Shown: in pieces, positions 1 through 64,000 of the stretch
How positions within the stretch are numbered: the stretch's first letter is position 1
Layout: each line of letters opens with the position of its first letter
Assembly (NCBI GenBank): GCA_015233405.1
Contig: JADFXT010000004.1
Location: 100,470 to 164,469 of the forward strand
Length of the DNA: 64,000 bases
Reading direction: 5' to 3'
Source of the DNA: Candidatus Omnitrophota bacterium
Lineage (GTDB): Bacteria; Omnitrophota; Gorgyraeia; Zapsychrales; Zapsychraceae
Program-made: the position numbers and the translations under genes
Notes under the pieces: model-generated
The model's input: the letters and a program-made list of their open reading frames with translations, nothing else
Databases searched by the model: none
What the model was told of the DNA's origin: nothing

Positions 1-249
1 CTCGCCGGGCTTCTTCGCCGCAAGAATTTTGGTCCCTGGACCAATGACTTCATAACATATTTCTAAATATTTATTAGCGCGATGGATACTAAATGGCCGA
101 CGAAAAAACGGTTCCAACTCTGCGTTGACACGGATATGAACAAATTGGCCGGGCTTGGCTTTTTGAGCAATAGACTTAGCTTCCAAGCAAAGTTTATAAA
201 ACTTCGGGCAGAGTTTTTCGTTCGAGACGATCTTAAAAGTGTCACGCAT
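1..249 (-). CDS. pyrK: dihydroorotate dehydrogenase electron-transfer subunit (PyrK-like), truncated by the window edge
   Basis: My own translation from the ATG at 249-247 gives MRDTFKIVSNEKLCPKFYKLCLEAKSIAQKAKPGQFVHIRVNAELEPFFRRPFSIHRANKYLEICYEVIGPGTKILAAKKPGE. PGQFxHxRV and RRPFSI are the FAD-binding barrel motifs of PyrK/ferredoxin-reductase proteins. It is missing from the ORF track because it runs off the edge. Pyrimidine genes lie nearby. Confidence 0.6.
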   Translation of the reverse strand, partial: MRDTFKIVSNEKLCPKFYKLCLEAKSIAQKAKPGQFVHIRVNAELEPFFRRPFSIHRANKYLEICYEVIGPGTKILAAKKPGE

Positions 250-259
250 TTTATTCATT

Positions 260-937
260 TTAACTTTTTCTTTGATAGAGAATCCACAATGATATGGCAA
301 ATAAAACGGCTGCGCCAAGGCATAGCATAACGCTCACGGCTATATTAAAAACGCCAAAAACAACCCATTCCTGCAGCGTTTCTAGTCCAATCGCCAAGAC
401 AGGCAAAAGAAATAATGCCCGCTTTTCCTTTGTGCTGAAGGCTTCCTGAAGATTAAAAATATCTTGCGTGCGCGCGCTTAAAGATTTTATTATCGACGGA
501 AAAATCCGCGGGGTTTTAGCGCAATAGTCCTTGTATTCCTGGCCAAAGTTTTCTGTCAACAAAGCTTCTTCTTTGGTCATTTCCTGATTGAAACGAAGAT
601 AGAATAAGATCGCATAAACCGGCAAAAGCCACCACGGCCAGAACATGAGGATAAATCCGCATCCGACCATAAACGTCCCTAAATACATCGGATTACGCGT
701 TAAGGTGTATGGCCCAGTAGTGACAAGACTATGGCTTTTCTGCGAATTGGCTTTCTTATGGCCGCGCGCAGACATGCGAAGAAGCGTGCCTTTAAAGATC
801 GCCATGTATCCGATAAAATCCAAAACATTGTCCATAACGATATTTTGAGGATACAGCTTGCGGAAGAAAAATAAAAATCCCGTTAAAACAACGGCTAAGA
901 TCATGAGAGAACTATCGATTTTAATTCGCGGTTTCAT
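260..937 (-). CDS. isoprenylcysteine carboxyl / phospholipid methyltransferase family membrane protein
   Basis: Multi-pass hydrophobic protein. TTGPYTLTRNPMYLG matches the GxYxxxR(H/N)PxYxG motif of the ICMT/PEMT family. Confidence 0.65.
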   Translation of the reverse strand: MKPRIKIDSSLMILAVVLTGFLFFFRKLYPQNIVMDNVLDFIGYMAIFKGTLLRMSARGHKKANSQKSHSLVTTGPYTLTRNPMYLGTFMVGCGFILMFWPWWLLPVYAILFYLRFNQEMTKEEALLTENFGQEYKDYCAKTPRIFPSIIKSLSARTQDIFNLQEAFSTKEKRALFLLPVLAIGLETLQEWVVFGVFNIAVSVMLCLGAAVLFAISLWILYQRKS

Positions 938-959
938 ATTTTTTTATTTCCAGTCTTGC

Positions 960-1033
960 TGTCATTCCCGCGAAAGCGGGAATCCATAAAATGTTTTAAG
1001 ACCCTGGATCCCGGGTCTTCGCCCGGGATGACA
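960..1033. repeat. REP-like compound palindromic intergenic element
   Basis: Two GC hairpins, TTCCCGC-GAAA-GCGGGAA (about 966-981) and ATCCCGGG-TCTTCG-CCCGGGAT (1008-1029), are nested inside an outer inverted repeat TGTCAT...ATGACA (960-965 / 1028-1033). The ORF 956..1162 (SFPRKRES...) is just its translation. Confidence 0.6.
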
Positions 1034-1044
1034 AACTACAAAAA

Positions 1045-1515
1045 CTATCTACGTATTTTACTAATTAATTTCTTGATTTGCTCTTCTGCTTCCTTTACAT
1101 CCTTCACTTTAATCATACCTTCTTTGTTCCAATTTCCAAGATCAATAATCGGCTTTTTATAAACCAGTCCATAACATATTTCTGATAAAGTTCCGTGGCT
1201 TCCCGGAAGAGCAACGATAATATCTGCGGAACATGCGACCATGGCGTTTCTGGCATAACCAATCGTTGTTGGAAGTGCAATATCTATATAAGGATTTGCG
1301 TCAGCTTTATCCTTACCCGGAAGAAGTCCAATAGTAAGCCCGCCGGCCTCTTTTGCACCTTTTGCAGCCGCCTTCATAACGCCATCAAGGCCTCCGCAAA
1401 CGAGAACAGCACCCACATTAGATATAATTTCTCCAATTTTATGGGCTAATTGCTCCACTTTCTCATTTGCATCGTGTCCGCCAATGACAGATATTGTAAT
1501 TCTCTGTTTTCCCAT
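1045..1515 (-). CDS. TIGR00725 / LOG-like (SLOG superfamily) Rossmann-fold protein
   Basis: 156 aa. VIGGHDA...VLVCGGLDGVMKAAAKGAKEAGGLTIGLLPG...ALPGSHGTLSE follows the LOG/TIGR00725 glycine-rich pattern. Confidence 0.55.
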   Translation of the reverse strand: MGKQRITISVIGGHDANEKVEQLAHKIGEIISNVGAVLVCGGLDGVMKAAAKGAKEAGGLTIGLLPGKDKADANPYIDIALPTTIGYARNAMVACSADIIVALPGSHGTLSEICYGLVYKKPIIDLGNWNKEGMIKVKDVKEAEEQIKKLISKIRR

Positions 1516-2795
1516 TATTTTCCTTGAAAAACCACTTTTCCACCATAAATTGTGGCGTCGACACAGCCTTTAAGTTTTTTTCCGATAAAAGGCGAGTTCT
1601 TAGACTTTGACACAAAATCTTCTCTTCTAACTTCCCATTCTTTTTCTGGATCTATAATCGTAATATCCGCATCCATGCCTTCTTTAATTTCTCCCTTGGT
1701 CTTAAGTCCGATAATTTCAGCCGGTCGCTTCGACATTTTTTCAACCATTTGTGGCCACGTAATAATTTCTGAATCTACAAGCTCGGTGATCACAAGCCCA
1801 ACCGCGGTTTCAAGCCCGATCATTCCAAAAGGCGCAGTATCAAATCCAGCCTCTTTATCCTCAGGCGTATGTGGCGCATGGTCTGTTGTAATACAATCAA
1901 TGGCCCCGTCTTTGAATGCCTTTTTAATGGCCTCAACATCCTCTTTGCTTCTTAATGGAGGATTGACCTTGGTATTAGTATCGAAAGACTTGACCGCATC
2001 ATCCGTCAAAGAAAAATACTGTGGGCACGTCTCAGCAGTCACCGCAATCCCTTGTTTTTTGGCCTGACGAATCAGTTCAACAGAGCGCTTTAAGCTAATA
2101 TGCGCAAAATGGATTTTGGTGTTCAGATAATGCGCGATTTCAATGTCGCGAGCCACAATCGCCGTTTCCGAAATTCCCGGGTCTGGCTTTAAACCTAACA
2201 GCGTCGAGTTAAATCCTTCATTCATGACCCCGCCGCCGCTTAAATGCGGGTCCTGGCAGTGTTCAATTAAAAGAATATCCGCCATCTTAGCATATTGAAG
2301 TGCCAAATAAAGCAATTTCGAGTTAAAAACAGTTTTGCCATCATCAGAAAGCGCGTGGCAACCAGAGGCCTTAAGTTCAAAAACATCAACCAGCTCTTCA
2401 CCTTTTTGGCCTCGAGATATGGCGCCCACAGGAATGACATTGACCAATCCCACGCGGTTAGCCTCCCTGATAACAGAGTCGACGATCATAGCGCTATCAA
2501 TGACCGGTGTCGTGTTAGGCATACACATAATGGTCGTAAACCCACCCTTGGCCGCGGCACGAGAACCGGTTTCAATGGTTTCTTTATCCTCTCGTCCAGG
2601 CTCGCGCAAATGGACATGCAGGTCGATCAAGCCCGGCATCACAAGTTTGTCTTTGGCGTCGATCGTTTTAACATCTCCAGCGTCAATCGATGCGGCGATT
2701 TGAACAATCACGCCTTTTTCAATAAGAATATCTCTTGCTTGGCTGTGAATTTTATCAGCATTAACGATCTTTGCATTTTTTATCAACAAAGCCAT
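1515..2795 (-). CDS. pyrC: dihydroorotase
   Basis: 426 aa. It has the metal-binding DLHVHLREPG motif, a later DHAPH motif, and amidohydrolase-fold length. It lies immediately downstream of pyrB. Confidence 0.9.
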   Translation of the reverse strand: MALLIKNAKIVNADKIHSQARDILIEKGVIVQIAASIDAGDVKTIDAKDKLVMPGLIDLHVHLREPGREDKETIETGSRAAAKGGFTTIMCMPNTTPVIDSAMIVDSVIREANRVGLVNVIPVGAISRGQKGEELVDVFELKASGCHALSDDGKTVFNSKLLYLALQYAKMADILLIEHCQDPHLSGGGVMNEGFNSTLLGLKPDPGISETAIVARDIEIAHYLNTKIHFAHISLKRSVELIRQAKKQGIAVTAETCPQYFSLTDDAVKSFDTNTKVNPPLRSKEDVEAIKKAFKDGAIDCITTDHAPHTPEDKEAGFDTAPFGMIGLETAVGLVITELVDSEIITWPQMVEKMSKRPAEIIGLKTKGEIKEGMDADITIIDPEKEWEVRREDFVSKSKNSPFIGKKLKGCVDATIYGGKVVFQGK

Positions 2796-2813
2796 ATTGT
2801 CTAAGCTCCTTGT

Positions 2814-4321
<1,508 letters not shown>

Positions 4322-4432
4322 TCATTTCTCATCGACTCACATGTTTAGTGGAAACCCTTTTGCAAAAACCGCTCAAGGGTTATTTCGCACGCATGAGTTA
4401 CGTCGCCATCGCCCCGCAGCTCATGTGCTCAA

Positions 4433-4467
4433 TAAAAAAGCACCTCTTCGTTTCCGAAGACGTGCTA
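4433..4467 (-). terminator. intrinsic terminator in the pyrR leader (attenuator)
   Basis: The minus strand reads AGCACGTCTTCG-GAAA-CGAAGAGGTGCT (11 bp, one G.G mismatch) followed by TTTTTTA. It lies between the candidate PyrR-binding loop and the pyrR start. Confidence 0.6.
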
Positions 4468-4499
4468 AGATTTTTTTCACTGAAGATTTTCATTTTCTC

Positions 4500-4532
4500 G
4501 CCTTATACAGCCTCTCAGGGCTGATTTAAAGG
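4500..4532 (-). promoter_or_regulatory. candidate PyrR-binding RNA loop
   Basis: The minus strand reads UUUAAAUCAGCCCUGAGAGGCUGUAUAAGG. GAGAGGCUG in a hairpin resembles the Bacillus PyrR binding-loop core (CCAGAGAGGCU) as I remember it. It sits about 35 nt upstream of the terminator. Confidence 0.5.
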
Positions 4533-4583
4533 TTAATATTGATGTAAGTATGCCATCTCAAAATCCGGTTGTCAAGGCAAAAT

Positions 4584-5258
4584 TCAAACACGCAAAATCT
4601 TTAAATTCAAAAGTAAAACAAATTCCCCGCGAGGGGCCGTTTTCTCGAAATCCTTGACGAGCTCGCTTGCCCGGCCTTCCTTGATTTCTTCAAACTTTTT
4701 GGTGAGCTCCCGGGCGCAGACGACCACGGGGTCGCCTAAGACCTCGGCAATATCATTTAAAGTTTTAAGCACACGGTACGGCGATTCATAAAAGATGACC
4801 GTACGCTCTTCTTGCAAAAATTTCTCCAACCGTTTACGACGAGCCTGCGGCTTCACCGGTAGAAACCCCTCAAACACAAATTTATCCGTCGGAAGGCCTG
4901 AATACGACAACGCCGCGATCAAAGCCGTCGCACCCGGGATCACTGTCATGGGGATATTATTTTGTTTAGCGGATTGAATTAACTGATATCCAGGGTCACT
5001 AATGCCCGGGGTCCCGGCATCGGTCACGAGCGCAACATTCTTACCTTCTTTGAGCTTCTCTATAATATATGCGCCTTTAGAAACTTGATTATGCTCAAAA
5101 TAACTCGTTAACGGCGTCGGGATCTCATAATGCTGGCAAAGAATGCGCGTATGGCGGGTGTCTTCCGCGGCAATCAGGTCGACGGACTTCAGCGTCTCAA
5201 TCGCGCGAAATGTGATATCTTTTAAATTACCTATAGGAGTTGAAACGATGTAGAGCAT
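4584..5258 (-). CDS. rsmI: 16S rRNA (cytidine1402-2'-O)-methyltransferase
   Basis: 224 aa. It has the tetrapyrrole-methylase-fold N-terminus LYIVSTPIGNLKDITFRAIETLKSVDLIAAEDTR typical of RsmI. Confidence 0.85.
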   Translation of the reverse strand: MLYIVSTPIGNLKDITFRAIETLKSVDLIAAEDTRHTRILCQHYEIPTPLTSYFEHNQVSKGAYIIEKLKEGKNVALVTDAGTPGISDPGYQLIQSAKQNNIPMTVIPGATALIAALSYSGLPTDKFVFEGFLPVKPQARRKRLEKFLQEERTVIFYESPYRVLKTLNDIAEVLGDPVVVCARELTKKFEEIKEGRASELVKDFEKTAPRGEFVLLLNLKILRV

Positions 5259-5316
5259 GATGATTTTAAACTTTCAGTTATCAGCGCTGACAGCTGAAGG
5301 CTGAAAGCTGCCAGCT

Positions 5317-7149
5317 TTATTCTACGGTGACCGACTTCGCCAGATTTCTCGGCTGGTCGACATCGCAGCCGCGCTTGACCGCGATATAATACGCGATCAT
5401 CTGAAGCGGCAATGCCATCAATAACGGCGTCAAGAGCTTGTTGGTTTTAGGAACGTAAATGACATGGTCCGCATGGGCATGGATAATGGCATCGCCTTCG
5501 GTCGCCAGAGCAATGACTTTTCCTTTACGCGAACGGATCTCCTGAATATTAGAAATCATTTTTTCATAAAGGTCGGATTCCGGCGCAAGACAGATGACCG
5601 CACGGTATTCGTCAATCAACGCAATCGGCCCGTGCTTCATTTCTCCGGCGGCATAGCCTTCAGCTGGGATATAAGAAATCTCTTTAAGCTTCAAAGCCCC
5701 TTCCAATGCCGACGGATAATTGATATTCCTTCCTAAAAATAAGAAACATCCGAAATGCGCATTCTGCTCGGCAATGCGTTCAATCGTGTGCTTATCTTTT
5801 AAAATCCGCGCATATAAAGAGGGAATCTGTTTTAAATCTTTCATTAAAAGAGAAGCATTTTTTGGTGACAAAGTTTTATGCGCCAATCCTAATTTGATGG
5901 CCAAAAGATATAAAACCCCCAACTGAGCCGTATAGGCCTTGGTCGAGGCAACCCCGATCTCCGGGCCTGCATGTGTATACAGAACTCCGTCGGAAATTCT
6001 GGCCAACGAAGACCCGACCACATTACAAATCGAAACGATCTTTGCGCCCTTGGCCTTGGCCTCTTTAATCGCGGCTAAGGTATCCGCTGTTTCGCCGGAC
6101 TGGCTGATGGCCAAGACGAGCGTCTTTTTGCCGATGATCGGCGTTCGATAACGGAACTCACTGGAAACATCAATGGCTACAGGAATACCGGCCAATAATT
6201 CTATCAAATATTTTCCCACCATCCCGGCGTGATACGCGGTGCCGCAGGCGACGATAAAGATCTGGGTCATATCTTTCAATTGTTTATCGGAGAGACCAAT
6301 CTCATCTAAAGAAACAGCTTTTGGTTTAAGACAATGCCGAAACATTTGCGTTAAGACATGCGGCTGCTCGTGGATCTCTTTAAGCATGAAATGAGGATAC
6401 CCTTGTTTCTGGACGGTATCGACCTTAAGCGTGACTTTATCCACTTTAAAAGAAACAGCCTTGCCGTTAAAATCAAAAATCTGGACCTTGTCTTTTTGTA
6501 TTTTGGCAAGTTCGCCTTCTTTAAGATAAATGACTTTCTTGGTGTGCTGTAAAATGGCTGGGACATCTGAAGCAATAAAATTTTCATTCTTGCCAATTCC
6601 AATAATGAGCGGAGAACCGACGCGGGCGGCGATCAACGTCTTTGGATCATCAAGACAAAGAATCCCTAAGGCAAAAGCGCCTTTAAGCTGTTTGACCGTT
6701 TTTTGAACGGCCTTAAAGATATCGCCCTGATAATGTTCTTCGACGAGATGAGCTACAACCTCTGTATCGGTTTGAGAAAGAAAGGTATGGCCCTTCTTGA
6801 GCAGAGCGTTTTTTAATTCCTCATAATTTTCAATGATGCCGTTATGAACAACGACAATCTTCCCCGAACAATCCTTATGAGGATGCGCATTGACATTATT
6901 CGGCATTCCGTGTGTGGCCCAACGGGTATGACAAATGCCAATGGTGCTGGGCGGAAGCGGATGGGATTTGATCAGTTCCTCGAGATGGATAATTTTTCCC
7001 TGGGATTTACGAATGACCATCTCAGGCTTTTGTTGGTCAATAATGCTTACGCCGCTCGAATCATACCCGCGATATTCCAACCGCTTGAGGGCATCAATCA
7101 AGATGGGGTAAGCTTGTTTTTCTCCGATATAACCGACGATTCCGCACAT
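5317..7149 (-). CDS. glmS: glutamine--fructose-6-phosphate aminotransferase (isomerizing)
   Basis: 610 aa. It has the N-terminal nucleophile MCGIVGY, two SIS domains and the C-terminal ...LAKSVTVE. Confidence 0.95.
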   Translation of the reverse strand: MCGIVGYIGEKQAYPILIDALKRLEYRGYDSSGVSIIDQQKPEMVIRKSQGKIIHLEELIKSHPLPPSTIGICHTRWATHGMPNNVNAHPHKDCSGKIVVVHNGIIENYEELKNALLKKGHTFLSQTDTEVVAHLVEEHYQGDIFKAVQKTVKQLKGAFALGILCLDDPKTLIAARVGSPLIIGIGKNENFIASDVPAILQHTKKVIYLKEGELAKIQKDKVQIFDFNGKAVSFKVDKVTLKVDTVQKQGYPHFMLKEIHEQPHVLTQMFRHCLKPKAVSLDEIGLSDKQLKDMTQIFIVACGTAYHAGMVGKYLIELLAGIPVAIDVSSEFRYRTPIIGKKTLVLAISQSGETADTLAAIKEAKAKGAKIVSICNVVGSSLARISDGVLYTHAGPEIGVASTKAYTAQLGVLYLLAIKLGLAHKTLSPKNASLLMKDLKQIPSLYARILKDKHTIERIAEQNAHFGCFLFLGRNINYPSALEGALKLKEISYIPAEGYAAGEMKHGPIALIDEYRAVICLAPESDLYEKMISNIQEIRSRKGKVIALATEGDAIIHAHADHVIYVPKTNKLLTPLLMALPLQMIAYYIAVKRGCDVDQPRNLAKSVTVE

Positions 7150-7172
7150 ATGTTATGGTGGGCTGATAGAAT

Positions 7173-7679
7173 TTAAGCGCTTTGCAGATCTTTCGCTTGA
7201 AATTGATTTCTGATGTCTGGCCGCGTGAAGAAATAAATGATGACCAGATTAGGCAACAAACTAACCAAAAGGCCAAAAAGCATAACAGGATTTCGCTTAT
7301 CTTTCATCATCATAAGCGTCTGGCCGACCTTCTCTATTTCTTTCTCCTGTTTTTCAACAGGAACCTCTGCTTTGATCTTTTGCGCCATGACCGCGCGCTG
7401 CTGGTCCAACATCGCTTGAGAAGGCGGCATTAAAAAGCTCACAACGCTGACAACGATGGTATAAACCGCTAGACCAATGGCAATCTTAACAGCATGCGTA
7501 TTTAACTTTAAGATCAAAATCCCGCAGATAATTCCCGTGATGCAAGATACAACGGCCATCAAAAACTGAATAGGATTCTGATACATCCCAGAATATTGTA
7601 GCGTGCTCCAAAGCCCTAAAATCCCGCCCGCAAGAAATAACCACCCGAAAATGACAACACCTCGTGATGGTTTTTTCAT
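7173..7679 (-). CDS. hypothetical membrane protein
   Basis: 168 aa with about four hydrophobic helices and a charged central segment. No motif recognised. Confidence 0.45.
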   Translation of the reverse strand: MKKPSRGVVIFGWLFLAGGILGLWSTLQYSGMYQNPIQFLMAVVSCITGIICGILILKLNTHAVKIAIGLAVYTIVVSVVSFLMPPSQAMLDQQRAVMAQKIKAEVPVEKQEKEIEKVGQTLMMMKDKRNPVMLFGLLVSLLPNLVIIYFFTRPDIRNQFQAKDLQSA

Positions 7680-7714
7680 GATGCTTCTCCTCTATGATAG
7701 GATTACCAAACGAA

Positions 7715-7969
7715 CTACTTTTTTTCTTCAACCGGACGGATGTTAATAAGCGTTTGTTCTTTCTTATATCTTCCGCGTTTTCTGGAAAAATAAACTTCTC
7801 CGCTGCACAAAGCGGTTAAGTGCATTCTTCCCCCGACATTGAGCCCCGGCTTCCATTTATCCCCTTGGCGGGTCAAAACCGTTCCGGCTTTCACAATCTG
7901 CCCTCCGGAAACTTTTATGCCTCTTGTTTCGGCATAATATTTATGCGTCGTATGACCTAAACGTGACAT
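7715..7969 (-). CDS. rpmA: ribosomal protein L27-like (divergent N-terminus)
   Basis: GIKVSGGQIVKAGTVLTRQ..KWKPGLNVGGRMHLTALCSGEVYF aligns with the L27 core (RLGVKxxGGQxVxAGxIxVRQRGTxxxxGxNVGxGxDxTLFAxxxGxVxF). The conserved AHKKxxGSTxNGRDS N-terminus is absent. Confidence 0.55.
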   Translation of the reverse strand: MSRLGHTTHKYYAETRGIKVSGGQIVKAGTVLTRQGDKWKPGLNVGGRMHLTALCSGEVYFSRKRGRYKKEQTLINIRPVEEKK

Positions 7970-7996
7970 GCTCTTTTCTCCTTGTCTTAAAAAACA

Positions 7997-8842
7997 TTAC
8001 TTTTTATTATTTAAAATTTCGTCGATCTCTTTCTTAAAACTGTCTAAGCTTCTCGCCTTGGTTTTCTTTCCATTAAGGAAAAATGTCGGCGTTCCTCGCA
8101 CATCCACTTTATTGCCTAACTCCATATCTTGACTAATGTATTGTTCATATTGGGCATCTTTATTCTTTAAGTCCTGATCAAATTTATCCACATTTAGGCC
8201 TAACTCTTTGGCTAAATCTTTATATTTCGCATCGCTTAATTCAGCCGCATTCTTGAGTAACAGCTCCACCATTTCGTTATATTTTCCCTGTTCCCCGGCG
8301 GCAAGCGCAGCTTTTGAGGCAGGCTTGGCATTGGGATGAAAACTTAACGGATAATGTTTCAGGACATAATTCACTTTATCCGGATAAGCTTTTAGAACCT
8401 CAAGCATCAGAGAAAATGACCGCGAACAAAACGGGCATTGAAAATCTAAAAATTCCGTAATAGTAATCGGGGCATCCTTTTTACCGCGAATCACGGAATG
8501 ATCGACGGGGATATCATAGGCTTTCGTGAAATCCTCCGACGGCATTTGAGGTTCTTGATTAGGCCGTCTCATTCCCTGAAGAGCTTCTTTTATTTCCTTC
8601 CATTGGCCCTCTAAATCGGCCATGCGCTTCTCAAGAAGAGCAATACGCACTTCTGCATTTGTACCAAGTTCTGACCCAGTTCCTGACAACTTCTTTTCCA
8701 GGCGCGCTTGAGAATCATGAATCGATTTCTGCTGCACAAGGATTTTCTGAGTGTTGGATTGAATCGTCGCAATCGTCGCGCCAAAAACCACGCCAAGAAT
8801 AATAATAAGGATATAATTCAATACTTTTTTCTCTTCCGGCAT
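7997..8842 (-). CDS. DsbA-family thiol:disulfide oxidoreductase, membrane anchored with a coiled-coil linker
   Basis: 281 aa. It has an N-terminal TM helix, a thioredoxin CxxC (FLDFQCPFCSRS), and the VRGTPTFFLNG cis-Pro loop region. Confidence 0.75.
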   Translation of the reverse strand: MPEEKKVLNYILIIILGVVFGATIATIQSNTQKILVQQKSIHDSQARLEKKLSGTGSELGTNAEVRIALLEKRMADLEGQWKEIKEALQGMRRPNQEPQMPSEDFTKAYDIPVDHSVIRGKKDAPITITEFLDFQCPFCSRSFSLMLEVLKAYPDKVNYVLKHYPLSFHPNAKPASKAALAAGEQGKYNEMVELLLKNAAELSDAKYKDLAKELGLNVDKFDQDLKNKDAQYEQYISQDMELGNKVDVRGTPTFFLNGKKTKARSLDSFKKEIDEILNNKK

Positions 8843-8955
8843 AAAAATACCTCCATTTCTTTATTAAAACCAAAATTGAGTCCTAAAAGGATATCACGAT
8901 TCCCGAAAAAATTCTATAGAATATTTTTATCCACCTTTTTTTCAAAAATCCGCCC

Positions 8956-9786
8956 TTATAAAGGAATATGGCCGAATCGAGACACGATATATTTAATATC
9001 ATCCCAGCGTTTCGGGCAATTAAAGACCCCAATAATCAACGTGTCGTTGCCTTTTTGAATCGTGCCGACAAAACAAGCGCCGGCGGTCCTTGTATAACCG
9101 GTTTTCCCATAAACATTTCTATTCCAGCCTTTAAAAAGGATATTATTATGACTTTTAAAGACTATTTTTCTTCCTTCTTTAGAATAAATGGTTTTATAAT
9201 TAAATTTAATGGCCTGCCTAAAGAAATCGTATTTAAGCGCCTCTTTAAAAATCAAATACATATCAAAAGCCGTGGTATATTGCGCTCGCCCTCTGGAAGG
9301 TAATCCGTGCGGATTCGAAAACTGAGTGTTCAGTGCCCCTAACTGCCTGGCGCGCTGGTTCATCATCGCAACAAACCTGGGTTCGGTCCCCGCAACCGCC
9401 TCAGCAAGAACAATACTCGCATCATTAGCCGAATTCATCACAGCCGCATATAAAAGGTCCGCGATCTTATACTGTTCCCCGGGAATCAGATTTAATTTTG
9501 TCGGCTGGACAAAGGTTGCGGAATTTCTGACCGTTACATAACGGTCCAATGGAACATTTTCTAATACCAATAACGCGGTCATGACTTTTGTCGTGCTCGC
9601 CGGTAAAACCCGCCGGGAAACATCTTTGCCATAAAGTCTTTCGCCGGTCGTACTGTCTGAGAAGATCACGGACCGACACGAAATGCCGCGATAGCCTCTT
9701 CTTTGCCTGGCCAAAGAAATCGTTGAGCAAATCAAAATAAAAATTAGAGAAAAAACGACTATGTGTTTGATTTTCTTTATGATCAT
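8956..9786 (-). CDS. D-alanyl-D-alanine carboxypeptidase (peptidase S11, PBP5/6-like)
   Basis: 276 aa with a signal/anchor sequence, SxxK (ASTTKVMT), SxN (NSANDA) and a KTG motif (YGKTGYT). Confidence 0.8.
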   Translation of the reverse strand: MIIKKIKHIVVFSLIFILICSTISLARQRRGYRGISCRSVIFSDSTTGERLYGKDVSRRVLPASTTKVMTALLVLENVPLDRYVTVRNSATFVQPTKLNLIPGEQYKIADLLYAAVMNSANDASIVLAEAVAGTEPRFVAMMNQRARQLGALNTQFSNPHGLPSRGRAQYTTAFDMYLIFKEALKYDFFRQAIKFNYKTIYSKEGRKIVFKSHNNILFKGWNRNVYGKTGYTRTAGACFVGTIQKGNDTLIIGVFNCPKRWDDIKYIVSRFGHIPL

Positions 9787-9789
9787 GGG

Positions 9790-10767
9790 TTAAGAACGAT
9801 TATTTTGGGCTGCCTCAAAAACAAGCTCAATAGCTTTGGCGATCCCTGGGGTTGGAAAAAAATTCTGGCCTTCGGACTTAGCAACGGTCCAATAGCCTTT
9901 TTGTTCAGTAATAGCGACCCAAAAATGCTGGGTCAAATGTCCTTCCGAAACGATCAAATAAACCATGGCCCGGCGCTGCTCGGCATCAAAAAGAAAATCT
10001 TTAAAAATGACCGCGATATCCTCTTTAAAATCAACGAACCGGAAAGCCTTGGGGTCGAATTCTTTTAATTTATACGTCTTCAATGCGACATCCTCTTTAA
10101 GGCCATACGAAATATTTTTTATCTTAACGAACTGCGCTTCAAAAAATTCCTGCTGACCGCCGGAAAGCCATTTGCGCTCAAATTTCGTGTCATAACTCGC
10201 CGCGACCCGCTGCGTCTGGACGTCGAATCCCGTATTCTGGACCTCCTCAAGCATCCAGGAAAAATACGGATAAAAATCCGTCACGACGGTGATCCGTCCG
10301 CCGTCCTTAAGACGGTTATTAAGCAATTTAAAAAAATCCTGACAAAAAATCCGGTGCTTGATGTGAGCCTTCTTCGGCCAAGGGCATGGATAAAGACAAT
10401 AGATGTTATCAATGCTTCCGGGAAGAAATAATCGTTCAAACACAACGCGGGCATCTGCTTGCAAAATCTTAATATTATCCAGTGCGTTCTGAGAGTCCGC
10501 CGTTTCCGCAATTTTCTTAAAAGTCTTATAAATTCGTTCCCAAAGCTGTTCTATCCCGACGAAATCTCTTTCCGGATAAAGAGAAGCCTGACGGGCCAAA
10601 AATTCTCCCATCCCAAACCCGATTTCCACGTCTAAAGGAGCCGTACGCTTAAATACTGCGTTCCAGACAACCGGATGCGGCATGTCAAATAACGAAACCA
10701 GCGGAGCTAATAATGTTTCTTTTGATTGCACAATTTTCTCTTTACATCCTTTTGTCAAAACGCTCAC
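9790..10767 (-). CDS. trmB: tRNA (guanine46-N7)-methyltransferase with an extra C-terminal domain
   Basis: It has VEIGFGMGEFL (SAM motif I) and YPCPWPKKAHIKHR (compare FPDPWxKxRHxKRR). About 110 extra C-terminal residues have unknown function. Confidence 0.75.
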   Translation of the reverse strand: MSVLTKGCKEKIVQSKETLLAPLVSLFDMPHPVVWNAVFKRTAPLDVEIGFGMGEFLARQASLYPERDFVGIEQLWERIYKTFKKIAETADSQNALDNIKILQADARVVFERLFLPGSIDNIYCLYPCPWPKKAHIKHRIFCQDFFKLLNNRLKDGGRITVVTDFYPYFSWMLEEVQNTGFDVQTQRVAASYDTKFERKWLSGGQQEFFEAQFVKIKNISYGLKEDVALKTYKLKEFDPKAFRFVDFKEDIAVIFKDFLFDAEQRRAMVYLIVSEGHLTQHFWVAITEQKGYWTVAKSEGQNFFPTPGIAKAIELVFEAAQNNRS

Positions 10768-11186
10768 TGATTCTTTAATCTCAACAGATCGTTCCAGCCT
10801 TTAGCGACCAGCTTGTTATTTTTAAACACAAGCGGCATCAATTCTTCGTCGGAAATCAGGCCATCCGCTCTGACAAGGGAACTCAAATAATATAAAACCT
10901 GATAGGATTCTCCTCTGATTTCCAAAACTTCCACCCGATAGGGATTTTGAACCTCGATCGGCTGGAACTGGCTCGACGATAAATCTGATCTCTGATATCC
11001 TACAACGGCCCGGTCTTTAATAAGACCCGCGACCTCTTTGTCGGTCATCCCGATTTGAACAGCGCTAAAATCAGCAAACTTTTTTGACAGAGGGCCCGTT
11101 GAATTTAGAGAGCCGTCTCCAATGGTCATACAACCGCCCAAGCACAAACATAAAATGCTTAAACAAATTTTTTCGATATTTTTCAT
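10764..11186 (-). CDS. lipoprotein, SmpA/OmlA (BamE)-like
   Basis: I moved the start to the internal MKNIEK (ATG at 11186), which lies 1 nt after the upstream stop. It has the lipobox LCLGGC and a GMTDKEV motif as in BamE-like proteins. Confidence 0.5.
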   Translation of the reverse strand: MKNIEKICLSILCLCLGGCMTIGDGSLNSTGPLSKKFADFSAVQIGMTDKEVAGLIKDRAVVGYQRSDLSSSQFQPIEVQNPYRVEVLEIRGESYQVLYYLSSLVRADGLISDEELMPLVFKNNKLVAKGWNDLLRLKNQ

Positions 11187-11187
11187 A

Positions 11188-11667
11188 TCAATAAACTCTC
11201 CTGTCTTTTCTGTTAAGCCACACCTGAAAAACATCCACGCATTCTTTTCTTAAATAACCTTCTACAATATCCATCGAGCTGTCGCCCCATTTCTTAAGTT
11301 TTTTATTGGAAATAGCCAGCTCATGAAACCCAGCGGCTTGGGCATCCGAAATCTTAGCGCCATAAACAATCGTCGAGATATTGGCCCAGTGGCAAGCGCT
11401 AAAACACATCGGGCACGGCTCACACGTCGAATAGATGACGCTCCCCTTTAGATCAATCGACTTAATCTTCCGGCAGGCCTCCCGAATAGCATGGACCTCG
11501 GCATGGGACGTAATATCCGTCTCTTTCCAGACGGTATTATGCACGCAACTTAAAACTTTGCCATCTTTGACGATGCACGCCCCAAAAGGGGTTTGCCCTT
11601 TTCTAATGCCTTCTTTGGCCTTGGCAATGGCCAGACGCATATATTTTTCATCTAATTTTTGTTTCAT
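11188..11667 (-). CDS. CDA-fold nucleoside deaminase (guanine deaminase / TadA-like)
   Basis: It has the zinc motifs HAEVHAIREA and CEPCPMC. PFGACIVKDGKVL resembles Bacillus GuaD. Confidence 0.8.
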   Translation of the reverse strand: MKQKLDEKYMRLAIAKAKEGIRKGQTPFGACIVKDGKVLSCVHNTVWKETDITSHAEVHAIREACRKIKSIDLKGSVIYSTCEPCPMCFSACHWANISTIVYGAKISDAQAAGFHELAISNKKLKKWGDSSMDIVEGYLRKECVDVFQVWLNRKDRRVY

Positions 11668-11740
11668 AATCGTCCTTTAAAAAAAATTATTCTAACTTAA
11701 AACAAAATCAGAAACAAGCCAAATTCTTAGGATCATCGTC

Positions 11741-12454
11741 TTAAAATAACCGTGACAATAAAACATCAACCGCCGTCTCAACACGCAGAATTCTTTCTCC
11801 TAAGGTTACCGGCTTTATTCCCTGAGCTTTTAATGCCTCTACTTCAGAATCAATAAACCCGCCCTCGGGCCCGATGAAAAGCGTCACCGGCTTTTTCACA
11901 TGACGAGGACAGACGTCTTTTACATTGGGATGTGCGACCAGCGCAATCGTATTCTGGATCAGCTGCGGGACTTCTTTGGTGACGAAAGGCGTGAAATACC
12001 GTCGAAATGAAACTTCCGGCAAGACCGTATCGCGCGCCTGCTCCAATCCTAAAACCAGCTGCGCCTCCAGTTCCTCGCTTTTTAAGGCGGAGCTATTCCA
12101 GAAACTTTTCTCAACGCGCCAGGAATTAAAAAGGATCAACCGCCCGACGCCTAAGGTCGCGATGGTCGATAAAATCCTCTTGAGCATAATCGGACGCGGC
12201 AGCGCTAATGCCAATGTAACCGGTAATTTAGGCGGCGGGTCCTCTTGAAGAGAAATGTCCATTTCCAAAGCATGGGCATCCAAATGCGTGACGGTCCCAA
12301 AACCCATACGGCCATTGAGAAGCCCGACGGACAACGTGTCGTTGACCTGGGCTTTATGGATCTCAAGGACATGACCGTGCCGACGGCCCGTCAGACGGAC
12401 CTTGGTCGGTTGGCCTTTGATAAAATCACTTTTATAAAGAAGGATGAGGTTCAT
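11741..12454 (-). CDS. rsmE: 16S rRNA (uracil1498-N3)-methyltransferase
   Basis: 237 aa. It has the SPOUT C-terminal motifs IGPEGGF and LGERILRVETA. Confidence 0.85.
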   Translation of the reverse strand: MNLILLYKSDFIKGQPTKVRLTGRRHGHVLEIHKAQVNDTLSVGLLNGRMGFGTVTHLDAHALEMDISLQEDPPPKLPVTLALALPRPIMLKRILSTIATLGVGRLILFNSWRVEKSFWNSSALKSEELEAQLVLGLEQARDTVLPEVSFRRYFTPFVTKEVPQLIQNTIALVAHPNVKDVCPRHVKKPVTLFIGPEGGFIDSEVEALKAQGIKPVTLGERILRVETAVDVLLSRLF

Positions 12455-13970
12455 TGATGACTTTTAATACCGCGTCCGCCAGGTTCTCGGCAATCAGCTT
12501 ATTACCTAAAAAGGTGCAGTGCCCGAAATCGCCGGCAAAATTATCTGCAAAATAGGTCGTATACTCTTCACGTTTCAAGGCAGCTTGGAAATTGGTTTTA
12601 TTCTCGACGAAAACGATCTTAGGAAAATACCGGTTCGACTTTAAGATGTCCTTTAGCAATCCTATATTATGTAACGGATACTGCATGCCGATAAACTGGA
12701 TATGTCTTTTAAGAACATCCTCGACGATCTTATTGTAGGCATACGTCGTAAAATGACCTTTCCCCGTCCCAAAAGACACATAAGACCCGAGTTGTTTGCG
12801 ATAAAGTTCAGCGTCTTTCGGATTCCCCATTTTTTCTGACAGAGAGATTAGCCGCTCATACACCACGCGGTCGCGCACCAATCCTCGAATAGCTTTTAAT
12901 AAAACATCCTTTGCCTGCTGTAAATATCCATGTTCCTCTAACCAAAGGCTGGCCTCATGATAAATCGCGATATTTTTATAGTCCATGTAGGCCACATTGG
13001 CATAAAGGGCGCGCGCCTCCTGATTCCGTCCTAAGGCCGCGAAACAACGGGCCAATTCAATTTCCGCTATTTGAGGATGGCCAGGCAAAGAATCGATGCT
13101 TTGAAAAATTTCGAGCGCCTTCTGATAATATCCTTGCTCCCGATAACAACTCCCCAGCTCAGAATAAAAAAGCAAATTGTGCGGAAAAAATTTAATCGCC
13201 ATCTGAAAATATTTAGCTGCCTGGGCATAATCCTCACGATTCTTATAATATCGGCCGATGCTCGCCAAGATCCATGCCTGTTGCTTTTCAGCTTCTATAA
13301 TTTTCTGTTTGAAGATCTCTCTTTGATTTCCTTGCGGCTGGCGGGCATAAACGTCATTCCAATGGGAAAGGGCTATATCCGACTCTTTCAAAAGACTAAG
13401 CATCGTCTGAAGCTGTTGTTCTTGTGCCGTATCCTGTGAGGACTCTTGCCAATGAACACTGCTCATTCCCTGGCCCTTCCATTTCTCCTCGAGTCGTTCA
13501 GCTAAGAGTTTAAAAAATTTATAAACCCTCATATCTTGAAAGAAATCTTTAACCCTGGCCCAGAAGGTATTCGAAATTTCAGAATGCAAAGGATCGTTGA
13601 TGCCAATCATCCCGACGACAATATTGGGCCTATACGTATCAAGCCATCCCTCCAACTCGGCAAGGATTTTAAGGGAGGTGCTCGAGATCATTCCTTTATT
13701 AATCACGGTAAACTTTTTATCCGGCCTGCGCTGGTTTAAGATTTGCTGAAGCTGGGAAGGATATGAATCTCCGCCGCCTAAGGCCGTGGTGGATTCCCCT
13801 ACGCATAAAATACGAATTTCATTACTCGAGAACGACGTGGCGTTTCTTAAGTCGCGATGGACATTATAAAGCAGCCCGCCTAACCGCAACAGAATTTCCA
13901 ACAAGACCAGCATCACAATGATGCCAATAAAACCTAAAAAAATCTTTTGTTTTAGAGAAGTGTTTGACAT
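12432..13970 (-). CDS. membrane-anchored SGNH/GDSL-like hydrolase interrupted by TPR repeats
   Basis: It has an N-terminal TM helix, block I-like ILCVGESTT, block III-like GMIGINDP, a central run of TPR-like repeats (AxxYFxxAI...), and a C-terminal DFGH (block V DxxH-like). Confidence 0.5.
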   Translation of the reverse strand: MSNTSLKQKIFLGFIGIIVMLVLLEILLRLGGLLYNVHRDLRNATSFSSNEIRILCVGESTTALGGGDSYPSQLQQILNQRRPDKKFTVINKGMISSTSLKILAELEGWLDTYRPNIVVGMIGINDPLHSEISNTFWARVKDFFQDMRVYKFFKLLAERLEEKWKGQGMSSVHWQESSQDTAQEQQLQTMLSLLKESDIALSHWNDVYARQPQGNQREIFKQKIIEAEKQQAWILASIGRYYKNREDYAQAAKYFQMAIKFFPHNLLFYSELGSCYREQGYYQKALEIFQSIDSLPGHPQIAEIELARCFAALGRNQEARALYANVAYMDYKNIAIYHEASLWLEEHGYLQQAKDVLLKAIRGLVRDRVVYERLISLSEKMGNPKDAELYRKQLGSYVSFGTGKGHFTTYAYNKIVEDVLKRHIQFIGMQYPLHNIGLLKDILKSNRYFPKIVFVENKTNFQAALKREEYTTYFADNFAGDFGHCTFLGNKLIAENLADAVLKVINEPHPSL

Positions 13971-14025
13971 GGATGAAAAGAATTTCCTTTATAGAAAACC
14001 TCGAAAGAAGAGATTCGCGAAGGCT

Positions 14026-15183
14026 TTAGCGACCAGCTCTTTGATGTTCTTTCACTAGCTTAATAAAAACATGGAATGCGTTTCTTTGCTCGAAATTTTT
14101 AAGTAGCCGTACCGTCTCAATAGCGGCCCAAACTCCATAAACCCAAAGGATTTCCACTCGAATGCCCGGGATCAAGAATTGCACAAGCCATAGAACAAAT
14201 AATGCACTCGCCTCGAACAGTTGAAAATCCATACTGACCAGAAATAAAAATCCCAGATACGACTGGACGATCGTCAAAAGGATCTCCAATTTCTGATGGT
14301 CATCGAAAACAACGGCCGCGATCCGGCCCAACCCGAAAGAATAGATGAATGGGATCATCGCCACCAAGATCGTCCATTGATTGATCGACGACGAAACAAA
14401 ATTGATCAAGGCCATCGGCGCTTTATTGACTTTTCTCGCCCAGTGAAAGGCAGACAATTTTTCAGGAAATTCGCTTAAAAAAGGTGCGACCCATTGCACA
14501 AAGACAAATTGTGAAATCCCGAAAGACACGGCAAGGGCCAGCATGGAATTTAAAAAAGGATGGGCGGAAAAATATAAAATCACAGCACCTAAAATAAAAA
14601 AACAAACAATGCCGATGATATTGGCCGGACGCTTAAGCCTCATCACGGCCTTGGGGATACGGCCCAGATCTTCCATTTCCTCTTCATCGTGAGGCGGCAT
14701 CTTGGACAAAAGATACAAATAAACAAAATAAATCGCGCTTAAGATGATCCCGTCGAGAATATTAAGCGTTCCTTTAAAATAAATGACCAGAAAATAAAGC
14801 AGCGCCGGCAATAATGACAAGACCGCCACCGCATGTTCGTCCTCCAGCTTAATTGTCCATGACGCTCTCTGGCCGCGGCTTAACTTTGCAAAGAAAAAAG
14901 AAACAAAATAAACCATGGGCCAACCTAATCCAACAAATAGGCGTAACGAGCCGGTATAATTTGCCGTGACCAAATGGATCTTGGCGGGGTCTTTGGCGGC
15001 ATCAAGTGCGATCACGGCCTCGACGGCAAATTCCGGCAAGGTCTGAATCCATGCCAGGACCGCCAACGCCAGGCCTTGCGAAATAAAAAATTGGCCGCAT
15101 TCCGCTGCCCAAGCAATGAGCATGGCAGCCAAAATAATCGCCGGAAATGTCCATAAAGCGCTAAAAGATTCCATCATGCCCAA
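14026..15183 (-). CDS. polytopic membrane protein, Na+/Ca2+ exchanger (CaCA)-like
   Basis: 385 aa with about 10 TM helices. TLPEFAVEAVIAL resembles the CaCA alpha-repeat GxSxPE motif. The match is weak. Confidence 0.4.
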   Translation of the reverse strand: MGMMESFSALWTFPAIILAAMLIAWAAECGQFFISQGLALAVLAWIQTLPEFAVEAVIALDAAKDPAKIHLVTANYTGSLRLFVGLGWPMVYFVSFFFAKLSRGQRASWTIKLEDEHAVAVLSLLPALLYFLVIYFKGTLNILDGIILSAIYFVYLYLLSKMPPHDEEEMEDLGRIPKAVMRLKRPANIIGIVCFFILGAVILYFSAHPFLNSMLALAVSFGISQFVFVQWVAPFLSEFPEKLSAFHWARKVNKAPMALINFVSSSINQWTILVAMIPFIYSFGLGRIAAVVFDDHQKLEILLTIVQSYLGFLFLVSMDFQLFEASALFVLWLVQFLIPGIRVEILWVYGVWAAIETVRLLKNFEQRNAFHVFIKLVKEHQRAGR

Positions 15184-15237
15184 TAGTTTACCATTAAATT
15201 AATTTTTGTGAAAGAAAATGGAAAGATTGTTGAAGAG

Positions 15238-17358
15238 CTATGTCCCTGTTTTCTTAAAGGCGTTGCCGGATTCTTGTTCACTTAATATCATCAAGGGATC
15301 TTGAATAGGAACAATGTTAATGATCACGGGGGTAAATCCGGTAAAACCGTTCTGGATAACTTCGCGCACGGCTTTCTCATTAAATAGCGGCTGGATGCTG
15401 GCAGGTTTCCGTTTCATGTCAACGTTCTTCAGATCAATACCACCGACGTTGGAATCAGACGACATCGCCTTGTCCGGATTCTTTAAATCAACAGGCTGCG
15501 AATGGGGTCGGACTTCTTTTAATTTCTGCGCGATGATGGGTCGCAATTTTTCCGCCAGCGCATCGACCTGATTCTTAAGGGCTTCGGGGGTTGAATTGTT
15601 ATCAATGTGCTCCAGACGGCCGACATTATTAAACCGGGTAGAAACAAGATCATTCGCTGCCGTATCAACTCTTAATCGTTCCCGAAACGCCTTTTCTTTA
15701 TCCGCAGGATTCATGACCTTAGCTTCCGGTCTATCCGGCCGCGCTAAATTACGCTTAAGCGCCACTTCCGGGTCTATATCCACTTGAACCACGATAAGCG
15801 GCTCAAAACCCGCCGACCGAAAGGCCACTTCATGCAATCTTTGCCGTTCTTTGGTCATGGGATGATAATCAAAAATAAATCCGTTCTTAAACCGTTCGAA
15901 ATTTTCACGAAAATAAACTTTCTCAGCCTCAAAAACAGACTGCGGATCATTATTCAAACTCCCGTCGGGCTTTCTAGGAATTTTCCTTACAATATCATCG
16001 CCTGCCGACATCTTCGGGATTCCAAGCTTTTCAGCAAGCATCGGTCCGACAGTCCCTTTTCCCGATGATGGAATTCCCAAAAGCACGATCACCGGAATCC
16101 GCCCTGTCGGCACATCCAAAGGCTCAAGAGCGGGAAGATCATTTCCATTTATATTATCGTTCGCCGAATTGGCCTTAAGCGCCTGCCCCGAAGAGCCTGC
16201 TTGCTCAGGTGACCCTACGATCATCGCTAAATCTACCTTAAACTCCTTGCCTACGACATGACTCGCCGCGGCTGGATTCATCGTGTGGCTAAGAGAAATG
16301 CGCTGCATCCCGAAATCTTCAATCCCGCCGGAGAAATATTTTTTAGTCGCGATCTCTTGCTTAAGAGGATCGTAGGTTTCTTTGATATAATTTAATACGC
16401 CTTTTTTATAAGCCGAAATATACCGCTCGTAGATTTCTTCTTTAAGCTTCTTTTCATCAGAAGTAACACCAGTAATCTTGTTCTTCCCAACATAAGCTTG
16501 GGCAAGCAATGTATCTTTAATACGTTCGCGGTACCATTTAGCCAGGATGGCGGCGTGATAAATCTGACGGATGGCAGCAAAATTCTTGCCGGTATTAACT
16601 TCTTGTTCGATGGCGGGAAGAATCACTTCTCGCATCACAGTCTTTGTCATCTCAGTTTTCTCATCCAACACGACTTTTGACATACTTTTTTTCTGTGCTT
16701 CATGGTCGCTGTCTAACAAAACCTTTAACTTCGCCTCGGTGACATAAACAGCGTTATTTTTTTCAAACACCTCTGCCTTGTCCGGCATGATCCAAACTTT
16801 ATTGAAAATATCAACCGGAATATCCGTCATACCAAATTTTTTAGAAGCTTCTCTATAAACTTTATCCCAAAATTCTTTTCCTAAGCCATTTTCAGGGCCC
16901 ATTAAAGAGGCTGTCAATTGCTTGAGGATATAATCCTGGGCGAGCATATCACGGCCAAGCACGGTCTGCCCCAAATCTTTTTCAATAACACGATTCTTTT
17001 CATACGGGGAAAGATTGACCCACAACTGACTCTCAGGAACGGTAATCGCAGCCAGAAAATATTTTGCCATGCGCTGAGTCTGATCTTTGATCGTCGCTGA
17101 ATCCGTTTTATCATTTCCAGTGTCGACGATAAAATCAAAATTAAGCGGCTTGTCCGGATGGATGATCAATCCCTTGACCAGGACAGGCACAAAACCGGGG
17201 GAAATATTGACCATACTCCCCGGGGCAGGAAGCTGAGACACAAAAACGCTCTGCGCATAGCCGGGAACTATAGCTGTGCATATCAATGCGAGAATAGCTA
17301 CAACAGTGATAACTCGCCGAGCCAATCCTCTTTGCCTTTTAGGGACCATGTTGAGCAT
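15238..17358 (-). CDS. secreted hypothetical protein with an internal adenylate-kinase-like P-loop domain
   Basis: 706 aa. It has a signal peptide (...AIVPGYAQS). Residues around 440-600 contain LLGIPSSGKGTVGPMLAEKLGIPKMSAGD, which resembles the Adk GxPGxGKGT P-loop. Confidence 0.5.
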   Translation of the reverse strand: MLNMVPKRQRGLARRVITVVAILALICTAIVPGYAQSVFVSQLPAPGSMVNISPGFVPVLVKGLIIHPDKPLNFDFIVDTGNDKTDSATIKDQTQRMAKYFLAAITVPESQLWVNLSPYEKNRVIEKDLGQTVLGRDMLAQDYILKQLTASLMGPENGLGKEFWDKVYREASKKFGMTDIPVDIFNKVWIMPDKAEVFEKNNAVYVTEAKLKVLLDSDHEAQKKSMSKVVLDEKTEMTKTVMREVILPAIEQEVNTGKNFAAIRQIYHAAILAKWYRERIKDTLLAQAYVGKNKITGVTSDEKKLKEEIYERYISAYKKGVLNYIKETYDPLKQEIATKKYFSGGIEDFGMQRISLSHTMNPAAASHVVGKEFKVDLAMIVGSPEQAGSSGQALKANSANDNINGNDLPALEPLDVPTGRIPVIVLLGIPSSGKGTVGPMLAEKLGIPKMSAGDDIVRKIPRKPDGSLNNDPQSVFEAEKVYFRENFERFKNGFIFDYHPMTKERQRLHEVAFRSAGFEPLIVVQVDIDPEVALKRNLARPDRPEAKVMNPADKEKAFRERLRVDTAANDLVSTRFNNVGRLEHIDNNSTPEALKNQVDALAEKLRPIIAQKLKEVRPHSQPVDLKNPDKAMSSDSNVGGIDLKNVDMKRKPASIQPLFNEKAVREVIQNGFTGFTPVIINIVPIQDPLMILSEQESGNAFKKTGT

Positions 17359-17550
17359 GGATTTAAAATTTCCTTTTTTAAAAAATTAGTCTTTAGTGGC
17401 TGGATGAAAGACGGCTTCTCTGGCCCTCTTTCTTATAAGGAAAGGATAGCATATGTGCTGGAAAAAACAAATTTTCGTCTAATGATGATGGACTGGCGGA
17501 TTGAATCACATTAAATCTAACTTTACGGATTAGTTAGAATAATTAAACAA

Positions 17551-17699
17551 TCGTTTTTAGTGTGATAAGCGGACAAAATAGGCAAAATTATGTCTGTATT
17601 GCGCAAGTTTTGCCCGGTCTTTTGGGACTCGAAATTACACAACGTATTACTCTCTCAAAAGATAAAGATGTCTGTCTTCCCTGACCCGGACATCGGCGA
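17551..17699. repeat. copy A of a 140-150-bp imperfect direct repeat (GGACA/TGTCC-rich)
   Basis: It aligns with 19088-19226. Shared blocks are TCGTTTTTA..TAAGCGGACAAAAT..CCGGTCTTTT..ACA/GCAAC..ATGTC..CCCGGACATCG(G/A)CGA. Confidence 0.7.
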
Positions 17700-17734
17700 T
17701 ATTCAAATAAGAATTGGCTCGTCCTGAAATTATC

Positions 17735-18823
17735 TCACACAACGAATCGCTCATACTTCTTCACCAAACCATAGGCGCGCGCCCGATTGGACTCGTTGAG
17801 GACTTCCAGCCATCCGTCCTTGACCCATCCTTTGACGAGATTCCTTGCCATTCTGTCGGATAAACCAAGACTCTCGGAAATATCTTTAACAGTGATGCGG
17901 TTTTTCTTCGCAAATAAAGTAATAACGGTTCTAGCACGATGATCAAGACGCCGCCATTCCTCCGGCTCCAGCGATCCTTTTTTTCCTCCCATGCGTACGG
18001 CTTCATCACAAGCCCGCTGGAATACCTTAGCCAGTAGTTTAGCGAAATACTCCACCCAAGCGGTCAAATCAGCCTGAGCCCGGCCCTCATAATAATTATG
18101 GTGTTTGTGAACAGCCAACGCTTGATAATATCCCTCGAGATCCCGGGCATGATGTTCTTCCAATGAAAAAAAACCGTTCAATCCATAACCGTCGCGTTGA
18201 AGGATAAAAGTAGCAAGTAAGCGGGCCGTTCTTCCATTCCCGTCATAAAAGGGGTGAATGGTCACGAACTGGTAATGTAAAAGCGCTGCAATAATCGGCG
18301 GTGGAATGCCTTCCCTCTCCGCCTCTTTGACCCAGCGCACCATTGCTGACATGAGCGAAGTCACATCCTTGGCTTGAGGTGGCAAATAAACGATACCGCC
18401 GGAAGACGCATCTCGGATAACATTTTGCCCGTCACGATAAGCGCTTGGTTTTAATCGTTTTCCATTTTCCACCAGCGCATGAAGACGACAAATAAGATCC
18501 TCGCTGATATCTATTTTTTTCGCAGCCAAATCCTCGACTCTCAAGAGAGCATCCCAATAATTACGGACTTCATTAACGTCCCGCTCCCGGCCATGAAAAT
18601 GTGCCTTTTTTTGTTCGATGACTTTCTCGGCCTCTTTCAAGGTCAAACGATTGCCCTCAATACGCGTTGAATAATGGGTAGAACGGACACGGGCTTTATG
18701 CCGAAGTTCCGCTTGAATGGCAGGGGATAATGGGGTCTTCTCAACCACCGCCTTGGCGGCCTCGATATCCATTAAGGCCCGGGCAATAGAATGATTGAGC
18801 TGATAAACTGGCTTCCAAATCAT
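17735..18823 (-). CDS. fic: Fic family protein (AMPylase-type, class II with an N-terminal inhibitory motif) with a C-terminal winged helix
   Basis: It has the Fic motif HPFYDGNGRTARLL, the inhibitory motif STRIEGN ([ST]xxxE[GN]) at about residue 52, and a C-terminal wHTH-like ITVKDISESLGLSDRMARNLVKGWVKDGWL. Confidence 0.9.
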   Translation of the reverse strand: MIWKPVYQLNHSIARALMDIEAAKAVVEKTPLSPAIQAELRHKARVRSTHYSTRIEGNRLTLKEAEKVIEQKKAHFHGRERDVNEVRNYWDALLRVEDLAAKKIDISEDLICRLHALVENGKRLKPSAYRDGQNVIRDASSGGIVYLPPQAKDVTSLMSAMVRWVKEAEREGIPPPIIAALLHYQFVTIHPFYDGNGRTARLLATFILQRDGYGLNGFFSLEEHHARDLEGYYQALAVHKHHNYYEGRAQADLTAWVEYFAKLLAKVFQRACDEAVRMGGKKGSLEPEEWRRLDHRARTVITLFAKKNRITVKDISESLGLSDRMARNLVKGWVKDGWLEVLNESNRARAYGLVKKYERFVV

Positions 18824-18912
18824 ACAAGACTCCTTACAACAGGTTAAACAACTGCTTCAATTATACCTCGATTGCCGATAAACTGCCAATAAATTTCCGA
18901 TAAACTTCCCAT

Positions 18913-18950
18913 GAAAAAAGCCCTGCTAAAAGCAGGGCCTTGTTTTATTT
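18913..18950 (-). terminator. intrinsic terminator (proposed native tRNA-Glu terminator displaced by the island)
   Basis: The minus strand reads GGGCTACCA-AATAAAACAAG-GCCCTGCT-TTT-AGCAGGGC-TTTTTT. This is a perfect 8-bp stem plus a U-tract, 11 nt after the distal copy of the tRNA 3' end. Confidence 0.6.
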
Positions 18951-18958
18951 GGTAGCCC
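18950..18958. repeat. 9-bp direct repeat of the tRNA-Glu 3' end (candidate distal att junction)
   Basis: TGGTAGCCC here is identical to 38733-38741 (the tRNA-Glu 3' terminus on the plus strand). It lies at the GC/AT composition switch. It is short, so the support is only moderate. Confidence 0.4.
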
Positions 18959-19087
18959 TTAGCTGTAACAAACCAAGGACGAATCTCTTTGATAAGATAA
19001 ACGTATTATAGCCAGAATATTTTTTATATCAAGTAAATCTGGTTTTCAGAGATTGGATTCCTCGGCGACTTTCGGAGTGGTGATCCG

Positions 19088-19226
19088 TCGTTTTTACTAT
19101 CGTAAGCGGACAAAATGGCTGAAAATGTGTCCGTTTTGTCCGGTCTTTTACGAGGACATTTTACGCAACTCTTTAACACGCAAATGGTAACAAAATGTCC
19201 ACCTCTCCTACCCCGGACATCGACGA
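19088..19226. repeat. copy B of the 140-150-bp imperfect direct repeat
   Basis: See copy A. It contains the inverted pair CGGACAAAA (19107-19115) / TTTTGTCCG (19133-19141) and further GGACA/TGTCC copies. Confidence 0.7.
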
Positions 19227-19279
19227 AAAATAGGCTTTTTTAGCTGTTTTTAGATAATCTTTTTGCTATGCCGATATTC

Positions 19280-19897
19280 TTAATTTATCTTAAAACTTTC
19301 CCACTCCTTTACCCTTTTCCTAATAGCCTCAAGACCCTTATTAGCCAGATCAAATATCAGCTTAGAATTCAATTCAGCCTTTTCCCAACATTTTCTGTCA
19401 TTTATGTCCCCATATTGAAAATGTATAGAATGTAAGAGTGTTTGTTTCTCAAGTTCTTTTAGGATGAGATAAATTTCTTCTGGATAAAAAGGTTTAGCAT
19501 GTTCAACGGCATCATAAAATTTCTTTCCTATTTCGTATAATCTTTGTACACGAGTCTCTTTAATCTTCTCCTCTCGTACGCTTTGCACATCAACTATAGG
19601 CATAAGCAACTGCGCATAATCTCGCAACTCAACCAAATGTTTTGATAAAGTTAGAAGAATTTCGAACTCCTTCTCATAACGTCTTTGATGGATATATAAT
19701 TGGGATTGCAGTGATCCTTTCACAAACTCTACATCCTTAGTAATTTGACGAATATCTTCTTTTGTAGCAAGATGCTCCCCTTTCTTGCTAAAGTAGGCGC
19801 CTAAGAATGCGGCAAAACCCGTAACAACACAGAAACCTAAATATTGTAACCATTGCATAGCATTAACTTGTTGGAATTCTCGAGCTTCGGAAATCAT
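19280..19897 (-). CDS. hypothetical membrane-anchored helical protein
   Basis: 205 aa with one N-terminal TM helix (LGFCVVTGFAAFLGAYF) and then a charged helical region. It is the last gene of a four-gene co-directional cluster. Confidence 0.45.
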   Translation of the reverse strand: MISEAREFQQVNAMQWLQYLGFCVVTGFAAFLGAYFSKKGEHLATKEDIRQITKDVEFVKGSLQSQLYIHQRRYEKEFEILLTLSKHLVELRDYAQLLMPIVDVQSVREEKIKETRVQRLYEIGKKFYDAVEHAKPFYPEEIYLILKELEKQTLLHSIHFQYGDINDRKCWEKAELNSKLIFDLANKGLEAIRKRVKEWESFKIN

Positions 19898-19914
19898 ATC
19901 TCTCCTCCATCTGG

Positions 19915-20538
19915 TTATTTTTCCTTTTCTGGGGGCCGCATTAATATCTGATCACCATTTTGGACTTCTTTTAGGCAATCTTCTTTATAGGCCTTATATG
20001 CCACTTCCGCGAGGATTTCAATAACCTTATCCATTCTTTCAGCCATATCATCAAACATTAGCTGAACATAATGCTTAGGCGCTCTCATGGTGCAATTATA
20101 CTGAATGCTGTCATCCTTTCTTGGTTCTTCTGTCTTCGGCAGATCTTGTTTTTTCTTTCGGCCCTTAGGAGGAGAATCTAATTTACAAGTCATAGAATGA
20201 AGAACTGTAACTTCAATTTCTTCACCCGTTAGACTTCCTAAATAATTCTGGAATTCCTGCCGGCTGTGCTTTGAGCAATAGAACTTCTTACCTGAAACCG
20301 CCAGTTCCCCTATAAAAAGTTTATCTCCCTCGTCTTGAGCAACCCAGAGGAAACCTTTTAGACCGTTTTCTAATGTCACTTCTTGCTTCTGACCAGGCTT
20401 AGGTTTAGGCGTGAATCTTGGAGCCACCTCTTTATCTTTGGTAATGCAGACTGGGCATTTGGCCTTGATCTCGACGGGATTATCAAATGGTTCTTGCTCT
20501 CCTAGGATCATCTTGCAATGAGTACAAATTATTTTCAT
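19915..20538 (-). CDS. hypothetical zinc-ribbon protein
   Basis: 207 aa. The N-terminus has CTHC-x20-CPVC (a four-Cys ribbon) and there is a basic K/R-rich linker. No family recognised. Confidence 0.45.
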   Translation of the reverse strand: MKIICTHCKMILGEQEPFDNPVEIKAKCPVCITKDKEVAPRFTPKPKPGQKQEVTLENGLKGFLWVAQDEGDKLFIGELAVSGKKFYCSKHSRQEFQNYLGSLTGEEIEVTVLHSMTCKLDSPPKGRKKKQDLPKTEEPRKDDSIQYNCTMRAPKHYVQLMFDDMAERMDKVIEILAEVAYKAYKEDCLKEVQNGDQILMRPPEKEK

Positions 20539-20582
20539 ATAAGAATTTTCAATTTAGCATAACAATCAATATTATTACGGAA

Positions 20583-21479
20583 TCATTCGAAATTAAGATA
20601 TACATAGTTTTTATTACGGCTTACAATTCTTTCTCCCTCATAGTAAAGATCTCCTTTCAATTTACTATCAAATTCTTCGACATAAGTCGCCGACTCAGTC
20701 TTTAATAAAACCTTCTTAAACACTTCACTTTTCATTCGTTCCCCGTCTGAAATGTTTCTTTGACCTGCTTTGATGGTGGCTCTTATATAATTAAATGTAA
20801 AATTAGCCAAGGCATCAACAATACTCATTACTGGTTCTTGTTGGGCTGAATCAATTCTGAAATCACTTACATAAAATCTATCCCCATAATTCTTCTGAAG
20901 ATGAAAATTAATAAAATCAATTAAAGTTTTTTGATTGGGAATAGTGATTCTCCTCGTAAACTTCCACATATGCCCGCTGTTAGCTAATTTAATAGTTAAA
21001 TTAATTTTAGGATAATTGGGGATTTCTGCAACTTTGCGCAAAACCTCCATCACTGGGAAAATCCCCTGTTGAAATATTTGCTTCAACGTATTATCTAATC
21101 TGCCAAAACTTGAAACCCGACAGCATTTCTCAAAAGCCCTCCTATGCCCTTCTCCAATATTTTGGAATGTTTGTTTCTCAGCAAAAAGAATACAACTGAA
21201 TTTATATTTCGTTCTTTTCAACACTTCGTAGAAAATAGTAAATGCTTTTTCATAATCCAATCTTGCCTGGTTATATTTTCCTCGCATGCTTCTTGCGTGT
21301 AGAAAGCTCACCCCATTCTTGTTAAGCTTATTTTGTAAGATCAGCTCGATATCTTTATTTATTAATATACAAGAAAAACAAAGCAAATTTTCTGAGACGC
21401 TCCCTCCATCATCTATCAAGAGAACATTTTCCTGTCTAGGAAGCCACAATTTAGTTTCCTTATGATCTAAATACATCAT
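20583..21479 (-). CDS. hypothetical protein, DUF3800-like motif pattern
   Basis: 298 aa. LLIDDGGS (compare DESG), FLHARSM (compare the HA motif) and SIVDALANF (compare QxxD) appear in the DUF3800 order. This is from memory only. Confidence 0.4.
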   Translation of the reverse strand: MMYLDHKETKLWLPRQENVLLIDDGGSVSENLLCFSCILINKDIELILQNKLNKNGVSFLHARSMRGKYNQARLDYEKAFTIFYEVLKRTKYKFSCILFAEKQTFQNIGEGHRRAFEKCCRVSSFGRLDNTLKQIFQQGIFPVMEVLRKVAEIPNYPKINLTIKLANSGHMWKFTRRITIPNQKTLIDFINFHLQKNYGDRFYVSDFRIDSAQQEPVMSIVDALANFTFNYIRATIKAGQRNISDGERMKSEVFKKVLLKTESATYVEEFDSKLKGDLYYEGERIVSRNKNYVYLNFE

Positions 21480-21528
21480 GACATAAGTCCAATATTTTTA
21501 TGCAGTTTTCCTTGTCTCTACCCTGTTC

Positions 21529-22533
21529 TCAAACTCGTATCCGCTTTAACTTTGAATTAAGAATCAGAAACGTTGGAGAAAAAAGTTCAATAATTTTTCC
21601 ACTTTTTAAGCTATACGCGTGGCCTTTTTTGATATCTCGCCAAATGGGGCCTAAATCCCCTATTTTTACAATGTAATAGAAGCCAAACATGTTAGTTAAT
21701 GCTATTTTGCTTATGATATAATTACCTTTATTTTCTATTGTAAAAATATGGCCTTCCAGCGAATACTGTCTATCGGTTTCGTCTGCTAAAATATGACCTT
21801 TTTCGATATTTACTATCTTGGACTTTGGCATAACACCTGTTCGAACAAAATTTCTTATGGTGTCAAATTTTGAATCCAAAGCCTGACCGGCTCCATGAAC
21901 TTTTGCAAAATAATTAAATGCTATTTTCGCAATGGCTCTACAAATTATTAAATCGATTCCACCTCTAACCTCAACTTCCAGCTTGCCATCTTCTTTTATT
22001 GCGGTAATCGATAGATGATTATTCTTAGTCTCATCAATTTTCTTGCCTAATTTCTTGAGACGTTGAACGGCTTTTTTATATTCTTTGCTGTTGTAAGCAA
22101 ATAAATCGTATTTTCCTTTTATGTTTTTTATTTCTTCATCGCTCATATCTTCTATTAAAATTGATTTTTTCTTGCCGAAAATGTCACATATTAAAATCTG
22201 TGGGGGTAAATATAAACTATCGGTTTGTAAGAAGTCGGCGAATAAAATCACTCCCCGGAATTCTCCAAATCGGTCTTCATCCGGAATATTTATTCTTATT
22301 CGATTTTGTCTTATAGGTTTTTTGGATCGTGATCCGATCTTTTGAAGCCGCCAAATCCCTTCTATGCTATTGCCAGCTAATTGTCGGTCGATAGTTGCGC
22401 CCAATTCGACATTGCAATTCCTACAGACACAATCTAGCACCCAATTATCCGGGCAGCCGAAGGCTTTCGGAAAAACATGTTCCTCGGATGAATTATCTTT
22501 GATTATTTCTTCTTTGCAATAAAGACATTTCAT
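21529..22533 (-). CDS. HNH endonuclease domain protein with a large uncharacterised C-terminal domain
   Basis: The N-terminus has CLYC-x12-EHVFPKAFG-x12-CVCRNCN, a beta-beta-alpha-Me/HNH with a CxxC...CxxC zinc site. About 270 aa of unknown domain follow. Confidence 0.65.
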   Translation of the reverse strand: MKCLYCKEEIIKDNSSEEHVFPKAFGCPDNWVLDCVCRNCNVELGATIDRQLAGNSIEGIWRLQKIGSRSKKPIRQNRIRINIPDEDRFGEFRGVILFADFLQTDSLYLPPQILICDIFGKKKSILIEDMSDEEIKNIKGKYDLFAYNSKEYKKAVQRLKKLGKKIDETKNNHLSITAIKEDGKLEVEVRGGIDLIICRAIAKIAFNYFAKVHGAGQALDSKFDTIRNFVRTGVMPKSKIVNIEKGHILADETDRQYSLEGHIFTIENKGNYIISKIALTNMFGFYYIVKIGDLGPIWRDIKKGHAYSLKSGKIIELFSPTFLILNSKLKRIRV

Positions 22534-22758
22534 ATAACTAACCTAAAATAAAAAACCTTCGCCAAGCATATGCCCAACAAAGGTTTTACTTTTTTAACGT
22601 TCGGGGTTTATCCCTTCCAACTCGGGACGATTATGACTTCTTATAGCGTTAATTTATCACAACTGTTTAATTCGTCAATCTGTTTCTCTGACGCAGAATG
22701 AATTCTCTCCGGCGATCCAGAAATATAACTCCTCTGAGAGACCCTCTACTAATAGATT

Positions 22759-22787
22759 AAAAAAACGCCGCGGTTATAAACCGCGGC
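22759..22787 (-). terminator. intrinsic terminator after the terminase gene
   Basis: GCCGCGG-TTTATAA-CCGCGGC followed by TTTTTTT on the minus strand, 23 nt after the TerL stop. Confidence 0.65.
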
Positions 22788-22809
22788 ATTTTAGTAAACA
22801 CTATCCTTA

Positions 22810-24501
22810 TCACATCCTGTGGTCATTATACCACCCATAAGGGACAAGGCCGTCAGGTGTAGGATACTGTGGTACAGGTGAAATGGGCGGATCACCCGGC
22901 TCAGGAGGATAATGTGGACCGCCTGAAATCCAGAATGAAACTTGGTTAATCGGCAAGCTAAACACCTCCACAAGCATATGGACAGCGTCGGGGCCATCAT
23001 CGTATTTTCCTTTTGGAAAATATCTGAACTGATCCAAGAGCGTTTGATCAAGCTTATTGAAAATGATCGTGCCATTTTTTATCAGCGGATGTAATGACTG
23101 AATCCGCTCTCTTTTATTCTGAGTGTTCTTAATCGGAACAACTTCAGTTTGATACAGGCTTTCTTGTTTTATTCGTTTTTCCAAATCCTGAACCATGATA
23201 CTCTGGAAATAGTTCGCCTCAACGCCAAACTTTTTCACTTTATATCGCTTGCAGTACGCGATAATATCATTCACCGTATCATTCGGCGTCCGGCGCTTAA
23301 TATCGGCTTCAATCAAATATATCAAGCCATCCCGACGATCGCGCGCTCCAAGAATAATAGCTGAATAGTCTCCTTTATTGGTATATTCTCCAGAAGCCGG
23401 ATCGCATGAGCCCATGATATCGGCATAATTGCCCATCCACTGCAACAATTCTGCCGTAGAACGGTACATATTATTATGCGTTCTAAATTCCACGGGATTA
23501 TAGAGACTCCACTCAGAACTGACCGGCTCATTTTGTTTCTCGGAATCGAAACTTCCTTCAAGCTCCGACTCACGCATGACCATGAGATCATAATAATTCT
23601 CCTTTTCTTCCCATAAAACCTTTGTTCCTTCAAGCATCGCATCTTTATTATCAAGAAAAAAAGCAAGAGCAGCATTCTTTCCTGTTTTTCCCTTATAAGG
23701 CTCCCTATTATTGAAGATTAGTTTCCATTGCTGCCAGAGATCCTTTCTCTCTGCCCATTCAATAACGGATTTATATTTCCGCTTTTCCCAGCCGGGCATG
23801 GCGTCTTCATCAATGAGTTTCGCCAGAAGCGAATCATAATGCTGGATGGTCCCTACCACAGCGATAGTGGTCTTCACGGTACCCGCCTTAAGAACGGCTT
23901 TGGTAAACCAATCGAAGAGCTTTGCTCTTGATTCCTCTGACTGGGTATTTTCATCGTTTTCGATATCATCAACGATAATTAAATCCGGCCGCAAGGCTTT
24001 ATTGCGACGTCCACGAATCTTTTGACCGGCGCCGAGCGCAGTTACCTTAACTCCATTACGAGTTACGATCTCATTTCTTGCCCAGCGATCAGGTCTCGGC
24101 TTCTGCCCTATTTCGCAGACCTCAGGAAAACTTTTAATCAACCTTTCATTTGTTTCAAGCTCGTTCTTAATATGCGAAAGCATTGTATCTGCTTGATCGC
24201 TAGTATCCGATAAGAGAAGGATAAAACCTGCCTTCTTATAACAGATATTCCACAACGGGAATGCGAAACTAAAAAGAACACTCTTAGCAGATCCCCTCGG
24301 CCCTGCGACCGCCAAACGCTTTCCTCCTTCTTCTATTAAGGAAATATTATCGAGCATCGCGTAGATATCATCATGGAATGCACACGACTTTGTTTTTAAA
24401 TAATGAGATAAATATAACGCTGTAAACGCTTTGAACGACTTTTTTCCAGCTTCTCGGCGGAGACGCTCCTCTTCATTAAACATGTTGTTATTGTCCATCA
24501 C
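22810..24501 (-). CDS. terL: phage terminase large subunit
   Basis: 563 aa. It has Walker A AGPRGSAKS, Walker B LIIVDDIEND, and a C-terminal RNase-H-like nuclease pattern GSCDPASGEYTNKGDYSAIILG...YLIEADI. Confidence 0.85.
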   Translation of the reverse strand: MMDNNNMFNEEERLRREAGKKSFKAFTALYLSHYLKTKSCAFHDDIYAMLDNISLIEEGGKRLAVAGPRGSAKSVLFSFAFPLWNICYKKAGFILLLSDTSDQADTMLSHIKNELETNERLIKSFPEVCEIGQKPRPDRWARNEIVTRNGVKVTALGAGQKIRGRRNKALRPDLIIVDDIENDENTQSEESRAKLFDWFTKAVLKAGTVKTTIAVVGTIQHYDSLLAKLIDEDAMPGWEKRKYKSVIEWAERKDLWQQWKLIFNNREPYKGKTGKNAALAFFLDNKDAMLEGTKVLWEEKENYYDLMVMRESELEGSFDSEKQNEPVSSEWSLYNPVEFRTHNNMYRSTAELLQWMGNYADIMGSCDPASGEYTNKGDYSAIILGARDRRDGLIYLIEADIKRRTPNDTVNDIIAYCKRYKVKKFGVEANYFQSIMVQDLEKRIKQESLYQTEVVPIKNTQNKRERIQSLHPLIKNGTIIFNKLDQTLLDQFRYFPKGKYDDGPDAVHMLVEVFSLPINQVSFWISGGPHYPPEPGDPPISPVPQYPTPDGLVPYGWYNDHRM

Positions 24502-25171
24502 AAACCTCCTTGTTGTTTTGTAGTTCGTCCTTTTTCTTAGTCAGCTCAGAGATCTCTTCTACTATTTCAGCTTTCTCTATTTTTTGCTGAAGCAGTTTAA
24601 TATTCTCTTCTGTTTTCTCATCTAAAGTTCCTGTTTCCTTAGAAACTCTTTCTATTTCTTGAAGATCTTTTCTTAACTGTGAATATGCTTTTGTATCACC
24701 TCCTTCATAATGATGGTAGATATCGCCTACCAACTCTTTTGGCTTTAAAGGCATAAGGCCCAAACTTTGGAGTCGTTCGATTAACTCAACAAGAACACGC
24801 CAAGCGGAAACTCTGGCTTGGATTTTATTCGCATCCGAAACATTCTTCCCATTGCTAAGCCGAACTAGATAGTCGTGATGCGCTAATCCTTTTTTGAAAA
24901 TATCGCCTGACATCTGCTTTGCAAATTCGATACCGGGAGTTAAGGAATTCCTCTCACGTATTTCTCGAACATCGCGCTGAATGGTTTTTTCGCTGCGTTT
25001 AAGAATTTGTGCAACTTGAACTTCGGAGTAACCTTCCCCAACAAAAACCTCAACGCAGGATAATCGCACCTCTTTTGTTAAGGTCCGAGGATCAACAACG
25101 CCCGCCCTAACATCTTCGATAACTGAAATAATGGGGGTTTCTTGATTAAATGATTCTTTATCATCAACCAT
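24488..25171 (-). CDS. HTH protein in the terminase small subunit position
   Basis: 227 aa. It has the HTH YSEVQVAQILKRSEKTIQRDVREIRE and a C-terminal coiled coil. It overlaps the TerL start by 14 nt. Confidence 0.5.
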   Translation of the reverse strand: MVDDKESFNQETPIISVIEDVRAGVVDPRTLTKEVRLSCVEVFVGEGYSEVQVAQILKRSEKTIQRDVREIRERNSLTPGIEFAKQMSGDIFKKGLAHHDYLVRLSNGKNVSDANKIQARVSAWRVLVELIERLQSLGLMPLKPKELVGDIYHHYEGGDTKAYSQLRKDLQEIERVSKETGTLDEKTEENIKLLQQKIEKAEIVEEISELTKKKDELQNNKEVCDGQ

Positions 25172-26432
25172 TTTTCACCCCCTCTAGGTATTTCTTACGC
25201 ACTTCTTCCGAAACACCATCAATTCCCTTATAGGCGATGTATCTGAACACCGATGCGTCGACATACCGCGGATCCAGCTCGCATCCATAACAGCGACGAT
25301 CTAAACTGTCACACGCGATCAAGACCGACGACGATCCTAAAAAAGTATCCAGAACAATATCGCCGCGCTTAGAACTATTACGAATCGCACGCGCAGAAAG
25401 CTCGACGGGCTTCTGTGTTGGATGGACATAACTCTTGGTGGGATCTCTGTTAATTTCCCAAACATTATTCTCGCCCGGTTTTCCAGCCCAATAATGCGGA
25501 GCTCCTTTGAGCCAGCCATACAAACATTGTTCTGTTCTAAAACAGTAATCCGCATAAGTTATAGCTGCTGATTCTTTCAACCAGCAGATTACGCAAGAAA
25601 CATGAAAGTCGAGATCTAACATAATCTGATACATCGGAGGAAACTGCCTATGCCCTTGCCAAACATAAATTGCGCCTCCCGGCTTAAGAAAGTTTTTTAT
25701 GTTTGTGGAAACTTTCCTCATCCAAACCTCATATTCATCTTGCGGCATATTATCTGAATAAATCTGCGTCCATTTGCGCGACTTCTTCGGTCTTGTATCC
25801 GGATTTGGTTTAGATCCTCCGCAATAATTAACGTTATAGGGGAAATCGCAGTCGACGAGATCTGCTTGCTCATCTCCCATTAAGATTTTTATATCTTCCG
25901 GGTTGGATGAGTCTCCGCAAAGTATCCGGTGAGGCCCGAGTTGAATCAGGTCGCCTTTTTTTGTGATTGGAATTTTTATTTGTTCGACAGTGGCATCAAC
26001 ATCGAAATCATCTTCCTTGCCATCAGTGTACTTATCTAAAATCTGGCTGATTTCAGGAAGATCAAAACCCGTAAGCCCAATATCAAAATCAGGAAGCTTC
26101 GAGAGATCATCTAAAAGCACAGCTAATTTTTCTTTGTCCCAATCGCCTCTTATTTTGTTTAAAGCGAGATTAGCGGCCTTTTCCTTCTCAATGGAGAAAT
26201 CAACTATAACAGCTTCAATTTCAAGCACTCCCTGAGCTATTAGAATCTTAACGCGCTGATGGCCCGATATGATACGTCCAGTTCGTTTATTGATGACTAT
26301 TGGCTCAATAAAACCAAATTCCTCTATACTCCGCTTGAGCGCCTCGTACTCTGCATCCCCCGGCTGAAGATCGCTCCTGGGGTTATAAGCCGCAGGACTA
26401 ATCTCAGACACCTTAACTCTTTCAATCAACAT
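25164..26432 (-). CDS. ParB-like nuclease domain / DNA N6- or N4-methyltransferase fusion
   Basis: I moved the start to MLIERVKV (ATG at 26432, with a GGAGGT Shine-Dalgarno). The ParB-N region has NPR...ISGHQR. The catalytic motif is DCDFPYN (DPPY-type) and the SAM motif is VLDTFLGSSS. Confidence 0.8.
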   Translation of the reverse strand: MLIERVKVSEISPAAYNPRSDLQPGDAEYEALKRSIEEFGFIEPIVINKRTGRIISGHQRVKILIAQGVLEIEAVIVDFSIEKEKAANLALNKIRGDWDKEKLAVLLDDLSKLPDFDIGLTGFDLPEISQILDKYTDGKEDDFDVDATVEQIKIPITKKGDLIQLGPHRILCGDSSNPEDIKILMGDEQADLVDCDFPYNVNYCGGSKPNPDTRPKKSRKWTQIYSDNMPQDEYEVWMRKVSTNIKNFLKPGGAIYVWQGHRQFPPMYQIMLDLDFHVSCVICWLKESAAITYADYCFRTEQCLYGWLKGAPHYWAGKPGENNVWEINRDPTKSYVHPTQKPVELSARAIRNSSKRGDIVLDTFLGSSSVLIACDSLDRRCYGCELDPRYVDASVFRYIAYKGIDGVSEEVRKKYLEGVKNG

Positions 26433-26559
26433 ACGTACCTCCTTTTTATTGGTTACTAATGAATTAAAAAACACCGATAGGAAATAAAAAATCCCTATTA
26501 AAACTAAAAAATATTTTTTAAACATTGTGGCTTCTCCTCATTTTGATTTAGGCTATAAA

Positions 26560-26592
26560 ATAAAAAATCCTGTAAGGCGAACCTTACAGGAT
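26560..26592 (-). terminator. intrinsic terminator closing the defence gene array
   Basis: The minus strand reads ATCCTGTAAGG-TTCG-CCTTACAGGAT followed by TTTTTTATTTT. Confidence 0.65.
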
Positions 26593-26641
26593 AAACTATA
26601 TGATACAAAGACACCCCCGGCAAAGACAGACAGGAAGCGTA

Positions 26642-27256
26642 TTACCTTAAATGTTGATAATTAAGATTTATTATCTCTTTACACCTCCTATAATCTCGCT
26701 TGACGGACATCTTTGCATAACTCAAATTGCCGCCGGCAACCTCTTTAGGATAGAATTTTTTAGCTATTTCTTTGAGGCTCAATTTTTCCCAAGAATCAAA
26801 AACCCCCAAAAATCTATCATAAACGTAAACATTCACTCTTCCAGTCTTAACTTTCCTTAAAGACTGCCTATATCGCTTAAAATGAGGCGCCAACTGTTTC
26901 TCAAATTCCATAAGAATCGTTCTTTTAGGAAAATTAAGATATATTTCGAATGTGCCTTTTAAAAGATTGCCTAATTTCGTTGAATCAGCCTTAAGCAGTA
27001 CCGGAAAAGGCAGAAAGATATTCCTCTTTAATAGTTTTACATTCTCCTCATAAGTCTTACTTGGATCAGCTGGGCCACTGAGCCCCCAACCAATATAAAA
27101 CGCCTGCTCCACAACATCTTTACCCAATTTAGAAGATCTCTTACCTGCTACATACTTTTTATAAAAATTGATATACTTCTCGTTTCTTCTAAAAAATTCC
27201 CAGCGATATTTAGGACTGAGGCTCGCTATTATCTTAGAACTGGTTTTCTTTGCCAT
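26642..27256 (-). CDS. putative transcriptional regulator with an N-terminal WEFFRRN motif (DUF6499-like)
   Basis: 204 aa. YRWEFFRRNEKYINFY resembles the WEFLRRNxxY motif of DUF6499/DUF2285-type proteins of mobile elements. The C-terminus has an HTH-like LSLKEIAKKFY... Confidence 0.45.
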   Translation of the reverse strand: MAKKTSSKIIASLSPKYRWEFFRRNEKYINFYKKYVAGKRSSKLGKDVVEQAFYIGWGLSGPADPSKTYEENVKLLKRNIFLPFPVLLKADSTKLGNLLKGTFEIYLNFPKRTILMEFEKQLAPHFKRYRQSLRKVKTGRVNVYVYDRFLGVFDSWEKLSLKEIAKKFYPKEVAGGNLSYAKMSVKRDYRRCKEIINLNYQHLR

Positions 27257-27332
27257 TGCTACTCGCTTTTTAAACTTTATTCTTGCAGCTTAATCGTAAC
27301 TATTCTTTAATTTTATCTTGGGCATCCATCAT

Positions 27333-28178
27333 TCACAAAGACTGTGGTAAGACAATCAACAACGATTCCTTCTTTTCCTTTAACTCCATGTAATATCTCT
27401 GCCACCCATCTTCTGCCATAAGGCAATTAACAATTTTATTGTGATAATTTGCAAACCACGCATATTTCCTCAAAACGTGCAAATTTTCTTTATGCTCCCT
27501 CACTTTGTTATTTAGAATATCTACTACATTCCGAAGAATTGTTGGAGCCAAATAATAATCCGTCGCAACTGAAGCATAGATATTCAAACTATATAAGCCA
27601 TCTTCGTCGCGCAATAAGGAAGAATCTGGCCTGTGTTTCTTAAGACAAAGAGTGTCTACATCAATCCCTTCAAAAGCACTACTATCAACAATTATTCTTG
27701 GCACATCAGCGATATTCTCTGCCATCTCATATGCTTTTATCAAACCTCGACTAAAAATAAAATTACCTCCATCTAAGTTTTCAAACTGCCGCTGGTAGTA
27801 CTGGCCCCTAACAACGGCACCACGAAATAATAGTCCTGTTCCCCTTATACAATCTTGTAAAAGATAAGAAATCAATGTTAAAAACACATTGAGAATTATC
27901 ACACGTAAAGGATCCCTTTCTTCGTCTCCTCCTAAAAATCTTTGCCTGTCAAAAACAATAACGAAGGCGTCGCTTAGAACCTCAACAGAAACACAGGTTC
28001 TAAATACACCGGATTTACCAAGCTCGCTCTTTTCAATATAATCACGCCATCTCTTTAATGCGGAGTCAATAGGGGCGAAAAGGAAATTTGCCTCATCGGT
28101 AGTCATAACCCGATCGCGATATCCCAACATATCTAAGTACGCAATTAGACAATCTGAACTATTTACTTCTTTTTTCAT
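27333..28178 (-). CDS. hypothetical protein with a nucleotide-cyclase/GGDEF-like palm motif pattern
   Basis: 281 aa. LIAYLDMLGYRD (strand 1 with an acidic residue), EVLSDAFVIVFD (GDxF-like hairpin) and LLFRGAVVRGQYY...SRGLIKAYEMAE appear in the order of class III cyclase/GGDEF/mCpol palm domains. Confidence 0.35.
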   Translation of the reverse strand: MKKEVNSSDCLIAYLDMLGYRDRVMTTDEANFLFAPIDSALKRWRDYIEKSELGKSGVFRTCVSVEVLSDAFVIVFDRQRFLGGDEERDPLRVIILNVFLTLISYLLQDCIRGTGLLFRGAVVRGQYYQRQFENLDGGNFIFSRGLIKAYEMAENIADVPRIIVDSSAFEGIDVDTLCLKKHRPDSSLLRDEDGLYSLNIYASVATDYYLAPTILRNVVDILNNKVREHKENLHVLRKYAWFANYHNKIVNCLMAEDGWQRYYMELKEKKESLLIVLPQSL

Positions 28179-28259
28179 AAAATTACGAGAGGCGACTATG
28201 TTAGCCTATTTTAATAATCCTTTAAATCCAGGACGGCTTGCGCAATGCCTAAAAACTTT

Positions 28260-28703
28260 TTATTTTTCTTTATTAGCACCTAAAAACTTTGTTTTAGAGA
28301 TAACATTTATTAATTCATTCTCTAAAGAAAAATCGAGCTTTTCATTAAAAACTTTATTATATAAAATTTTCATCCCAGCATTGGCAAATTCCTCCGTTAT
28401 CTCCAACGCTTTCTTTCCATCAAGCAATATATCTGTTCCACCGGAATGTCTGATTGCAACTGCAAACAAAAACCACACTTCATCATCGCTCATATCTTTA
28501 AACAACCTGACATCAATAGATTTTTCGGTCGCCAACATCAACTGATCTTTAAACCCAAGAGCTGTTGCGAATAGATATATCCTTGTTTTTTGTTTCTTAT
28601 AAAACACAGACCTTTTATCTTCTATCAAAGGGTTTAAATATTTATCATTAATATTTCTATCCAACCTTAAATATCTCGGGAATTCATCATAATTTAGTTT
28701 CAT
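28260..28703 (-). CDS. hypothetical 147-aa helical protein coupled to the DndD-like ATPase
   Basis: Its ATG lies 1 nt after the ATPase stop. No motif recognised. Whether it is a DndE-like or ABC-3C middle-component-like protein is unverified. Confidence 0.5.
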   Translation of the reverse strand: MKLNYDEFPRYLRLDRNINDKYLNPLIEDKRSVFYKKQKTRIYLFATALGFKDQLMLATEKSIDVRLFKDMSDDEVWFLFAVAIRHSGGTDILLDGKKALEITEEFANAGMKILYNKVFNEKLDFSLENELINVISKTKFLGANKEK

Positions 28704-28704
28704 A

Positions 28705-30609
28705 TTAATCTTCCTTTATTGTCGTTATGCCTTTAGAATATTCTAAATTATATTTAAACACCGTTTTATCCTTATTTAATTCCCTCTCTATATCTTTTGT
28801 TAAATAACTATCTAAAGAAAATATAATAATTTGTTTTTCCGGAAGAAACTTTGGAAGGCTAGCAGCAACGTTGCTTTTAACCTCCTCGTCTAACATGCCC
28901 AAAGGATTATCTATAAAAATTGAAGCATTAAATCCCGAAATTGATGATAACGCGCCTAATAAAGCCAGCCCTAAGATTTTTCTTTCGCCGGTACTTAACG
29001 AGCCAAATATATTCACATGCTTTTTGTCTAAAACTTCAATTTCAAAAGCATCATTAATTTTTATTTGGACCAAATCATCCTTCCATCCAAGCTTTCTAAA
29101 ATTTGAGTTTGCTTCAGAAAGAATTATGTCATGTATTCGCTGAGAGACTTTTTCTTTTATTTCTTCCAGAACGCCCTTAATTTGCCTTGTCTCCTCATAA
29201 CAATTTTTTGCCTTTTTATTCCGCTCCTTAGTTTTTAATAATTTCTCGACAACATCCTCACTTATTTTCAATTGAATGTTCAAACCTTCCTTCTCCTTCT
29301 CTTTTGATCCAAGGTCTTTTTGTAAGCTTTCTATTTGACCAGTGATATCATTTATTGTTCTTTCAATATCCCCAACTCCTTCACCTAACCTTTTTAACAT
29401 CTCGCTTTTTTCTTTTAATGCTTGCTGGGTAGACTCATACGATTTTTTCTTTTCTTGATAATTCGTTTTACACTGTCGCATTTCTTGCTCGAAAATAGCT
29501 AATTTATTTTGTAACAGACCATTGAGGATATAAGAGCCTTCCATAAAAATACTTTTTTTATCTGCCTTATCTATTTTTATTAATAATGATTTCAATTCCT
29601 GATATTCTGGGCTATTTTTCTCTAAATGCCGTCCGCAGATACATCTTTTGATTTCTATAAGTTCATTTATTAATTTCGACCTAATACTCGGCGGAATTAG
29701 ACCCCTCTCCCTTTCTTGATCTAAAAGGCCACTCACATCGCAAAGTTCATCAGCCATATAAATAAGAGGACCCGATTCATAGATAAGATCATTGATCTGA
29801 TCTTTTATGTTTTCAATATTTTCAAACAAAGAGGCGCTATTCTTTTCCAAATTGTCACATTCAATTCTCAATATTCGAGCAGCCTCAACTTGTTTCTGCT
29901 GCTCCTTCATCTCTTCTCTTTGCTCTTTCAAATCTGAAATTCTTTTCTTATTTTCATTGATTGCTTTATCTAAAATCCTAATCCTGCCTTTCTTTAAATC
30001 TATTTTATCGTTATCCTTCTGTAGCTCAGGCAAATCTTTACTCGCATCCATTCGATACTCTGATTCTATTTTCTCCATATGATCAATGGTTCTATCTAAC
30101 AAATCAACCTGTGCCACACGATTAATGCCTTCTTTTATACTGTCACCATACTTAGAAACAAATATGTTCGCTATTTGCTCGCCATCAAATAAAAAGAAAT
30201 TTCGAACTTCTTTTGGTAAATAACGCCCCACATGTTCATTGGGATTTGGTAATATCCGAGGTTCCGCGGTCATTCCTCTTTTTTCAAAGACATTTAAAAT
30301 TGATCCTTTAGTGCCAACATGCAATATTCGTTGAAAAATCCAAGTTGCGATCTCATCTTTTGACCCAATCTCTATCTCAACCTCAACAATATCCCCAGGC
30401 TTGCATTCCTTATGCCAAATTGGTAGGCCTTGCAGTCCAGTCCTAAATGGCTCATCATCATATAAACACCAGTTTATTGCATTCAAAAAATTTGATTTTC
30501 CAGTCCCATTCTTTCCAACGAACAAGAATATCCTTTTATCATCAGAAAAAGAAATTTCTAAATTTCTATACTGTCTAAAATTTTTTAATAAAATCCTTTT
30601 TATTAACAT
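28705..30609 (-). CDS. DndD-like / Rad50-SMC-like coiled-coil ABC ATPase
   Basis: 634 aa. It has Walker A VGKNGTGKSNFLNAI, about 400 aa of K/E-rich coiled coil, the signature LSTGERK, and Walker B/D-loop IFIDNPLGMLDEE (the DxPLGxLD form typical of DndD). Confidence 0.75.
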   Translation of the reverse strand: MLIKRILLKNFRQYRNLEISFSDDKRIFLFVGKNGTGKSNFLNAINWCLYDDEPFRTGLQGLPIWHKECKPGDIVEVEIEIGSKDEIATWIFQRILHVGTKGSILNVFEKRGMTAEPRILPNPNEHVGRYLPKEVRNFFLFDGEQIANIFVSKYGDSIKEGINRVAQVDLLDRTIDHMEKIESEYRMDASKDLPELQKDNDKIDLKKGRIRILDKAINENKKRISDLKEQREEMKEQQKQVEAARILRIECDNLEKNSASLFENIENIKDQINDLIYESGPLIYMADELCDVSGLLDQERERGLIPPSIRSKLINELIEIKRCICGRHLEKNSPEYQELKSLLIKIDKADKKSIFMEGSYILNGLLQNKLAIFEQEMRQCKTNYQEKKKSYESTQQALKEKSEMLKRLGEGVGDIERTINDITGQIESLQKDLGSKEKEKEGLNIQLKISEDVVEKLLKTKERNKKAKNCYEETRQIKGVLEEIKEKVSQRIHDIILSEANSNFRKLGWKDDLVQIKINDAFEIEVLDKKHVNIFGSLSTGERKILGLALLGALSSISGFNASIFIDNPLGMLDEEVKSNVAASLPKFLPEKQIIIFSLDSYLTKDIERELNKDKTVFKYNLEYSKGITTIKED

Positions 30610-30632
30610 TTTATCCCCCAGGCCGTAACATA

Positions 30633-30803
30633 TTAATTGTTTTTCTCAATTATACTTTTTATCGTCTCTTTAAAACGAGGGCTTTGCTGATCAAGACATT
30701 CACGTTCATATCGAAATATATCTTCGAGCTTAGACTTTAATCCAGCGTCAAGATTAAGCTTGTTTGTTTCCTCTTTTATAATTTTATTAATTTCTTTTAT
30801 CAT
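30633..30803 (-). CDS. small hypothetical ORF (56 aa) between the PLD-helicase and the ATPase
   Basis: My own translation gives MIKEINKIIKEETNKLNLDAGLKSKLEDIFRYERECLDQQSPRFKETIKSIIEKNN. It has a strong Shine-Dalgarno (GGAGGGGTGAGGT-ATG). It falls below the 60-aa cutoff of the ORF track. Confidence 0.45.
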   Translation of the reverse strand: MIKEINKIIKEETNKLNLDAGLKSKLEDIFRYERECLDQQSPRFKETIKSIIEKNN

Positions 30804-30816
30804 ACCTCACCCCTCC

Positions 30817-32889
30817 TTATTCAAAATATACTTTAAATTGATTCATAATCTTGCTCAAGACTAATAAAACATAATCTTTATTTGTAGCAGAATCGAAGAA
30901 CTCTTTAGAACGGCGCACTTCTCTTGATATTATCTTTTGTTCAATACGAAGGATATCAGGATCTAACGCTGCGCCTTCTGCGGGAATCACAAAGAAATCA
31001 TAAATTATTGCTTTGTCTTTATGATGGTGCTTCCTTAAAACTCGACCTCTTCTTTGAATATATTGAGCAGGATTAGTACTGCTAGCCAAAATGATCGCGG
31101 TTTTTATAGACGGGATATCCACCCCCTCATCAAGACATCTTATCGCAATTAATGCCTTATAAAAGCCTTTTTCAAAAGCATCTAATATTTTCGATCTTTC
31201 ATCTTGGGTCTCTTCAAAAGTAATTTTACGTTGTAAGATATTGTGCTTATTTAATAACTGCGAAACCCATTTAATTTGCTCAGGGCTGCAATAAATAAGT
31301 AAATGATCTATTAAATTCGATTTCTTAAGATCTAAGATTATCTGCTCAAATCTTTTTTTCTTGTTTTCATTATTTACAATCAAATTAGCTCTATCAATAA
31401 GAAGTTTTCTTAAATAATTATCCCAATCGCCACCAGATCCATTCGTAGAGCATTTTGATACTTTTGAAATCTTCCTAGCCAACACAATATAATCTTCTAT
31501 TTCGTCACCCGTCATCTGCACCACCTCTGGATAATAATCATACGGGACCAAAAAATCCGGAATAGCTTCTTTAAGGCTAAAACGAAAAACGGTTCCCCCC
31601 ATATAATTTCTTAATTTATCGGAACCATCTTCATCAAACCATCTATCCGGCGTAGCGCTTAATCCAAGCCTAAATTTAAAGAAATCCCGCATACAATTCT
31701 GATTGCTGGATGAACCTAAATGATGAACCTCATCCGCTACGATCATTAAATTCTCATGATTATTAAGATACTTCTCTACTAAATCAATAAATTTGTTCTT
31801 AGAAAAGGTATCATATATAGTAAAGACTACAACCTTATCGGTGAACCTCAACAAAAAATTTTGAGCATACTCATTTAGGTCTTTTTCCCACATTCTTACC
31901 CCTGAGTGAGCCTCCATCATAAGAAATTGATCTTTAAAATGAGCAATAAATTCTTTCTTCCATTGGCTTACAAGATGAATATACGGGACCACTATTATAA
32001 GAAAAAGGCGTCCTTCTTTCTTAATTAACCGCTCTATTATCTTTAAAGATGTAAACGTTTTTCCTGTGCCTGTCGCCATTTCTAACATACCCTTACATTC
32101 GTGTGACTCCCAGGCATCAATTGCTTTCAGCTGATAAGGACGGACATCTCTTTTAGCGACTCCATCCAGATATTTCTTTCCTAAAACGCCCTCTTCAATA
32201 TTCGACGATAAATTTTCAAAATCAGCATAGTTCTTCGGCGCGATTCTAATTATTTTATTAGCAAATGCTTCAGAAATTGGATAAATTCTTGTTCTTTGAG
32301 TCTTCCCCTCCCACATTTTATTAAATTGTTCCAAATCATGCCTTAAATGCTCTTCCTCTACAAACCCTTTCCAGCTTCTAAACACATGAAACGTTTCATC
32401 ATTATAAAGCCATCCATTCGCCGTCTCATTATCAGAACCAGTAAACGACAATATATTCCCCTCTAAATCTTCTAATATTCCAATTTTTTGATGAATGATT
32501 CCCTGCGGCACAACCGCAATTCTAATGCTAAGCTTCTTTGTTTTTAACATCCACGACAGCATACTGACATGATCTTTCATCAGCTGTTCTTCCATATTTT
32601 CAATCTCTTGCAAAACCTTTTCTTCTTGTTCATATAACACCTCCTCAATCGCACGCTTGTCCTCTTCAGATAGAATAACGCTTGTAATTAAAAACATTTG
32701 CCCATCATTCTTAATAAAATTAGCTATCCCTTTGGCAGCTACAGCAAGCGAATTAGAAGAAAAAAATCCTGTAATCCTTTTGTAAATTTTTGCGGCTGAT
32801 AAGGTGGGAATATAAAACTCATTTAAAATATCATCTTGGTCTGACCAATAGGAAGGCTTTAAATTATAATCTGTTAAATTTTTATTCAT
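30817..32889 (-). CDS. PLD-family (HKD) nuclease fused to an SF2 ResIII-type helicase
   Basis: 690 aa. It has a single HKD motif IIHQKIGILEDLEGNILSFTGSDNET and the helicase motifs I MATGTGKT, II ADEVHH, III LSATP and VI QRRGRVLR. Confidence 0.8.
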   Translation of the reverse strand: MNKNLTDYNLKPSYWSDQDDILNEFYIPTLSAAKIYKRITGFFSSNSLAVAAKGIANFIKNDGQMFLITSVILSEEDKRAIEEVLYEQEEKVLQEIENMEEQLMKDHVSMLSWMLKTKKLSIRIAVVPQGIIHQKIGILEDLEGNILSFTGSDNETANGWLYNDETFHVFRSWKGFVEEEHLRHDLEQFNKMWEGKTQRTRIYPISEAFANKIIRIAPKNYADFENLSSNIEEGVLGKKYLDGVAKRDVRPYQLKAIDAWESHECKGMLEMATGTGKTFTSLKIIERLIKKEGRLFLIIVVPYIHLVSQWKKEFIAHFKDQFLMMEAHSGVRMWEKDLNEYAQNFLLRFTDKVVVFTIYDTFSKNKFIDLVEKYLNNHENLMIVADEVHHLGSSSNQNCMRDFFKFRLGLSATPDRWFDEDGSDKLRNYMGGTVFRFSLKEAIPDFLVPYDYYPEVVQMTGDEIEDYIVLARKISKVSKCSTNGSGGDWDNYLRKLLIDRANLIVNNENKKKRFEQIILDLKKSNLIDHLLIYCSPEQIKWVSQLLNKHNILQRKITFEETQDERSKILDAFEKGFYKALIAIRCLDEGVDIPSIKTAIILASSTNPAQYIQRRGRVLRKHHHKDKAIIYDFFVIPAEGAALDPDILRIEQKIISREVRRSKEFFDSATNKDYVLLVLSKIMNQFKVYFE

Positions 32890-32935
32890 AAAATATTTAT
32901 GCTTATTTCATTTATTCTTTTGTAGAAACCACTTC

Positions 32936-33709
32936 TTATCTTAACAAACTATCCTTAAAATCATTAAGATTTTCTTTTGGCGAGATCTTGCGGAAGACAA
33001 AGAGGTGTTCATGCATGATGAGAAGAAAATCTTTTTGCTGAGCATTCCAATATCTTGTGGTGGCGCAATTATGTTGAGTTTTAATGATGTCTTCTTTAAG
33101 AATAAAACCCGCCCTTAAGAACCTCTGCATTACATTAAAAGCCAACGGAACAAAATGCCTTCGTCGTCTTGTGTCGCCCATAAGAATAGCGCAATACTTG
33201 CCTGGCTTTAAAACTCTTAAACACTCTTTGGCAACCGAATCAATTTGATCGCAAAATTTGGTCAGGCTATTAATGGCCGACAAATCTCCTTCGATTTCCT
33301 TCTCGCTATATTGAATAATATTTAAGTACGGCGGATGTGTTACAACAAGATCCACTGATTCATCTTCTATTTTTTCAAGTTTTCTTGCATCCCCGATACA
33401 ACATTCTTGTTTTGACTTATTATCTGCATCAAAATTAAGCACTTCTTTACACAATTTTATGGCATTAGGATTAATATCTAACCCAATAGCGTTTCGATTT
33501 AATAATTTTGCTTCGACGAGTGTTGTGCCGCCACCCACCATAGGATCTAAAATTAGTTCGCCTTCTTGGGAATATCTAAGGATAAGATTTCTGGGAATTT
33601 GCGGCGCCCAATTGCCACGGTAGGTTGGCTTATGCGTTGCCCAATTGCCACGTTCCGGGAAGGACCAGACAGTCGTTGTTTCTAGTTTAAAATTTATTTC
33701 TTTACTCAT
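32936..33709 (-). CDS. DNA N6-adenine/N4-cytosine methyltransferase (second methylase)
   Basis: 257 aa. It has the SAM motif ILDPMVGGGTT, followed by the catalytic DLVVTHPPY. Its start overlaps the endonuclease stop by 8 nt. Confidence 0.8.
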   Translation of the reverse strand: MSKEINFKLETTTVWSFPERGNWATHKPTYRGNWAPQIPRNLILRYSQEGELILDPMVGGGTTLVEAKLLNRNAIGLDINPNAIKLCKEVLNFDADNKSKQECCIGDARKLEKIEDESVDLVVTHPPYLNIIQYSEKEIEGDLSAINSLTKFCDQIDSVAKECLRVLKPGKYCAILMGDTRRRRHFVPLAFNVMQRFLRAGFILKEDIIKTQHNCATTRYWNAQQKDFLLIMHEHLFVFRKISPKENLNDFKDSLLR

Positions 33710-34631
33710 TTCCTAAAACTATCCTTTCCAATATGCATTTTTCAACCATATCAAGGCTTAATAAATAATCATTCTGTTCGAATGTTTCTCTAAGCGGTCT
33801 TGAAGTAGTTTTCCATCCTTCTCCATCCGTTATCCAGATGAATTTATGCTTGCCTTTTAAAACATTTGCTAAATCTCGATATTCTCCCGCTGTGGCTTTT
33901 AACTTTGAGCCTCCTCCGCTATAGAAATTCACCTCAAGAATAAAAATCTCTTTTTTATTACTTATAACAAAATCATATCTTCTGGACGATTTATCTACGG
34001 GCACATTTACCTTAAATTTCTCTTTAATCTTATTCGCTGATGCTTCTTTCAAATACTCTAACCCATTTCTCTTGCATATATCTTGAATAAAGCTCTCAAC
34101 AATATCCTCCATTATAGTTCCGCCTCGATTCTTACGACCATTGCTATCCAGACCTGCCTCGACTCCAATCATATAATCAACCAGGTTCTTAATTCTTTTG
34201 CCAACCAGCAGTTCTTTTAATTTTGTTTCTTTAACAAAAGTTAAACACTTATTAATATCGTCATCCGTCAGCTTGTTCAAATCAAAGTTATAGTCTTCAT
34301 AAACTAACTTTTTGTTTTTATAATCGACCAGGATTTTAAATTTCTTTGTATTTTCCCCGTCACGAACTACCAGAGCCGGAATTATCCTTACAACTTCGGG
34401 GTGCTTCTTTAACAAACCCTTAAATTCTTCATCAAAATTATCTTTTCCAACTAAATAATTAAGGATATTAAGGCCAATCTCAATCTCTTTAACATTCTCA
34501 AAAACTTTCTCCCAATTTACAAAATAAGACCATACCAGTGTTGAGGGCTTAAGGTTATTAAGTAAATACTCAAAAACAGCATCTTTGTCCTTACAGCCAA
34601 TGATTTCTTTATAACTATTAAGATATTTCAT
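33702..34631 (-). CDS. DpnII/MboI-family GATC restriction endonuclease
   Basis: I moved the start to MKYLNSY (ATG at 34631). NLVDYMIGVEAGLDSNGRKNRGG, EVNFYSGGGSKLKATA, WITDGEGW and LRETF match my recollection of R.DpnII almost block for block. Confidence 0.85.
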   Translation of the reverse strand: MKYLNSYKEIIGCKDKDAVFEYLLNNLKPSTLVWSYFVNWEKVFENVKEIEIGLNILNYLVGKDNFDEEFKGLLKKHPEVVRIIPALVVRDGENTKKFKILVDYKNKKLVYEDYNFDLNKLTDDDINKCLTFVKETKLKELLVGKRIKNLVDYMIGVEAGLDSNGRKNRGGTIMEDIVESFIQDICKRNGLEYLKEASANKIKEKFKVNVPVDKSSRRYDFVISNKKEIFILEVNFYSGGGSKLKATAGEYRDLANVLKGKHKFIWITDGEGWKTTSRPLRETFEQNDYLLSLDMVEKCILERIVLGNE

Positions 34632-34648
34632 AGTCTTCCTTTCTAAAA

Positions 34649-35563
34649 TTAATAATTCATAACTAATATCTCTGTTACTTCCCCGCGCTTGTCTGCTTGG
34701 CAATTAATCATTCGATTAGCTTTGATCCTCTCAATATGATATCCACGATACAAATCATCAAAAAAATTATCCTTAGGATTAACATTTTTAGGATCTGAAT
34801 TACTTAACATAATGGATGCGCCTTTTTTATCAAGAATCCCGTAAATCTTTCTCAGGCGTTTTTGCTCACTATCATCAAAAATATCCTTAGAGTAACTTGT
34901 AAAACTTGCGGTCGATGACAGCGGCCTATAGGGCGGGTCAAAATAAACAAAAGATTCGCTGTTCGCATGTTCTAAACATAAAGCAAAATCTCCACAAATT
35001 ACCTCAGCTTTTTGCAAAAGATGATGCACAGCAAGAAGATTCTCCTCATTACAAATCGTTGGATTTTTATATCGCCCGAATGGAACATTAAACTCACCTG
35101 AAGAATTTACTCGATAGAGGCCATTAAAACATGTCTTATTAAGAAAAATCAAAAGCGCTGCACGATGAACAAAACTATTCGCAGCCTTTCTTCTTAAATA
35201 CGTATTAAATTCCTCTCGCTTCTGATAAAACATTTTCTCTCGCCCACTATCCGAACTTGATAAATATTCTAATTCGAACTGATCTAATTCTTTTAAAAGT
35301 TTCTTGATGTCTTTTTTGATAACTTGATAACAGAGGTTAACGGCTGGGTTGATTTCATACAAATATGCTTCCTCAAAATCATAATGCTCCGCAAGCCAAA
35401 AGAAAAGCGCTCCGCCGCCAAGAAATGGCTCAAAATATTTCTTAATCCACCCTTCTTTCAAAGAGTCTGGAAGATAATCAGCAATTTGATCAATCAACTG
35501 ACCTTTGCCGCCAGCCCACTTTAGAAACGGCTTAACTTGTCTTTCCGTAGTAATCATTTTCAC
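34649..35563 (-). CDS. Dam-family DNA adenine methyltransferase (GATC)
   Basis: 304 aa. It has the N-terminal PFLKWAGGKGQL, FEPFLGGGALFF and the catalytic YFDPPY. Confidence 0.9.
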   Translation of the reverse strand: MKMITTERQVKPFLKWAGGKGQLIDQIADYLPDSLKEGWIKKYFEPFLGGGALFFWLAEHYDFEEAYLYEINPAVNLCYQVIKKDIKKLLKELDQFELEYLSSSDSGREKMFYQKREEFNTYLRRKAANSFVHRAALLIFLNKTCFNGLYRVNSSGEFNVPFGRYKNPTICNEENLLAVHHLLQKAEVICGDFALCLEHANSESFVYFDPPYRPLSSTASFTSYSKDIFDDSEQKRLRKIYGILDKKGASIMLSNSDPKNVNPKDNFFDDLYRGYHIERIKANRMINCQADKRGEVTEILVMNY

Positions 35564-35564
35564 C

Positions 35565-36188
35565 TCAAAAATTAGGAATTGTGGTTACAACAACACCCTG
35601 CACTTGGAAATCATTTGTCAAAACAATCGGCCGATGCTGCTTGTTGCTTGATCTCGGCCTTAAAACATACGTCTCACCGCCGATAAGAAATTCTTTTATC
35701 ATCGCCTCATCATCAATCAACGCCACAACCGTGTCCCCGCTTTTCGCTGTCGTTTGCTGGCGGACTAAAACCAAATCGCCATCGTTGATCCCCTTCTGGT
35801 TCATGGAATCTCCCCGGGCCTGAATCAGAAAATACCGGTGCGGCGGCTTGGCTAATTTCACACTAACCGGGATTTGAGCCTGAATATTTTCTTCGGCAAG
35901 CATGGGCGCCCCACAAGCTACCCTGCCCACCAAAGGCACATCCACGGTTTGAGCGCGAGTTGTATCATCACCTAAACTTTTAATAAATTGCAAGTTGCCG
36001 TCCTCTTTGCGCCGTAAAACACCTTTCTTCATTAACTTATCAACAATTAAAGACGCTGAACGTGGAGATCGATAACCAAGAGAAGACATGAGTTCGCGCA
36101 TGGAAGGAATACGACCGACGTGCATGAGGGAGTTGCGAATTTCGCGGATGGCTTCTAATTCTTTATTAGTTACTGCTGCGGCTTGCAT
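35565..36188 (-). CDS. LexA-type repressor (wHTH + S24 autopeptidase)
   Basis: I moved the start to MQAAAVTNKELEAI (ATG at 36188). It has the LexA-like wHTH IPSMRELMSSLGYRSPRSASLIVDKLMKKGVL, a cleavage-site region RVACGAPMLAEE, the S24 Ser in GDSM and a Lys in MIKEF. Its stop abuts the Dam start. Confidence 0.8.
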   Translation of the reverse strand: MQAAAVTNKELEAIREIRNSLMHVGRIPSMRELMSSLGYRSPRSASLIVDKLMKKGVLRRKEDGNLQFIKSLGDDTTRAQTVDVPLVGRVACGAPMLAEENIQAQIPVSVKLAKPPHRYFLIQARGDSMNQKGINDGDLVLVRQQTTAKSGDTVVALIDDEAMIKEFLIGGETYVLRPRSSNKQHRPIVLTNDFQVQGVVVTTIPNF

Positions 36189-36205
36189 GTATACACTATT
36201 ATACA
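36188..36205. promoter_or_regulatory. candidate operator palindrome overlapping the repressor -10 element
   Basis: TGTATA-N6-TATACA is a perfect inverted repeat. On the minus strand a consensus TATAAT (36203-36198) lies 9 nt upstream of the repressor ATG. Confidence 0.45.
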
Positions 36206-36315
36206 GGGAAGATAATTTGTCAATAATATTTTTTCGTAAAAAAATTTCTGCTCTATATAACTTGCTATCTCTCAAATTGTATGGCTTATATGACACTAAC
36301 GAAAGGAGAGAACCC

Positions 36316-36789
36316 GTGGATGAAACCATTGCCGCTCAGATAGAAACGCTAAAAAATATGCCACTCTTAGATCTTCAAAACAAATATCAAGAGCTGTTCG
36401 GCACAAAAGAAACGCCTTGTGATAATAAGGTATACATTTTAAGAATGATCGCTTACAAGCTCCAAGAAATGAACTGCGGGGGCTTGTCTGATGAGGCCAA
36501 ATCTAAACTTGAGATCCTTACAACGAGATATGACCCTATTAATAATAAAGCGCTTCGCCCCCAGGTTACATCCGTCGGGAAAGAAGTTAAGGCGCTGCCG
36601 TTCTTGAGAGACAAACGCCTTCCGATTCCGGGGACTGTTATTACAAAGAAGTATAAAGGGCAGCTGATCAGGGTGAAGGTCCTTGAAAAAGGATTTGAAC
36701 ACGACAATGTTTATTATAAAAGCCTGTCTGCGCTTGCAACCAAAATCACCGGGGATCATTGGAATGGCTATAACTTTTTTTGTATCTAG
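36316..36789 (+). CDS. DUF2924 family protein (recombinase accessory)
   Basis: I moved the start to the GTG at 36316 (AAGGAGAG Shine-Dalgarno). LRMIAYKLQEMNCGGLS...LPIPGTVITKKYKGQLIRVKVLEKGFEHDNVYYKSLSALATKITGDHWNGYNFF follows the DUF2924 pattern usually found upstream of large serine recombinases. Confidence 0.7.
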   Translation: MDETIAAQIETLKNMPLLDLQNKYQELFGTKETPCDNKVYILRMIAYKLQEMNCGGLSDEAKSKLEILTTRYDPINNKALRPQVTSVGKEVKALPFLRDKRLPIPGTVITKKYKGQLIRVKVLEKGFEHDNVYYKSLSALATKITGDHWNGYNFFCI

Positions 36790-36797
36790 AAAAATAT

Positions 36798-38423
36798 ATG
36801 GAAAATAACGAGACCAAAGAGAAAAAACAGCTTAATTGCGCGATTTATACTCGCGTCTCCACCACTGAAGGCTTGGAGCAACAATTTACCTCCCTTGATA
36901 ACCAACGCGAAGCAGCTGAAAGTTACATTCAAAGCCAAAAATCAGAAGGCTGGACGGCATTACCGGAGCATTACGACGATGCAGGCTTTACCGGAGCCAA
37001 TACGGACAGACCTGCTTTACAGAAACTTGTTGAAGATATCAAAGCGCACAAAATTAACTGCGTTGTTGTCTATAAAGTTGATCGTCTGTCGCGCTCGCTT
37101 CTGGATTTCAGCAAATTATTGGAGTTCTTCGATCAAAACAACATTGCCTTTGTCTCTGTCACTCAGCATTTTAATACCAATACCTCGATGGGCAGGCTAA
37201 CCTTAAACATCCTCCTTTCGTTTGCCCAGTTCGAGCGGGAAATCATCAGCGAACGAACCAAAGACAAGATGGCCGCTTCCAAGAAGAAAGGGAAATGGGT
37301 CGGCGGATGCGTTCCTCTAGGTTATGACATCGATAGAGAAAACCGCAAGCTGGTCATTAATCCGGAGGAAGCAAAAATTGTGCGTGAAATATTTGATGCC
37401 TACCTCAAAGAAAGAACGCTCATGGCTGCCGTAGGGGTTATCAATGACAGAGGCTACGTAACGAAAAAATACCAATCGCTGGGAGGCAAAAAACGCGGCG
37501 GGATCAAATTTCAAGTAACATCAATTAATCAGATAGTCAAAAACGTATGCTACACCGGCAAGGTAAAGCACGATGGCATCCTATATCCTGGGGAACAAGA
37601 ACGAATTATATCCGACGAGGTTTTCACAAAAGCCCAGGAGCTGATAGCGGCAAATAGGCGCGTGTTTTTTAATAAGCCGAAGCACAACAAAATAAGTTTA
37701 CTTGGGCATATCCTACGCTGCAAAGATTGCGATGCTGTGATGAATATTTTTTATTCTGAAAAAAGAAACGGAAAATGCCGATACTTCCATTATGTATGCC
37801 TGAGCGCACACAAACGCGGCTACAAAACATGCCCTACCAAACTTGTGAACGCCAACCTTATGGATAATAAAGCCATGGCTTGCTTAAGATCTATTACGGA
37901 TGACCCGAGGATAAATAGCGAAAAGTGGGACGTTCTTGGGCTTGATAAAAAAATATTAATTATTAGATCAATTATTAAACAAGTCCGCTACAGTGGAGCC
38001 AATGAAATACTTGAAATCCAGCTACAAGACGATACGGTACATCAATTTAAGGTTTTAAAACAGGACTTGAAACAGGTCTCCCCTCTGTCAAAAGAACGCT
38101 TAATAAAGACCGAGCCGCAATTAAGGCAAAACCTGCTCCTTGCCCACCAGATCCAGAAACTTCTCTTCGAAGGGAAATCGAACAGTTTAAAACAAATAGC
38201 CGGATGGCTCAATATAAGCCCGCAAAGAATCAACCAACTAAGGAACCTTGTCCTCCTCTGCCCCAAAATTCAAGAAAACATCTTTCTGGGAGAAAGCTCC
38301 ATAATCTCCCAAATCCCCGAGTACAAGCTGCGAAAAATAACGGATACGATGGGTTGGCAGGAACAGCAGAATCTTTGGCAAAAACTGCTAAATACTGCCA
38401 GCGAACAATCCAAACATCTCTAG
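36798..38423 (+). CDS. large serine recombinase (integrase)
   Basis: The catalytic domain has AIYTRVSTTEGL...SLDNQ...VVVYKVDRLSRS. A recombinase domain and a zinc ribbon (CKDCDAVM...CLSAHKRGYKTC) follow, then a C-terminal coiled-coil region. Confidence 0.9.
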   Translation: MENNETKEKKQLNCAIYTRVSTTEGLEQQFTSLDNQREAAESYIQSQKSEGWTALPEHYDDAGFTGANTDRPALQKLVEDIKAHKINCVVVYKVDRLSRSLLDFSKLLEFFDQNNIAFVSVTQHFNTNTSMGRLTLNILLSFAQFEREIISERTKDKMAASKKKGKWVGGCVPLGYDIDRENRKLVINPEEAKIVREIFDAYLKERTLMAAVGVINDRGYVTKKYQSLGGKKRGGIKFQVTSINQIVKNVCYTGKVKHDGILYPGEQERIISDEVFTKAQELIAANRRVFFNKPKHNKISLLGHILRCKDCDAVMNIFYSEKRNGKCRYFHYVCLSAHKRGYKTCPTKLVNANLMDNKAMACLRSITDDPRINSEKWDVLGLDKKILIIRSIIKQVRYSGANEILEIQLQDDTVHQFKVLKQDLKQVSPLSKERLIKTEPQLRQNLLLAHQIQKLLFEGKSNSLKQIAGWLNISPQRINQLRNLVLLCPKIQENIFLGESSIISQIPEYKLRKITDTMGWQEQQNLWQKLLNTASEQSKHL

Positions 38424-38659
38424 TTTATTCTTCCCACATTAAGCCGATTTCCTAGTTTATACCTATATACTGATATTTATAATTCGACTAAATAGCTAAA
38501 ATTGGCATAAACTACCCGCTATAAACTACGAGATATTTCGCCATATTTTAAAGATATTCTTGATTAATATTTTACAATTTACCGCTGGAGATCTGAACGG
38601 AAGGTTTTACGAATATGCGCGAAAAAAATATTGCCCTAAGCCTTTGAAACAGCGCCAGA

Positions 38660-38695
38660 TAAAAAAATCCCTGATCGATTTTGTCAATCAGGGAT
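38660..38695 (-). terminator. intrinsic terminator downstream of tRNA-Glu (island side)
   Basis: ATCCCTGAT-N11-ATCAGGGAT is followed by TTTTTTT on the minus strand, about 38 nt after the tRNA 3' end. Confidence 0.6.
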
Positions 38696-38732
38696 TATAA
38701 ACTCTCTATCCTTCAAACGAGAGAGAACTTAC

Positions 38733-38810
38733 TGGTAGCCCCAACCGGATTTGAACCGGTGTTTTCTGCCTGAGAAGCAGACGTCCTGGACCAGGCTAGA
38801 CGATGGGGCC
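38733..38810 (-). tRNA. tRNA-Glu (anticodon CUC), CCA encoded
   Basis: The minus strand reads GGCCCCATCGTCTAGCCTGGTCCAGGACGTCTGCTTCTCAGGCAGAAAACACCGGTTCAAATCCGGTTGGGGCTACCA. The acceptor is 7 bp, the anticodon arm is TCTGC/TTCTCAG/GCAGA, and the T-arm is ACCGG/TTCAAAT/CCGGT. Confidence 0.9.
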
Positions 38811-38867
38811 GAAATTCTTTTCTTTGTTTACATCTTCCCCTCGAGACCGCTCTGCCGCGTTGCGGCA

Positions 38868-38911
38868 CTGGACTCCCGCTTCGCGGGACAGGCAGGCTAG
38901 ACGATGGGGCC
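38868..38911 (-). pseudogene. tRNA-Glu 5' fragment (nt 1-25) with a 19-nt hairpin inserted in the D-loop
   Basis: The minus strand reads GGCCCCATCGTCTAGCCTG[CCTGTCCCGCGAAGCGGGA]GTCCAG. The flanks are identical to the intact gene 57 nt downstream. No acceptor 3' strand or T-arm follows. Confidence 0.7.
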
Positions 38912-39089
38912 ATAAAATGAACGTTAGAATCATACCATATTTTTTCTTAAGGTCAACCTCAACTTTCCGGCTTCTCATCGACAGGCAAGGAGACATCAGT
39001 CCGTCGCCGAAAATCGGGATAAAGATTGACACCATTTTTAGCGAAGGATAGAATAAACATCAATTAAAGCAATTCAGGAGATCATTCGC

Positions 39090-40277
39090 ATGTCCGTACA
39101 TATCGGGATTGGTTTCAGCCAAGACTTAAACGCAGAACAAGCTGCTCGAGAAGCAGCTGAAAATGCGCAAAACAAGCTTGGCTTTGGGCGGATTGATTTA
39201 GCGATGGTCTTTAGCACGACCCACTATGATCCTCACACTGCGCTTTCTGCCATTCATAATACCATTCGCTGCTCCAAACTTATCGGGTGTTCCACCGCAG
39301 GAATCATCCTTGCAGATTCCATCCAAACTCGGGGGATTGCTGTTTTAGCCATCGCCTCCGAAGAAATAAAATTTGGAATAGGCCTAGCCAAAATCTTTGA
39401 TAAAACAGACTTATATCAAACTGGCATGGAATTTGCTAAAAACACATTAAAAAACTTTGGTTTCCAAGGACGGCAGGTTTTCCTTTCCTTCATCGACGGA
39501 AAGATCCCGGACCATTCTCCTTTCTTAAAGGGCCTGCAAGAAATCTTAGGCAATATTTTTCCTATTATCGGAGCAGGCAGCTCTGATGATTTTTATTTTG
39601 AGAAAACTTTCCAATTTTATCAAGACACCGCTTCCAACAACTCTGCGGTAGGGCTGATTTTAGGCGGACAAATGGGCATCGGGGTTGCTGGTCGTCATGG
39701 CTGGCGCCCATTAGGTAAACCGAGAATCATTACAGAATCAGATCAGAATATTATTAAAAAGATCGACGGAGAAAAAGCCTCTTTCCTGTATGAAGATTAT
39801 TTCCAAGGAGAAGCAGACAAACTCTATTCTTCCTTATTAAGCCAGATCACCATTCTGTATCCTTTGGGAATTTATGTAGAAGGAAACAAAGAATATCTTT
39901 TACGAAACCCTGTTAAAGTGCTGAAAGACGGTAGCATTGTCTGCCAAGGCGATATTCCTCCTGGCGCTGAAATCCACATCATGATCGGGAACAAAGATTC
40001 CTGCAAACAAGCCGCGCGAGAAGCCGCTCAAGAAGCCCAGAAAAATCTTTTGGGTAAAAAGCCAAAATTGATTATAATTATTGAGTCAATGACACGGCTG
40101 AAACTGTTAGGCCGCACAGCATTCCAAGAAATTGCCGGCGTCAAGGAAATCTTCGGCGACGATGTTCCGATGATCGGCATGTATTCTCACGGGGAAATTT
40201 GCCCTTTTGAATCTTTAGAAAAATTTAGGAAACCCCTCATCCAAAATGAAAGTATTGTTATCTTGGCGATAAGCTAA
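39090..40277 (+). CDS. FIST domain signal-transduction protein
   Basis: 395 aa. It has a FIST_N-like LIGCSTAGIILAD and a FIST_C-like second half (MIGMYSHGEICPF). It is the first gene of an operon with a histidine kinase and a response regulator. Confidence 0.65.
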   Translation: MSVHIGIGFSQDLNAEQAAREAAENAQNKLGFGRIDLAMVFSTTHYDPHTALSAIHNTIRCSKLIGCSTAGIILADSIQTRGIAVLAIASEEIKFGIGLAKIFDKTDLYQTGMEFAKNTLKNFGFQGRQVFLSFIDGKIPDHSPFLKGLQEILGNIFPIIGAGSSDDFYFEKTFQFYQDTASNNSAVGLILGGQMGIGVAGRHGWRPLGKPRIITESDQNIIKKIDGEKASFLYEDYFQGEADKLYSSLLSQITILYPLGIYVEGNKEYLLRNPVKVLKDGSIVCQGDIPPGAEIHIMIGNKDSCKQAAREAAQEAQKNLLGKKPKLIIIIESMTRLKLLGRTAFQEIAGVKEIFGDDVPMIGMYSHGEICPFESLEKFRKPLIQNESIVILAIS

Positions 40278-40285
40278 AATCCATT

Positions 40286-41755
40286 ATGGAAAATCCAGAC
40301 ATCATTATCTCTATTTTATCGGCCATCATTTTATCTCTGCTGATTGCCGTCATCGTCTTCGTGCAACAATTCCACAAATCCCAAGAATCCCTGAAAAAAT
40401 TAAAGGATTCCTTTGAACGGCTTGATGAACAAGCCAAGCTGATTGTCAAAACAGATCTCGAGCTCAATAAAGCCCAAGAGGAATTGGATAAACGTTTAAA
40501 CGGCTTAGACGCGCTCCAGAAAACATCCCGACGGATCACAACAACTCTGGACGAACAGGAGATCTTCCAACGGCTAGATAAATCGATGATCATTAATTTC
40601 GGGTTTGAAAAGAACCTTGTTTTTATTCATGATAAAACTGGTAAATTACAACCGCGCCTGAATTTAGGATTCTCAGACAAAGACGTTCTGACCATCATTG
40701 CCCAAATTGAAAAAGATACAAGCATCATCAACACTCTTAAGGAAGGCCATACCATCTCCTCGGCAAACGCCCAGCACCAGCGTAAAGAATTCCTGATGCG
40801 GTTGTTAAACTCCAATTATTTTGTCCTGGCGCCGATTCTCACAAAAAATGGCATGATCGGGATTGTTTTTGTCGGCAATAGCGCCTATGCCGAGACTGTG
40901 ACGGAAAGTGACGAGGAAATTGTTTCCATCTTAGCCAGCCAAATAGGCCAGGCTACTGAGAATGCTCGGCTTTTTGAAGAAGCTTTTCGTGCAAGCCAAA
41001 TCCTCGAAACTAAGGTCCACGAGCGGACCCAACAGTTAGCGTCCGCATTAGAAGATGTCCAAAATATCAGCAAATCCAAATCAGAATTTATTTCTTCCGT
41101 GTCCCATGAACTTCGCACCCCCTTGACCTCCATCAAAGGTTATGCGTCGATCCTCATGGCCGGAAAGCTCGGCGAAGTGCCTGAAGAAGTCCGAAAACGG
41201 TTAGAAAAAATCAATATCCATTCAGACAACCTTGTCCAATTTATTAATAATCTGTTGGATATTTCCCGTATCGAATCCGGACGCGTTGAAATGAATATGA
41301 CAAAATGCGCTCTCGCTGCTATCATCGAAAATGTCCATGATCTTTTAACGCCACAGCTCAAAGATAAAAATATTGAATGGAAGACCGATATTGACCCTAA
41401 TATTCCAGACATGCTTTTAGACCAACACCAGGCGGAACGTATTTTTATTAATCTTATCAGTAATGCCATTAAATTTACCCCCCCGGGCGGCATCATCATG
41501 GTCAAAGCTCATGCGAATTCTCAGGTGGTCGCCGTGACGGTTTCCGACACGGGCATGGGAATCAATGAAAAAGACATCCCAAAATTATTTGACGAATTTT
41601 ATAGAGTCGACAACGAGATCAACCAGCAGGTCAAAGGGACCGGTCTAGGATTAGCGCTCGTTAAAAAAATCGTTGAGGCCCATAGAGGAAGGATCTGGGT
41701 CACAAGTCAATTGAACAAAGGTTCAACATTTCATTTCACATTACCCATCCAATAA
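40286..41755 (+). CDS. sensor histidine kinase (TM, coiled coil, GAF-like, HisKA, HATPase_c)
   Basis: It has the H-box SHELRTPLTSIKGY, the N-box LISNAIKFTPPGG and the G-box GTGLGLALVKKIVEAHRGRIWV. Confidence 0.9.
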   Translation: MENPDIIISILSAIILSLLIAVIVFVQQFHKSQESLKKLKDSFERLDEQAKLIVKTDLELNKAQEELDKRLNGLDALQKTSRRITTTLDEQEIFQRLDKSMIINFGFEKNLVFIHDKTGKLQPRLNLGFSDKDVLTIIAQIEKDTSIINTLKEGHTISSANAQHQRKEFLMRLLNSNYFVLAPILTKNGMIGIVFVGNSAYAETVTESDEEIVSILASQIGQATENARLFEEAFRASQILETKVHERTQQLASALEDVQNISKSKSEFISSVSHELRTPLTSIKGYASILMAGKLGEVPEEVRKRLEKINIHSDNLVQFINNLLDISRIESGRVEMNMTKCALAAIIENVHDLLTPQLKDKNIEWKTDIDPNIPDMLLDQHQAERIFINLISNAIKFTPPGGIIMVKAHANSQVVAVTVSDTGMGINEKDIPKLFDEFYRVDNEINQQVKGTGLGLALVKKIVEAHRGRIWVTSQLNKGSTFHFTLPIQ

Positions 41756-41770
41756 CAGAAGGAATCCCTG

Positions 41771-42700
41771 ATGAAAAGAGAAAAAATTATTACCATCGAC
41801 GACGATCCGGACATTTTAGATGTCCTGAACCTCACGTTATCCGAACATTATGACGTTTTTCAAGCCAGTAATGGCAAAGAAGGATTGGCCGTCGTCGAGC
41901 AACATTTTCCGGATTTGATCATCTGCGATTATATGATGCCCATCATGAACGGACGGGAATTCTCAAAGGCATTAAAAAAAGATATTCTGCTCCAACACAT
42001 TCCGCTCATCATGCTGACCGGAAAAGGCGAGGTCAAAGACCGCATCGACGGGATTGAGGCCGGCGTGGATGACTATATTGTTAAACCCTTTTCCCCGGAT
42101 GAACTGTTGGCTCGAATTAAAATGATCCTCAGGCGCACGGTCCGCAGCCTCGACGCAAACCCGTTAACACATTTGCCAGGAAACACCTCTATCATGGAGG
42201 AATTCCAAGAACGCATCGCTAGCGGCACGCCGTTTGCCATTGGCTACGCCGATTTAGATAAATTTAAAGCCTATAACGACATCTACGGCTTTGAAAAAGG
42301 CGACATCGTCATCCGAGAATTAGCGCGTATCCTGATTAAATGTGTCCGCGAAGTCGCCGGGTCGAATTCTTTTATCGGACATATCGGTGGGGATGATTTT
42401 GTGTTTATCGCGGAAGACAATCTTGCCGACGAGATCTGCGAAAAAATCATTAAAGACTTCGACAATAAAATCCCTTCCTTCTATTCTAAAGAAGATTATG
42501 AAAGAGGGTACATCCTCGCCAAAGACCGTCAAGGCAATGAACAACGCTTTGGGCTTTTAGCCGTGTCAATCGGGCTCGTAAGCACAAAACGTCAGAATAT
42601 CACGCACGTCGCTCAAATCGGTGAGATTGCGGCAGAACTGAAAAAGTATGCGAAGATGACGGAAGGCAGTAATTTTGTAAGAGATAAAAGAACTTATTAA
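41771..42700 (+). CDS. response regulator with a GGDEF-type domain (GGDDF variant)
   Basis: The receiver has DLIICDYMMP and a conserved K (VKPF). The GGDEF domain has YADLDKFKAYNDIYGFEKGD and HIGGDDFVFI. Confidence 0.85.
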   Translation: MKREKIITIDDDPDILDVLNLTLSEHYDVFQASNGKEGLAVVEQHFPDLIICDYMMPIMNGREFSKALKKDILLQHIPLIMLTGKGEVKDRIDGIEAGVDDYIVKPFSPDELLARIKMILRRTVRSLDANPLTHLPGNTSIMEEFQERIASGTPFAIGYADLDKFKAYNDIYGFEKGDIVIRELARILIKCVREVAGSNSFIGHIGGDDFVFIAEDNLADEICEKIIKDFDNKIPSFYSKEDYERGYILAKDRQGNEQRFGLLAVSIGLVSTKRQNITHVAQIGEIAAELKKYAKMTEGSNFVRDKRTY

Positions 42701-42766
42701 GATTTACTACAATTGCGGATTTAATCCGATAGGATCTTTTCTTTTACGACAATTCTGTTTTAAAAA

Positions 42767-42985
42767 CTAATTTCCTGAAATATCCAAATTCCGTGGAGCA
42801 TCCCCCATAATTCCATTAACGGTCTTATCAAAATAAATGTTGGCAGCCTGGGTTGTCCGAGGAACATATGTTTTAAGCCCGACAAGAACAATGCAGACCA
42901 CGACAGCCAAAAGCAACATATATTCAAAAGCGCTTTGTGCTTTCTTAGAAGAAGCGAGATGACTAAAAATAAAATGGGCTCTCAT
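42767..42985 (-). CDS. class III (archaeal-type) signal peptide pilin-like protein
   Basis: 72 aa. KKAQSAFEYMLLLAVVVCIVLVGL matches the class III prepilin pattern (K/R-G/A-Q-S/A-x-x-E-Y/F followed by a hydrophobic helix). Confidence 0.55.
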   Translation of the reverse strand: MRAHFIFSHLASSKKAQSAFEYMLLLAVVVCIVLVGLKTYVPRTTQAANIYFDKTVNGIMGDAPRNLDISGN

Positions 42986-43074
42986 AAATCTTTCCTTAAA
43001 GTAACATCCTTTATTTTAAATATACCACAGAATTTATAACCTATCCATCCAAAGCCTGAGACAAAAACCATTTC

Positions 43075-43782
43075 CTAGCCCAAGCTTCTTAAATATTTTA
43101 CAGCTTCTCGAGGATTACTCGCGCCAAAAAAATAACTGGCTGTAGCAAAAATATTCGCACCGGCCTTAACGGCCTCCGGAGCCGTATCTTTATTGATGCC
43201 TCCGTCGACGGCAATATCCCCAAGGAATTGATGGCGCAATTCCTGAATTTTAGGCAACGCAACCGGCATAAATTTTTGTTTCGCAAAACCGGGATTGACC
43301 GACATGATCATCACCCCATCCAAATCATCTAAAACGCTATGAATACACAACGGCGTTCCCGGATTCAGGACCATGAAAGCCTTCTTCCCTCGTTCTTTGA
43401 TCCTTAAAATATCCTGCCGGGCCATTTCCGTATCAATTGCATCAACTTCCTTAGGAAATTTATCCACGCCTTGCGACTCAAGCCGAAGCTGGCCGTAACA
43501 TTCTGCGTGAATGGAAATGATATCAGCGCCTGCATTAATAAAATGGTCGATCTGCATAAACGGATGCTCGACCATCAAATGCGCCTCAATGGGAAGTTTG
43601 GTCAAAGGCCGAATCGCTTCAACGATCAACTGTCCAACCGTAATGACAGGGACAAAATGACCATCCATCACGTCGACGTGGATCATGTCAATGCCGGCGT
43701 CTTCACATTTTCGAATCTCATCTCTGAGATTTGTGAAATCCGCACAAAGAATGCTAGCTCCAACTTGAATAGATTTTGTCAT
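43075..43782 (-). CDS. rpe: ribulose-phosphate 3-epimerase
   Basis: 235 aa. It has IHVDVMDGHFVP, and HLMV and VNPGF motifs. Confidence 0.9.
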   Translation of the reverse strand: MTKSIQVGASILCADFTNLRDEIRKCEDAGIDMIHVDVMDGHFVPVITVGQLIVEAIRPLTKLPIEAHLMVEHPFMQIDHFINAGADIISIHAECYGQLRLESQGVDKFPKEVDAIDTEMARQDILRIKERGKKAFMVLNPGTPLCIHSVLDDLDGVMIMSVNPGFAKQKFMPVALPKIQELRHQFLGDIAVDGGINKDTAPEAVKAGANIFATASYFFGASNPREAVKYLRSLG

Positions 43783-43842
43783 GGGAACTTTCTTAAAAAA
43801 TTTGAACTATTTAAAATAGTTTATAAGTGGGAAGAATTAAAC

Positions 43843-43913
43843 TGCGCGGGGTGGGACTTGAACCTGCCTGCCGGCAGGCAGGCCCACATGGATTGCTCCA
43901 CACGCCCATCAAA
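43843..43913 (-). pseudogene. tRNA-Leu 3' fragment (nt 32-82) with a 20-nt palindrome at the T-stem/T-loop junction
   Basis: The minus strand reads TTTGATGGGCGTGTGGAGCAATCCATGTGGG[CCTGCCTGCCGGCAGGCAGG]TTCAAGTCCCACCCCGCGCA. It matches the intact gene except for one anticodon-loop change and the insert (43863-43882). Confidence 0.75.
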
Positions 43914-43949
43914 AATACCTGCAGTCAAACTCTTAACACCCACCTTAAA

Positions 43950-44195
43950 TTAATCCTTTAATAACCTTAATTTAATCCATTCTTTACCTATACCAGATTT
44001 CAAATATTTCTCTCGTTTTCTTGCATCAATTCTTGAAAAAAACAATTCAACATTAATTAACTGAAATGGTCTGTAGGCCCTTGTTTTCTTATTATAACCT
44101 TTTTGATGTTGTTCAAAACGCCTTTTAACATCATTTGTTAATCCCACATAAATATACTTTCTCAATTTACTAAAAATAACATAAACATAATACAT
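43950..44195 (-). CDS. small GIY-YIG nuclease family protein
   Basis: 81 aa. It has YYVYVIFS...YVGLTNDVKRRFEQH...KREKYLK (GIY-YIG motifs, conserved Arg and Glu) and no extra DNA-binding domain. Confidence 0.85.
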   Translation of the reverse strand: MYYVYVIFSKLRKYIYVGLTNDVKRRFEQHQKGYNKKTRAYRPFQLINVELFFSRIDARKREKYLKSGIGKEWIKLRLLKD

Positions 44196-44226
44196 GAAAC
44201 TATTTCATTGGGGGGAGTTTTCAAAC

Positions 44227-44308
<82 letters not shown>

Positions 44309-44343
44309 TTAGAAAAACATCAAATCAATCCCGAACCTGACAA

Positions 44344-44411
44344 TGCGCGTCTACCAACCTGCCTTCGGCAGACAGGCCTGCCTGCCGGCAGGCAGGTTCC
44401 GCCACCCGCGC
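44344..44411 (-). pseudogene. tRNA-Leu 5' fragment (nt 1-29) with two hairpins (39 nt) inserted in the D-loop
   Basis: The minus strand reads GCGCGGGTGGCGGAA[CCTGCCTGCCGGCAGGCAGG][CCTGTCTGCCGAAGGCAGG]TTGGTAGACGCGCA and then diverges. The fragment starts 6 nt after the pyrG stop. Confidence 0.75.
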
Positions 44412-44416
44412 TTAGA

Positions 44417-46045
44417 TCAACTATTCTTACTATTTAATTTCTTATCTTTATTCAATAACGCCGCTTCAATAAAATTCTTAAATAACGGATGGGCCCTATC
44501 CGGCTTGGACTTGAATTCCGGATGGAATTGACAACCCACGAACCACGGATGACCTTTAAGCTCGACCATCTCAACTAAGTCCTGCTGCGTATTGATTCCG
44601 ACAAAACAAATACCTTTTTTCTCAAAAGTCTTTTTGTATTCATTATTAAATTCATAACGATGGCGATGGCGCTCGGAAATATTTTCTTTTTTATACGCCT
44701 TAAAACTGAGCGAATTCTTTAAAATCTTGCAAGGATATGCGCCCAAACGCATAGAGGCGCCTAAATTCTTAACGTGTTCCTGCTCTTCCAAAAGCGAGAT
44801 CACCGGATAAGCGGTCTCTTTGTTAAATTCCGTCGAGTTGGCGTTCTTAAACCCACACACATTTCGCCCAAACTCAATACAGGCCACCTGCATTCCAAGA
44901 CAAATACCAAAATAAGGAATAGTATGTTCTCGCGCATACCGCACGGCCATAATTTTTCCTTCGATACCACGATCGCCGAATCCGCCGGGGATGAGAATCC
45001 CGTCGGCATCGTGAAGGCGCTTCGCCACATCTTCTTTTTCTAAAACCTCAGAATCCACTTTAATGATATTGACCCGCGCGTCATTGGCGATCCCGCCGTG
45101 TACAAGCGCTTCATAAATAGACTTATACGCATCTTGAAGGGCGACATATTTCCCGACGACATAAATAGTCACTTCATGGCTCGGGTTCTTTAATCGCTTA
45201 ACGACCAGATCCCGCCAATCCCTGAGCTCTTTTTCATCGCTCTTTAAATGCAACTTTTTTAAAATCAGCTGGTCCAGTCCTTCTTTTTGAAAAGACAACG
45301 GCACTTCATAAATATGTTTCACATCAATCGCCTCAATGACGGCATCCCGGTCGACGCTGCAAAACAACGCGATCTTGTCCCGCTGATCTTTTGTGATACC
45401 TTTTTCCGTACGGCATAACAAGATATCCGGCGAGATCCCGATCTCGCGTAACCGCCCGACGCTGTGCTGTGTAGGTTTGGTCTTCTGTTCGCCAGCGGCT
45501 TTGATATATGGCAACAAAGTCACATGAATATTAAGCGCATAGAATTCCCCTAATTCCCAACGAAGCTGTCGAATCGCCTCTAAAAACGGCAAACTTTCAA
45601 TGTCGCCGATCGTCCCGCCGATCTCAACAATGGTCACATCCACGTCATTTTCTTTAGACGCCTTGACCAACCCGCGTTTGATCTCATCGGTAATATGCGG
45701 AATGATTTGAACGGTCTTGCCTAAATAATCTCCGCGTCTTTCTTTAGTAATGACGGTATAATAAACCTTCCCCGTCGTAATATTACTGTCCTTAGAAATA
45801 TGCGCATTAGTAAAGCGTTCGTAATGCCCTAGATCCAAGTCCGTCTCCGCTCCGTCGTCGGTAACATAAACCTCGCCGTGCTGGAACGGATTCATGGTGC
45901 CGGGGTCCACATTAAGATAAGGATCGCATTTGATCATGGCGGTCCTAAGCCCGTGGGCCTCCAATAATTTTCCAATCGATGCAGCAGCGATTCCTTTTCC
46001 CAAACTTGAAACAACGCCTCCTGTAACAAAGATAAATTTGGACAT
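44417..46045 (-). CDS. pyrG: CTP synthase
   Basis: 542 aa. It has the N-terminal [17 protein letters not shown] and a glutaminase domain with GICLGMQ and HRHRYEFN. Confidence 0.95.
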
Positions 46046-46050
46046 GGGTT

Positions 46051-47433
46051 TTACGCAGCCTTTCCTTCTAACAGATATTTACTTTTATTTTGAGGAACAG
46101 CGACGGGATATTGCCCCGTGAAACAAGCATGACAGAAATCCTTTGGGTTTTTCATGACCGAAAGCATTCCTTCTAAACTTAGATATTCTAAAGAATCCAC
46201 TTGAATAAATTGGGCGATGTCCTTGATGGAGCGATGCGCCGCGACCAATTCTTGCGTGCTTGGGAAATCAATGCCGTAAAAACATGGGGAAATGATCGGC
46301 GGACAGCTAATGCGCAAATGGATTTCTTTGGCCCCGGCCTGACGGAGCTCTTCAATACGGCTTTTGGAGGTTGTGCCGCGCACAATAGAATCCTCGACGA
46401 CAATGATCCGTTTTCCTTTAATGACACGGCTTATCGGATTAAGCTTCACCCTCACACGAAAATCCCGCAAAAACTGCGTCGGCTGAATAAACGTGCGGCC
46501 GATATAGTGATTACGGATAAAACCTATCTCCAAGGGCAACCCCAGCTGCTGGGCAAACCCTGTCGCCGCATAATTTCCGGAGTCTGGAATCGCCATAACA
46601 AAATCCGCGTTAACAGGATGCTCTTTCGCAAGCGCCGCGCCTAAACGTTTTCTAACCTCATAAACATTATCGCTAAAGATATCGCTATCTGGACGAGCAA
46701 AATAGATGTTTTCAAAAACACATTGGGCTTTGTGCCCTTCGCCGTGCCCGGGCAAGAAAACCGATTCGATCTGGTCCCCTTTGATTAAAACGATTTCACC
46801 CGCATCAATTTCGCGGACAAATTCTGCCTTGATCAAGTCCAAGGCACAGGTTTCGCTCGCCAGCACATATTTCCCGTCAATCCTTCCAAGGCACAGCGGA
46901 CGAAACCCTTTCGGGTCACGCGCTCCGACCACGGTATCGCCAACAAGAAAAATCAAGGAATACGAGCCTTCCAGCTGAGACAAGACATTGACGAACCATT
47001 TCTTTAAATCGCCATTTTTCGTGCGCGCCAATAAATGAATGATGATCTCGGAATCCATTGTCGTCTGAAAGATCGCACCGCCATCCTCAAGCTTACGATA
47101 AAGCGCTTCTGTATTGGTGAGATTCCCATTATGCGCAATCGCCATAGGAACTCCCCGATGCGTCACAAGAAACGGCTGGATATTTTTAGTATTGCTGGAG
47201 CCCGTCGTCGAATACCGACAATGCCCAATAGCCGTGTCGCCTTTTAATTCTTCAATGGCTTTGGCGTCAAATGCATCCGCAACAAGTCCGATCTTTTTCT
47301 TAAGATAAATTTCTTTTCCATCATAAGAAGCAATGCCGGCGGCCTCTTCTCCTCGGTGCTGAAGGGCATAAAGGCCGATAAACGCCAACTTCGCCGCATT
47401 TTTATTTTGAGAAATGCCTATGATGCCGCACAT
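46051..47433 (-). CDS. purF: amidophosphoribosyltransferase
   Basis: 460 aa. It has the Ntn nucleophile MCGIIGI, the PRPP loop [13 protein letters not shown] and C-terminal Cys residues consistent with an Fe-S type enzyme. Confidence 0.9.
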
Positions 47434-50400
47434 GAAATGCTCCTTATGTTTTTATAATATTCCTGTAAAGAACACACGGAAAAATCTCTGGTTTGACTTG
47501 ATTCGATGCCGTTGACTGCGGCCCAGGCCCCCTGAAGGGTCGTGATGCAGGGCACATTATGTAAAATGGCTGCAGCCCGGATAGAACGCATATCCGATTG
47601 GCTGCTTTCCCCCGACGGCGTATTAATGATAAGGGCAATCTTGTTTTCCTTCATTAACGTCATCAGGTTTAAAAGATTGTTCTGTCCTTGATTATAGCGG
47701 TTTATGACCTCAACATCAACTCCATTTGATTTTAAGACCTTTCCGGTGCCGGATGTGGACACGAAAGAAAACCCGAGGTCTCGCAGCTTCTTTGCGATGA
47801 ACGCGGCCGCACGCTTATCTTCGTCTTTAACGCTGATAAAGACCTTTCCTTTTCTCGGCAAGCCCTGGCCAGCACAAATCTGCGATTTGGCAAACGCTTC
47901 TCCGAATGTCGATGCAATGCCCATGACCTCGCCGGTGGATTTCATCTCAGGCCCTAACACAATATCCACACCGGAAAACTTGGAGAATGGCAGCACCGAT
48001 TCCTTGACGGAAACATGCTGCAAATTATCGATCAGGTCATACGTCAAATTAAATTTTGCCAACGGCTCGCCGACCATCAGCCGAGAGGCGATCTTCGCCA
48101 GCGGGATCCCGGTCGCTTTGCTGACGAACGGCACGGTCCTCGACGCCCGCGGATTGACCTCCAGAATATAAATTTTACGCCCTTTTAAAGCAAATTGAAT
48201 ATTGATAAGCCCGCACACCTTTAAAGCGTCCGAGATGCGGCAGGTGATCTGTTTGATCTCCTCAATAATGGTTTCGCTAATAGTTGGCGGCGGTAAGACG
48301 CACGCGGAATCCCCGGAATGAATACCCGCGTTCTCAATGTGCTCCATGATCCCGGCGACAAACGTATCTTTCCTGTCAGAGATAGCGTCCACGTCAAGCT
48401 CAATGGCATCTTCAATGAACTTATCGATCAAAATAGGTTTCCCTTCGGACACCTGTTTAGCCTCGTCGATAAAAGACAATAACCCTTTTTTATCATAGAC
48501 GATCTTCATGGCACGCCCGCCTAAAACATAACTCGGCCGCGCTAAGACCGGATAGCCAATGCGCTCCGCGATTCCAACCGCCTCTTCCACAGAAATAGCC
48601 GAGCCATTTTCCGGCTGGTCCACATTGAGGCTTTCGATCAACTGAGAAAATTTTTCGCGGTTTTCCGCCAGCTCAATGGACTCCACACTGGTCCCGATAA
48701 TAGGCACGCCCGCTTTATACAATCTCTCGGCTAAATTAAGCGGCGTCTGCCCGCCAAATTGGACGATAACACCGTCGGGCTTCTCCACATCGACGATATT
48801 CATCACATCTTCAAACGTCAAAGGCTCAAAATACAAACGGTCAGAAGTATCATAATCCGTCGAGACGGTCTCAGGGTTCGAATTAACCATGATGGTCTCA
48901 TAACCCATTTCTTTTAAGGCAAACGACGCGTGGCAGCAGCAATAATCAAATTCAATCCCCTGGCCGATACGGTTCGGGCCGCCGCCTAAGATCATAATAC
49001 GTTTTTTATCCTTGCCGGACTTGGCGCGCATCTTGGCGATTTGGATATGTGCTTCGTCCTCGGATTCATACGTGGAATAAAAATATGGCGTATACGCTTC
49101 GAACTCCGCGGCACAAGTGTCGACGAGCTTAAACGTGGCCACAAGCCCGAGCTCTTTACGCATACGGCGGACTTCAACCTCAGGTTTGCCCATGATCTGC
49201 GCTAGCTGCGCGTCGCTAAAACCATATTCCTTCGCCTGACGCCAAAGCTCTTTGGAAAGCGCCTTGTCTTTCGTAAACGTCGCGACCAATTCTTTTTCCA
49301 AATTCAGGATCTGCTGCATGTGATCAATAAACCACGGATCAATGTAACTTAACTCAAATATCTTCTCGATGGACCAACCTTTTTGAAGGGCATACTTCAC
49401 GTAAAAGATCCGCGAGGCATTAGGCTCTTTTAAGCGAAGCGCCACTTTATCGTCAGGAATGTCCAAATAATTCATCTTATTATCAAACCCGATATGCCCG
49501 ATCTCAAGCCCGCGCAAAGCCTTTTGGAGTGCTTCTTTAAATGTGCGGCCAATCGCCATGGTTTCCCCGACGGATTTCATCTGAACGCCCAAGATATCTT
49601 TGGCCTCAGGGAATTTCTCAAAGGTAAACCGCGGGGCCTTGACGACGCAATAATCAATGGTCGGCTCAAACGACGCCGGTGTTTCTTTGGTAATATCATT
49701 TTGAATCTCGTCGAGCGAATAGCCGACGGCCAATTTGGCGGCGAACTTGGCGATAGGAAATCCCGTGGCCTTACTCGCTAAGGCAGAGCTGCGGGACACA
49801 CGCGGGTTCATTTCAATGACGATCATTCGTCCATCTTTAGGATTAACGGCAAACTGAATATTGGATCCTCCGGTCTCGACGCCGATTTCGCGAATAATCG
49901 CTAAAGAGGCATCACGCATGTTCTGATATTCACGATCCGTTAACGTCTGCGCCGGGGCGACGGTAATACTATCACCGGTATGGACCCCCATCGGGTCTAA
50001 ATTTTCGATCGAACAGACAATGACCACATTATCCTTATGATCGCGCATGACCTCAAGCTCATATTCCTTCCAGCCGATAATAGATTCCTCGACGATAATT
50101 TCATGAACCATACTGCTTTCAATGCCTAATGAAGCGATGCGCTCAAAATCCTCTGCATTATAAGCAATACCGCCGCCGGTGCCGCCTAAGGTGTAACTCG
50201 GGCGGATAATGGCCGGATAACCGATTTCCTTCACCGCATCCCAAGCTTCTTCCATGTTATACGCAAAACGGCTGTGGGGGACCTTTAGGCCAATCTTTAA
50301 AATAGCCTCCTTAAAACACTGACGGTCCTCGGCTTTTTTAATGACATCATACGTCGCACCGAGCATCTTGACGTTATATTTTGCCAAAACGCCAGACTCA

Positions 50401-50708
50401 TGAAGTTTCATGGCCAAATTTAAGGCTGTCTGTCCGCCTAAGGTCGGTAAAATAGCGTCGGGCCGTTCCTTCTGGATAATGTATTCCATAAATTCCGGCG
50501 TTAAAGGTTCGATATAAGTATGGTCGGAGAGTTCCGGGTCGGTCATGATGGTCGCCGGATTGGAGTTAGCCAGCACAAGCTCATAGCCTTCTTCTTTTAA
50601 GGCCTTACACGCCTGTGTTCCCGAATAGTCGAATTCACAAGCCTGGCCGATCACAATCGGGCCGGAACCAATCAAAAGAATTTTTTTAATATCAGTACGT
50701 TTGGGCAT
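47418..50708 (-). CDS. carB: carbamoyl-phosphate synthase large subunit
   Basis: 1096 aa. It has duplicated ATP-grasp halves ([24 protein letters not shown] / [24 protein letters not shown]) and a C-terminal MGS-like domain. Confidence 0.95.
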
Positions 50709-50720
50709 ATGATTTAATCA

Positions 50721-50820
50721 AAATTCGAAACTCGAATATCGAAATACGAAACAAAAAAAATTCAATGTTTAAAATTTCTTTAATTTCAAATTTGCTTCGG
50801 ATTTCGTGCTTCGAATTTCC
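50721..50820. repeat. MITE/REP-like palindromic element, copy 1 (carB-carA intergenic)
   Basis: It shares TCGAATATCGAAATACGAAACAAA, CAATGTTTAAA and AATTTCAAATTTGCTTCGGATTTCGTGCTTCGAATTTC with copy 2. The arms are built from CGAAAT-type units and are mutually complementary. Confidence 0.7.
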
Positions 50821-50837
50821 GGTTTCACTTTAAACAG

Positions 50838-51947
50838 CTAAACAGCTAAACAGCGGTGTTTCTCCATCATTTCAATAAAATAATTAAACAAATACTGCGC
50901 GTCATGCGGACCAGGCGACGCCTCGGGGTGATGCTGGAAGGAAAGGATCGGATATTTCTTATGACGAATTCCTTCCAACGTTTTGTCGTTTAAATTCATG
51001 TCGATCATCTCGACGTCATCTGCTTTCAAACTTTTTATATCGACGCAGAAACCGTGATTTTGAGATGTAATGCCAATCCGTTTATCCAGAAGGTCCTGGA
51101 CCGGATGATTCGCGCCGTGATGGCCGAATTTTAATTTATACGTTTGTCCGCCTAATGCAAGCCCAAGCATCTGATGGCCTAAGCAAATCCCGAAAACAGG
51201 AATAACGCCAAAAAATTTCTTAATAGTCTCGACGACATAGGTGATCGCGGCCGGATCACCGGGGCCGTTCGAAATAAACAGTCCATCGGGCTTGATCGCC
51301 ATCATTTCGTCGAACGAAGAGGTCGCCGGGAACACATGGACTTCGCAACCTAAGTGCGTTAAAATCCTTAAAATATTAAATTTGATCCCGCAATCAATCG
51401 CGGCAACGCGGTAAGACGGCTTGGGGTCATCCTTCGCCTGCGGCCAAACATATTTTTTCTTGGTCGTGACCTCTTTGACCCAATCGCTGCCTTCCATGGA
51501 AGGAATTTTCTTGATCTTCTCAGCAAGAACCTTGGTATCGAAATCTTGCGTCGAGATAATCGCCTTCATCGCGCCCTTTTCTCGTAAATGCCGCGTCAAG
51601 GCGCGGGTATCGATGCCTTCAATCGCAAGAATATTATTTCGGTTAAGATAATCAATCAGGCTTTCTGTCGCACGGAAATTCGAATGAAGCCGGCAGAATT
51701 CTTTGACGACAAAGCCTTTGACATGAACTTTGCTGGACTCGACGTCTTCGTCATTAACGCCATAATTCCCGATCAAAGGATAGGTCATCACGACGATCTG
51801 TCCGGCGTAGGATGGGTCGGTCAAGATTTCCTGATAACCGGTCATGGAAGTATTAAAAATCACCTCGCCGGCGGTCTCTCCGGTGACCGAAAGAGATTGG
51901 CCCAAAAAATGCGTGCCGTCTTCCAAATATAAAATTGCCTTACTCAT
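50838..51947 (-). CDS. carA: carbamoyl-phosphate synthase small (glutaminase) subunit
   Basis: 369 aa. It has PVFGICLGHQ, HHGANHPV and the triad region QHHPE. Confidence 0.95.
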   Translation of the reverse strand: MSKAILYLEDGTHFLGQSLSVTGETAGEVIFNTSMTGYQEILTDPSYAGQIVVMTYPLIGNYGVNDEDVESSKVHVKGFVVKEFCRLHSNFRATESLIDYLNRNNILAIEGIDTRALTRHLREKGAMKAIISTQDFDTKVLAEKIKKIPSMEGSDWVKEVTTKKKYVWPQAKDDPKPSYRVAAIDCGIKFNILRILTHLGCEVHVFPATSSFDEMMAIKPDGLFISNGPGDPAAITYVVETIKKFFGVIPVFGICLGHQMLGLALGGQTYKLKFGHHGANHPVQDLLDKRIGITSQNHGFCVDIKSLKADDVEMIDMNLNDKTLEGIRHKKYPILSFQHHPEASPGPHDAQYLFNYFIEMMEKHRCLAV

Positions 51948-51959
51948 CTTTGAGGCCTC

Positions 51960-52526
51960 TTATTTATCTAACCCTAAACGTTTACGGTTGTCCTGATACA
52001 TTTTCTCGCCGAGCATGTGGCGTGCGAGCTGGTCCCGGTCTTGCCCATTGTCGAAATCGTACTCGACAACGGCCACAAAACGTAAAACTTCATTAAAAGG
52101 GTTCTTTAAAAGCTCCGGATTTTTTAAAGAAATATTATCGATCATATCCACATAATACTTGGCAGGTTTGCGGATATAAACATTCTTTTCCCGGTAGATA
52201 TCAATATATTTCTGGACTGTAAGTTCTTTAGGCTCGCTATCGACCATTAAAGTCCATGCTTCACTCGAAGAAGACAATCGCTGCCAGAGATCTGTAATGC
52301 TTATCACGTCTTCGATTTTCACCGGCTCGCTGTTGGAACCCTGCGATTCCATTGTCTTGTCGGCTTGAGATTGAACCACCTTGCGCTGCCGCATTTGTTC
52401 AAAAGCGGCTTTTTCCTGTAAAATTCTCTGCTGCTCGATTTGCTGCCGCCTAGCGACAACGCCACCGGCCTCAACGGTCGACGGGAAAGTAACTAAGAAA
52501 GATAACAACACAAAGAAAAAAACCAT
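51960..52526 (-). CDS. hypothetical secreted protein
   Basis: 188 aa with a signal peptide (...FPSTVEA). No motif recognised. Confidence 0.45.
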   Translation of the reverse strand: MVFFFVLLSFLVTFPSTVEAGGVVARRQQIEQQRILQEKAAFEQMRQRKVVQSQADKTMESQGSNSEPVKIEDVISITDLWQRLSSSSEAWTLMVDSEPKELTVQKYIDIYREKNVYIRKPAKYYVDMIDNISLKNPELLKNPFNEVLRFVAVVEYDFDNGQDRDQLARHMLGEKMYQDNRKRLGLDK

Positions 52527-52559
52527 AAGAAAGGAAACTCTTGGGTTTTAAAGCCTTGA

Positions 52560-53063
52560 TTAATTCGCGCTTGCCGATACGGGGGCCGCCGGTGCCGGCT
52601 CCATTAAACTTCTTAACAAAACAGCAGCTCTCTTTGTTCTTTCCTCGTCCTTTTTCTGAGAAAAAAGATAAACGCTTTTCTTAGCCGCGTCTATAGCTTC
52701 TGCTTTCTTGCCTAATAACATTTCCGTCGTGGCCAGAAGATAGTAAAGCTCGCCTCGGGTAGGATCCAAGGTAATGGCCGCAGCAATGATCTTCTCGGTC
52801 TTTTGATAATTCTTAAGCATCAAATAAATCTCACCGACCGTGACATATTTATCAACATTTTTTGGGTCTTGTTGAATAGCTAGATCAAAATTTTGAACAG
52901 CGCTCACAGGATTTTTCTGAGCCAAGGCCTTCATGCCTTGTTCAATATAATTAACGTCCTGCTGAGGCTGTTGTGGGAATTCCTGTGCTTTCTCTTGCGC
53001 ATTATTCGACCCGCATCCGACGAGAAATACAAGCGCACAAACACAAACCAAATGCTTTACCAT
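52560..53063 (-). CDS. TPR-repeat lipoprotein
   Basis: 167 aa with the lipobox FLVGCGS and 3-4 TPR-like repeats. Confidence 0.6.
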   Translation of the reverse strand: MVKHLVCVCALVFLVGCGSNNAQEKAQEFPQQPQQDVNYIEQGMKALAQKNPVSAVQNFDLAIQQDPKNVDKYVTVGEIYLMLKNYQKTEKIIAAAITLDPTRGELYYLLATTEMLLGKKAEAIDAAKKSVYLFSQKKDEERTKRAAVLLRSLMEPAPAAPVSASAN

Positions 53064-53101
53064 GATTCTCCCCCTTTTAATAAGGACCTTCTATTAAGAA
53101 T

Positions 53102-54535
53102 TTATGCTTTAGACATAAGGTACGCATCCACAGAGTCAGCAGCCGTCTTTCCCTCATGAATAGCCCACACGACCAACGATTGGCCTCGACGCATATCTCC
53201 GGCGGAAAAAATACCAGGAACGCTGGTCATTTTATTGCCATCCGTCTTAACATTGCCTCGATGGTCCAACTCTAATTTACAATCTTCAATCATTCCTTTT
53301 CTCACCGGGCCTAAGAATCCCATGGCTAAAAAGACCAAATCGCAATCTAAAACAAATTCCGAGCCCGGGATTTCCTTAAACGAAGACTGCCCTGTTTTTG
53401 GATCTTTTTCTGAGAAGGCCAAACGAACCCCATGAAGTTTCTTAAGCTGCCCGCCTTCTCCGCTAAATGATTTTGTCAGAATGCAATAATCTTGTTCAAC
53501 ACCCTCGTCGTGAGAAGTGGAACGGCGATAAATGGTCGCCCATTGCGGCCACGGATTATCAACGGCTCTTTCCAGAGGTGGTTTGGGAAGGAGTTCGAAC
53601 TGTTTAACGGATTGGGCTCCCTGACGGTTGGCGGTTCCCACACAATCAGATCCTGTATCTCCACCGCCTAATACTATAACACGTTTTCCTTTGGCATCAA
53701 TCCTATCTTTAGGGCTGACCTTTTGCCCTAAATTGACCCTTGTTTGCTGCGTCAAATATTCCATGGCAAAATATACGCCAGTAAGTTCTCGTCCAGGAAC
53801 GTTTAAATCCCGAGGCTGTTCAGCGCCACCGCACAACACGACCGCATCATATTTATTTTTTAATTCTTCCAAAGAAATATCCACACCGACATGGGTTTTT
53901 GTCTTAAATTTGACACCTTCTTGATCCATCACATTAAGCCGTCGCTCTACAACCGATTTCTCTAATTTAAAGGTCGGGATCCCGAGCGTTAAAAGCCCTC
54001 CGAGCATTTCATTTTTTTCAAAAACGGTAACGGTATGGCCTTTACGGTTTAAATCATCCGCGCACGCTAATCCCGACGGACCGGAGCCAACAACAGCCAC
54101 TTTTTTTCCCGTACGCGCCTTAGGCGGACGTAACGCTACCCATCCTTCCTGATAAGCCTTCTCGATGATCTGGACTTCGATATTTTTAATGGTGACCGCG
54201 GGATTATTAATGCCTAAAACGCAGGAATTCTCGCATGGCGCCGGACAAATACGTCCCGTAAATTCCGGAAAATTATTCGTCTTCCATAACCGTTCCAAGG
54301 CGTCTTTCCATCGGCCGCGATAGACTAGCTCGTTCCAATCAGGAATGATGTTACCAATGGGACACGCCCAATGACAAAACGGCACGCCGCAATCCATACA
54401 GCGTGCGCCCTGTTTCGCCAGAGATTCTTCCGATAAGGAAAGATGAAACTCGTTCCAGTGCTTGAGGCGTTCTTCGACCGCCTGGTCGCCAGGAATTTCC
54501 CTGTTATATTTTAAGAATCCTTTAACTTCGCCCAT
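53102..54535 (-). CDS. gltD: glutamate synthase (NADPH) small subunit
   Basis: I moved the start to MGEVKGFLKY (ATG at 54535). It has Fe-S Cys clusters (CMDCGVPFC, CPAPCENSC) and the dinucleotide folds VAVVGSGPSGLACA and VIVLGGGDTGSDC. Confidence 0.9.
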   Translation of the reverse strand: MGEVKGFLKYNREIPGDQAVEERLKHWNEFHLSLSEESLAKQGARCMDCGVPFCHWACPIGNIIPDWNELVYRGRWKDALERLWKTNNFPEFTGRICPAPCENSCVLGINNPAVTIKNIEVQIIEKAYQEGWVALRPPKARTGKKVAVVGSGPSGLACADDLNRKGHTVTVFEKNEMLGGLLTLGIPTFKLEKSVVERRLNVMDQEGVKFKTKTHVGVDISLEELKNKYDAVVLCGGAEQPRDLNVPGRELTGVYFAMEYLTQQTRVNLGQKVSPKDRIDAKGKRVIVLGGGDTGSDCVGTANRQGAQSVKQFELLPKPPLERAVDNPWPQWATIYRRSTSHDEGVEQDYCILTKSFSGEGGQLKKLHGVRLAFSEKDPKTGQSSFKEIPGSEFVLDCDLVFLAMGFLGPVRKGMIEDCKLELDHRGNVKTDGNKMTSVPGIFSAGDMRRGQSLVVWAIHEGKTAADSVDAYLMSKA

Positions 54536-54552
54536 ATTTTTTCCTAAAATCC

Positions 54553-54653
54553 AAATTTCGAATATCGAAATACGAAACAAAGAAATCAAGAATGCAATGT
54601 TTAAACTTTTTCAATTTCGAATTTGTTTCGGATTTCGCGCTTCGTATTTCGAG
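54553..54653. repeat. MITE/REP-like palindromic element, copy 2 (gltB-gltD intergenic)
   Basis: CGAAATACGAAACAAA ... TTTGTTTCGGATTTCG form inverted arms around a loop of about 45 nt. It has the same orientation and the same blocks as copy 1. Confidence 0.7.
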
Positions 54654-54665
54654 CTTCTTCAATTC

Positions 54666-57600
54666 TTACTCTTCAAAACACCCTTTATTTTCATTGCCGA
54701 CTTTATTGGCCTTGGCCATTTCCCGTCGAATTTTTTCTTCCTCTTCCAGAACGCGACGGTAATCTTTCGGGAACACCTTTACAAATTGCGGCAAGATCGC
54801 GTTCCAATTTTCTAAGATCCTTTTAGCCAATGTGCTTTGCGTAAATTGAGAATGACGCTCGATCAACATTTTAAGTTCCTGCACATCTTTTTCTTCTTCG
54901 ACGGGGAAGAGCTCCACCATGCCTAAATTGCATTTCTGTTGAAAATCTCCGTCCCTGTCCCAGACATAGGCAATCCCGCCGCTCATCCCGGCTGCGAAAT
55001 TGCGCCCTACGCGCCCTAAGATCACGGCCCGACCTCCGGTCATATATTCGCAACCATGGTCCCCAACGCCTTCGACGACGGCGCTGACCCCGCTATTACG
55101 AACACAGAACCGTTCGCCGGCAATTCCTCTAAAAAATGCCTCGCCTTTGATCGCTCCGTATAAAATAACATTCCCCACCAAAATATTTTCTTCTGGAACA
55201 AAGGTCGCTTCCTTCGACGGATAAACAATCAATCGTCCGCCGCTTAACCCCTTACCGCAATAATCATTCGCATCGCCTTCAAGCTCTAAGGTCACCCCGT
55301 GGGATAAAAAGGCGCCGAAACTCTGGCCGGCTGAACCCAAAAATTTAATATGAATTGTCTCGTCGGGCAATCCGGCAAAACCGTAGCGTTTTGCGATCTC
55401 GGAACTTAACATTGTACCGACCGTGCGGTTGATATTCCGGATAATGCTTTGGAATTGGACCGGCTTTTGATGGACGATCGCCTCTTGGCATTTTTGAATC
55501 AATTCATTATCAAGCGCTTTTTCAAGACCATGATGTTGTTTTTCACAGTGGCGCGTGGCAATATGCCCGGCGACATCCGGCTTGTGCAAAATATTCGTAA
55601 GATCAATTCCATTGGCTTTCCAGTGGCTGATGACTTGCTGCGTTTCTAGTAAATCAACCCGTCCGATCAAATCTTCAAATTTCCGAATGCCCAATTCCGC
55701 CATGATCTCGCGGACTTCCTGGGCGACAAACGTAAAATAATTCATGACATGTTCGGGTTTTCCTCTAAAATTTTTGCGCAGCTCAGGGTCCTGTGTGGCA
55801 ATCCCGACGGAGCATGCGTTTAAATGGCATTTTCGTAGCATCACGCACCCTAAGGTCACCAGGGCAATGGTCGCAAAACCAAACTCGTCAGCGCCCAGCA
55901 TCCCGGCGATCACCACATCCCGGCCCGTCTTTAATTGCCCGTCGGTCTGGACACGGATACGGCCGCGCAGATCGTTCATGACCAATACCTGCTGGGTTTC
56001 TGCCAAGCCCAACTCCATGGGAAGCCCGGCGCTTTTAATCGACGTCTGCGGAGAAGCGCCCGTCCCGCCTTCTGTTCCGCTAATGAGAACATGGTCGGCC
56101 TTGCCCTTGGAAACCCCGGCGGCAATCGTTCCCACGCCAACCTCGGAGACAAGCTTAACGCTCACATCCGCCTTCGGATTAGAATTTTTTAAATCATGGA
56201 TCAGCTGTGCTAAATCTTCAATGGAATAAATATCATGATGCGGCGGCGGAGAAATAAGCCCCACACCCGGAGTCGTATGACGGGTCTCGGCAATTTCCTT
56301 GCTGACCTTATGCCCGGGCAAATGTCCGCCTTCACCGGGCTTCGCGCCCTGCGCCATCTTGATTTGCAGCTGGTCGGCGTTGACTAAATATTCGATCGTG
56401 ACCCCGAAGCGTCCCTGGGCCACCTGTTTGATACGGCTACGCCGTTCATCTTTAAATCGTTCAGATTTTTCCCCGCCTTCGCCGGTATTGGAAAACCCGC
56501 CTAAACGGTTCATCGCAATCGCCATGGCTTCATGCGCCTCACGGGAAATAGACCCAAAACTCATCGCACCCGTCGCAAATCGCTTGACGATCTCAGACAC
56601 AGGCTCTACGTCCTCGATGGGAATCGATGTCTTCTTCTTAAATTTCATCAGCCCGCGGATATTGGCTAAATTGGTGTCCTGTTCATTACATAATTTGGCA
56701 AACCGTTTATACAACTCATAATTCCCGGAACGCACCGCATATTGCAACGTCGATATGGTCTCCGGATTGATCTGATGATGTTCGCCGTTTTTGCGCCATT
56801 GATAATCCCCGCCGATATTAAGCATATTGTCATAACGGGTTTCCTGAGCAAAAGCATCTTTATGCCGGCGGATCGCCTCTTCAGCAACCGTCTCAATGCC
56901 GATGCCGCCAATGCGCGACGGTGTGGCCGTAAAATATTTATTAATGAATTCTTCTCCCAACCCAATGGCTTCAAAAATCTGCGCCCCGCAATAAGACCTA
57001 ATCGTAGAAATCCCCATTTTAGAAATAATTTTTAAAAGACCTTCTCTGGTGGATTTAAGAAAATTCTTCTGCGCATCCTTAAATTTGATGTTGGCAGGCA
57101 AATTTCCCTCGTTGATCTCATGCTCAATGGTTTCATAGACCAGATATGGATTGATGGCATTGGCGCCATAGCCGATGAGAACAGCAAAATGATGCATCTC
57201 CCGGGCTTCTCCGGTCTCAAGAACAATGCTGACCTTGGTCCGCAATCCTCGTCGGATCAAATAGTGATGGAGCCCGGAACAGGCCAACAATGCCGGAATG
57301 GGCACATAATTTTTATTGGCATCGCGGTCGGATAAAATCAAAATTTTATAACCCTGGTCAATCGCCTCGTCAGCTTTTTCAAAAATCGCCTCCAAGGCTT
57401 TTTCCAACCCTAAAGCACCGTCGGATACTTTAAAGACCGAGGAAAACGTTGTGGCCTTCAACCCGTCTTGATGAAGATGGCGTATCTTTTCTAAATCTTC
57501 ATTAGTCAGTATCGGGCGTTCCAGTCTTAAGCGTCGGCACTGTTGTTCGGTTTCTTCAAGCAGGTTGGTCTCTGTCCCGAGATACATATTTTCCGCCATA

Positions 57601-59219
57601 ATAATATCTTCGCGGGTCGAATCAATGGGAGGATTGGTGACTTGGGCGAAAAGTTGTTTGAAATAATTATATAAAAGCTGCGGCCGTCGGGAAAGAACGG
57701 CTAATGGCGCGTCGTTTCCCATCGATCCAATGGCCTCTTTGCCTTCCTGACACATCGGATACAACACAACCTTCCAGTCTTCGATGGTGTAACCGAACAT
57801 GCGCTGGCGCTCGACCAAGGTCGCTTCATTTAAGCCCCGAACATTTTCCGGAACCGGCAGATCTTTGAGATCAACAATATTTTTCTTAAGCCACTGGGCA
57901 TAGGGATTGTGATTGACGTGTTTATTTTTTAGCTCGGTATCATCAATGATCCGTCCGGCGGTCGTATCGACTAAAAAGATCTTTCCGGGTTGAAGCCGGC
58001 CTTTATAAAGAACGTTCTTCGGGTCAATCGTTAAAACGCCGGTCTCAGACGCCATGACAATAAAGTCGTCTTTGGTGACCAAATAGCGCGATGGTCTTAG
58101 ACCATTACGGTCCAGCACCGCGCCAATAGATTTCCCGTCGGTAAATGTGATCGATGCGGGACCGTCCCACGGCTCCATTAAACACGCGTGATATTCATAA
58201 AAAGCCTTCTTTTCTTCGCTCATGCTCTCATGGGATTCCCACGCCTCAGGGATCATCATCATAATGACATGTTCTAAGGGCCTGCCAGCTAAAAATAACA
58301 GTTCAAAGGCATTATCAAAAATCGCAGAGTCGCTTTTCCCTTCCTCGACGATCGGCAGGATCTTTTGAATATCATCGCCGAACACATCCGAAATAAATTG
58401 GCGTTCCCGGGCCTTCATCCAGTTGACGTTGCCGCGCAGCGTATTGATCTCTCCGTTGTGTGCCATCATGCGAAACGGCTGGGCCAAAGACCACGTCGGG
58501 AAAGTATTGGTGCTGTAACGCGAATGGATCATGGCCAACGACGACATCATGTCAGGGTCGCTAAGATCTTTATAATAGCCTTTGATCTGTTCGGCCATCA
58601 ACTGGCCTTTATAGATCAGCGTCTTACTATTTAAGCTGCAGCAATAATAATAACTGCCTTCGGCGAGATTTGATTCGCGCACCTTATGATCAACAACTTT
58701 ACGAATAACGAAAAGTTTACGGTCAAATGCTTCCGGTGTTGTATTTTTACCGCGGCCGACAAAAATCTGCCGGATCTTTGGTTCAATCGAACGGGCCACA
58801 TGGCCGATTTGATCGCTCTGGCGTGGCACATCGCGCCAGCCTAAGAAAACTTGTCCCTCTTCTGCAATAGTTTTTTCGATCCACTTTTCAATGGTATTAC
58901 GCGGGTCTAGGCTGGGAGGTAAGAACACATTTCCGACGGCATAATCGCCTTCCGGAGGAAGATTGATATCAAGTTTGGCGCATTCTTTCCTTAAAAATTT
59001 ATCCGGCGTTTGAATCAAGATCCCGGCGCCATCTCCGGTCTTAGGATCAGAGCCCGTCGCACCACGGTGGGTCAGATTCTCGAGGATTTCAATCCCCTTC
59101 TCGACAATCGCGTGGGACTTCTGGCCTTTTAAATGGGCAATAAATCCAACCCCGCAGCTGTCATGCTCAAAGGCAGGGTCGTAAACGCCTTGTTTTTTTG
59201 ACTGAAAACTTGTATTCAT
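54666..59219 (-). CDS. gltB: glutamate synthase large subunit
   Basis: 1517 aa. It has the Ntn amidotransferase start ...HDSCGVGF, a central FMN/3Fe-4S domain and a C-terminal GXGXG beta-helix region. Confidence 0.95.
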
Positions 59220-59385
59220 GGATTGGGATGAATAAAAGGAATAATAATTATAATTATATTAAGGCTGTTTCAAATTTTATTAATTGTACTCATTTTTTAA
59301 AAGATTGCAACTAGAAAATGCGGGGGCTTTCCAGAATGGCACCATTGTGTTTCCCCCTCTTTTTTAAAGAGGGAAAACGGGGGAA

Positions 59386-61120
<1,735 letters not shown>

Positions 61121-61299
61121 CGTAATAATACAACCTACTTTACCTCAACATATTAAAACACTGTTTCTGCGAACATCTCTTTTTTTGTCAGCCATTAATT
61201 TAAATCCATCAAATCAATTTCCTAATATCTTGTGTTTACTGCTTTTATAAATTTTGCGAAACCTATAAATAATCCAAACCAACATGGGGTTCGCATCAG
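61121..61299 (-). promoter_or_regulatory. CRISPR leader
   Basis: An AT-rich 179-bp non-coding stretch between the cas2 stop and the first repeat. Confidence 0.55.
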
Positions 61300-61590
61300 C
61301 TATATGATCAACGGGCCTTCCATATCAACTGCTCTTTGCGCGCCTACATGTTCTACCCTCCGACGCCAGTTCGATCCCAAAAAGTAAAAACGCAAACTGT
61401 CTTTTTCAGGCTCAATCTCCGCCAGCAATTTACTCTTCATCAGCGCCCACTTCGCCGGATCAACATTGCACTCAAAAACCGAATACTGAACGCGTTGTCC
61501 GTAATCCTTGCATATTTTGGCGACGCGACGTAATCGTCTTTGACCGCCTAAGTCGCTTATCTCAACGTCATAACTGACCAATACCATCAT
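61300..61590 (-). CDS. cas2: CRISPR-associated endoribonuclease Cas2
   Basis: 96 aa. It has the N-terminal MMVLVSYDV (catalytic Asp), a ferredoxin-like length, and sits next to cas1. Confidence 0.9.
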   Translation of the reverse strand: MMVLVSYDVEISDLGGQRRLRRVAKICKDYGQRVQYSVFECNVDPAKWALMKSKLLAEIEPEKDSLRFYFLGSNWRRRVEHVGAQRAVDMEGPLII

Positions 61591-61599
61591 GAAATCACC

Positions 61600-62631
61600 T
61601 CATTTCCAAATAAAAACAGGATACCCGTCGAGATCGCCGCGCAGGTACCGCGCCAAAAGCAATGCCTGCACATAAAACAATAACCCGACGGCGACACTCT
61701 CATTCAAAAATGGATGGGTGATTTCCTCTTGCTTGCGTTTTTGATAAGCAACCAAAACCGTTTTGCGAGTTTCATCATCCATCAACACTGCCCCGCTCTC
61801 AGATTTTTTGAATCCTTTGGCGTTGACCTGTTCACGATTAATAAGCGACAAGGCCAACCGGTCAACGATATAAGGTCTGAACTCTTCCATCATATCAAGC
61901 GCCAAACCAGCTCTGCCCGGCCGGTCTGTATGCAAAAAGCCCACACAGGAATCAAGCCCCACACTTTCTAAAGCCGCACGCACATCGTGCATAAGAAGTG
62001 TGTATAAAAATGATAACAGGCAATTGACATTGTCCATCGGCGGGCGGCGGTTACGTTCATCAAATCTGAAATGATCTTTTTGCGCCACGATGAGATGGTC
62101 AAACACACTGAAATAAGCACGCGCCGCGTCGCCTTCGATTCCTCGAAGAGTGTCAAGCGACATCTCACCTTCAAGCTGACCGAGAGTATATTGCAAGCGC
62201 TTGATGGTGGATTCCACATTAGAAGCGTTGATCTTATCCGCATGATCGCGCAAGGCCCGGCTCAACACCGCGCGGCCATTGGCAATCTTGCCGATAACGC
62301 AAGCGCGGGCTACGCGAGCGCTAAAATTTTTGTCGTCAGCTTTCTTGTATTGCTCGCGGCGCAAGAGCACATTGCCGGACACCTTGCCATGCACGCCGGC
62401 GAGAAATTTGCCGTATTCGCTACAAAAACTGACCGCCACATTATTCTCAGCGCAAAATCCCATCAAATGCGGGCTCATACTGACACTGCCAAAACAAATA
62501 ATCCCGCCCAATGTGTGAATAGGCACTTGAAGTTTTGCTTCCTTCTCCACCAACACCACGACAGTCTCGCCTTCCTTGTGAAGGTAAGCACCTTGGGTCG
62601 TAATGAACAAAGTGTTTAAATATTTCTTCAT
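61600..62631 (-). CDS. cas1: CRISPR-associated endonuclease Cas1 (I-C type)
   Basis: 343 aa. It has the Cas1 C-terminal catalytic region ...GFLHTDRPGRAGLALDMMEEFRP.... Confidence 0.9.
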   Translation of the reverse strand: MKKYLNTLFITTQGAYLHKEGETVVVLVEKEAKLQVPIHTLGGIICFGSVSMSPHLMGFCAENNVAVSFCSEYGKFLAGVHGKVSGNVLLRREQYKKADDKNFSARVARACVIGKIANGRAVLSRALRDHADKINASNVESTIKRLQYTLGQLEGEMSLDTLRGIEGDAARAYFSVFDHLIVAQKDHFRFDERNRRPPMDNVNCLLSFLYTLLMHDVRAALESVGLDSCVGFLHTDRPGRAGLALDMMEEFRPYIVDRLALSLINREQVNAKGFKKSESGAVLMDDETRKTVLVAYQKRKQEEITHPFLNESVAVGLLFYVQALLLARYLRGDLDGYPVFIWK

Positions 62632-63254
62632 TCCTTAATAGCCTCTTTTAAATATCTCATAACAGAAGCTGCCTGTTCTAATGCCTTTGGCTTACAAGCA
62701 TCAACCAACGAACAACTCTCACACTTTTTGGAATACACTGGCTTGGGAGTAAGGCCTGCCCGAATGAATTCATGCACCCGTTGAGCAACATCTTCTGTTT
62801 CCTGACGGAGCGCATCGTTAAATACCACCTCAAGTCTGTGCCGGGTCTTTCCGTAAAATATCGCCCCATTTTCGATTTTGTTCTTCAGCATTTCCTCGAG
62901 GCACAACGCCTGTGCGCAAAGCTGGACCTTGTCGCAATTGTTTTCCTTAGGCTTACCGTGTTTATATTCCACGGGAAAAGGTTGCCACGTACCGCCTGAT
63001 TTGTGAAATTCCACCACGTCCGCCTTGCCGTTTAAACCGAGCCGCTCAGAGCGTAACGGCATCCCCCTTTCTATCCGCACGCCGTCGCGCGTTTCAAATC
63101 CTTCCGCGTGCGCCCGGTCGTGCATAATGCCGCCTTCGGCAGTAAACAGATTTTCTTCCCACACCTGCTCAATATAAGACAGAGCACACTGCCGGGGACA
63201 GAAAATAAAGTGCTGCAACGCGGAAAGCTGGATGAAATCATCGTCACTATACAT
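62628..63254 (-). CDS. cas4: CRISPR-associated exonuclease Cas4
   Basis: 208 aa. It has a RecB-like nuclease with an N-terminal Cys (FCPRQCAL) and a C-terminal CxxCxxxxxC (CESCSLVDAC) Fe-S cluster ligand pattern. Confidence 0.9.
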   Translation of the reverse strand: MYSDDDFIQLSALQHFIFCPRQCALSYIEQVWEENLFTAEGGIMHDRAHAEGFETRDGVRIERGMPLRSERLGLNGKADVVEFHKSGGTWQPFPVEYKHGKPKENNCDKVQLCAQALCLEEMLKNKIENGAIFYGKTRHRLEVVFNDALRQETEDVAQRVHEFIRAGLTPKPVYSKKCESCSLVDACKPKALEQAASVMRYLKEAIKE

Positions 63255-64000
63255 TACCTGGCCTCAATATCCTTAATGCTGCTATCGCGCAATCTTTTTT
63301 GCGACTCCTTTTCCTTCAGATAATTATGGCTGGAAACCACTGATCGCTTGAGACGCTTTTCAAGCACCTTCCTGGATTTTCCGGCAACTTCACCGCCAGC
63401 CTGGGCATCCTGCTTCAGTTTCGGCATACCCTGCGAATCTTCGATCCGATGGATTTCCGTCGTCGTGCGCTCACCTAACATTGTAAAAATTAGCTCAAAA
63501 TCATCCATGTGGTCACGAAGATTTTCCCGCTTGAGCCCCTTGAGTTTTTTGTACTCACCCGGCGTAACACCAAACGTGGCCTTAGAAACTTCCGCCGTCA
63601 GGATCTCATAATCCTTTTCTTCCCGCGCACCGCGCTGTTGCCATTCATCCGTCAATTCCTCCCGAATGGCAATGCCCCTCATGCGTTTCTCAATCCAGGC
63701 ATCGCTGTAACCTTTGAGCTTATAAAGCACGCGGGTCCTTTTCGTGGCAAGCTCGGGGTCTTCGATCTCCTGGACGCGCTCATATCCGACTTTGGCCAGC
63801 CAACGTTTGAACGGCTCGGCTTTGGGAGAAGGAATGGACTGGATGGCCCTGAACATCGTCTCAGTGTTTAAACAATCCGTGTCGTACATTTTTCCATCCG
63901 CGGACATAAGTTTCAGTTGTACGATATTTTCGTACAACTCGACATACCCTTCCACCTTCAGCTTTCTTTTAAGATCGCTCCAGTAGCGTCTTGGATTATC
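63254..64000 (-). CDS. BRO-like / DinD-like DNA-binding protein, N-terminus beyond the window
   Basis: The frame stays open to the window edge (...DNPRRYWSDLKRKLKVEGYVELYE...). PSPKAEPFKRWLAKVGYERVQEIEDPELA and the NLRDHMDDFELIFTMLGE blocks resemble BRO/antirepressor and DinD-type proteins. The stop overlaps the cas4 ATG (TAATG). Confidence 0.5.
   Translation of the reverse strand, partial: DNPRRYWSDLKRKLKVEGYVELYENIVQLKLMSADGKMYDTDCLNTETMFRAIQSIPSPKAEPFKRWLAKVGYERVQEIEDPELATKRTRVLYKLKGYSDAWIEKRMRGIAIREELTDEWQQRGAREEKDYEILTAEVSKATFGVTPGEYKKLKGLKRENLRDHMDDFELIFTMLGERTTTEIHRIEDSQGMPKLKQDAQAGGEVAGKSRKVLEKRLKRSVVSSHNYLKEKESQKRLRDSSIKDIEAR

What the first reader, a model, noticed from the sequence alone, without database searches (positions are those of the whole stretch)
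18913..38810. Island boundaries: 9-bp repeat of the tRNA-Glu 3' end, with the apparent native tRNA terminator stranded 19.8 kb away
TGGTAGCCC (plus strand) occurs at 38733-38741, which is the tRNA-Glu 3' terminus GGGCTACCA on the minus strand. It occurs again at 18950-18958 in the same orientation.
Immediately outside the distal copy, the minus strand reads GGGCTACCA, then 11 nt, then GCCCTGCT-TTT-AGCAGGGC, then TTTTTT. That is exactly what a tRNA gene's own terminator would look like.
The composition also changes here. The Fic side is host-like and the 19.3-35.5 kb interior is visibly AT-rich. The serine recombinase/DUF2924 pair sits at the tRNA-proximal end.
A 9-mer alone is weak evidence. 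About 0.5 chance hits are expected across the whole window, but only about 0.004 within this one intergenic region. The terminator context is what makes it persuasive.
Basis: partly seen in the sequence, partly recalled or inferred. Interest (0 to 1): 0.6.

Follow-up and report, generated by a model that had tools for sequence, protein, structure and literature searches.

The report
Serine-recombinase island at tRNA-Glu end
A 19.8-kb mobile island carrying anti-phage defence genes and a phage DNA-packaging module sits at the 3' end of a tRNA-Glu gene in an Omnitrophota genome; the proposed borders hold up, and it is a fairly ordinary island apart from its recombinase type and its capsid-less packaging module.

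Summary
TGGTAGCCC occurs only at 18950-18958 and 38733-38741. The second copy is the 3' end of tRNA-Glu(CTC). About 0.001 chance hits are expected in the 456-nt intergenic region that holds the distal copy. A hairpin plus T-run lies 11 nt outside that copy, and GC falls from 0.45-0.47 in the flanks to 0.376 inside.

Twenty-five Omnitrophota relatives keep the same flanking gene blocks 0.3-5 kb apart, against 24.8 kb here. In one relative the Fic module lies 2.4 kb from tRNA-Glu. Four other islands with homologous recombinase/DUF2924 genes abut the same tRNA-Glu CCA end.

Three refinements:
- The tRNA is not left without a terminator. Every island supplies its own, supported by covariation.
- Fic may be older accreted DNA rather than core host sequence.
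- No empty site was found, and two relatives show no comparable end repeat, so the exact distal junction rests on in-window statistics.

The island belongs to a family with a fixed backbone: recombinase, DUF2924, repressor, ParB-methylase, TerS-like, TerL. None has portal or capsid genes. Cargo here is a DpnII restriction-modification system and Pbe-like defence genes. A satellite-like lifestyle is plausible but unproven.

The parts
38733..38810 (-). tRNA-Glu(CTC), the integration target. Its last 9 nt (38733-38741) form the proximal repeat copy.
18950..18958 (-). Distal copy of GGGCTACCA, proposed attR core.
18913..18949 (-). An 11-nt A-rich spacer, an 8-bp GC hairpin (18920-18938) and a T-run. 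This is the candidate original tRNA-Glu terminator (B' side). It looks bidirectional and sits upstream of the Fic promoter.
   Evidence: matching arrangement in L018, L022 and L027
38659..38732 (-). Island-supplied P' arm: GTAA, a CTCTCT/AGAGAG hairpin (38702-38725), a terminator hairpin (38666-38696) and a T-run.
   Evidence: covariation in 12 of 19 pairs across 6 islands
38421..38528 (.). Cluster of four TAGTTTAT/ATAAACTA boxes (two in each orientation) between the LSR stop codon and the terminator. The cluster is conserved in the family and is a candidate accessory protein-binding site.
36780..38423 (+). Large serine recombinase (LSR; NCBI protein MBF0522231.1).
36088..36789 (+). DUF2924 (RAMA-like DNA-binding) protein, co-oriented with and directly upstream of the LSR. 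The true start is probably near 36320.
   Evidence: paired with the LSR in 75 of 80 viral contigs; PMC11342252
35565..36329 (-). LexA-type repressor (S24 peptidase + LexA DNA-binding domain), divergent from DUF2924-LSR.
   Evidence: 143 bits against a cut-off of 111
32936..35563 (-). Cargo: DpnII-type restriction-modification system (Dam-class MTase 34649-35563, DpnII endonuclease 33702-34703, N6_N4 MTase 32936-33709).
26642..32889 (-). Cargo: Pbe-like defence cluster. PbeA helicase/PLD 30817-32889, PbeC/DndD-like ATPase 28705-30609, dnd_assoc_4-like protein 28260-28703, and unknown proteins at 27333-28178 and 26642-27256.
22760..26525 (-). Conserved packaging backbone: ParB_N-MTase 25164-26525, TerS-like 24488-25171, TerL 22810-24501, and a conserved terminator 22760-22787.
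19280..22533 (-). Distal variable cargo: HNH_5 protein 21529-22533, and unknown proteins at 20583-21479, 19915-20538 and 19280-19897 (the last matches phrog_26391).
18959..19279 (-). Non-coding distal end of the island (P side). It holds a promoter-like site (19032-19005) pointing across the 9-mer, and a 140-nt element (19088-19226) with six GGACA/TGTCC motifs.

Best explanation
Window 18959-38732 (19,774 nt) is an integrative element inserted at the 3' CCA end of tRNA-Glu(CTC) by its own large serine recombinase (LSR).

Proposed mechanism:
- Crossover took place inside the shared GGGCTACCA, most likely in or next to CCA.
- attL is the host tRNA joined to the island P' arm.
- attR is the island P arm, then GGGCTACCA, then the host sequence that originally followed the tRNA. 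That sequence is an A-rich spacer, a terminator and the Fic promoter.
- The island's P' arm carries two hairpins and a T-run. These replace the displaced terminator and shield the convergent recombinase gene from tRNA read-through.

Family and likely regulation:
- The element belongs to an Omnitrophota family with a fixed backbone: LSR, DUF2924, a divergent repressor, ParB-methylase, a TerS-like protein, TerL and a terminator. Variable cargo sits in two slots.
- Cargo here is a DpnII restriction-modification system and Pbe-like defence genes in one slot, and four small genes in the other.
- Inferred only: cleavage of the LexA-type repressor derepresses DUF2924-LSR. DUF2924 acts as the DNA-binding directionality or accessory factor. 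The excised circle is packaged by its own TerS/TerL into capsids of a helper phage.

Shown: insertion relative to other genomes, the proximal junction, the repeat, the terminators and the gene content. Inferred: the exact crossover position, current mobility, the DUF2924 role and packaging.
For: - Repeat and terminator.
- Composition step.
- Intact LSR with all three domains and the invariant catalytic serine column.
- Synteny: the flanking blocks are 0.3-5 kb apart in 25 relatives and 24.8 kb apart here.
- L027 has Fic 2.4 kb from tRNA-Glu, with a tRNA-Glu 3' fragment directly before the Fic promoter.
- Fic-module homology in four other contexts stops at 18904-18919, just before the terminator.
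- Four further islands (L014, L031/L115, L033/L034; LSR 54-85% identical) have the LSR stop codon about 300 nt from the tRNA-Glu CCA end. Their P' modules are homologous from the first base after CCA.
- Two contigs carry an island identical over 11,947 nt and first differ in the tRNA T-stem.
- The island-side terminator shows compensatory changes in 12 of 19 pairs.
- The backbone ParB-MTase/TerS-like/TerL is full-length in the window, L115 and L120, and ParB-MTase is also present in L119.
- TerL is a genuine phage terminase: phrog_38 at 3e-110, and about 38% identity to Mu-like phage TerL.
- The LexA equivalog score is above the curated cut-off.
- The DUF2924-LSR pair occurs in 75 of 80 viral contigs.
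Against: - No island-free genome of the same species was found. The predicted attB junction gave 0 hits in metagenome contigs.
- The closest relative island (L115, LSR 85% identical) has neither a second GGGCTACCA nor a P-arm-like sequence at its apparent far end.
- The minimal element L120 is not at a tRNA and shows no end repeat of 7 nt or more.
- The reconstructed attP shows no convincing dyad symmetry (9 of 27 positions, my own inspection).
- The two contigs sharing an identical island also share the left flank, so they do not prove transfer between hosts.
- A roughly 150-nt repeat at 75% identity (17551-17699 and 19088-19226) brackets Fic, the terminator and the 9-mer, and is unexplained.
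- No replication gene was recognised.
- No direct evidence for excision or packaging exists.
Confidence: 0.78

Rival explanations
1. The island is real, but the 9-mer is a coincidence or a relic. The recombinase needs only a 2-bp core, so the true distal junction lies elsewhere in about 18920-19280, or was lost by deletion.
For: Related islands L115 and L120 show no end repeats. Serine integrases are known for short common cores that are hard to predict (PMC10654092). No attP symmetry was found.
Against: The 9-mer is anchored exactly on the tRNA terminus, in the correct orientation, with about 0.001 hits expected in this region. It lies within 40 nt of where Fic-module homology ends and at the GC step. 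L119 shows an analogous 6-nt repeat of the tRNA-His terminus beside a P' module.
Confidence: 0.12
2. The terminator, the 9-mer and Fic (and perhaps the AAA and NaCa genes) are not core host DNA. They are the remains of an earlier element at the same tRNA hot spot. On this reading the stranded terminator came from that older element, and the variable region extends left to about 14.0 kb.
For: NaCa, the AAA protein and Fic have no counterpart in the 25 syntenic relatives. The Fic module occurs in different contexts, after tRNA-Arg in L026 and after a 49-nt tRNA-Glu fragment in L027. Fic homologues at about 70% identity occur in other phyla. L027, L015 and L019 carry arrays of degenerate tRNA-Glu 3' fragments. 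A decayed copy of the island-end 150-nt element lies left of Fic. The accretion model for tRNA islands is published (bioRxiv 10.1101/2020.12.28.424599).
Against: GC of 14-19 kb is host-like at 0.44-0.48. No second tRNA fragment or integrase remnant was found left of Fic. This rival does not change the borders of the present island.
Confidence: 0.35
3. The element is a decayed prophage that lost its portal-to-lysis genes. It is no longer mobile, and the terminase genes are leftovers.
For: No portal, capsid, tail or lysis gene is found by Pfam, PHROGs or NCBIfam. The LSR/DUF2924/ParB-MTase combination is common in full-length viral contigs.
Against: Three divergent members (the window, L115, L120; TerL 39-43% identical) all keep full-length ParB-MTase, TerS-like and TerL genes, and all end the backbone at the same conserved terminator just after TerL. 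One of them is a clean element of about 6.5 kb. Independent decay would not stop at the same point each time.
Confidence: 0.25

Closest known systems
Genomic islands, tycheposons and PICIs integrated at tRNA 3' ends by tyrosine integrases
   Same: The insertion is at the 3' end of a tRNA gene. A partial tRNA repeat marks the far border. The integrase gene sits next to the tRNA. The locus is a hot spot with degenerate tRNA fragments and accreted DNA in relatives. Cargo consists of defence genes.
   Different: The integrase is a large serine recombinase, not a tyrosine recombinase. In the tycheposon survey only 27 of 937 elements carried one (bioRxiv 10.1101/2020.12.28.424599). The repeat is 9 nt rather than the roughly 40 nt typical of those elements. 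The tRNA body is not rebuilt from island DNA. The island instead supplies a new terminator.
Serine-integrase prophage integration (phiC31/Bxb1 type; closest named relative is the Wolbachia phage WO recombinase with its DUF2924 neighbour)
   Same: Same enzyme family and domain set. Identity to the WO integrase is 36% over 98% of the protein. A DUF2924 gene lies directly upstream of the recombinase, as reported for WO (PMC10299305). The common core is short.
   Different: The target is the CCA end of a tRNA gene rather than a protein-coding gene or intergenic site (the latter is from my own knowledge of the characterised enzymes). The element has no virion genes. No directionality factor has been identified.
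Phage satellites (PICI, cf-PICI, PICMI)
   Same: A compact integrative element with an integrase, a divergent repressor, packaging genes and defence cargo. Size is 6.5-20 kb.
   Different: It encodes both a TerS-like protein and TerL but no capsid, portal or recognisable replication module. It uses a serine recombinase. Helper dependence is untested.

Membership tests
Large serine recombinase (serine integrase) | N-terminal resolvase catalytic domain with the nucleophilic serine | tested here: met
   PF00239 at 4.5e-41. The serine in the CAIYTRVS motif is invariant in 23 aligned homologues, including the window protein.
Large serine recombinase (serine integrase) | C-terminal recombinase domain plus zinc-ribbon domain | tested here: met
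   PF07508 at 3e-14 and PF13408 at 1.6e-5, the latter just above its cut-off.
Large serine recombinase (serine integrase) | Recombination between short attP and attB sites with a central 2-bp crossover | not testable with these tools
   Only the 9-nt shared core is visible. No symmetry or empty site was found.
tRNA-targeted integrative genomic island | One border at the 3' end of a tRNA gene, with the integrase gene beside it | tested here: met
   The LSR stop codon lies 310 nt from the tRNA-Glu 3' end. The same arrangement is seen in 4 related islands.
tRNA-targeted integrative genomic island | Direct repeat of the tRNA 3' end at the other border | tested here: met
   An exact 9-nt repeat, with about 0.001 expected by chance in that region. 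It is not seen in relatives L115 and L120.
tRNA-targeted integrative genomic island | Absent from the same locus in related genomes | tested here: met
   None of the 25 syntenic loci carries this island, and only L014 carries a related one. In L027 Fic is 2.4 kb from the tRNA. No same-species empty site was found.
Prophage | Virion and lysis genes (portal, capsid, tail, lysin) | tested here: not met
   No such family was found by Pfam, PHROGs or NCBIfam. Only TerL, a TerS-like protein and an HNH protein are present.
Phage satellite (PICI-like) | Integrase plus repressor plus a gene that redirects helper packaging | tested here: met
   LSR, a LexA-type repressor, and TerS-like/TerL genes.
Phage satellite (PICI-like) | Own replication module (primase or replication initiator) | tested here: not met
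   No primase or replication family was detected in the island or in the minimal L120 element.
Phage satellite (PICI-like) | Induction and packaging dependent on a helper phage | not testable with these tools
   No close relative is present in IMG/VR contigs.
Pbe (Dnd-associated) defence system | PbeA helicase/PLD together with PbeC ATPase and the small partners | tested here: inconclusive
   PbeA at 7e-220 and PbeC at 7.5e-92. The dnd_assoc_4 match is below its cut-off. PbeB and the dnd modification genes were not identified.
Intrinsic terminator (at both 18913-18949 and 38659-38696) | GC-rich hairpin followed by a T-run on the transcribed strand | tested here: met
   The island-side hairpin shows covariation.

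The most novel reading that the evidence does not exclude
The island is one member of an undescribed family that is widespread in Omnitrophota. Members are 6.5-20 kb and share the backbone LSR, DUF2924, repressor, ParB-methylase, TerS and TerL, with no capsid, portal or replication genes. On this reading they would be terminase-encoding phage satellites that dock on the CCA end of tRNA genes (Glu, His), bring their own replacement terminator for the tRNA, and shuttle defence systems.
Probability: 0.3. Interest if true: 0.65.

Novelty: new member of a known kind. Interest (0 to 1): 0.4.

Why it matters
The result gives a well-delimited mobile element for Omnitrophota, a phylum with almost no experimentally known mobile elements. 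It yields concrete attP and attB candidates for a serine integrase that targets a tRNA end, which tyrosine integrases usually do. It also points to a recurring capsid-less element carrying both terminase subunits and defence cargo, which could be a new satellite type. As a single island border call, it is routine.

Tried and rejected
- Exact-protein look-ups of the FIST and Fic products, and of P0001, found nothing. The source contig (NCBI MAG, 168,999 nt, proteins MBF0522212.1 to MBF0522231.1) could not be fetched.
- The predicted empty-site pattern gave 0 hits in metagenome contigs. The second and last metagenome scan, using the L032 DUF8426 protein, also found nothing.
- IMG/VR holds no close relatives. 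LSR matches there reach at most 52% identity.
- Short repeats of tRNA ends in those viral contigs are at chance level. About two 9-mers are expected per locus.
- I searched the far end of the closest relative island (L115) for a second GGGCTACCA or a sequence like the window P arm. None was found.
- I looked for end repeats in the minimal element L120. None was found.
- I looked for dyad symmetry in the reconstructed attP and attB by hand. It was not above chance.
- I tested whether the island continues left of Fic into phage structural genes. The genes there are housekeeping genes.
- Rfam gave nothing significant for the boundary regions.
- RNA folding of the 150-nt repeat gave z of about -3 on the plus strand, but the two copies fold into different structures.
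- I rejected L031 versus L032 as proof of transfer between hosts, because the left flank is also identical.


Full report
**Observation.** ARAGORN and Rfam call tRNA-Glu(CTC) at 38733-38810 on the minus strand. TGGTAGCCC occurs exactly twice in 64 kb, at 18950-18958 and 38733-38741, both in the same orientation. The whole-window expectation is 0.16, and no shuffle gave two hits. Within the 456-nt intergenic region 18824-19279 the expectation for a 9-mer anchored on the CCA end is 0.0007-0.001. Outside the distal copy the minus strand reads GGGCTACCA, AATAAAACAAG, GCCCTGCT-TTT-AGCAGGGC, TTTTTT. The hairpin has 8 pairs and looks bidirectional. GC is 0.376 for 18959-38732, against 0.445 and 0.466 in the flanks, with the step at about 18.8-19.0 kb. 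All elements of the observation are real.

**Gene content of the island.** Reading from the tRNA leftward:
- large serine recombinase (LSR), 36780-38423
- DUF2924, 36088-36789
- a divergent LexA-type repressor, 35565-36329, which passes the NCBIfam LexA equivalog cut-off
- a DpnII-type restriction-modification system with two methylases, 32936-35563
- a Pbe-like cluster: PbeA at 7e-220, PbeC at 7.5e-92, a weak dnd_assoc_4 match, and two unknown proteins, 26642-32889
- ParB_N-methylase, a TerS-like protein and TerL, 22810-26525. TerL matches phrog_38 at 3e-110 and is about 38% identical to TerL of Mu-like phages.
- four small genes, 19280-22533, one with an HNH_5 domain

No portal, capsid, tail, lysis or replication family was detected. 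The genes left of Fic are housekeeping genes (GlmS, DsbA-like, D-Ala carboxypeptidase, TrmB, TadA, RsmE, a TPR-lipase, a Na/Ca exchanger), so the element does not continue there.

**Host and synteny.** The host is a Candidatus Omnitrophota bacterium. In 25 genomes of other Omnitrophota species the right flank (tRNA-Glu(CTC), FIST, HisKA, RR-GGDEF ... tRNA-Leu) is conserved. The left block GlmS-DsbA-Dac-TrmB-DUF3192, sometimes with TadA, RsmE or the TPR-lipase, is also conserved. It lies 0.3-5 kb from the tRNA in those genomes. In the window the distance from the TPR-lipase to the tRNA is 24.8 kb. This is strong comparative evidence for an insertion of about 20 kb.

The closest informative relative is L027, whose Fic is 81% identical. 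It has the FIST block, an intact tRNA-Glu followed at once by a terminator, several degenerate tRNA-Glu 3' fragments, and a 2-kb remnant. A 49-nt tRNA-Glu 3' half ending in GGGCTACCA then sits directly upstream of the Fic promoter and gene. Fic is therefore 2.4 kb from the tRNA there, against 19.9 kb here.

Homology of the Fic module in four other contexts stops at window 18904-18919, immediately before the terminator. Deleting 18959-38732 plus one repeat copy puts the tRNA end 127 nt before the Fic start codon. The corresponding distance is 120 nt after tRNA-Arg in L026 and 157 nt in L027.

**Proximal junction.** The LSR has many homologues in Omnitrophota. Every closer relative whose context I could read has the LSR stop codon about 300 nt from the CCA end of tRNA-Glu(CTC), in the same convergent orientation. 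These are L014 (54% identical), L031/L032/L115 (85%) and L033/L034 (75%).

The sequence that follows CCA is homologous among these islands. In order it contains:
- G(T/A)A
- a CTCTCT...AGAGAG hairpin
- a second GC hairpin with a T-run
- GTTTCAAAGG..TTAGGGC
- four TAGTTTAT/ATAAACTA boxes, which in the window lie at 38421-38528

The second hairpin keeps its pairing through compensatory changes in 12 of 19 pairs. Each island therefore supplies its own terminator for the tRNA.

Two contigs from different samples carry an island identical over 11,947 nt. Their first differences are a compensatory pair in the tRNA T-stem, and they diverge upstream of the tRNA. This places the island edge within the last 13 nt of the tRNA. 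Because the left flank is also identical, it does not prove transfer between hosts.

**Distal junction.** I could not find an empty site of the same species. The predicted attB pattern gave no hit, and both metagenome scans are spent.

The sister island in L115 ends between a TPR gene and a TPP-riboswitch/Thi4 host gene. That region holds no second GGGCTACCA and nothing like the window P arm. The minimal element L120 (LSR 62% identical) lies 40 nt after a transpeptidase gene, not at a tRNA, and shows no end repeat. In L119 (LSR 69% identical) the module sits at tRNA-His. There a 6-nt ACCCCA repeat of the tRNA-His terminus precedes a second P' module.

Repeats of the tRNA terminus therefore occur in the family but are not universal. 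This fits serine integrases, whose common cores are short and hard to predict (PMC10654092).

For the window, the exact junction rests on four points:
- the improbability of the 9-mer by chance
- its orientation
- its position at the composition step and at the end of Fic-module homology
- the terminator context

Three LSR-free relatives (L018, L022, L027) have tRNA-Glu followed at 8-9 nt by an A-rich spacer and a terminator, the same layout as outside the distal copy. I put about 0.8 on the junction lying in the 9-mer.

**Family and mechanism.** Full-length ParB-MTase (49-55% identical), TerS-like (37-47%) and TerL (39-43%) genes recur in L115 and L120, and ParB-MTase recurs in L119. In the window, L115 and L120 the backbone ends at a conserved terminator just after TerL, and the sequences diverge beyond it.

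L120 is a clean element of about 6.5 kb that consists only of the backbone. That several divergent members stop at the same point argues against random prophage decay. It favours a stable element type that keeps a terminase but no capsid genes, which suggests a satellite-like life cycle. This remains an inference.

DUF2924 partly matches the RAMA DNA-binding domain (PMC11342252). It precedes the recombinase in Wolbachia phage WO (PMC10299305), whose integrase is the closest named relative at 36% identity. It also precedes the LSR in 75 of 80 IMG/VR contigs carrying related LSRs. Several of those contigs lie next to tRNA-Asn, tRNA-Gln, tRNA-Met or tRNA-Pro. Its position in an operon with the LSR, divergent from the repressor, makes it a candidate accessory or directionality factor.

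- The AT-rich signal marks the cargo blocks. The backbone has near-host GC.
- NaCa, the AAA protein and Fic have no counterpart at this locus in the 25 relatives. Fic modules sit in varied contexts, twice just after tRNAs. The left side may therefore be older accreted DNA, as in the published accretion model for tRNA islands (bioRxiv 10.1101/2020.12.28.424599). 'Native' terminator should then be read as 'the terminator that followed the tRNA before this insertion'.
- A roughly 150-nt repeat at 75% identity (17551-17699 and 19088-19226) brackets Fic, the terminator and the 9-mer. It remains unexplained.

**Verdict.** The feature is a new member of a known kind, a tRNA-end genomic island. It has two unusual traits: a serine recombinase as integrase, and a capsid-less TerS/TerL backbone shared by a family. 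These traits justify moderate interest.

Noticed in passing
window 17551-17699 and 19088-19226: A direct repeat of about 150 nt at roughly 75% identity brackets the Fic gene, the terminator and the distal 9-mer. The island copy holds six GGACA/TGTCC motifs in three inverted pairs, and the left copy looks decayed. No other copy exists in the window or in loci L001-L030, and Rfam gives no hit.
   Followed up: partly
window 38811-38912 (minus strand): Seventeen to nineteen nt of the tRNA-Glu 5' end (GGCCCCATCGTCTAGCCTG) are duplicated 102 nt upstream of the tRNA and are followed by two GC hairpins. A promoter-like site (38956-38929) lies just upstream, so the duplicate would be part of the tRNA leader. 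It is unique to this genome among the loci fetched.
   Followed up: partly
window 43813-43913 versus 44197-44277: tRNA-Leu(GAG) (44227-44308) has a partial duplicate of its 3' part, about 100 nt long, 384 nt downstream. The duplicate encloses an 81-aa ORF (43950-44195). This is probably the scar of another integration event.
   Followed up: no
window 18871-18914: Three to four tandem 11-nt repeats (TTTATCGGCAA-like) lie just upstream of the Fic -10 box. They are conserved in the Fic modules of L026, L027 and L029, and are probably an operator for the HTH domain of Fic.
   Followed up: partly
window 38421-38528: Four TAGTTTAT/ATAAACTA boxes (two in each orientation) lie right after the recombinase stop codon. 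They are conserved in position in most of the related islands aligned. Seven of the eight copies in the window lie inside the island.
   Followed up: partly
window 19005-19032 (minus strand): A near-consensus promoter-like site (TTGATA-16-TATAAT) inside the island end points across the 9-mer to the terminator. In an excised circle it would read across attP into the island-side terminator.
   Followed up: no
L119 11600-12853: An LSR 69% identical to the window's sits at tRNA-His(GTG). Two tandem copies of the LSR-downstream module (about 340-390 nt each) are separated by a 6-nt repeat of the tRNA-His terminus. This indicates a shift of target tRNA within the family and tandem or remnant insertions.
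   Followed up: partly
L120 1894-8960: A minimal family member of about 6.5 kb (TerL, TerS-like, ParB-MTase, HTH repressor, DUF2924, LSR) is inserted 40 nt after a transpeptidase gene, with no tRNA nearby.
   Followed up: partly
L027 7555-9843; L015 and L019 downstream of tRNA-Glu: Several degenerate copies of the tRNA-Glu 3' end (15-49 nt) follow the intact gene in relatives. This marks the tRNA as a recurrent integration hot spot used by elements with longer att cores.
   Followed up: partly
window 26642-32889: A Pbe-like defence cluster (PbeA, PbeC, a dnd_assoc_4-like protein) has no recognisable dnd modification genes beside it. It lies next to a DpnII restriction-modification system with two methylases.
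   Followed up: no

Follow-up and report, generated by a model that had tools for sequence, protein, structure and literature searches.

A lexA-headed restriction-modification module in an Omnitrophota genomic island

Escherichia coli lexA-dinF is an operon headed by lexA, and in such lexA-headed SOS operons the genes behind lexA are transcribed together with it from its LexA-autoregulated promoter, which places them in the SOS regulon by construction. S24 repressors also govern mobile elements, as lambda CI and SXT SetR do, and the second lexA of Leptospira lies in a prophage-like region. Integrons combine a LexA-regulated integrase with promoterless cassettes expressed from Pc, and the MboI genes follow the order methylase-endonuclease-methylase (M-R-M).

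Type II restriction-modification (R-M) systems including PvuII, Esp1396I, Csp231I and others are controlled by C-proteins (reviewed in PMC3874152), small activator-repressors of the Xre helix-turn-helix (HTH) type whose genes usually lie ahead of the endonuclease and which respond to no signal. Damage-responsive regulators encoded ahead of defence operons comprise CapW/BrxR (WYL; PMC11662680), CapH-CapP (bioRxiv 10.1101/2022.04.27.489752), CapK-CapS (PMC13373217) and the R-M repressor RptR (PMC12255303). In pneumococcus, DpnI, DpnII and DpnIII are alternative GATC-related cassettes that swap at one locus via flanking homology, and dpnA is competence-induced (PMC4471560).

The locus described here, contained in a window of 64,000 nt of Candidatus Omnitrophota DNA, shares features with each of these systems. 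As in C-protein systems, an autoregulated factor gene stands upstream in the R-M operon, where feedback would set timing and level; here, however, the gene encodes a complete LexA, S24 self-cleavage domain included, and precedes the methylase, and its product would be responsive to RecA and DNA damage. The passengers of known lexA-headed operons serve repair, mutagenesis and efflux, whereas those in the window are exchangeable R-M and other defence genes. CapW/BrxR, CapH-CapP, CapK-CapS and RptR likewise place a repressor directly upstream of swappable immune operons induced by DNA damage, and several of them also neighbour R-M systems, but they are dedicated accessory regulators that rely on ssDNA sensing or a partner protease or kinase. 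In the window, the canonical SOS master repressor, with predicted RecA-stimulated self-cleavage, would hold the immune genes in its own transcription unit, and Pfam and PADLOC recognised no WYL, CapP or CapK domains at the locus. The pneumococcal locus resembles it in exchanging cassettes through conserved flanks, in the two methylases of DpnII and in the induction of the dpnA methylase by a stress/DNA-uptake regulon, and differs in its metabolic-gene flanks, M-M-R order and ComX control. As in pneumococcus, the slot behind Omnitrophota lexA holds both DpnII-type cassettes and DpnI (L018, with a relic in L042). A fixed promoter platform, exchangeable co-oriented promoterless cassettes and a LexA link recall integrons, as does the divergent recombinase of the window and L024. 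Unlike integrons, the locus has neither a tyrosine IntI nor attC repeats, usually one cassette is present, a recombinase lies near lexA in only 2 of 32 loci, and exchange apparently proceeds through recombination in lexA, whether homologous or illegitimate. Mobile-element repressors share an S24 repressor adjoining the integrase of an integrated element, and some genomes with two lexA genes; in contrast, the LexA of the window is nearly identical to LexA encoded outside recognisable elements, and its partners are R-M rather than lysogeny genes. We found no earlier report of a lexA-headed R-M pattern in the literature.

Gene content and control region of the lexA-headed module

The lexA gene occupies 35565..36188 on the minus strand (ATG at 36188, stop TGA at 35567-35565) and encodes 207 aa. 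A longer ORF from 36329 was rejected because every orthologue begins at the position equivalent to 36188. The protein, composed of an N-terminal winged HTH and an S24 domain (Pfam LexA_DNA_bind and Peptidase_S24), scores 144 bits against the TIGR00498 lexA equivalog (NCBIfam cut-off 111) and aligns over its full length with the E. coli LexA structures 1JHH and 7B5G. This alignment pairs the dyad residues Ser128 (GDSM) and Lys165 (KEF) and the Cys92-Gly93 cleavage site with E. coli Ser119, Lys156 and Ala84-Gly85, bearing out the domains and motifs of the original prediction. A CI-like identity was rejected, as the winged helix is of the LexA type, not an Xre HTH, and the equivalog cut-off is passed. 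The repressor is thus, by homology, a canonical LexA with all self-cleavage residues, and its cleavage is predicted. More than 4000 homologues were found, an identical protein being labelled "repressor LexA, Candidatus Omnitrophica"; relatives in other phyla precede canonical SOS genes (Y-family polymerase plus DnaE2, RecA, or UmuC).

Three R-M genes follow on the same strand, and both gene order and domains agree with the original prediction of an S24/LexA repressor as promoter-proximal gene of a DpnII-type M-R-M system lacking a C-protein; an ORF and domain survey of the operon found neither a C-protein ORF nor a C-box. The first methylase (dam; 34649..35557, minus strand, 302 aa) is a DpnM/Dam-class N6-adenine methyltransferase (Pfam MethyltransfD12, E 5e-61; NCBIfam TIGR00571 dam, 290 bits, cut-off 115) whose top PDB match is DpnM 2DPM (E 1.6e-52), and it is 78% identical to the methylase directly after lexA in L001. 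The DpnII-family Type II endonuclease (dpnII; 33702..34631, minus strand, 309 aa; Pfam DpnII, E 1e-90; PADLOC REase_II, E 7e-93) is 82% identical to that of L087. The second methylase (M2; 32936..33709, minus strand, 257 aa) belongs to the N6_N4 class (Pfam N6_N4_Mtase, E 1e-27; PADLOC MTase_II, E 1e-83) and is 68% identical to its counterparts in L001 and L087. The M-R-M genes would be specific for GATC; GATC is not avoided in host DNA (observed/expected 0.98), which says nothing either way on R-M activity.

The first methylase adjoins the lexA stop codon as predicted, but position 35563, proposed as its ATG, reads GTG; translation probably begins at the ATG at 35557, preceded by a GAGGTG Shine-Dalgarno sequence that overlaps the lexA stop codon. 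The gap is 7 nt with this ATG as start and 1 nt with the GTG. The junction, TGAggtggaaATG, is also found in L001 and L002, and the relic in L042 likewise begins MITT. The methylase stop (34651-34649) is separated by 17 nt from the endonuclease ATG (34631), whose stop (33704-33702) overlaps the M2 ATG (33709) by 8 nt (ATGAGTAA), both spacings matching the coordinates first proposed. The lexA-methylase junction is too tight for a separate promoter, and we infer that lexA and the M-R-M genes are carried on one transcript. The Pbe-like defence genes beyond M2 (28260..32889, minus strand) may extend this mRNA; they comprise a PbeA-like PLD-helicase (32889-30817; PADLOC PbeA, E 7e-220), a 56-aa ORF (30803-30633), a PbeC/DndD-like ATPase (30609-28705; PADLOC PbeC, E 8e-92) and a dnd_assoc_4-like protein of 147 aa (28703-28260), with successive gaps from M2 of 46, 13, 23 and 1 nt. 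Their NCBIfam matches fall below the cut-offs.

The lexA promoter and putative LexA operator were located at 36189..36223 (minus strand) by a promoter scan and by conservation in orthologues. The -35 (TTGACA, 36223-36218) and -10 (AATAGT, 36200-36195) elements are separated by a 17-nt spacer, a geometry from which transcription is predicted to begin at the A of the lexA ATG; a Shine-Dalgarno sequence is absent, and the transcript is probably leaderless. An inverted repeat, GTATA-N6-TATAC (36204-36189; alternatively read as TGTATA-N4-TGTATA), spans the -10 element and the start and would be bound by LexA, the candidate target sequence being GTATAATAGTGTATAC. The arrangement TTGACA...GTATAATA(C/G)TGTATAC-ATG is found at ~30 orthologous loci. 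The window has a single copy of the operator motif, at the lexA promoter; across 452 kb of related loci, every copy but one lies at a lexA promoter, the exception preceding an excisionase-type HTH gene in L051. On the minus strand, the lexA promoter (10/12) is the top match close to the operon, and equally good matches lie at 38956, near the tRNA, and at 32429, inside PbeA (10/12). Promoter-like sites inside lexA, dam, dpnII and M2 score no higher than 9/12; in the 3' part of lexA and in dam such weak matches occur at about chance frequency, and a promoter may exist there, which would count against the single-promoter reading. No terminator-like hairpins were found on the minus strand from 36188 to 27000.

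We assign a probability of about 60% to the reading that the self-cleaving LexA controls the downstream GATC-type M-R-M cistrons and renders them SOS-inducible. LexA would repress its own promoter through the operator, the three R-M genes would be expressed as downstream cistrons with the first methylase translationally coupled to lexA, and the Pbe-like genes would perhaps come last. Negative autoregulation would keep R-M expression low and homeostatic, RecA filaments would provoke LexA self-cleavage and so raise it, and the methylase would always be produced first. Between the two options of the original prediction, a CI-like maintenance repressor or R-M expression wired to RecA-dependent self-cleavage, the latter is better supported, by inference from sequence, because the repressor matches the LexA equivalog and has all self-cleavage residues, the promoter and operator are conserved, the junction is tight and the arrangement recurs.

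The tRNA-Glu island and the alternative of a maintenance repressor

The module lies in a ~19.5-kb island (left end approximate) 3' of tRNA-Glu(CTC) (38733..38810, minus strand; ARAGORN), whose 3' end points to the island and marks its right border. Island GC is 33-37%, against 42-50% in the flanks. In the close syntenic relatives L188 and L190, which are without the island, the same tRNA-Glu adjoins a FIST gene. A DUF2924 gene (36316..36789, plus strand, GTG start, 157 aa; Pfam DUF2924, E 3e-33; phrog_11806) is divergent from lexA, with the lexA operator inside the 127 nt between the two genes (36189-36315), and is followed by a large serine recombinase (36780..38423, plus strand, 547 aa; Pfam Resolvase, Recombinase, Zn_ribbon_recom). 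This recombinase, which shares 70% identity with its L087 counterpart and 54% with the one in L024, is the probable island integrase; it would have inserted the island, and its divergent promoter region would abut the lexA operator. The rest of the low-GC island (19280..28178, minus strand) consists of unknown genes together with a ParB-domain methylase (26525-25164; PHROGs phrog_498), a large terminase (24501-22810; PHROGs phrog_38, E 3e-110) and an HNH protein (22533-21529; Pfam). Neither capsid nor portal genes were recognised in the island with Pfam and PHROGs, so it resembles either the remnant of a phage or a satellite-like element.

LexA might instead act mainly as the maintenance repressor of this island, comparable to phage CI, SXT SetR or a prophage's second lexA, silencing DUF2924 and the recombinase until damage occurs. 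R-M and Pbe genes would then be passengers expressed from the repressor promoter while the island is integrated, as in lysogenic conversion, and another lexA would serve as the cell's SOS regulator. The island setting, the operator within the divergent spacer, and the terminase and ParB-domain methylase fit this alternative, and the more distant L024 has the recombinase-DUF2924-lexA-R-M layout, including the divergent pair, beside the same tRNA, which there adjoins the recombinase. Three MAGs each carry two lexA paralogues with differing operator variants (TGTATA versus TGTATG), and a second lexA of Leptospira is reported in PMC3789691, a precedent for a second copy. A second lexA may lie just beyond the window end, in which case the window copy would be accessory: at its end the window carries a Bro-N gene with 69% identity to the one directly 3' of lexA in L154, a likeness that hints at such a copy past 64 kb.

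We nevertheless consider a maintenance role unlikely. The protein has the LexA winged helix and no Xre-type CI domain, and it is 80-88% identical to LexA from loci with housekeeping genes upstream, an identical promoter and operator, and no recombinase near. Among 2.9 million viral contigs its relatives are almost absent (3 loci, at most 53% identity), and there is no lytic or replication module opposite the repressor. Among the 80 of 242 matches kept, a single locus, of the R-M-linked type, comes from the complete V. archaeovorus genome, which weakly suggests that this genome has no other lexA. The proposal of an island's CI-like repressor therefore stands as to the island at tRNA-Glu and the divergence from a serine recombinase, but not as to CI.

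Recurrence and exchange of cassettes behind lexA

An R-M system follows lexA on the same strand at 26 of 32 distinct Omnitrophota-type lexA loci. The first gene after lexA is a methylase in 23 of the 32, compared with 1 of 283 other ORFs at the same loci (Fisher p ~1e-26, kinship of loci ignored) and 0 of 49 LexA loci in other phyla. At least nine unrelated R-M kinds occupy this position, among them DpnII, MvaI/BcnI, TdeIII, EcoRV, HNH, Eco57I-type, C5-methylase types and DpnI; slot partners confirmed by Pfam are MvaI/BcnI, TdeIII, EcoRV, HNH, Eco57I/TaqI-type, HaeIII, DpnI, and Vsr with a C5 methylase. The slot begins with a methylase, or with Vsr or RadC and then a methylase; an endonuclease comes first only in L018, with its methylase-less DpnI. 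All R-M cassettes are co-directional with lexA, and in at least six types the gap to lexA is 5-40 nt, too little for a promoter. Different cassettes have a conserved short leader ahead of their first gene, for example in L013 and L016. The pattern suggests that restriction is tied to the SOS response across Omnitrophota. This phylum-wide recurrence formed no part of the original prediction.

Three R-M types are found within a single tight LexA clade (88-98% identity) and again behind other LexA clades, and the distribution of cassette types does not follow the LexA tree. The loci L051 and L155 have both flanks in common and differ in their cassettes, L042 and L021 retain displaced lexA 3' fragments and decayed cassettes, and endonucleases are often better conserved between loci than LexA. 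These comparisons show a swapping of cassettes in which the conserved lexA would act as left homology arm; the slot after lexA would thus be a cassette site, occupied nearly always by R-M genes in Omnitrophota and refilled by recombination.

The same observations would fit an adjacency devoid of regulatory meaning, with lexA, among the best-conserved DNA of the phylum, a homology anchor or hot spot beside which selfish R-M cassettes land and persist; these would use their own promoters, lexA read-through being irrelevant. Frequent occupancy could reflect recombination convenience rather than regulation, and we count this against SOS control. L087, which holds the endonuclease's closest relative, shares the serine recombinase and the M-R-M genes with the window, there with their own promoter region and no lexA, so the R-M system can do without LexA; in metagenomes, most DpnII-family genes likewise lack an upstream lexA. 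Other accessory genes (HicAB, Fic, primase-polymerase, HTH_17) often lie 3' of lexA as well, and the pneumococcal cassettes provide a parallel. We find this account more doubtful still, because a neutral landing pad does not predict constant co-direction and methylase-first order, and because the short gaps, the Shine-Dalgarno sequence overlapping the lexA stop and the leader kept between different cassettes argue against independent promoters.

The window itself is mosaic: lexA and dam resemble those of L001, dpnII and M2 resemble those of L087, and nucleotide homology to L087 stops at 38548.

The LexA repressor and its probable transcription unit

The repressor gene, lexA (36188-35565, minus strand), encodes a 207-aa protein composed of an N-terminal winged helix-turn-helix (Pfam LexA_DNA_bind, 32.2 bits against a cut-off of 23.7) and a C-terminal peptidase domain (Peptidase_S24, 95.2 bits). 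Full-length alignment to E. coli LexA structures equates Ser128 with Ser119, Lys165 with Lys156 and Cys92-Gly93 with the Ala84-Gly85 scissile bond, and the Ser/Lys dyad and Cys-Gly positions are invariant across 28 orthologues. The original prediction of a LexA-type winged helix joined to an S24 peptidase, with its serine, lysine and cleavage site, is thus borne out by both the Pfam domains and the alignment. Its description of the repressor as CI-like is not, given the LexA_DNA_bind N-terminus, a TIGR00498 lexA equivalog score of 144.1 bits (cut-off 110.95) and the near absence of relatives from viral contigs (only three, all distant, among 2.9 million in IMG/VR). The repressor is a true LexA. 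Its homologues number more than 4000, metagenomic proteins 75-88% identical to it run to hundreds, and an identical protein is on record as 'repressor LexA [Candidatus Omnitrophica bacterium]'.

From lexA to a dnd_assoc_4-like gene, the minus strand carries co-oriented genes without interruption. The first three genes after lexA encode a DpnM/Dam-class methylase (dam, 35557-34649; Pfam MethyltransfD12; TIGR00571 dam, 290 bits, above the curated cut-off), whose best PDB match and closest solved structure is DpnM of the DpnII system (2DPM); a DpnII-family endonuclease (dpnII, 34631-33702; PF04556, E 1e-90, 304 bits, full model covered); and a second, N6_N4-class methylase (M2, 33709-32936; N6_N4_Mtase, 97.9 bits). 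Together they form a DpnII/MboI-type gene set in the order M-R-M, which is also the order of MboI, DpnII itself being arranged M-M-R. The DpnII gene set is as described in PMC4471560. Of the junctions first proposed, the 17-nt dam-dpnII gap, the 8-nt dpnII-M2 overlap and the lexA stop at 35565-35567 stand; the codon at 35563, taken for the methylase ATG, is GTG. The first ATG of dam lies at 35557, preceded by GAGGTG overlapping the lexA TGA, and this junction layout is kept in orthologous loci. Recognition of GATC, N6-adenine methylation and cleavage of unmethylated GATC are predicted from family membership. GATC avoidance, a sign of long-term restriction, was not seen in host DNA; the observed/expected ratio of 0.98 is neutral as to activity.

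Directly 3' of the R-M genes (32889-28260, minus strand) lie a PbeA-like PLD-helicase gene, a 56-aa ORF, a PbeC/DndD-like ATPase gene and the dnd_assoc_4-like gene. PADLOC recognises the R-M genes as well as PbeA (E 7e-220) and PbeC (E 8e-92); the NCBIfam dnd models score under their cut-offs on the Pbe-like genes. The phosphorothioate-dependent Pbe system comprises pbeABCD together with the dndCDEA modification genes. The island genes that were scanned include no dnd modification gene, and the Pbe-like system may be independent of phosphorothioation or have its partner genes elsewhere.

Upstream of lexA, about 30 orthologous loci present TTGACA, a 17-nt spacer, AATA(C/G)T, GTATAC and the ATG, with no Shine-Dalgarno sequence before the ATG. 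Because of this promoter geometry, transcription is predicted to start on the lexA ATG or no more than a few bases away from it, giving a leaderless mRNA. Among promoter-like sites near the operon on the minus strand, the lexA promoter of the window (36189-36223) matches best, at 10 of 12; equally good matches lie at 38956, near the tRNA, and at 32429, inside PbeA (10 of 12), and sites inside lexA, dam, dpnII and M2 reach 9 of 12 at most. No terminator-like hairpin was found on the minus strand from 36188 to 27000.

The inverted repeat GTATA-N6-TATAC, alternatively read as the direct repeat TGTATA-N4-TGTATA, spans the -10 element and the predicted start in the same ~30 loci, and a second LexA group carries TGTATG repeats at the same positions. 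This motif (GTATAATAGTGTATAC in the window) is a candidate LexA box with putative binding. It occurs once in the window and, across 452 kb of related loci, at lexA promoters only, plus one site in a further lexA locus (L051). Viral contigs hold 29 exact matches, about the chance number by rough estimate, in mostly unrelated contexts. The L051 site (L051:16480-16506, TGTATAGGGTTGTATAATACGGTATAC), the one operator-like sequence detected outside lexA promoters, lies ~30 nt upstream of a gene starting MKTYTMTETAKMLGVHRQTMINWIRKGW (excisionase/MerR-type HTH), which may be a LexA-controlled mobile-element gene.

The most likely mechanism suggested by these sequence features, to which we assign a probability of about 0.6, is a single-transcript, LexA-repressed, damage-induced R-M operon. 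One mRNA would run from the lexA ATG through the three R-M genes, possibly continuing into the Pbe-like genes, and LexA bound at GTATA-N6-TATAC would keep operon expression at a low set-point. RecA-stimulated self-cleavage of LexA after DNA damage or phage attack would de-repress the operon, so that first the methylase and then the endonuclease would rise. The adjacent recombinase promoter might also be affected.

The tRNA-Glu island and its chromosomal setting

The lexA-R-M unit lies within a low-GC island (~19.3-38.5 kb) next to the tRNA-Glu 3' end. The first genes of the island encode a large serine recombinase and a DUF2924 protein and are divergent from lexA; a terminase and a ParB-methylase are also present. 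No capsid or portal genes were recognised in the island, and no att-type repeat longer than 12 nt links the recombinase flank with the left part of the island. Gene order in the surrounding chromosome is shared with two related Omnitrophota contigs, L188 and L190, over a left flank bounded by GlmS and an RNA methyltransferase (5317-12454) and a right flank that opens with tRNA-Glu(CTC), FIST, a histidine kinase and a response regulator and ends with carbamoyl-phosphate synthase (38733-51947). Flank protein identities are 42-89% with L188 and 38-83% with L190. Between these flanks L188 and L190 contain only 2-6 unrelated genes and no lexA, R-M or recombinase gene; lexA-R-M therefore lies in a variable region. 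At the same tRNA, the more distant locus L024 carries recombinase-DUF2924-lexA followed by a different R-M system, either because the arrangement is an old resident or because related elements integrated independently.

The position of lexA in a tRNA-Glu island, beside an integrase and divergent from the DUF2924 and serine recombinase genes, is that of a phage CI/SetR-type regulator, and the protein could accordingly act as the maintenance repressor of the island, with the R-M genes as cargo. We consider this unlikely. Membership of the CI/SetR type was rejected by domain, the N-terminus matching LexA_DNA_bind and not Xre/HTH_3, and by distribution with mobile elements or phages, since no recombinase lies near lexA in 30 of 32 related loci and the IMG/VR relatives are few and distant.

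Between the left flank and the island (12432-18823), the window encodes a 512-aa protein (42% identical to an L190 gene product), 385-aa and 706-aa proteins, and a Fic/SoFic-like protein (17735-18823; PADLOC SoFic, E 8e-55). This stretch differs among L188, L190 and the window, and the variable region at tRNA-Glu thus exceeds the island. Near the opposite end, a Bro-N-type gene (63254-64000, minus strand), truncated where the window ends on the right, shares 69% identity with the gene directly after lexA in one comparison locus (L154) and 55% with that of another (L020). Because of its likeness to the L154 gene, a second lexA may lie just beyond 64 kb; two lexA paralogues occur in three MAGs among the fetched loci.

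Recurrence and exchange of cassettes behind lexA

From species-representative genomes, 80 lexA loci were fetched (of 242 matches), plus several metagenomic contigs, yielding 32 distinct loci with a LexA at least 64% identical to that of the window. In 23 of the 32, lexA is directly followed by a co-oriented DNA methylase gene; three more hold R-M with RadC or Vsr first, or a DpnI gene, and six have other content (Bro-N and SSB, ORF6N, unknown genes). Only one of 283 other ORFs at the same loci is methylase-like (Fisher p ~1e-26, not corrected for phylogeny). Among 49 lexA loci of other phyla, none has a methylase first after lexA; members of the same family there (40-62% identity) have classic SOS genes behind them, namely a Y-family polymerase with DnaE2, RecA or UmuC.

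The partner systems occupying this slot directly 3' of lexA are mutually unrelated by Pfam. N6_N4 methylases are combined with MvaI/BcnI (a methylase on either side), with TdeIII, as in the complete genome of V. archaeovorus LiM (L016), with HNH or with EcoRV; other loci hold an Eco57I/TaqI-type methylase with an N6_N4 methylase and a 319-aa protein, RadC with a C5 methylase, Vsr with a C5 methylase and a HaeIII fragment, DpnI, or one of two further N6_N4 methylases. Gaps between lexA and the cassette measure 5-110 nt, several types showing 5-40 nt only, and the methylase precedes the endonuclease in every slot system apart from the methylase-less DpnI (L018).

MAGs labelled Bacteroidales or Bacteroidetes (L049, L035, L047, L053, L057, L058, L069 and others) carry a canonical LexA 55-62% identical to that of the window, followed by a Y-family and a DnaE2-type polymerase (by Pfam in L049, by gene sizes in the others). 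Bacteroidetes are reported to lack canonical LexA (PMC8565304); either mis-binning of contigs or a mobile lexA-mutagenesis cassette may account for these loci.

Strict co-inheritance, in which R-M type would follow LexA phylogeny, was rejected: a single LexA clade (88-98% identity) carries TdeIII-type, MvaI-type and Vsr/C5-methylase cassettes, the first two of which also occur behind other LexA clades. Within one R-M type, LexA identity and R-M identity increase together, the endonucleases often being more conserved than LexA. Pairwise DNA comparison reveals common flanks around different cassettes in L051 and L155, and a common lexA and common downstream lipase-type genes around different cassettes in L013/L015 and L016. 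Most other pairs display a sharp onset of homology 40-59 nt upstream of the lexA ATG, at the promoter, even where lexA and R-M reach 85-89% DNA identity. Upstream of lexA, no synteny is conserved across the phylum except among close relatives and in the window-L024 pair.

Two loci retain relics of exchange. L021 harbours a duplicate of the last ~120 nt of lexA (L021:8650-8770) between the intact lexA and an MvaI-type R-M cassette. A cassette 'graveyard' behind one lexA in L042 (L042:8001-13180) begins with a newer Vsr, C5 methylase and HaeIII C-terminal fragment, continues with a displaced 3' piece of lexA (aa 124-207), to which a truncated dam (aa 1-174) remains fused, and closes with a DpnI C-terminal fragment and an M2 fragment. 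Such relics point to recombination within lexA as the route of cassette entry, with lexA as the left homology arm. The Dam-type and DpnI-type remnants adjacent in L042 would be incompatible if active.

The module in the window is, as judged from DNA alignments, itself a mosaic. The segment from 36235, just upstream of the -35 element, to 34650 matches lexA-dam of a comparison locus, L001, at 75% DNA identity (LexA 86%, Dam 78%), and the segment from 34813 to 33065 matches L087 at 74% (DpnII 82%). L087 has the recombinase block (38548-36317) in common with the window and contains no lexA. The proposal that the DpnII cassette always travels with lexA was rejected, as most of 65 metagenomic DpnII loci, including L087, the closest of them, have no LexA upstream. 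The slot as a regulation-neutral landing pad for such exchanges is less probable still than the maintenance-repressor reading. Both rivals are partly compatible with a LexA-repressed, damage-induced operon, from which they differ chiefly over primary function.

Two comparison loci show further rearrangement. In L001, a 180-aa protein with a weak PD-(D/E)XK match (L001:11555-12097), unrelated to DpnII, stands in place of the endonuclease between a Dam 78% and an M2 68% identical to those of the window; by this comparison, the endonuclease has been swapped inside a conserved methylase pair. In L087, ~3 kb after a TIR-domain gene (L087:8711-11789) contain no ORF longer than ~70 aa, and a terminase fragment lies on the far side of the serine recombinase. 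Because of this terminase fragment, L087 may represent the island family in an unintegrated form or in another arrangement.

Outside the window, a conserved element of ~45 nt is found between the lexA stop codon and the gene that opens the R-M cassette in seven loci only (L008:4183-4223, L010:8634-8674, L022:836-877, L024:8646-8686, L025:8659-8699, L027:8674-8715 and L028:8634-8677), irrespective of cassette type or LexA group. In it, the arms of an 11-bp inverted repeat (CAATGTGTAGC...CTGCACATTG) flank a C-rich loop, TCCCC...TCCCCCTC, and this loop is complementary to the GAGGAG Shine-Dalgarno sequence downstream of it. An Rfam search returned tRNAs only. RNAalifold on the seven copies yields the 11-bp stem with no covariation, the single change being a G-to-A that gives a U-A pair; an RNA structure is therefore not favoured over a DNA site. 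Possible roles for the element are an anti-SD hairpin acting on translation, a binding site for a protein or a site of recombination.

Comparison with known systems

Control of R-M genes is usually ascribed to C-proteins, methylase autoregulation or antisense RNA. Like a C-protein operon, the lexA unit places a regulator, here predicted to be autoregulated, upstream of the R-M genes; C genes differ in encoding a small (~80-100 aa) Xre-type HTH protein with a C-box upstream of the endonuclease. No C-protein-type ORF was found between 36329 and 32936, where LexA is the sole DNA-binding protein by Pfam. The predicted damage-responsive control of defence resembles that of CapW/BrxR, CapH-CapP and CapK-CapS. 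Membership of these systems was rejected, as Pfam and PADLOC recognised no WYL domain, HTH plus metallopeptidase or kinase-substrate pair at the repressor or its neighbours. Operons of the lexA-dinF type are likewise headed by lexA; here, the passengers are immunity genes.

The probable exchange of cassettes by recombination within lexA resembles the situation at the pneumococcal DpnI/DpnII/DpnIII cassette locus (PMC4471560). Integrons combine a tyrosine recombinase (IntI), attI and attC-ended cassettes, whereas the recombinase here is of the serine type and present in two loci only. An integron was rejected: no repeated cassette-end element was found, and the inverted repeat after lexA is limited to seven loci and lacks covariation. 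Broad reviews (PMC3874152, PMC12707154) contain no case of LexA-controlled R-M, the latter with zero mentions of LexA. Targeted searches of the literature and an Omnitrophota genome survey likewise yielded no LexA-headed or SOS-controlled R-M operon.

A wider and more tentative reading, doubtful at present, is that the Omnitrophota lexA with its promoter and operator has become a platform dedicated to expressing and exchanging immune cassettes. The SOS repressor would control the R-M system in the slot, or occasionally another defence gene; lexA, perhaps with the 11-bp inverted repeat, would serve as the capture and swap device; and the lexA-R-M unit would move between chromosomal sites and islands. 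Restriction would consequently be damage-inducible across the whole phylum. If the predicted LexA control of R-M holds, the first-line immunity of an entire phylum would be coupled to the SOS response through the lexA transcription unit, and the theme of damage-induced defence represented by CapW, CapH-CapP and CapK-CapS would reach the master regulator itself. Omnitrophota are a poorly studied phylum of ultra-small, partly predatory bacteria, for which the analysis offers three leads: a candidate LexA box (GTATA-N6-TATAC), a natural cassette exchange anchored on a regulator gene, and the gene after lexA as a simple genomic marker for R-M and possibly new defence genes.

A Goldiibacteriota MAG (L046:3136-12278) carries two tandem lexA genes. 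Behind the first come genes for Dam, for proteins of 449 aa and 164 aa and for an M2-like methylase, and behind the second comes one for a 1219-aa SIR2-domain protein; LexA-headed defence genes therefore extend beyond R-M systems and beyond Omnitrophota. On L138 (L138:4301-7599), an AT-rich metagenomic contig with serine-recombinase-like genes on the flanks, a 226-aa S24-peptidase protein, 30% identical to LexA and with no LexA_DNA_bind match, is encoded 21 nt upstream of a Dam-DpnII-M2 operon.

Follow-up and report, generated by a model that had tools for sequence, protein, structure and literature searches.

Why does a partial, hairpin-interrupted copy of a tRNA-Glu gene lie just upstream of the intact gene in an Omnitrophota bacterium? 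In the window (the whole stretch of DNA that was analyzed, 64,000 nucleotides), the minus strand from 38911 to 38868 reads GGCCCCATCGTCTAGCCTG + CCTGTCCCGCGAAGCGGGA + GTCCAG, which is to say nucleotides (nt) 1-19 of tRNA-Glu(CUC), a 19-nt hairpin insert, and then nt 20-25. The first segment is identical to the gene at 19 of 19 positions (blastn-short, E = 1.4e-5). The intact tRNA-Glu(CUC) occupies 38733-38810 on the same strand (ARAGORN; Rfam, 58.1 bits), with the fragment upstream of it and a gap of 57 nt (38811-38867) between the two. A preliminary description of the locus had reported this identity, this exact structure and this distance, and all three held. We lean, without great confidence, toward reading the fragment as the ORF-less scar of an SLX1/UPF0213-like GIY-YIG homing-type element that invades tRNA genes, with the nuclease mechanism and the role of the hairpin being inferred. 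The features of the locus are as follows.

38929-38956, minus strand: sigma-70-like promoter, TTGACC-16-TATGAT, TG-extended, conserved in relatives L201, L205, L208 and L209
38893-38911, minus strand: copy of tRNA-Glu nt 1-19, the inferred original 5' end, still joined to the promoter
38874-38892, minus strand: 19-nt insert CCTGTCCCGCGAAGCGGGA at the D-loop position, of P2 type (CCTGT, 5-6 bp stem, GAA loop, complementary stem)
38868-38873, minus strand: GTCCAG, tRNA-Glu nt 20-25, the end of the duplicated segment
38853-38867, minus strand: second hairpin, TGCCGC-AAC-GCGGCA, directly after the fragment
38811-38852, minus strand: A-rich spacer of 42 nt without a detectable ORF remnant
38733-38810, minus strand: intact tRNA-Glu(CUC) with CCA encoded
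38666-38696, minus strand: terminator-like (intrinsic) hairpin and T-run after tRNA-Glu, on the island side of the junction

The insert folds into a 6-bp stem with a GAA loop (-6.4 kcal/mol as single-stranded DNA, z = -3.76), and the hairpin that abuts the fragment, TGCCGCAACGCGGCA, reaches -6.5 kcal/mol as single-stranded DNA. No promoter-like site was found between the fragment and tRNA-Glu, the tRNA's only promoter being upstream of the fragment. Rfam at gathering thresholds reports two tRNAs in the 64-kb window and nothing else. This is not a split, permuted or intron-bearing tRNA, in which the pieces are the sole functional copy, since a complete tRNA-Glu adjoins the fragment; a 3' partner of the fragment was not found in the window. 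Split-tRNA halves joined via a shared palindrome were likewise rejected as an explanation, given the intact gene and inserts that lie in loops rather than at ends.

The other tRNA gene of the window, a tRNA-Leu gene 5.4 kb from tRNA-Glu, has a more elaborate arrangement of 5' fragment, intact tRNA, GIY-YIG ORF and 3' fragment. Two hairpins, P1 and P2, interrupt the D-loop of the 5' fragment, and a P1 hairpin interrupts the T-loop of the 3' fragment.

44344-44416, minus strand: tRNA-Leu 5' fragment, made up of tctaa, nt 1-15, P1 (44377-44396), P2 (44358-44376) and nt 16-29
44309-44343, minus strand: spacer of 30 nt plus a repeated tctaa, from the fragment to the intact gene, without an ORF
44227-44308, minus strand: intact tRNA-Leu(GAG)
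43950-44195, minus strand: GIY-YIG nuclease ORF of 81 aa, a minimal catalytic domain of the SLX1/UPF0213-like branch with all family-invariant residues present
43843-43913, minus strand: tRNA-Leu 3' fragment, from nt 32 to the 3' end with one mismatch

P1 is a 20-nt palindrome, CCTGCCTGCCGGCAGGCAGG; in the 3' fragment it lies at 43863-43882, inserted at T-loop position 53/54. The four bases that follow tRNA-Leu (gttt) are also repeated after the 3' fragment. The claim that the tRNA-Glu insert is akin in length and architecture to the second tRNA-Leu insert held: P2 of the tRNA-Leu 5' fragment (CCTGTCTGCCGAAGGCAGG, 44358-44376) is also 19 nt, and the family has covarying stems elsewhere. The further claim that two unrelated tRNA loci share a 5' fragment with a D-loop hairpin held as well. 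The preliminary description had missed the tRNA-Leu 3' fragment with its T-loop palindrome, the neighboring GIY-YIG ORF and the phylum-wide distribution of the 20-nt palindrome. As a separate observation, both tRNA genes in the 64-kb window carry adjoining hairpin-interrupted fragments.

By itself, the bare motif CCTGTC-N4-GAAG is only weakly significant in the window (3 matches with one mismatch allowed versus 1.98 expected). Outside the CRISPR array, the 64 kb hold seven GC-rich hairpins with stems of 6 bp or more, four of them in or beside the three tRNA fragments. The same hairpin type is found in tRNA-Leu fragments of other organisms with compensatory stems (CTGCC/GGCAG, CCCGC/GCGGG, CTCCC/GGGAG and CTACC/GGTAG); these stem pairs were tabulated by script, the MAFFT alignment having gapped the stem.

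The protein encoded beside tRNA-Leu matches the GIY-YIG catalytic domain of Pfam (PF01541, E = 2.8e-17), and NCBIfam adds only a sub-threshold group I intron endonuclease match. Residues Y5, Y16, G18, R26, H30 and E62 are invariant in 24 homologues, which includes the conserved Tyr, Tyr, Arg and Glu of GIY-YIG nucleases. A profile search against the PDB ranked UPF0213 (1zg2, 7.3e-8; 1ywl, 1.4e-7) ahead of SLX1 (2e-3) and I-TevI (0.05), and the ORF belongs by sequence to the SLX1 branch in its minimal stand-alone form; this family placement is shown. The 81 aa comprise the catalytic domain alone, without a separate DNA-binding domain, and sequence-specific recognition of tRNA genes is therefore doubtful. 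Homologues from different phyla are 60-70% identical, and the ORF profile finds 15,882 cluster representatives. A tblastn search with the ORF against 50,697 phage records gave no match.

We evaluated the association between ORF, hairpin and tRNA gene at 80 metagenomic homologue loci picked by protein alone, regardless of P1. A same-strand tRNA-Leu adjoined the ORF at 63 of them, with the ORF upstream at 55 and downstream at eight. Where the ORF was upstream, a P1-like hairpin lay within 150 nt upstream of it at 49 of 50 loci, always in the same layout of a tRNA 5' fragment with a P1-like hairpin, the ORF, and the intact tRNA; where the ORF was downstream, the P1-like hairpin followed it in 6/7 cases. 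The background was two P1-like matches in 129.6 kb. The ORF sits between fragment and intact tRNA and often ends 0-20 nt from tRNA position +1. Two further observations point to mobility. Tandem fragment-P1-fragment-ORF arrays occur at loci L133, L147, L156 and L179. At L166, the halves of the host tRNA flank the ORF together with a different complete tRNA-Leu, and at both L166 and L192 the fragment differs in sequence from the adjacent tRNA. These data show both the architecture and its statistical association with the ORF and with tRNA genes.

The P1 palindrome was found at 120 or more genome loci (at least 120) in many phyla, where about one would be expected by chance. P1 also occurs in viral contigs. 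Among tRNA 5' fragments with an insert (n = 43), 41 carried it in the D-loop (nt 11-23) and 32 inserts were exactly 20 nt. Insert positions nevertheless vary (nt 14/15, 22/23, 31/32, 38/39 and 53/54), which argues against one fixed cleavage site, and we rejected P1 as the mark of such a site. Contexts without a tRNA or ORF include host inverted-repeat loops, low-complexity repeats, viral contigs and P1 itself. Direct repeats of at least 10 nt flank 9% of solitary P1 copies versus 1.8% of controls. A GIY-YIG family ORF lay near sequence-found P1 in only ~7 of 121 genome sources and one of 35 viral-contig stretches; since most P1 copies are thus ORF-free, the hairpin may move or persist alone. 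Three other identities for P1 were considered and rejected. It is not a 5'-UTR element of the ORF, as loci with the ORF after the tRNA have P1 downstream of the ORF; it is not a terminator, as no T-run follows; and it is not a sequencing adaptor or assembly artefact, as it is present in isolates, complete genomes and independent assemblies.

The element is not confined to tRNA-Leu and appears elsewhere in various states of decay. It is found at tRNA-Gly (L106) and tRNA-Met (L077), with a frameshifted ORF at tRNA-Lys (L037), an ORF remnant at tRNA-Val (L039), half an ORF at tRNA-Gln (L074), an ORF-less, double-hairpin tRNA-Asp fragment (L077), and both 5' and 3' fragments at a tRNA-Glu(CUC) of a CPR bacterium (L084). 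Truncated or ORF-less versions accompany Val, Asp, Gln, Ser, Met and Glu genes in all, and the truncation and frameshifting of ORFs at other tRNA genes is shown. A recognizable ORF remnant was not found in the tRNA-Glu leaders of the window, L201 or L206, and when six-frame translations of the Glu, Leu and Asp leaders were searched by HMM for GIY-YIG remnants, no match rose above noise (best E = 0.6). As a tRNA-Glu with an adjoining GIY-YIG ORF was not recovered, the link to tRNA-Glu rests on shared architecture.

Related Omnitrophota provide both occupied and empty sites. L201 and L206 have an occupied tRNA-Glu site; in L208 and L209 the site is empty, and their tRNA-Glu leaders are short and without a fragment. 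Relative to the conserved promoter, the window fragment lines up in alignment A3 with the true tRNA start of the empty L208 and L209. Likewise, the window has an occupied tRNA-Leu site, between pyrG and rpe, that is empty in L205; an exact-protein look-up with the PyrG of the window gave no record. Presence and absence at a conserved target are thus shown among relatives, although these relatives are distant (58-66% identity in a neighboring protein) and the comparison is not at allele level. The preliminary description had proposed looking for the fragment in island-free relatives, and the island-free L201 does have a 5' fragment, with the same TCCCGC/GCGGGA stem as the window. Identical fragment-bearing leaders are present in four independent assemblies of that relative (L201-L204), and hairpin-interrupted fragments recur in isolates and complete genomes.

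The tRNA-Glu gene is also an island integration site, as had been claimed; this part held, while the placement of fragment and island at opposite ends of the tRNA (5' and 3', respectively) had been missed. A second copy of the 3'-terminal GGGCTACCA of tRNA-Glu (38741-38733) lies at 18958-18950; the trailer and terminator behind this copy resemble the tRNA-Glu trailer of a relative, and between the repeats are genes for a large serine recombinase, DUF2924, a terminase and restriction-modification.

18950-18958, minus strand: GGGCTACCA, repeat of the tRNA-Glu 3' end, followed by the relative-like trailer and terminator; probable far island junction
36780-38423, plus strand: large serine recombinase of the ~20-kb island, not part of the hairpin element

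As fragment and island are at opposite ends of the tRNA, they are independent events.

In our preferred reading, the tRNA-Glu fragment would be the displaced original 5' end of the gene, left when a small selfish element entered the D-loop. A complete element would consist of a stand-alone GIY-YIG ORF of ~80 aa, a GC-rich hairpin (either the 20-nt P1 or the related CCTGT-stem-GAA-stem type), and a replacement copy of the displaced tRNA segment. Insertion would rebuild a working tRNA beside the ORF and leave the old segment interrupted by the hairpin at a loop-coding position. An ORF upstream of the tRNA would leave this segment joined to the promoter, a downstream one to the terminator. The nuclease would break the tRNA gene, and repair would draw on an element-bearing copy with conserved tRNA sequence as the homology, which would explain why each nuclease lineage keeps to one tRNA type. 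The hairpin may then mark or disrupt the redundant fragment, removing the target, and may split the repeat so that no piece is long enough for recombination to delete the ORF. At tRNA-Glu, the ORF would since have been lost while fragment, hairpins and spacer remained; with these left between promoter and gene, tRNA-Glu would be transcribed with a leader of ~110 nt needing removal by RNase P, an inference from sequence alone. The activity and target of the nuclease, the repair route, the role of the hairpin and the former presence of an ORF at tRNA-Glu are all inferred, without biochemical data. Counting against this reading, the tRNA-Glu hairpin is of P2 type and not P1. The hairpins at loop-coding positions and in other inverted-repeat loops are only indirect evidence for cleavage of branched, hairpin or cruciform DNA.

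A bolder reading is that the mini GIY-YIG ORF and the P1/P2 hairpins form an unrecognized class of structure-targeting mobile element, a GIY-YIG counterpart of REP/RAYT. Its fixed 20-nt palindrome would enter DNA hairpins, whether tRNA arms, other inverted repeats or the palindrome itself, at loop-coding positions, in a clean insertion that leaves no duplicated target, and the element would invade essential tRNA genes with a replacement segment and spread between bacterial phyla and viruses. As a joint claim this is tentative, and we would sooner doubt it than accept it, if by no wide margin. Should it be true, many bacterial "stand-alone SLX1-like" proteins would be selfish and not repair enzymes.

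Other explanations fit the data less well. The hairpins could be autonomous REP-like palindromes that insert into, or arise at, dispensable DNA hairpins and provoke tandem duplication nearby through replication slippage, with the tRNA fragments and GIY-YIG ORFs as bystanders or only loosely linked. The many non-tRNA, ORF-free contexts of P1, the enrichment of direct repeats around solitary copies, and an X-P1-y'-X-y layout without any ORF (L115 type) support this. We nonetheless consider it unlikely: the palindrome lies in the adjacent tRNA fragment at 49 of 50 ORF loci against a background of two matches per 130 kb, the ORF is exactly between fragment and intact tRNA, and slippage does not account for fragments that differ from the adjacent tRNA (L166, L192). 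Alternatively, the host may keep the fragment and hairpins as a structured 5' leader that controls the folding, processing or amount of tRNA-Glu. Fragment and gene are identical at 25/25 positions in the window and 14/15 in L201, while the neighboring FIST proteins share only 66% identity and the remainder of the leader has diverged; one 6-bp stem is retained in both lineages; the promoter drives the entire leader; and in the predicted RNA fold, GGCCCCAU of the fragment pairs with the 3' acceptor strand of the tRNA and would compete with the correct fold. However, the fragment is dispensable, being absent from L208 and L209; the two lineages with the shared stem show no covariation in it; and the same architecture occurs at many unrelated tRNAs together with a selfish-looking ORF. 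Short-tract gene conversion from the gene 100 nt away would also preserve the identity. This reading is very unlikely.

All but excluded are an integrase-island attachment scar, an isolated slippage duplication and an assembly artefact, even though the island does use tRNA-Glu and palindromes can disturb assembly. A tRNA attachment site would be a repeat of the 3' part of the tRNA bounding a recombinase island; the island repeat consists of the last 9 nt of the tRNA and is 19.8 kb distant on its opposite side, while the fragment comes from the 5' part and is 57 nt from the gene with nothing in between. The attachment scar was rejected on these grounds, the fragment being at the wrong end and too near. 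The slippage alternative had been tied to absence of the fragment from relatives and a lack of further examples, and it failed on both counts with the fragment of island-free L201 and dozens of further examples. An artefact or isolated event is also contradicted by the matching leaders in four assemblies (L201-L204) and by recurrence of the phenomenon in isolates and complete genomes.

If the scar reading is true, a very small and very widespread element is hidden under the annotation "GIY-YIG nuclease family protein" and rewires essential tRNA transcription units in Omnitrophota, CPR/Patescibacteria, Bacteroidota and others. Uncharacterized bacterial SLX1-like mini-nucleases would gain a concrete, testable role, and CCTGCCTGCCGGCAGGCAGG would serve as a 20-nt marker of the element. 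The scar reading would also explain why short contigs break at such repeats and why tRNA pseudo-fragments and long structured tRNA leaders exist. A mechanistic question follows: how can a perfect palindrome be set cleanly into hairpin loops and remain unchanged from phylum to phylum? An 80-residue nuclease with a defined DNA partner might also attract interest as a tool.

No description of this element was found in the literature searched, in which only work on SegB and a 2006 superfamily survey were relevant. SegB of phages T4/T6 is a free-standing GIY-YIG homing endonuclease encoded in a tRNA gene cluster; it cuts inside tRNA genes at RAWTSGAAC, spreads by break repair, and generates tandem repeats of tRNA plus segB (PMC13096335). 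By our own reading, RAWTSGAAC matches the conserved T-loop sequence of tRNA genes. Both systems place a GIY-YIG gene among tRNA genes, and the tandem repeats of SegB resemble the fragment-hairpin-ORF arrays of L133, L147 and L156. In contrast to the phage protein, the window ORF is 81 aa, chromosomal, without a match in phage records, and in the SLX1/UPF0213 branch rather than that of I-TevI/Seg. Seg proteins are much larger than 81 aa and have a DNA-binding region. Neither a conserved palindrome nor a hairpin-interrupted tRNA fragment is described for SegB; the terms "hairpin" and "palindrom" are absent from PMC13096335.

The best sequence matches of the window ORF are the UPF0213 proteins BH0048 (1zg2) and EF2693 (1ywl) and eukaryotic SLX1 (E = 7e-8, 1.4e-7 and 2e-3, respectively), and the ORF has the same minimal one-domain, stand-alone SLX1-like form as described in PMC1564403. 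SLX1 cuts branched and stem-loop DNA, which would fit targeting of hairpins or loops. The survey regarded prokaryotic SLX1-like proteins as mostly vertically inherited and left a role as parasites open (PMC1564403), whereas the present clade, still untested for activity, acts like a mobile element associated with tRNA genes and a palindrome.

REP hairpins are short and GC-rich, with a 5' GTAG tetranucleotide and covarying stems; they flank a single nuclease gene and include many solitary copies. The hairpins described here are similarly GC-rich with a conserved 5' CCTG, flank a nuclease gene and are often solitary, and they have the hallmarks of REP-type repeats in CCTG(T/C) with four different, fully complementary stems and in the number of P1 loci. 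The associated ORF is, however, GIY-YIG and not an HUH Y1 transposase (RAYT). While REPs are species-specific, P1 is identical across phyla and also present in viral contigs, and partial tRNA duplications accompany the element.

In fungal mitochondria, free-standing GIY-YIG ORFs come with a duplicated gene end (e.g., Allomyces atp6), with the old segment remaining as a pseudogene fragment, and mitochondrial GC clusters or double-hairpin elements are small GC-rich palindromes that spread in AT-rich DNA. The likeness lies in a mobile ORF that supplies a replacement for the displaced segment and in GC-rich palindromes; those elements, however, are organellar and target protein-coding genes, and they are not known to target tRNA loops or to include a cross-phylum 20-nt palindrome. 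A literature search for the combination of a mobile ORF and a palindrome returned mitochondrial papers only.

tRNA-targeting islands also leave partial tRNA copies flanking the inserted DNA and regenerate the tRNA. They rely on tyrosine or serine recombinases, extend over kilobases, and make a second copy of the tRNA's 3' part. The pieces described here may be 5' or 3', are 30-330 nt distant from the gene, contain a hairpin and come without a recombinase.

The preliminary description held that a partial tRNA-Glu copy upstream of the gene is identical to it and carries a hairpin within the D-loop, and this was confirmed. The site is organized as follows:

38956-38929, minus strand: promoter-like TTGACC-16-TATGAT
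between promoter and fragment, minus strand: 17-nt leader
38911-38893, minus strand: GGCCCCATCGTCTAGCCTG, exact copy of tRNA-Glu nt 1-19
38892-38874, minus strand: CCTGTCCCGCGAAGCGGGA, 19-nt insert (hairpin)
directly after the insert, minus strand: GTCCAG, tRNA-Glu nt 20-25
38867-38853, minus strand: second hairpin, TGCCGCAACGCGGCA
between second hairpin and intact gene, minus strand: A-rich spacer, 42 nt
38810-38733, minus strand: intact tRNA-Glu(CUC)
after the intact gene, minus strand: terminator

The single-strand stabilities of the insert and the second hairpin were -6.4 and -6.5 kcal/mol, respectively. As to whether fragment and gene are co-transcribed, the sole promoter-like site lies upstream of the fragment and none was found between the fragment and the gene, so the fragment should belong to the tRNA-Glu primary transcript. 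A modeled RNA fold predicts, as a prediction only, that GGCCCCAU of the fragment competes for pairing with the tRNA 3' acceptor strand.

We fetched orthologous tRNA-Glu sites from six Omnitrophota lineages (L201-L209) using the neighboring FIST protein. The window itself belongs to a Candidatus Omnitrophica/Omnitrophota MAG, its FIST protein being 100% identical to an NCBI MAG protein encoded on a 169-kb contig. The relatives are distant, their nearest FIST protein being only 66% identical:

L201-L204 (four independent assemblies), FIST 66% identical to the window: same promoter, fragment GGCCCCATCGTtTAG, insert of ~105 nt ending TCCCGC-tcaaaga-GCGGGA, tRNA-like continuation after the insert; 'ttttatc' duplicated, before the fragment and before the gene
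L206, FIST 58%: degenerate fragment ~110 nt upstream of tRNA-Glu
L205, FIST 61%: long leader without a recognizable fragment
L208, FIST 59%: empty, with promoter, ~25-nt leader and tRNA
L209, FIST 60%: empty, with promoter, ~45-nt leader and tRNA
L207, FIST 58%: no tRNA-Glu beside the FIST gene

The preliminary description would have read absence from relatives and a lack of further examples as an isolated slippage duplication. The fragment is present in L201-L204 and degenerate in L206, and further tRNA fragments with hairpins were found at many other loci, including tRNA-Glu(CUC) in L084, a Yanofskybacteria MAG. Measured from the conserved promoter, the window and L201 fragments align with the true tRNA start of the empty L208 and L209 sites, as predicted by a model where the fragment is the displaced original 5' end. 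The FIST tree joins the window and L201 as sisters and places L206 with the empty L208, suggesting a single old insertion common to the window and L201 and a separate event in L206.

The claim that tRNA-Glu is the integration site of an island also held, at the 3' end only. The island (~18,959-38,732, ~19.8 kb; 18950-38741 with its repeats) encodes a terminase, HNH endonuclease, ParB-methylase, DpnII restriction-modification, Dam methylase, S24/LexA-like repressor, DUF2924 protein, and large serine recombinase, and its GC content falls to 33-37% at 26-36 kb. It is bounded by a repeat of the last 9 nt of tRNA-Glu (GGGCTACCA) at 18958-18950. This repeat is followed by a trailer and terminator resembling those after tRNA-Glu in L201, and the DNA downstream of tRNA-Glu is different in every relative; together these place the island site at the 3' end of the gene. 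We conclude that the 5' fragment is an independent event.

The tRNA-Leu site of the window has more parts:

44308-44227, minus strand: intact tRNA-Leu(GAG)
upstream of tRNA-Leu, in order: 'tctaa' and nt 1-15; P1; P2; nt 16-29; 30-nt spacer; 'tctaa' repeated
in this 5' fragment, after nt 15: P1, a perfect 20-nt palindrome, CCTGCCTGCCGGCAGGCAGG
in this 5' fragment, between P1 and nt 16: P2, CCTGTCTGCCGAAGGCAGG
44195-43950, minus strand, downstream of tRNA-Leu: 81-aa GIY-YIG ORF
beyond the ORF: tRNA-Leu 3' fragment, nt 32 to end, one mismatch; its T-loop carries another exact P1, at position 53/54

The ORF and the P1-bearing 3' fragment had been overlooked in the preliminary description. The simplest account, with its mechanism inferred, is that the 5' side is one relic and the 3' side one ORF-bearing copy. 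With the CRISPR array set aside, GC-rich hairpins with a stem of 6 bp or more number only seven across the window, and four of these lie in or beside the tRNA-Glu and tRNA-Leu fragments. Among the relatives, L205 has an empty tRNA-Leu site between pyrG and rpe, and in L208 this site bears a 3' scar. There (L208:12990-13200), a second copy of the tRNA-Leu(GAG) 3' end plus 37 nt of downstream flank lies 125 nt beyond the first, with GC-rich hairpins in the interval, which we read as an ORF-less downstream scar in the same gene that bears the ORF in the window.

The proposed hairpin class shared by P2 and the tRNA-Glu insert was upheld, as it recurs outside the window in L178 (P1 then CCTGTCTCCCGAAGGGAGA in a tRNA-Leu D-loop), L135 (CCTGCCTCCCGAAGGGATGG), and L145 and L194 (CCTGTCTACCGACAGGTAGA). 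The stems come in four versions, each fully complementary, and at three of the pairs both bases have changed; the hairpin is thus the conserved feature. These units look like P1 minus its outer 3' arm.

Exact P1 matches were found at 120 or more loci in a search of one genome per GTDB species; by our own estimate from collection size, ~1 was expected by chance. They occur in Patescibacteria/CPR, Omnitrophota, Planctomycetota, Gamma- and Deltaproteobacteria, Thermodesulfovibrionia, Verrucomicrobia, Elusimicrobia, and Bacteroidota, including cultured Winogradskyella, Flagellimonas, Longitalea, Flavivirga, Aquiflexum, and Aestuariivivens. A tRNA gene lay within 500 nt of 16 of ~125 copies (roughly 2% expected at random positions), and P1 occupied the D-loop of a tRNA 5' fragment lying a short distance before the intact gene in L004 (Leu), L030 (Val), L083 (Ser), L001 (Leu), and L015. 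Elsewhere, P1 was found in low-complexity repeats and in the loops of host inverted repeats, and some copies were nested, one P1 lying in the loop of another. Flanking direct repeats of at least 10 nt accompanied 9% of copies and 1.8% of controls. Other perfect GC-rich palindromes (TCCGCCAGCTGGCGGA, TCCCGATAGCTATCGGGA, GGGACAGGTCGCGACCTGTCCC; L011, L016, L062, L199, L112) recur in different phyla beside P1 or in tRNA fragments, and P1 may therefore be one of a larger set.

P1 was also present in 35 stretches of IMG/VR viral contigs. One 29.5-kb contig (L230, L237, L238) has six copies, several of them central within another repeated element (GGGTGCCCCATCCTCGCGG...[P1]CGAGGGTGGGTC). Another (L234:2239-2330) has a complete tRNA-Met with P1 at the variable-loop position that ARAGORN still calls as a tRNA, possibly a tolerated extra arm and not a pseudogene.

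Seven loci found through P1 (L010, L037, L039, L060, L106, L118, and the window) had a GIY-YIG ORF of the same family within ~170 nt of the palindrome. The L118 layout, [tRNA-Leu nt 1-14, P1, nt 15-20]-ORF-[tRNA-Leu], was also seen for tRNA-Gly (L106) and tRNA-Lys (L037). We removed the selection on P1 by searching metagenomes with an ORF protein profile (A1) and examining the best 80 loci. A same-strand tRNA-Leu (anticodon GAG, CAA, CAG or UAA) adjoined the ORF in 63, lying 7-46 nt past the stop codon in 55 and upstream, as in the window, in eight; the remaining loci were mostly truncated contigs or tandem arrays. Sequences up to three edits from P1 occurred twice in 129.6 kb of background. 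Where the ORF precedes the tRNA, 49 of 50 loci had one no more than 150 nt before the ORF, within a tRNA-Leu 5' fragment; where the ORF follows the tRNA, 6 of 7 had one in the downstream 3' fragment. In L060 (3861-4142, a Thermodesulfobacteriota MAG), P1 and the ORF lie in frame within an HsdS-like specificity gene; P1 there translates as PACRQAG, a peptide also in many over-extended ORF calls of the GIY-YIG family.

Across all loci, 43 tRNA 5' fragments carried an insert, in the D-loop (nt 11-23) in 41 and at the anticodon-loop borders in two; 32 inserts were exactly 20 nt with no target duplication or deletion. Inserts in 3' fragments were at 31/32, 38/39 or 53/54. The edges of the duplicated segment vary, starting from 35 nt upstream of the tRNA to position +1 and ending from nt 20 to nt 71.

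Tandem [fragment-P1-fragment-ORF] arrays occur in L133, L147, L156, and L179. In L166, a host tRNA-Leu (acceptor stem GCCGGAG/CTCCGGC) is split in two, with a P1 at position 31/32 at the end of each half, and between the halves lie the ORF and a different complete tRNA-Leu; in L192, L193, and L197 the fragment differs in sequence from the neighboring gene. Stages of ORF loss include a frameshift (L037), a 56-aa remnant (L039), and a C-terminal half adjoining tRNA-Gln (L074), and ORF-less scars are seen at tRNA-Asp in L077, where the fragment contains a double hairpin of 30 nt, and at the tRNA-Glu(CUC) of L084, which has a 5' and a 3' fragment. The tRNA-Glu site of the window retains no remnant of an ORF, and no ORF-bearing tRNA-Glu was among the loci recovered.

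The ORF product consists of the GIY-YIG domain alone, in which Y5, Y16, G18, R26, H30, and E62 are invariant. By sequence, its nearest solved structures are bacterial UPF0213 (1zg2, 1ywl), then SLX1, with I-TevI much weaker. The closest homologues of the window protein (60-70% identity) come from several phyla, often on short contigs. With an E-value cutoff of 1e-3 the profile matched 15,882 cluster representatives, and a cutoff of 1e-10 left 3,235. A 2006 survey of the superfamily (PMC1564403) described the SLX1-like proteins of prokaryotes as its minimal, stand-alone form and raised the question of whether further members are parasites.

The simplest account, which we favor with moderate confidence, is that a selfish element of the homing type invades tRNA genes and supplies a replacement segment that keeps the gene functional. 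The hairpin would sit in the redundant tRNA piece, the replacement segment would make the working tRNA, and the tRNA-Glu site would be an ORF-less relic of such an entry. All of this mechanism is inference from sequence. Among known systems in the open-access literature searched, phage SegB comes closest: it cleaves inside tRNA genes and gives rise to tandem repeats of tRNA and segB (PMC13096335). Unlike SegB, the element here has a minimal SLX1-like nuclease, is chromosomal and spread across phyla, and has hairpin-interrupted tRNA fragments and an invariant 20-nt palindrome. The role of the hairpin is unsettled: it could mark the break site, shield the fragment from cutting, or block recombination between repeats, and it could also be an independent REP-like passenger. 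The confinement of hairpins to loop-coding positions and their nesting in themselves point to a structure-dependent insertion step.

Two other repeats were seen in the window. A hairpin at 966-981 (TCCCGCGAAAGCGGGA, flanked by gtcat...a) is similar to a repeat of which a Shapirobacteria contig (L101) has two copies, and may represent another small repeat family. A CRISPR array at 59368-61129, which may be type I-C-like, has 27 repeats (GTTTCAATCCACGCGCCCGCACGGGGCGCGAC) and three spacers near-identical to one another (AATACGGCGTTCCGTTTCCGTCTGAAATTA[C/A]GCT and a variant).
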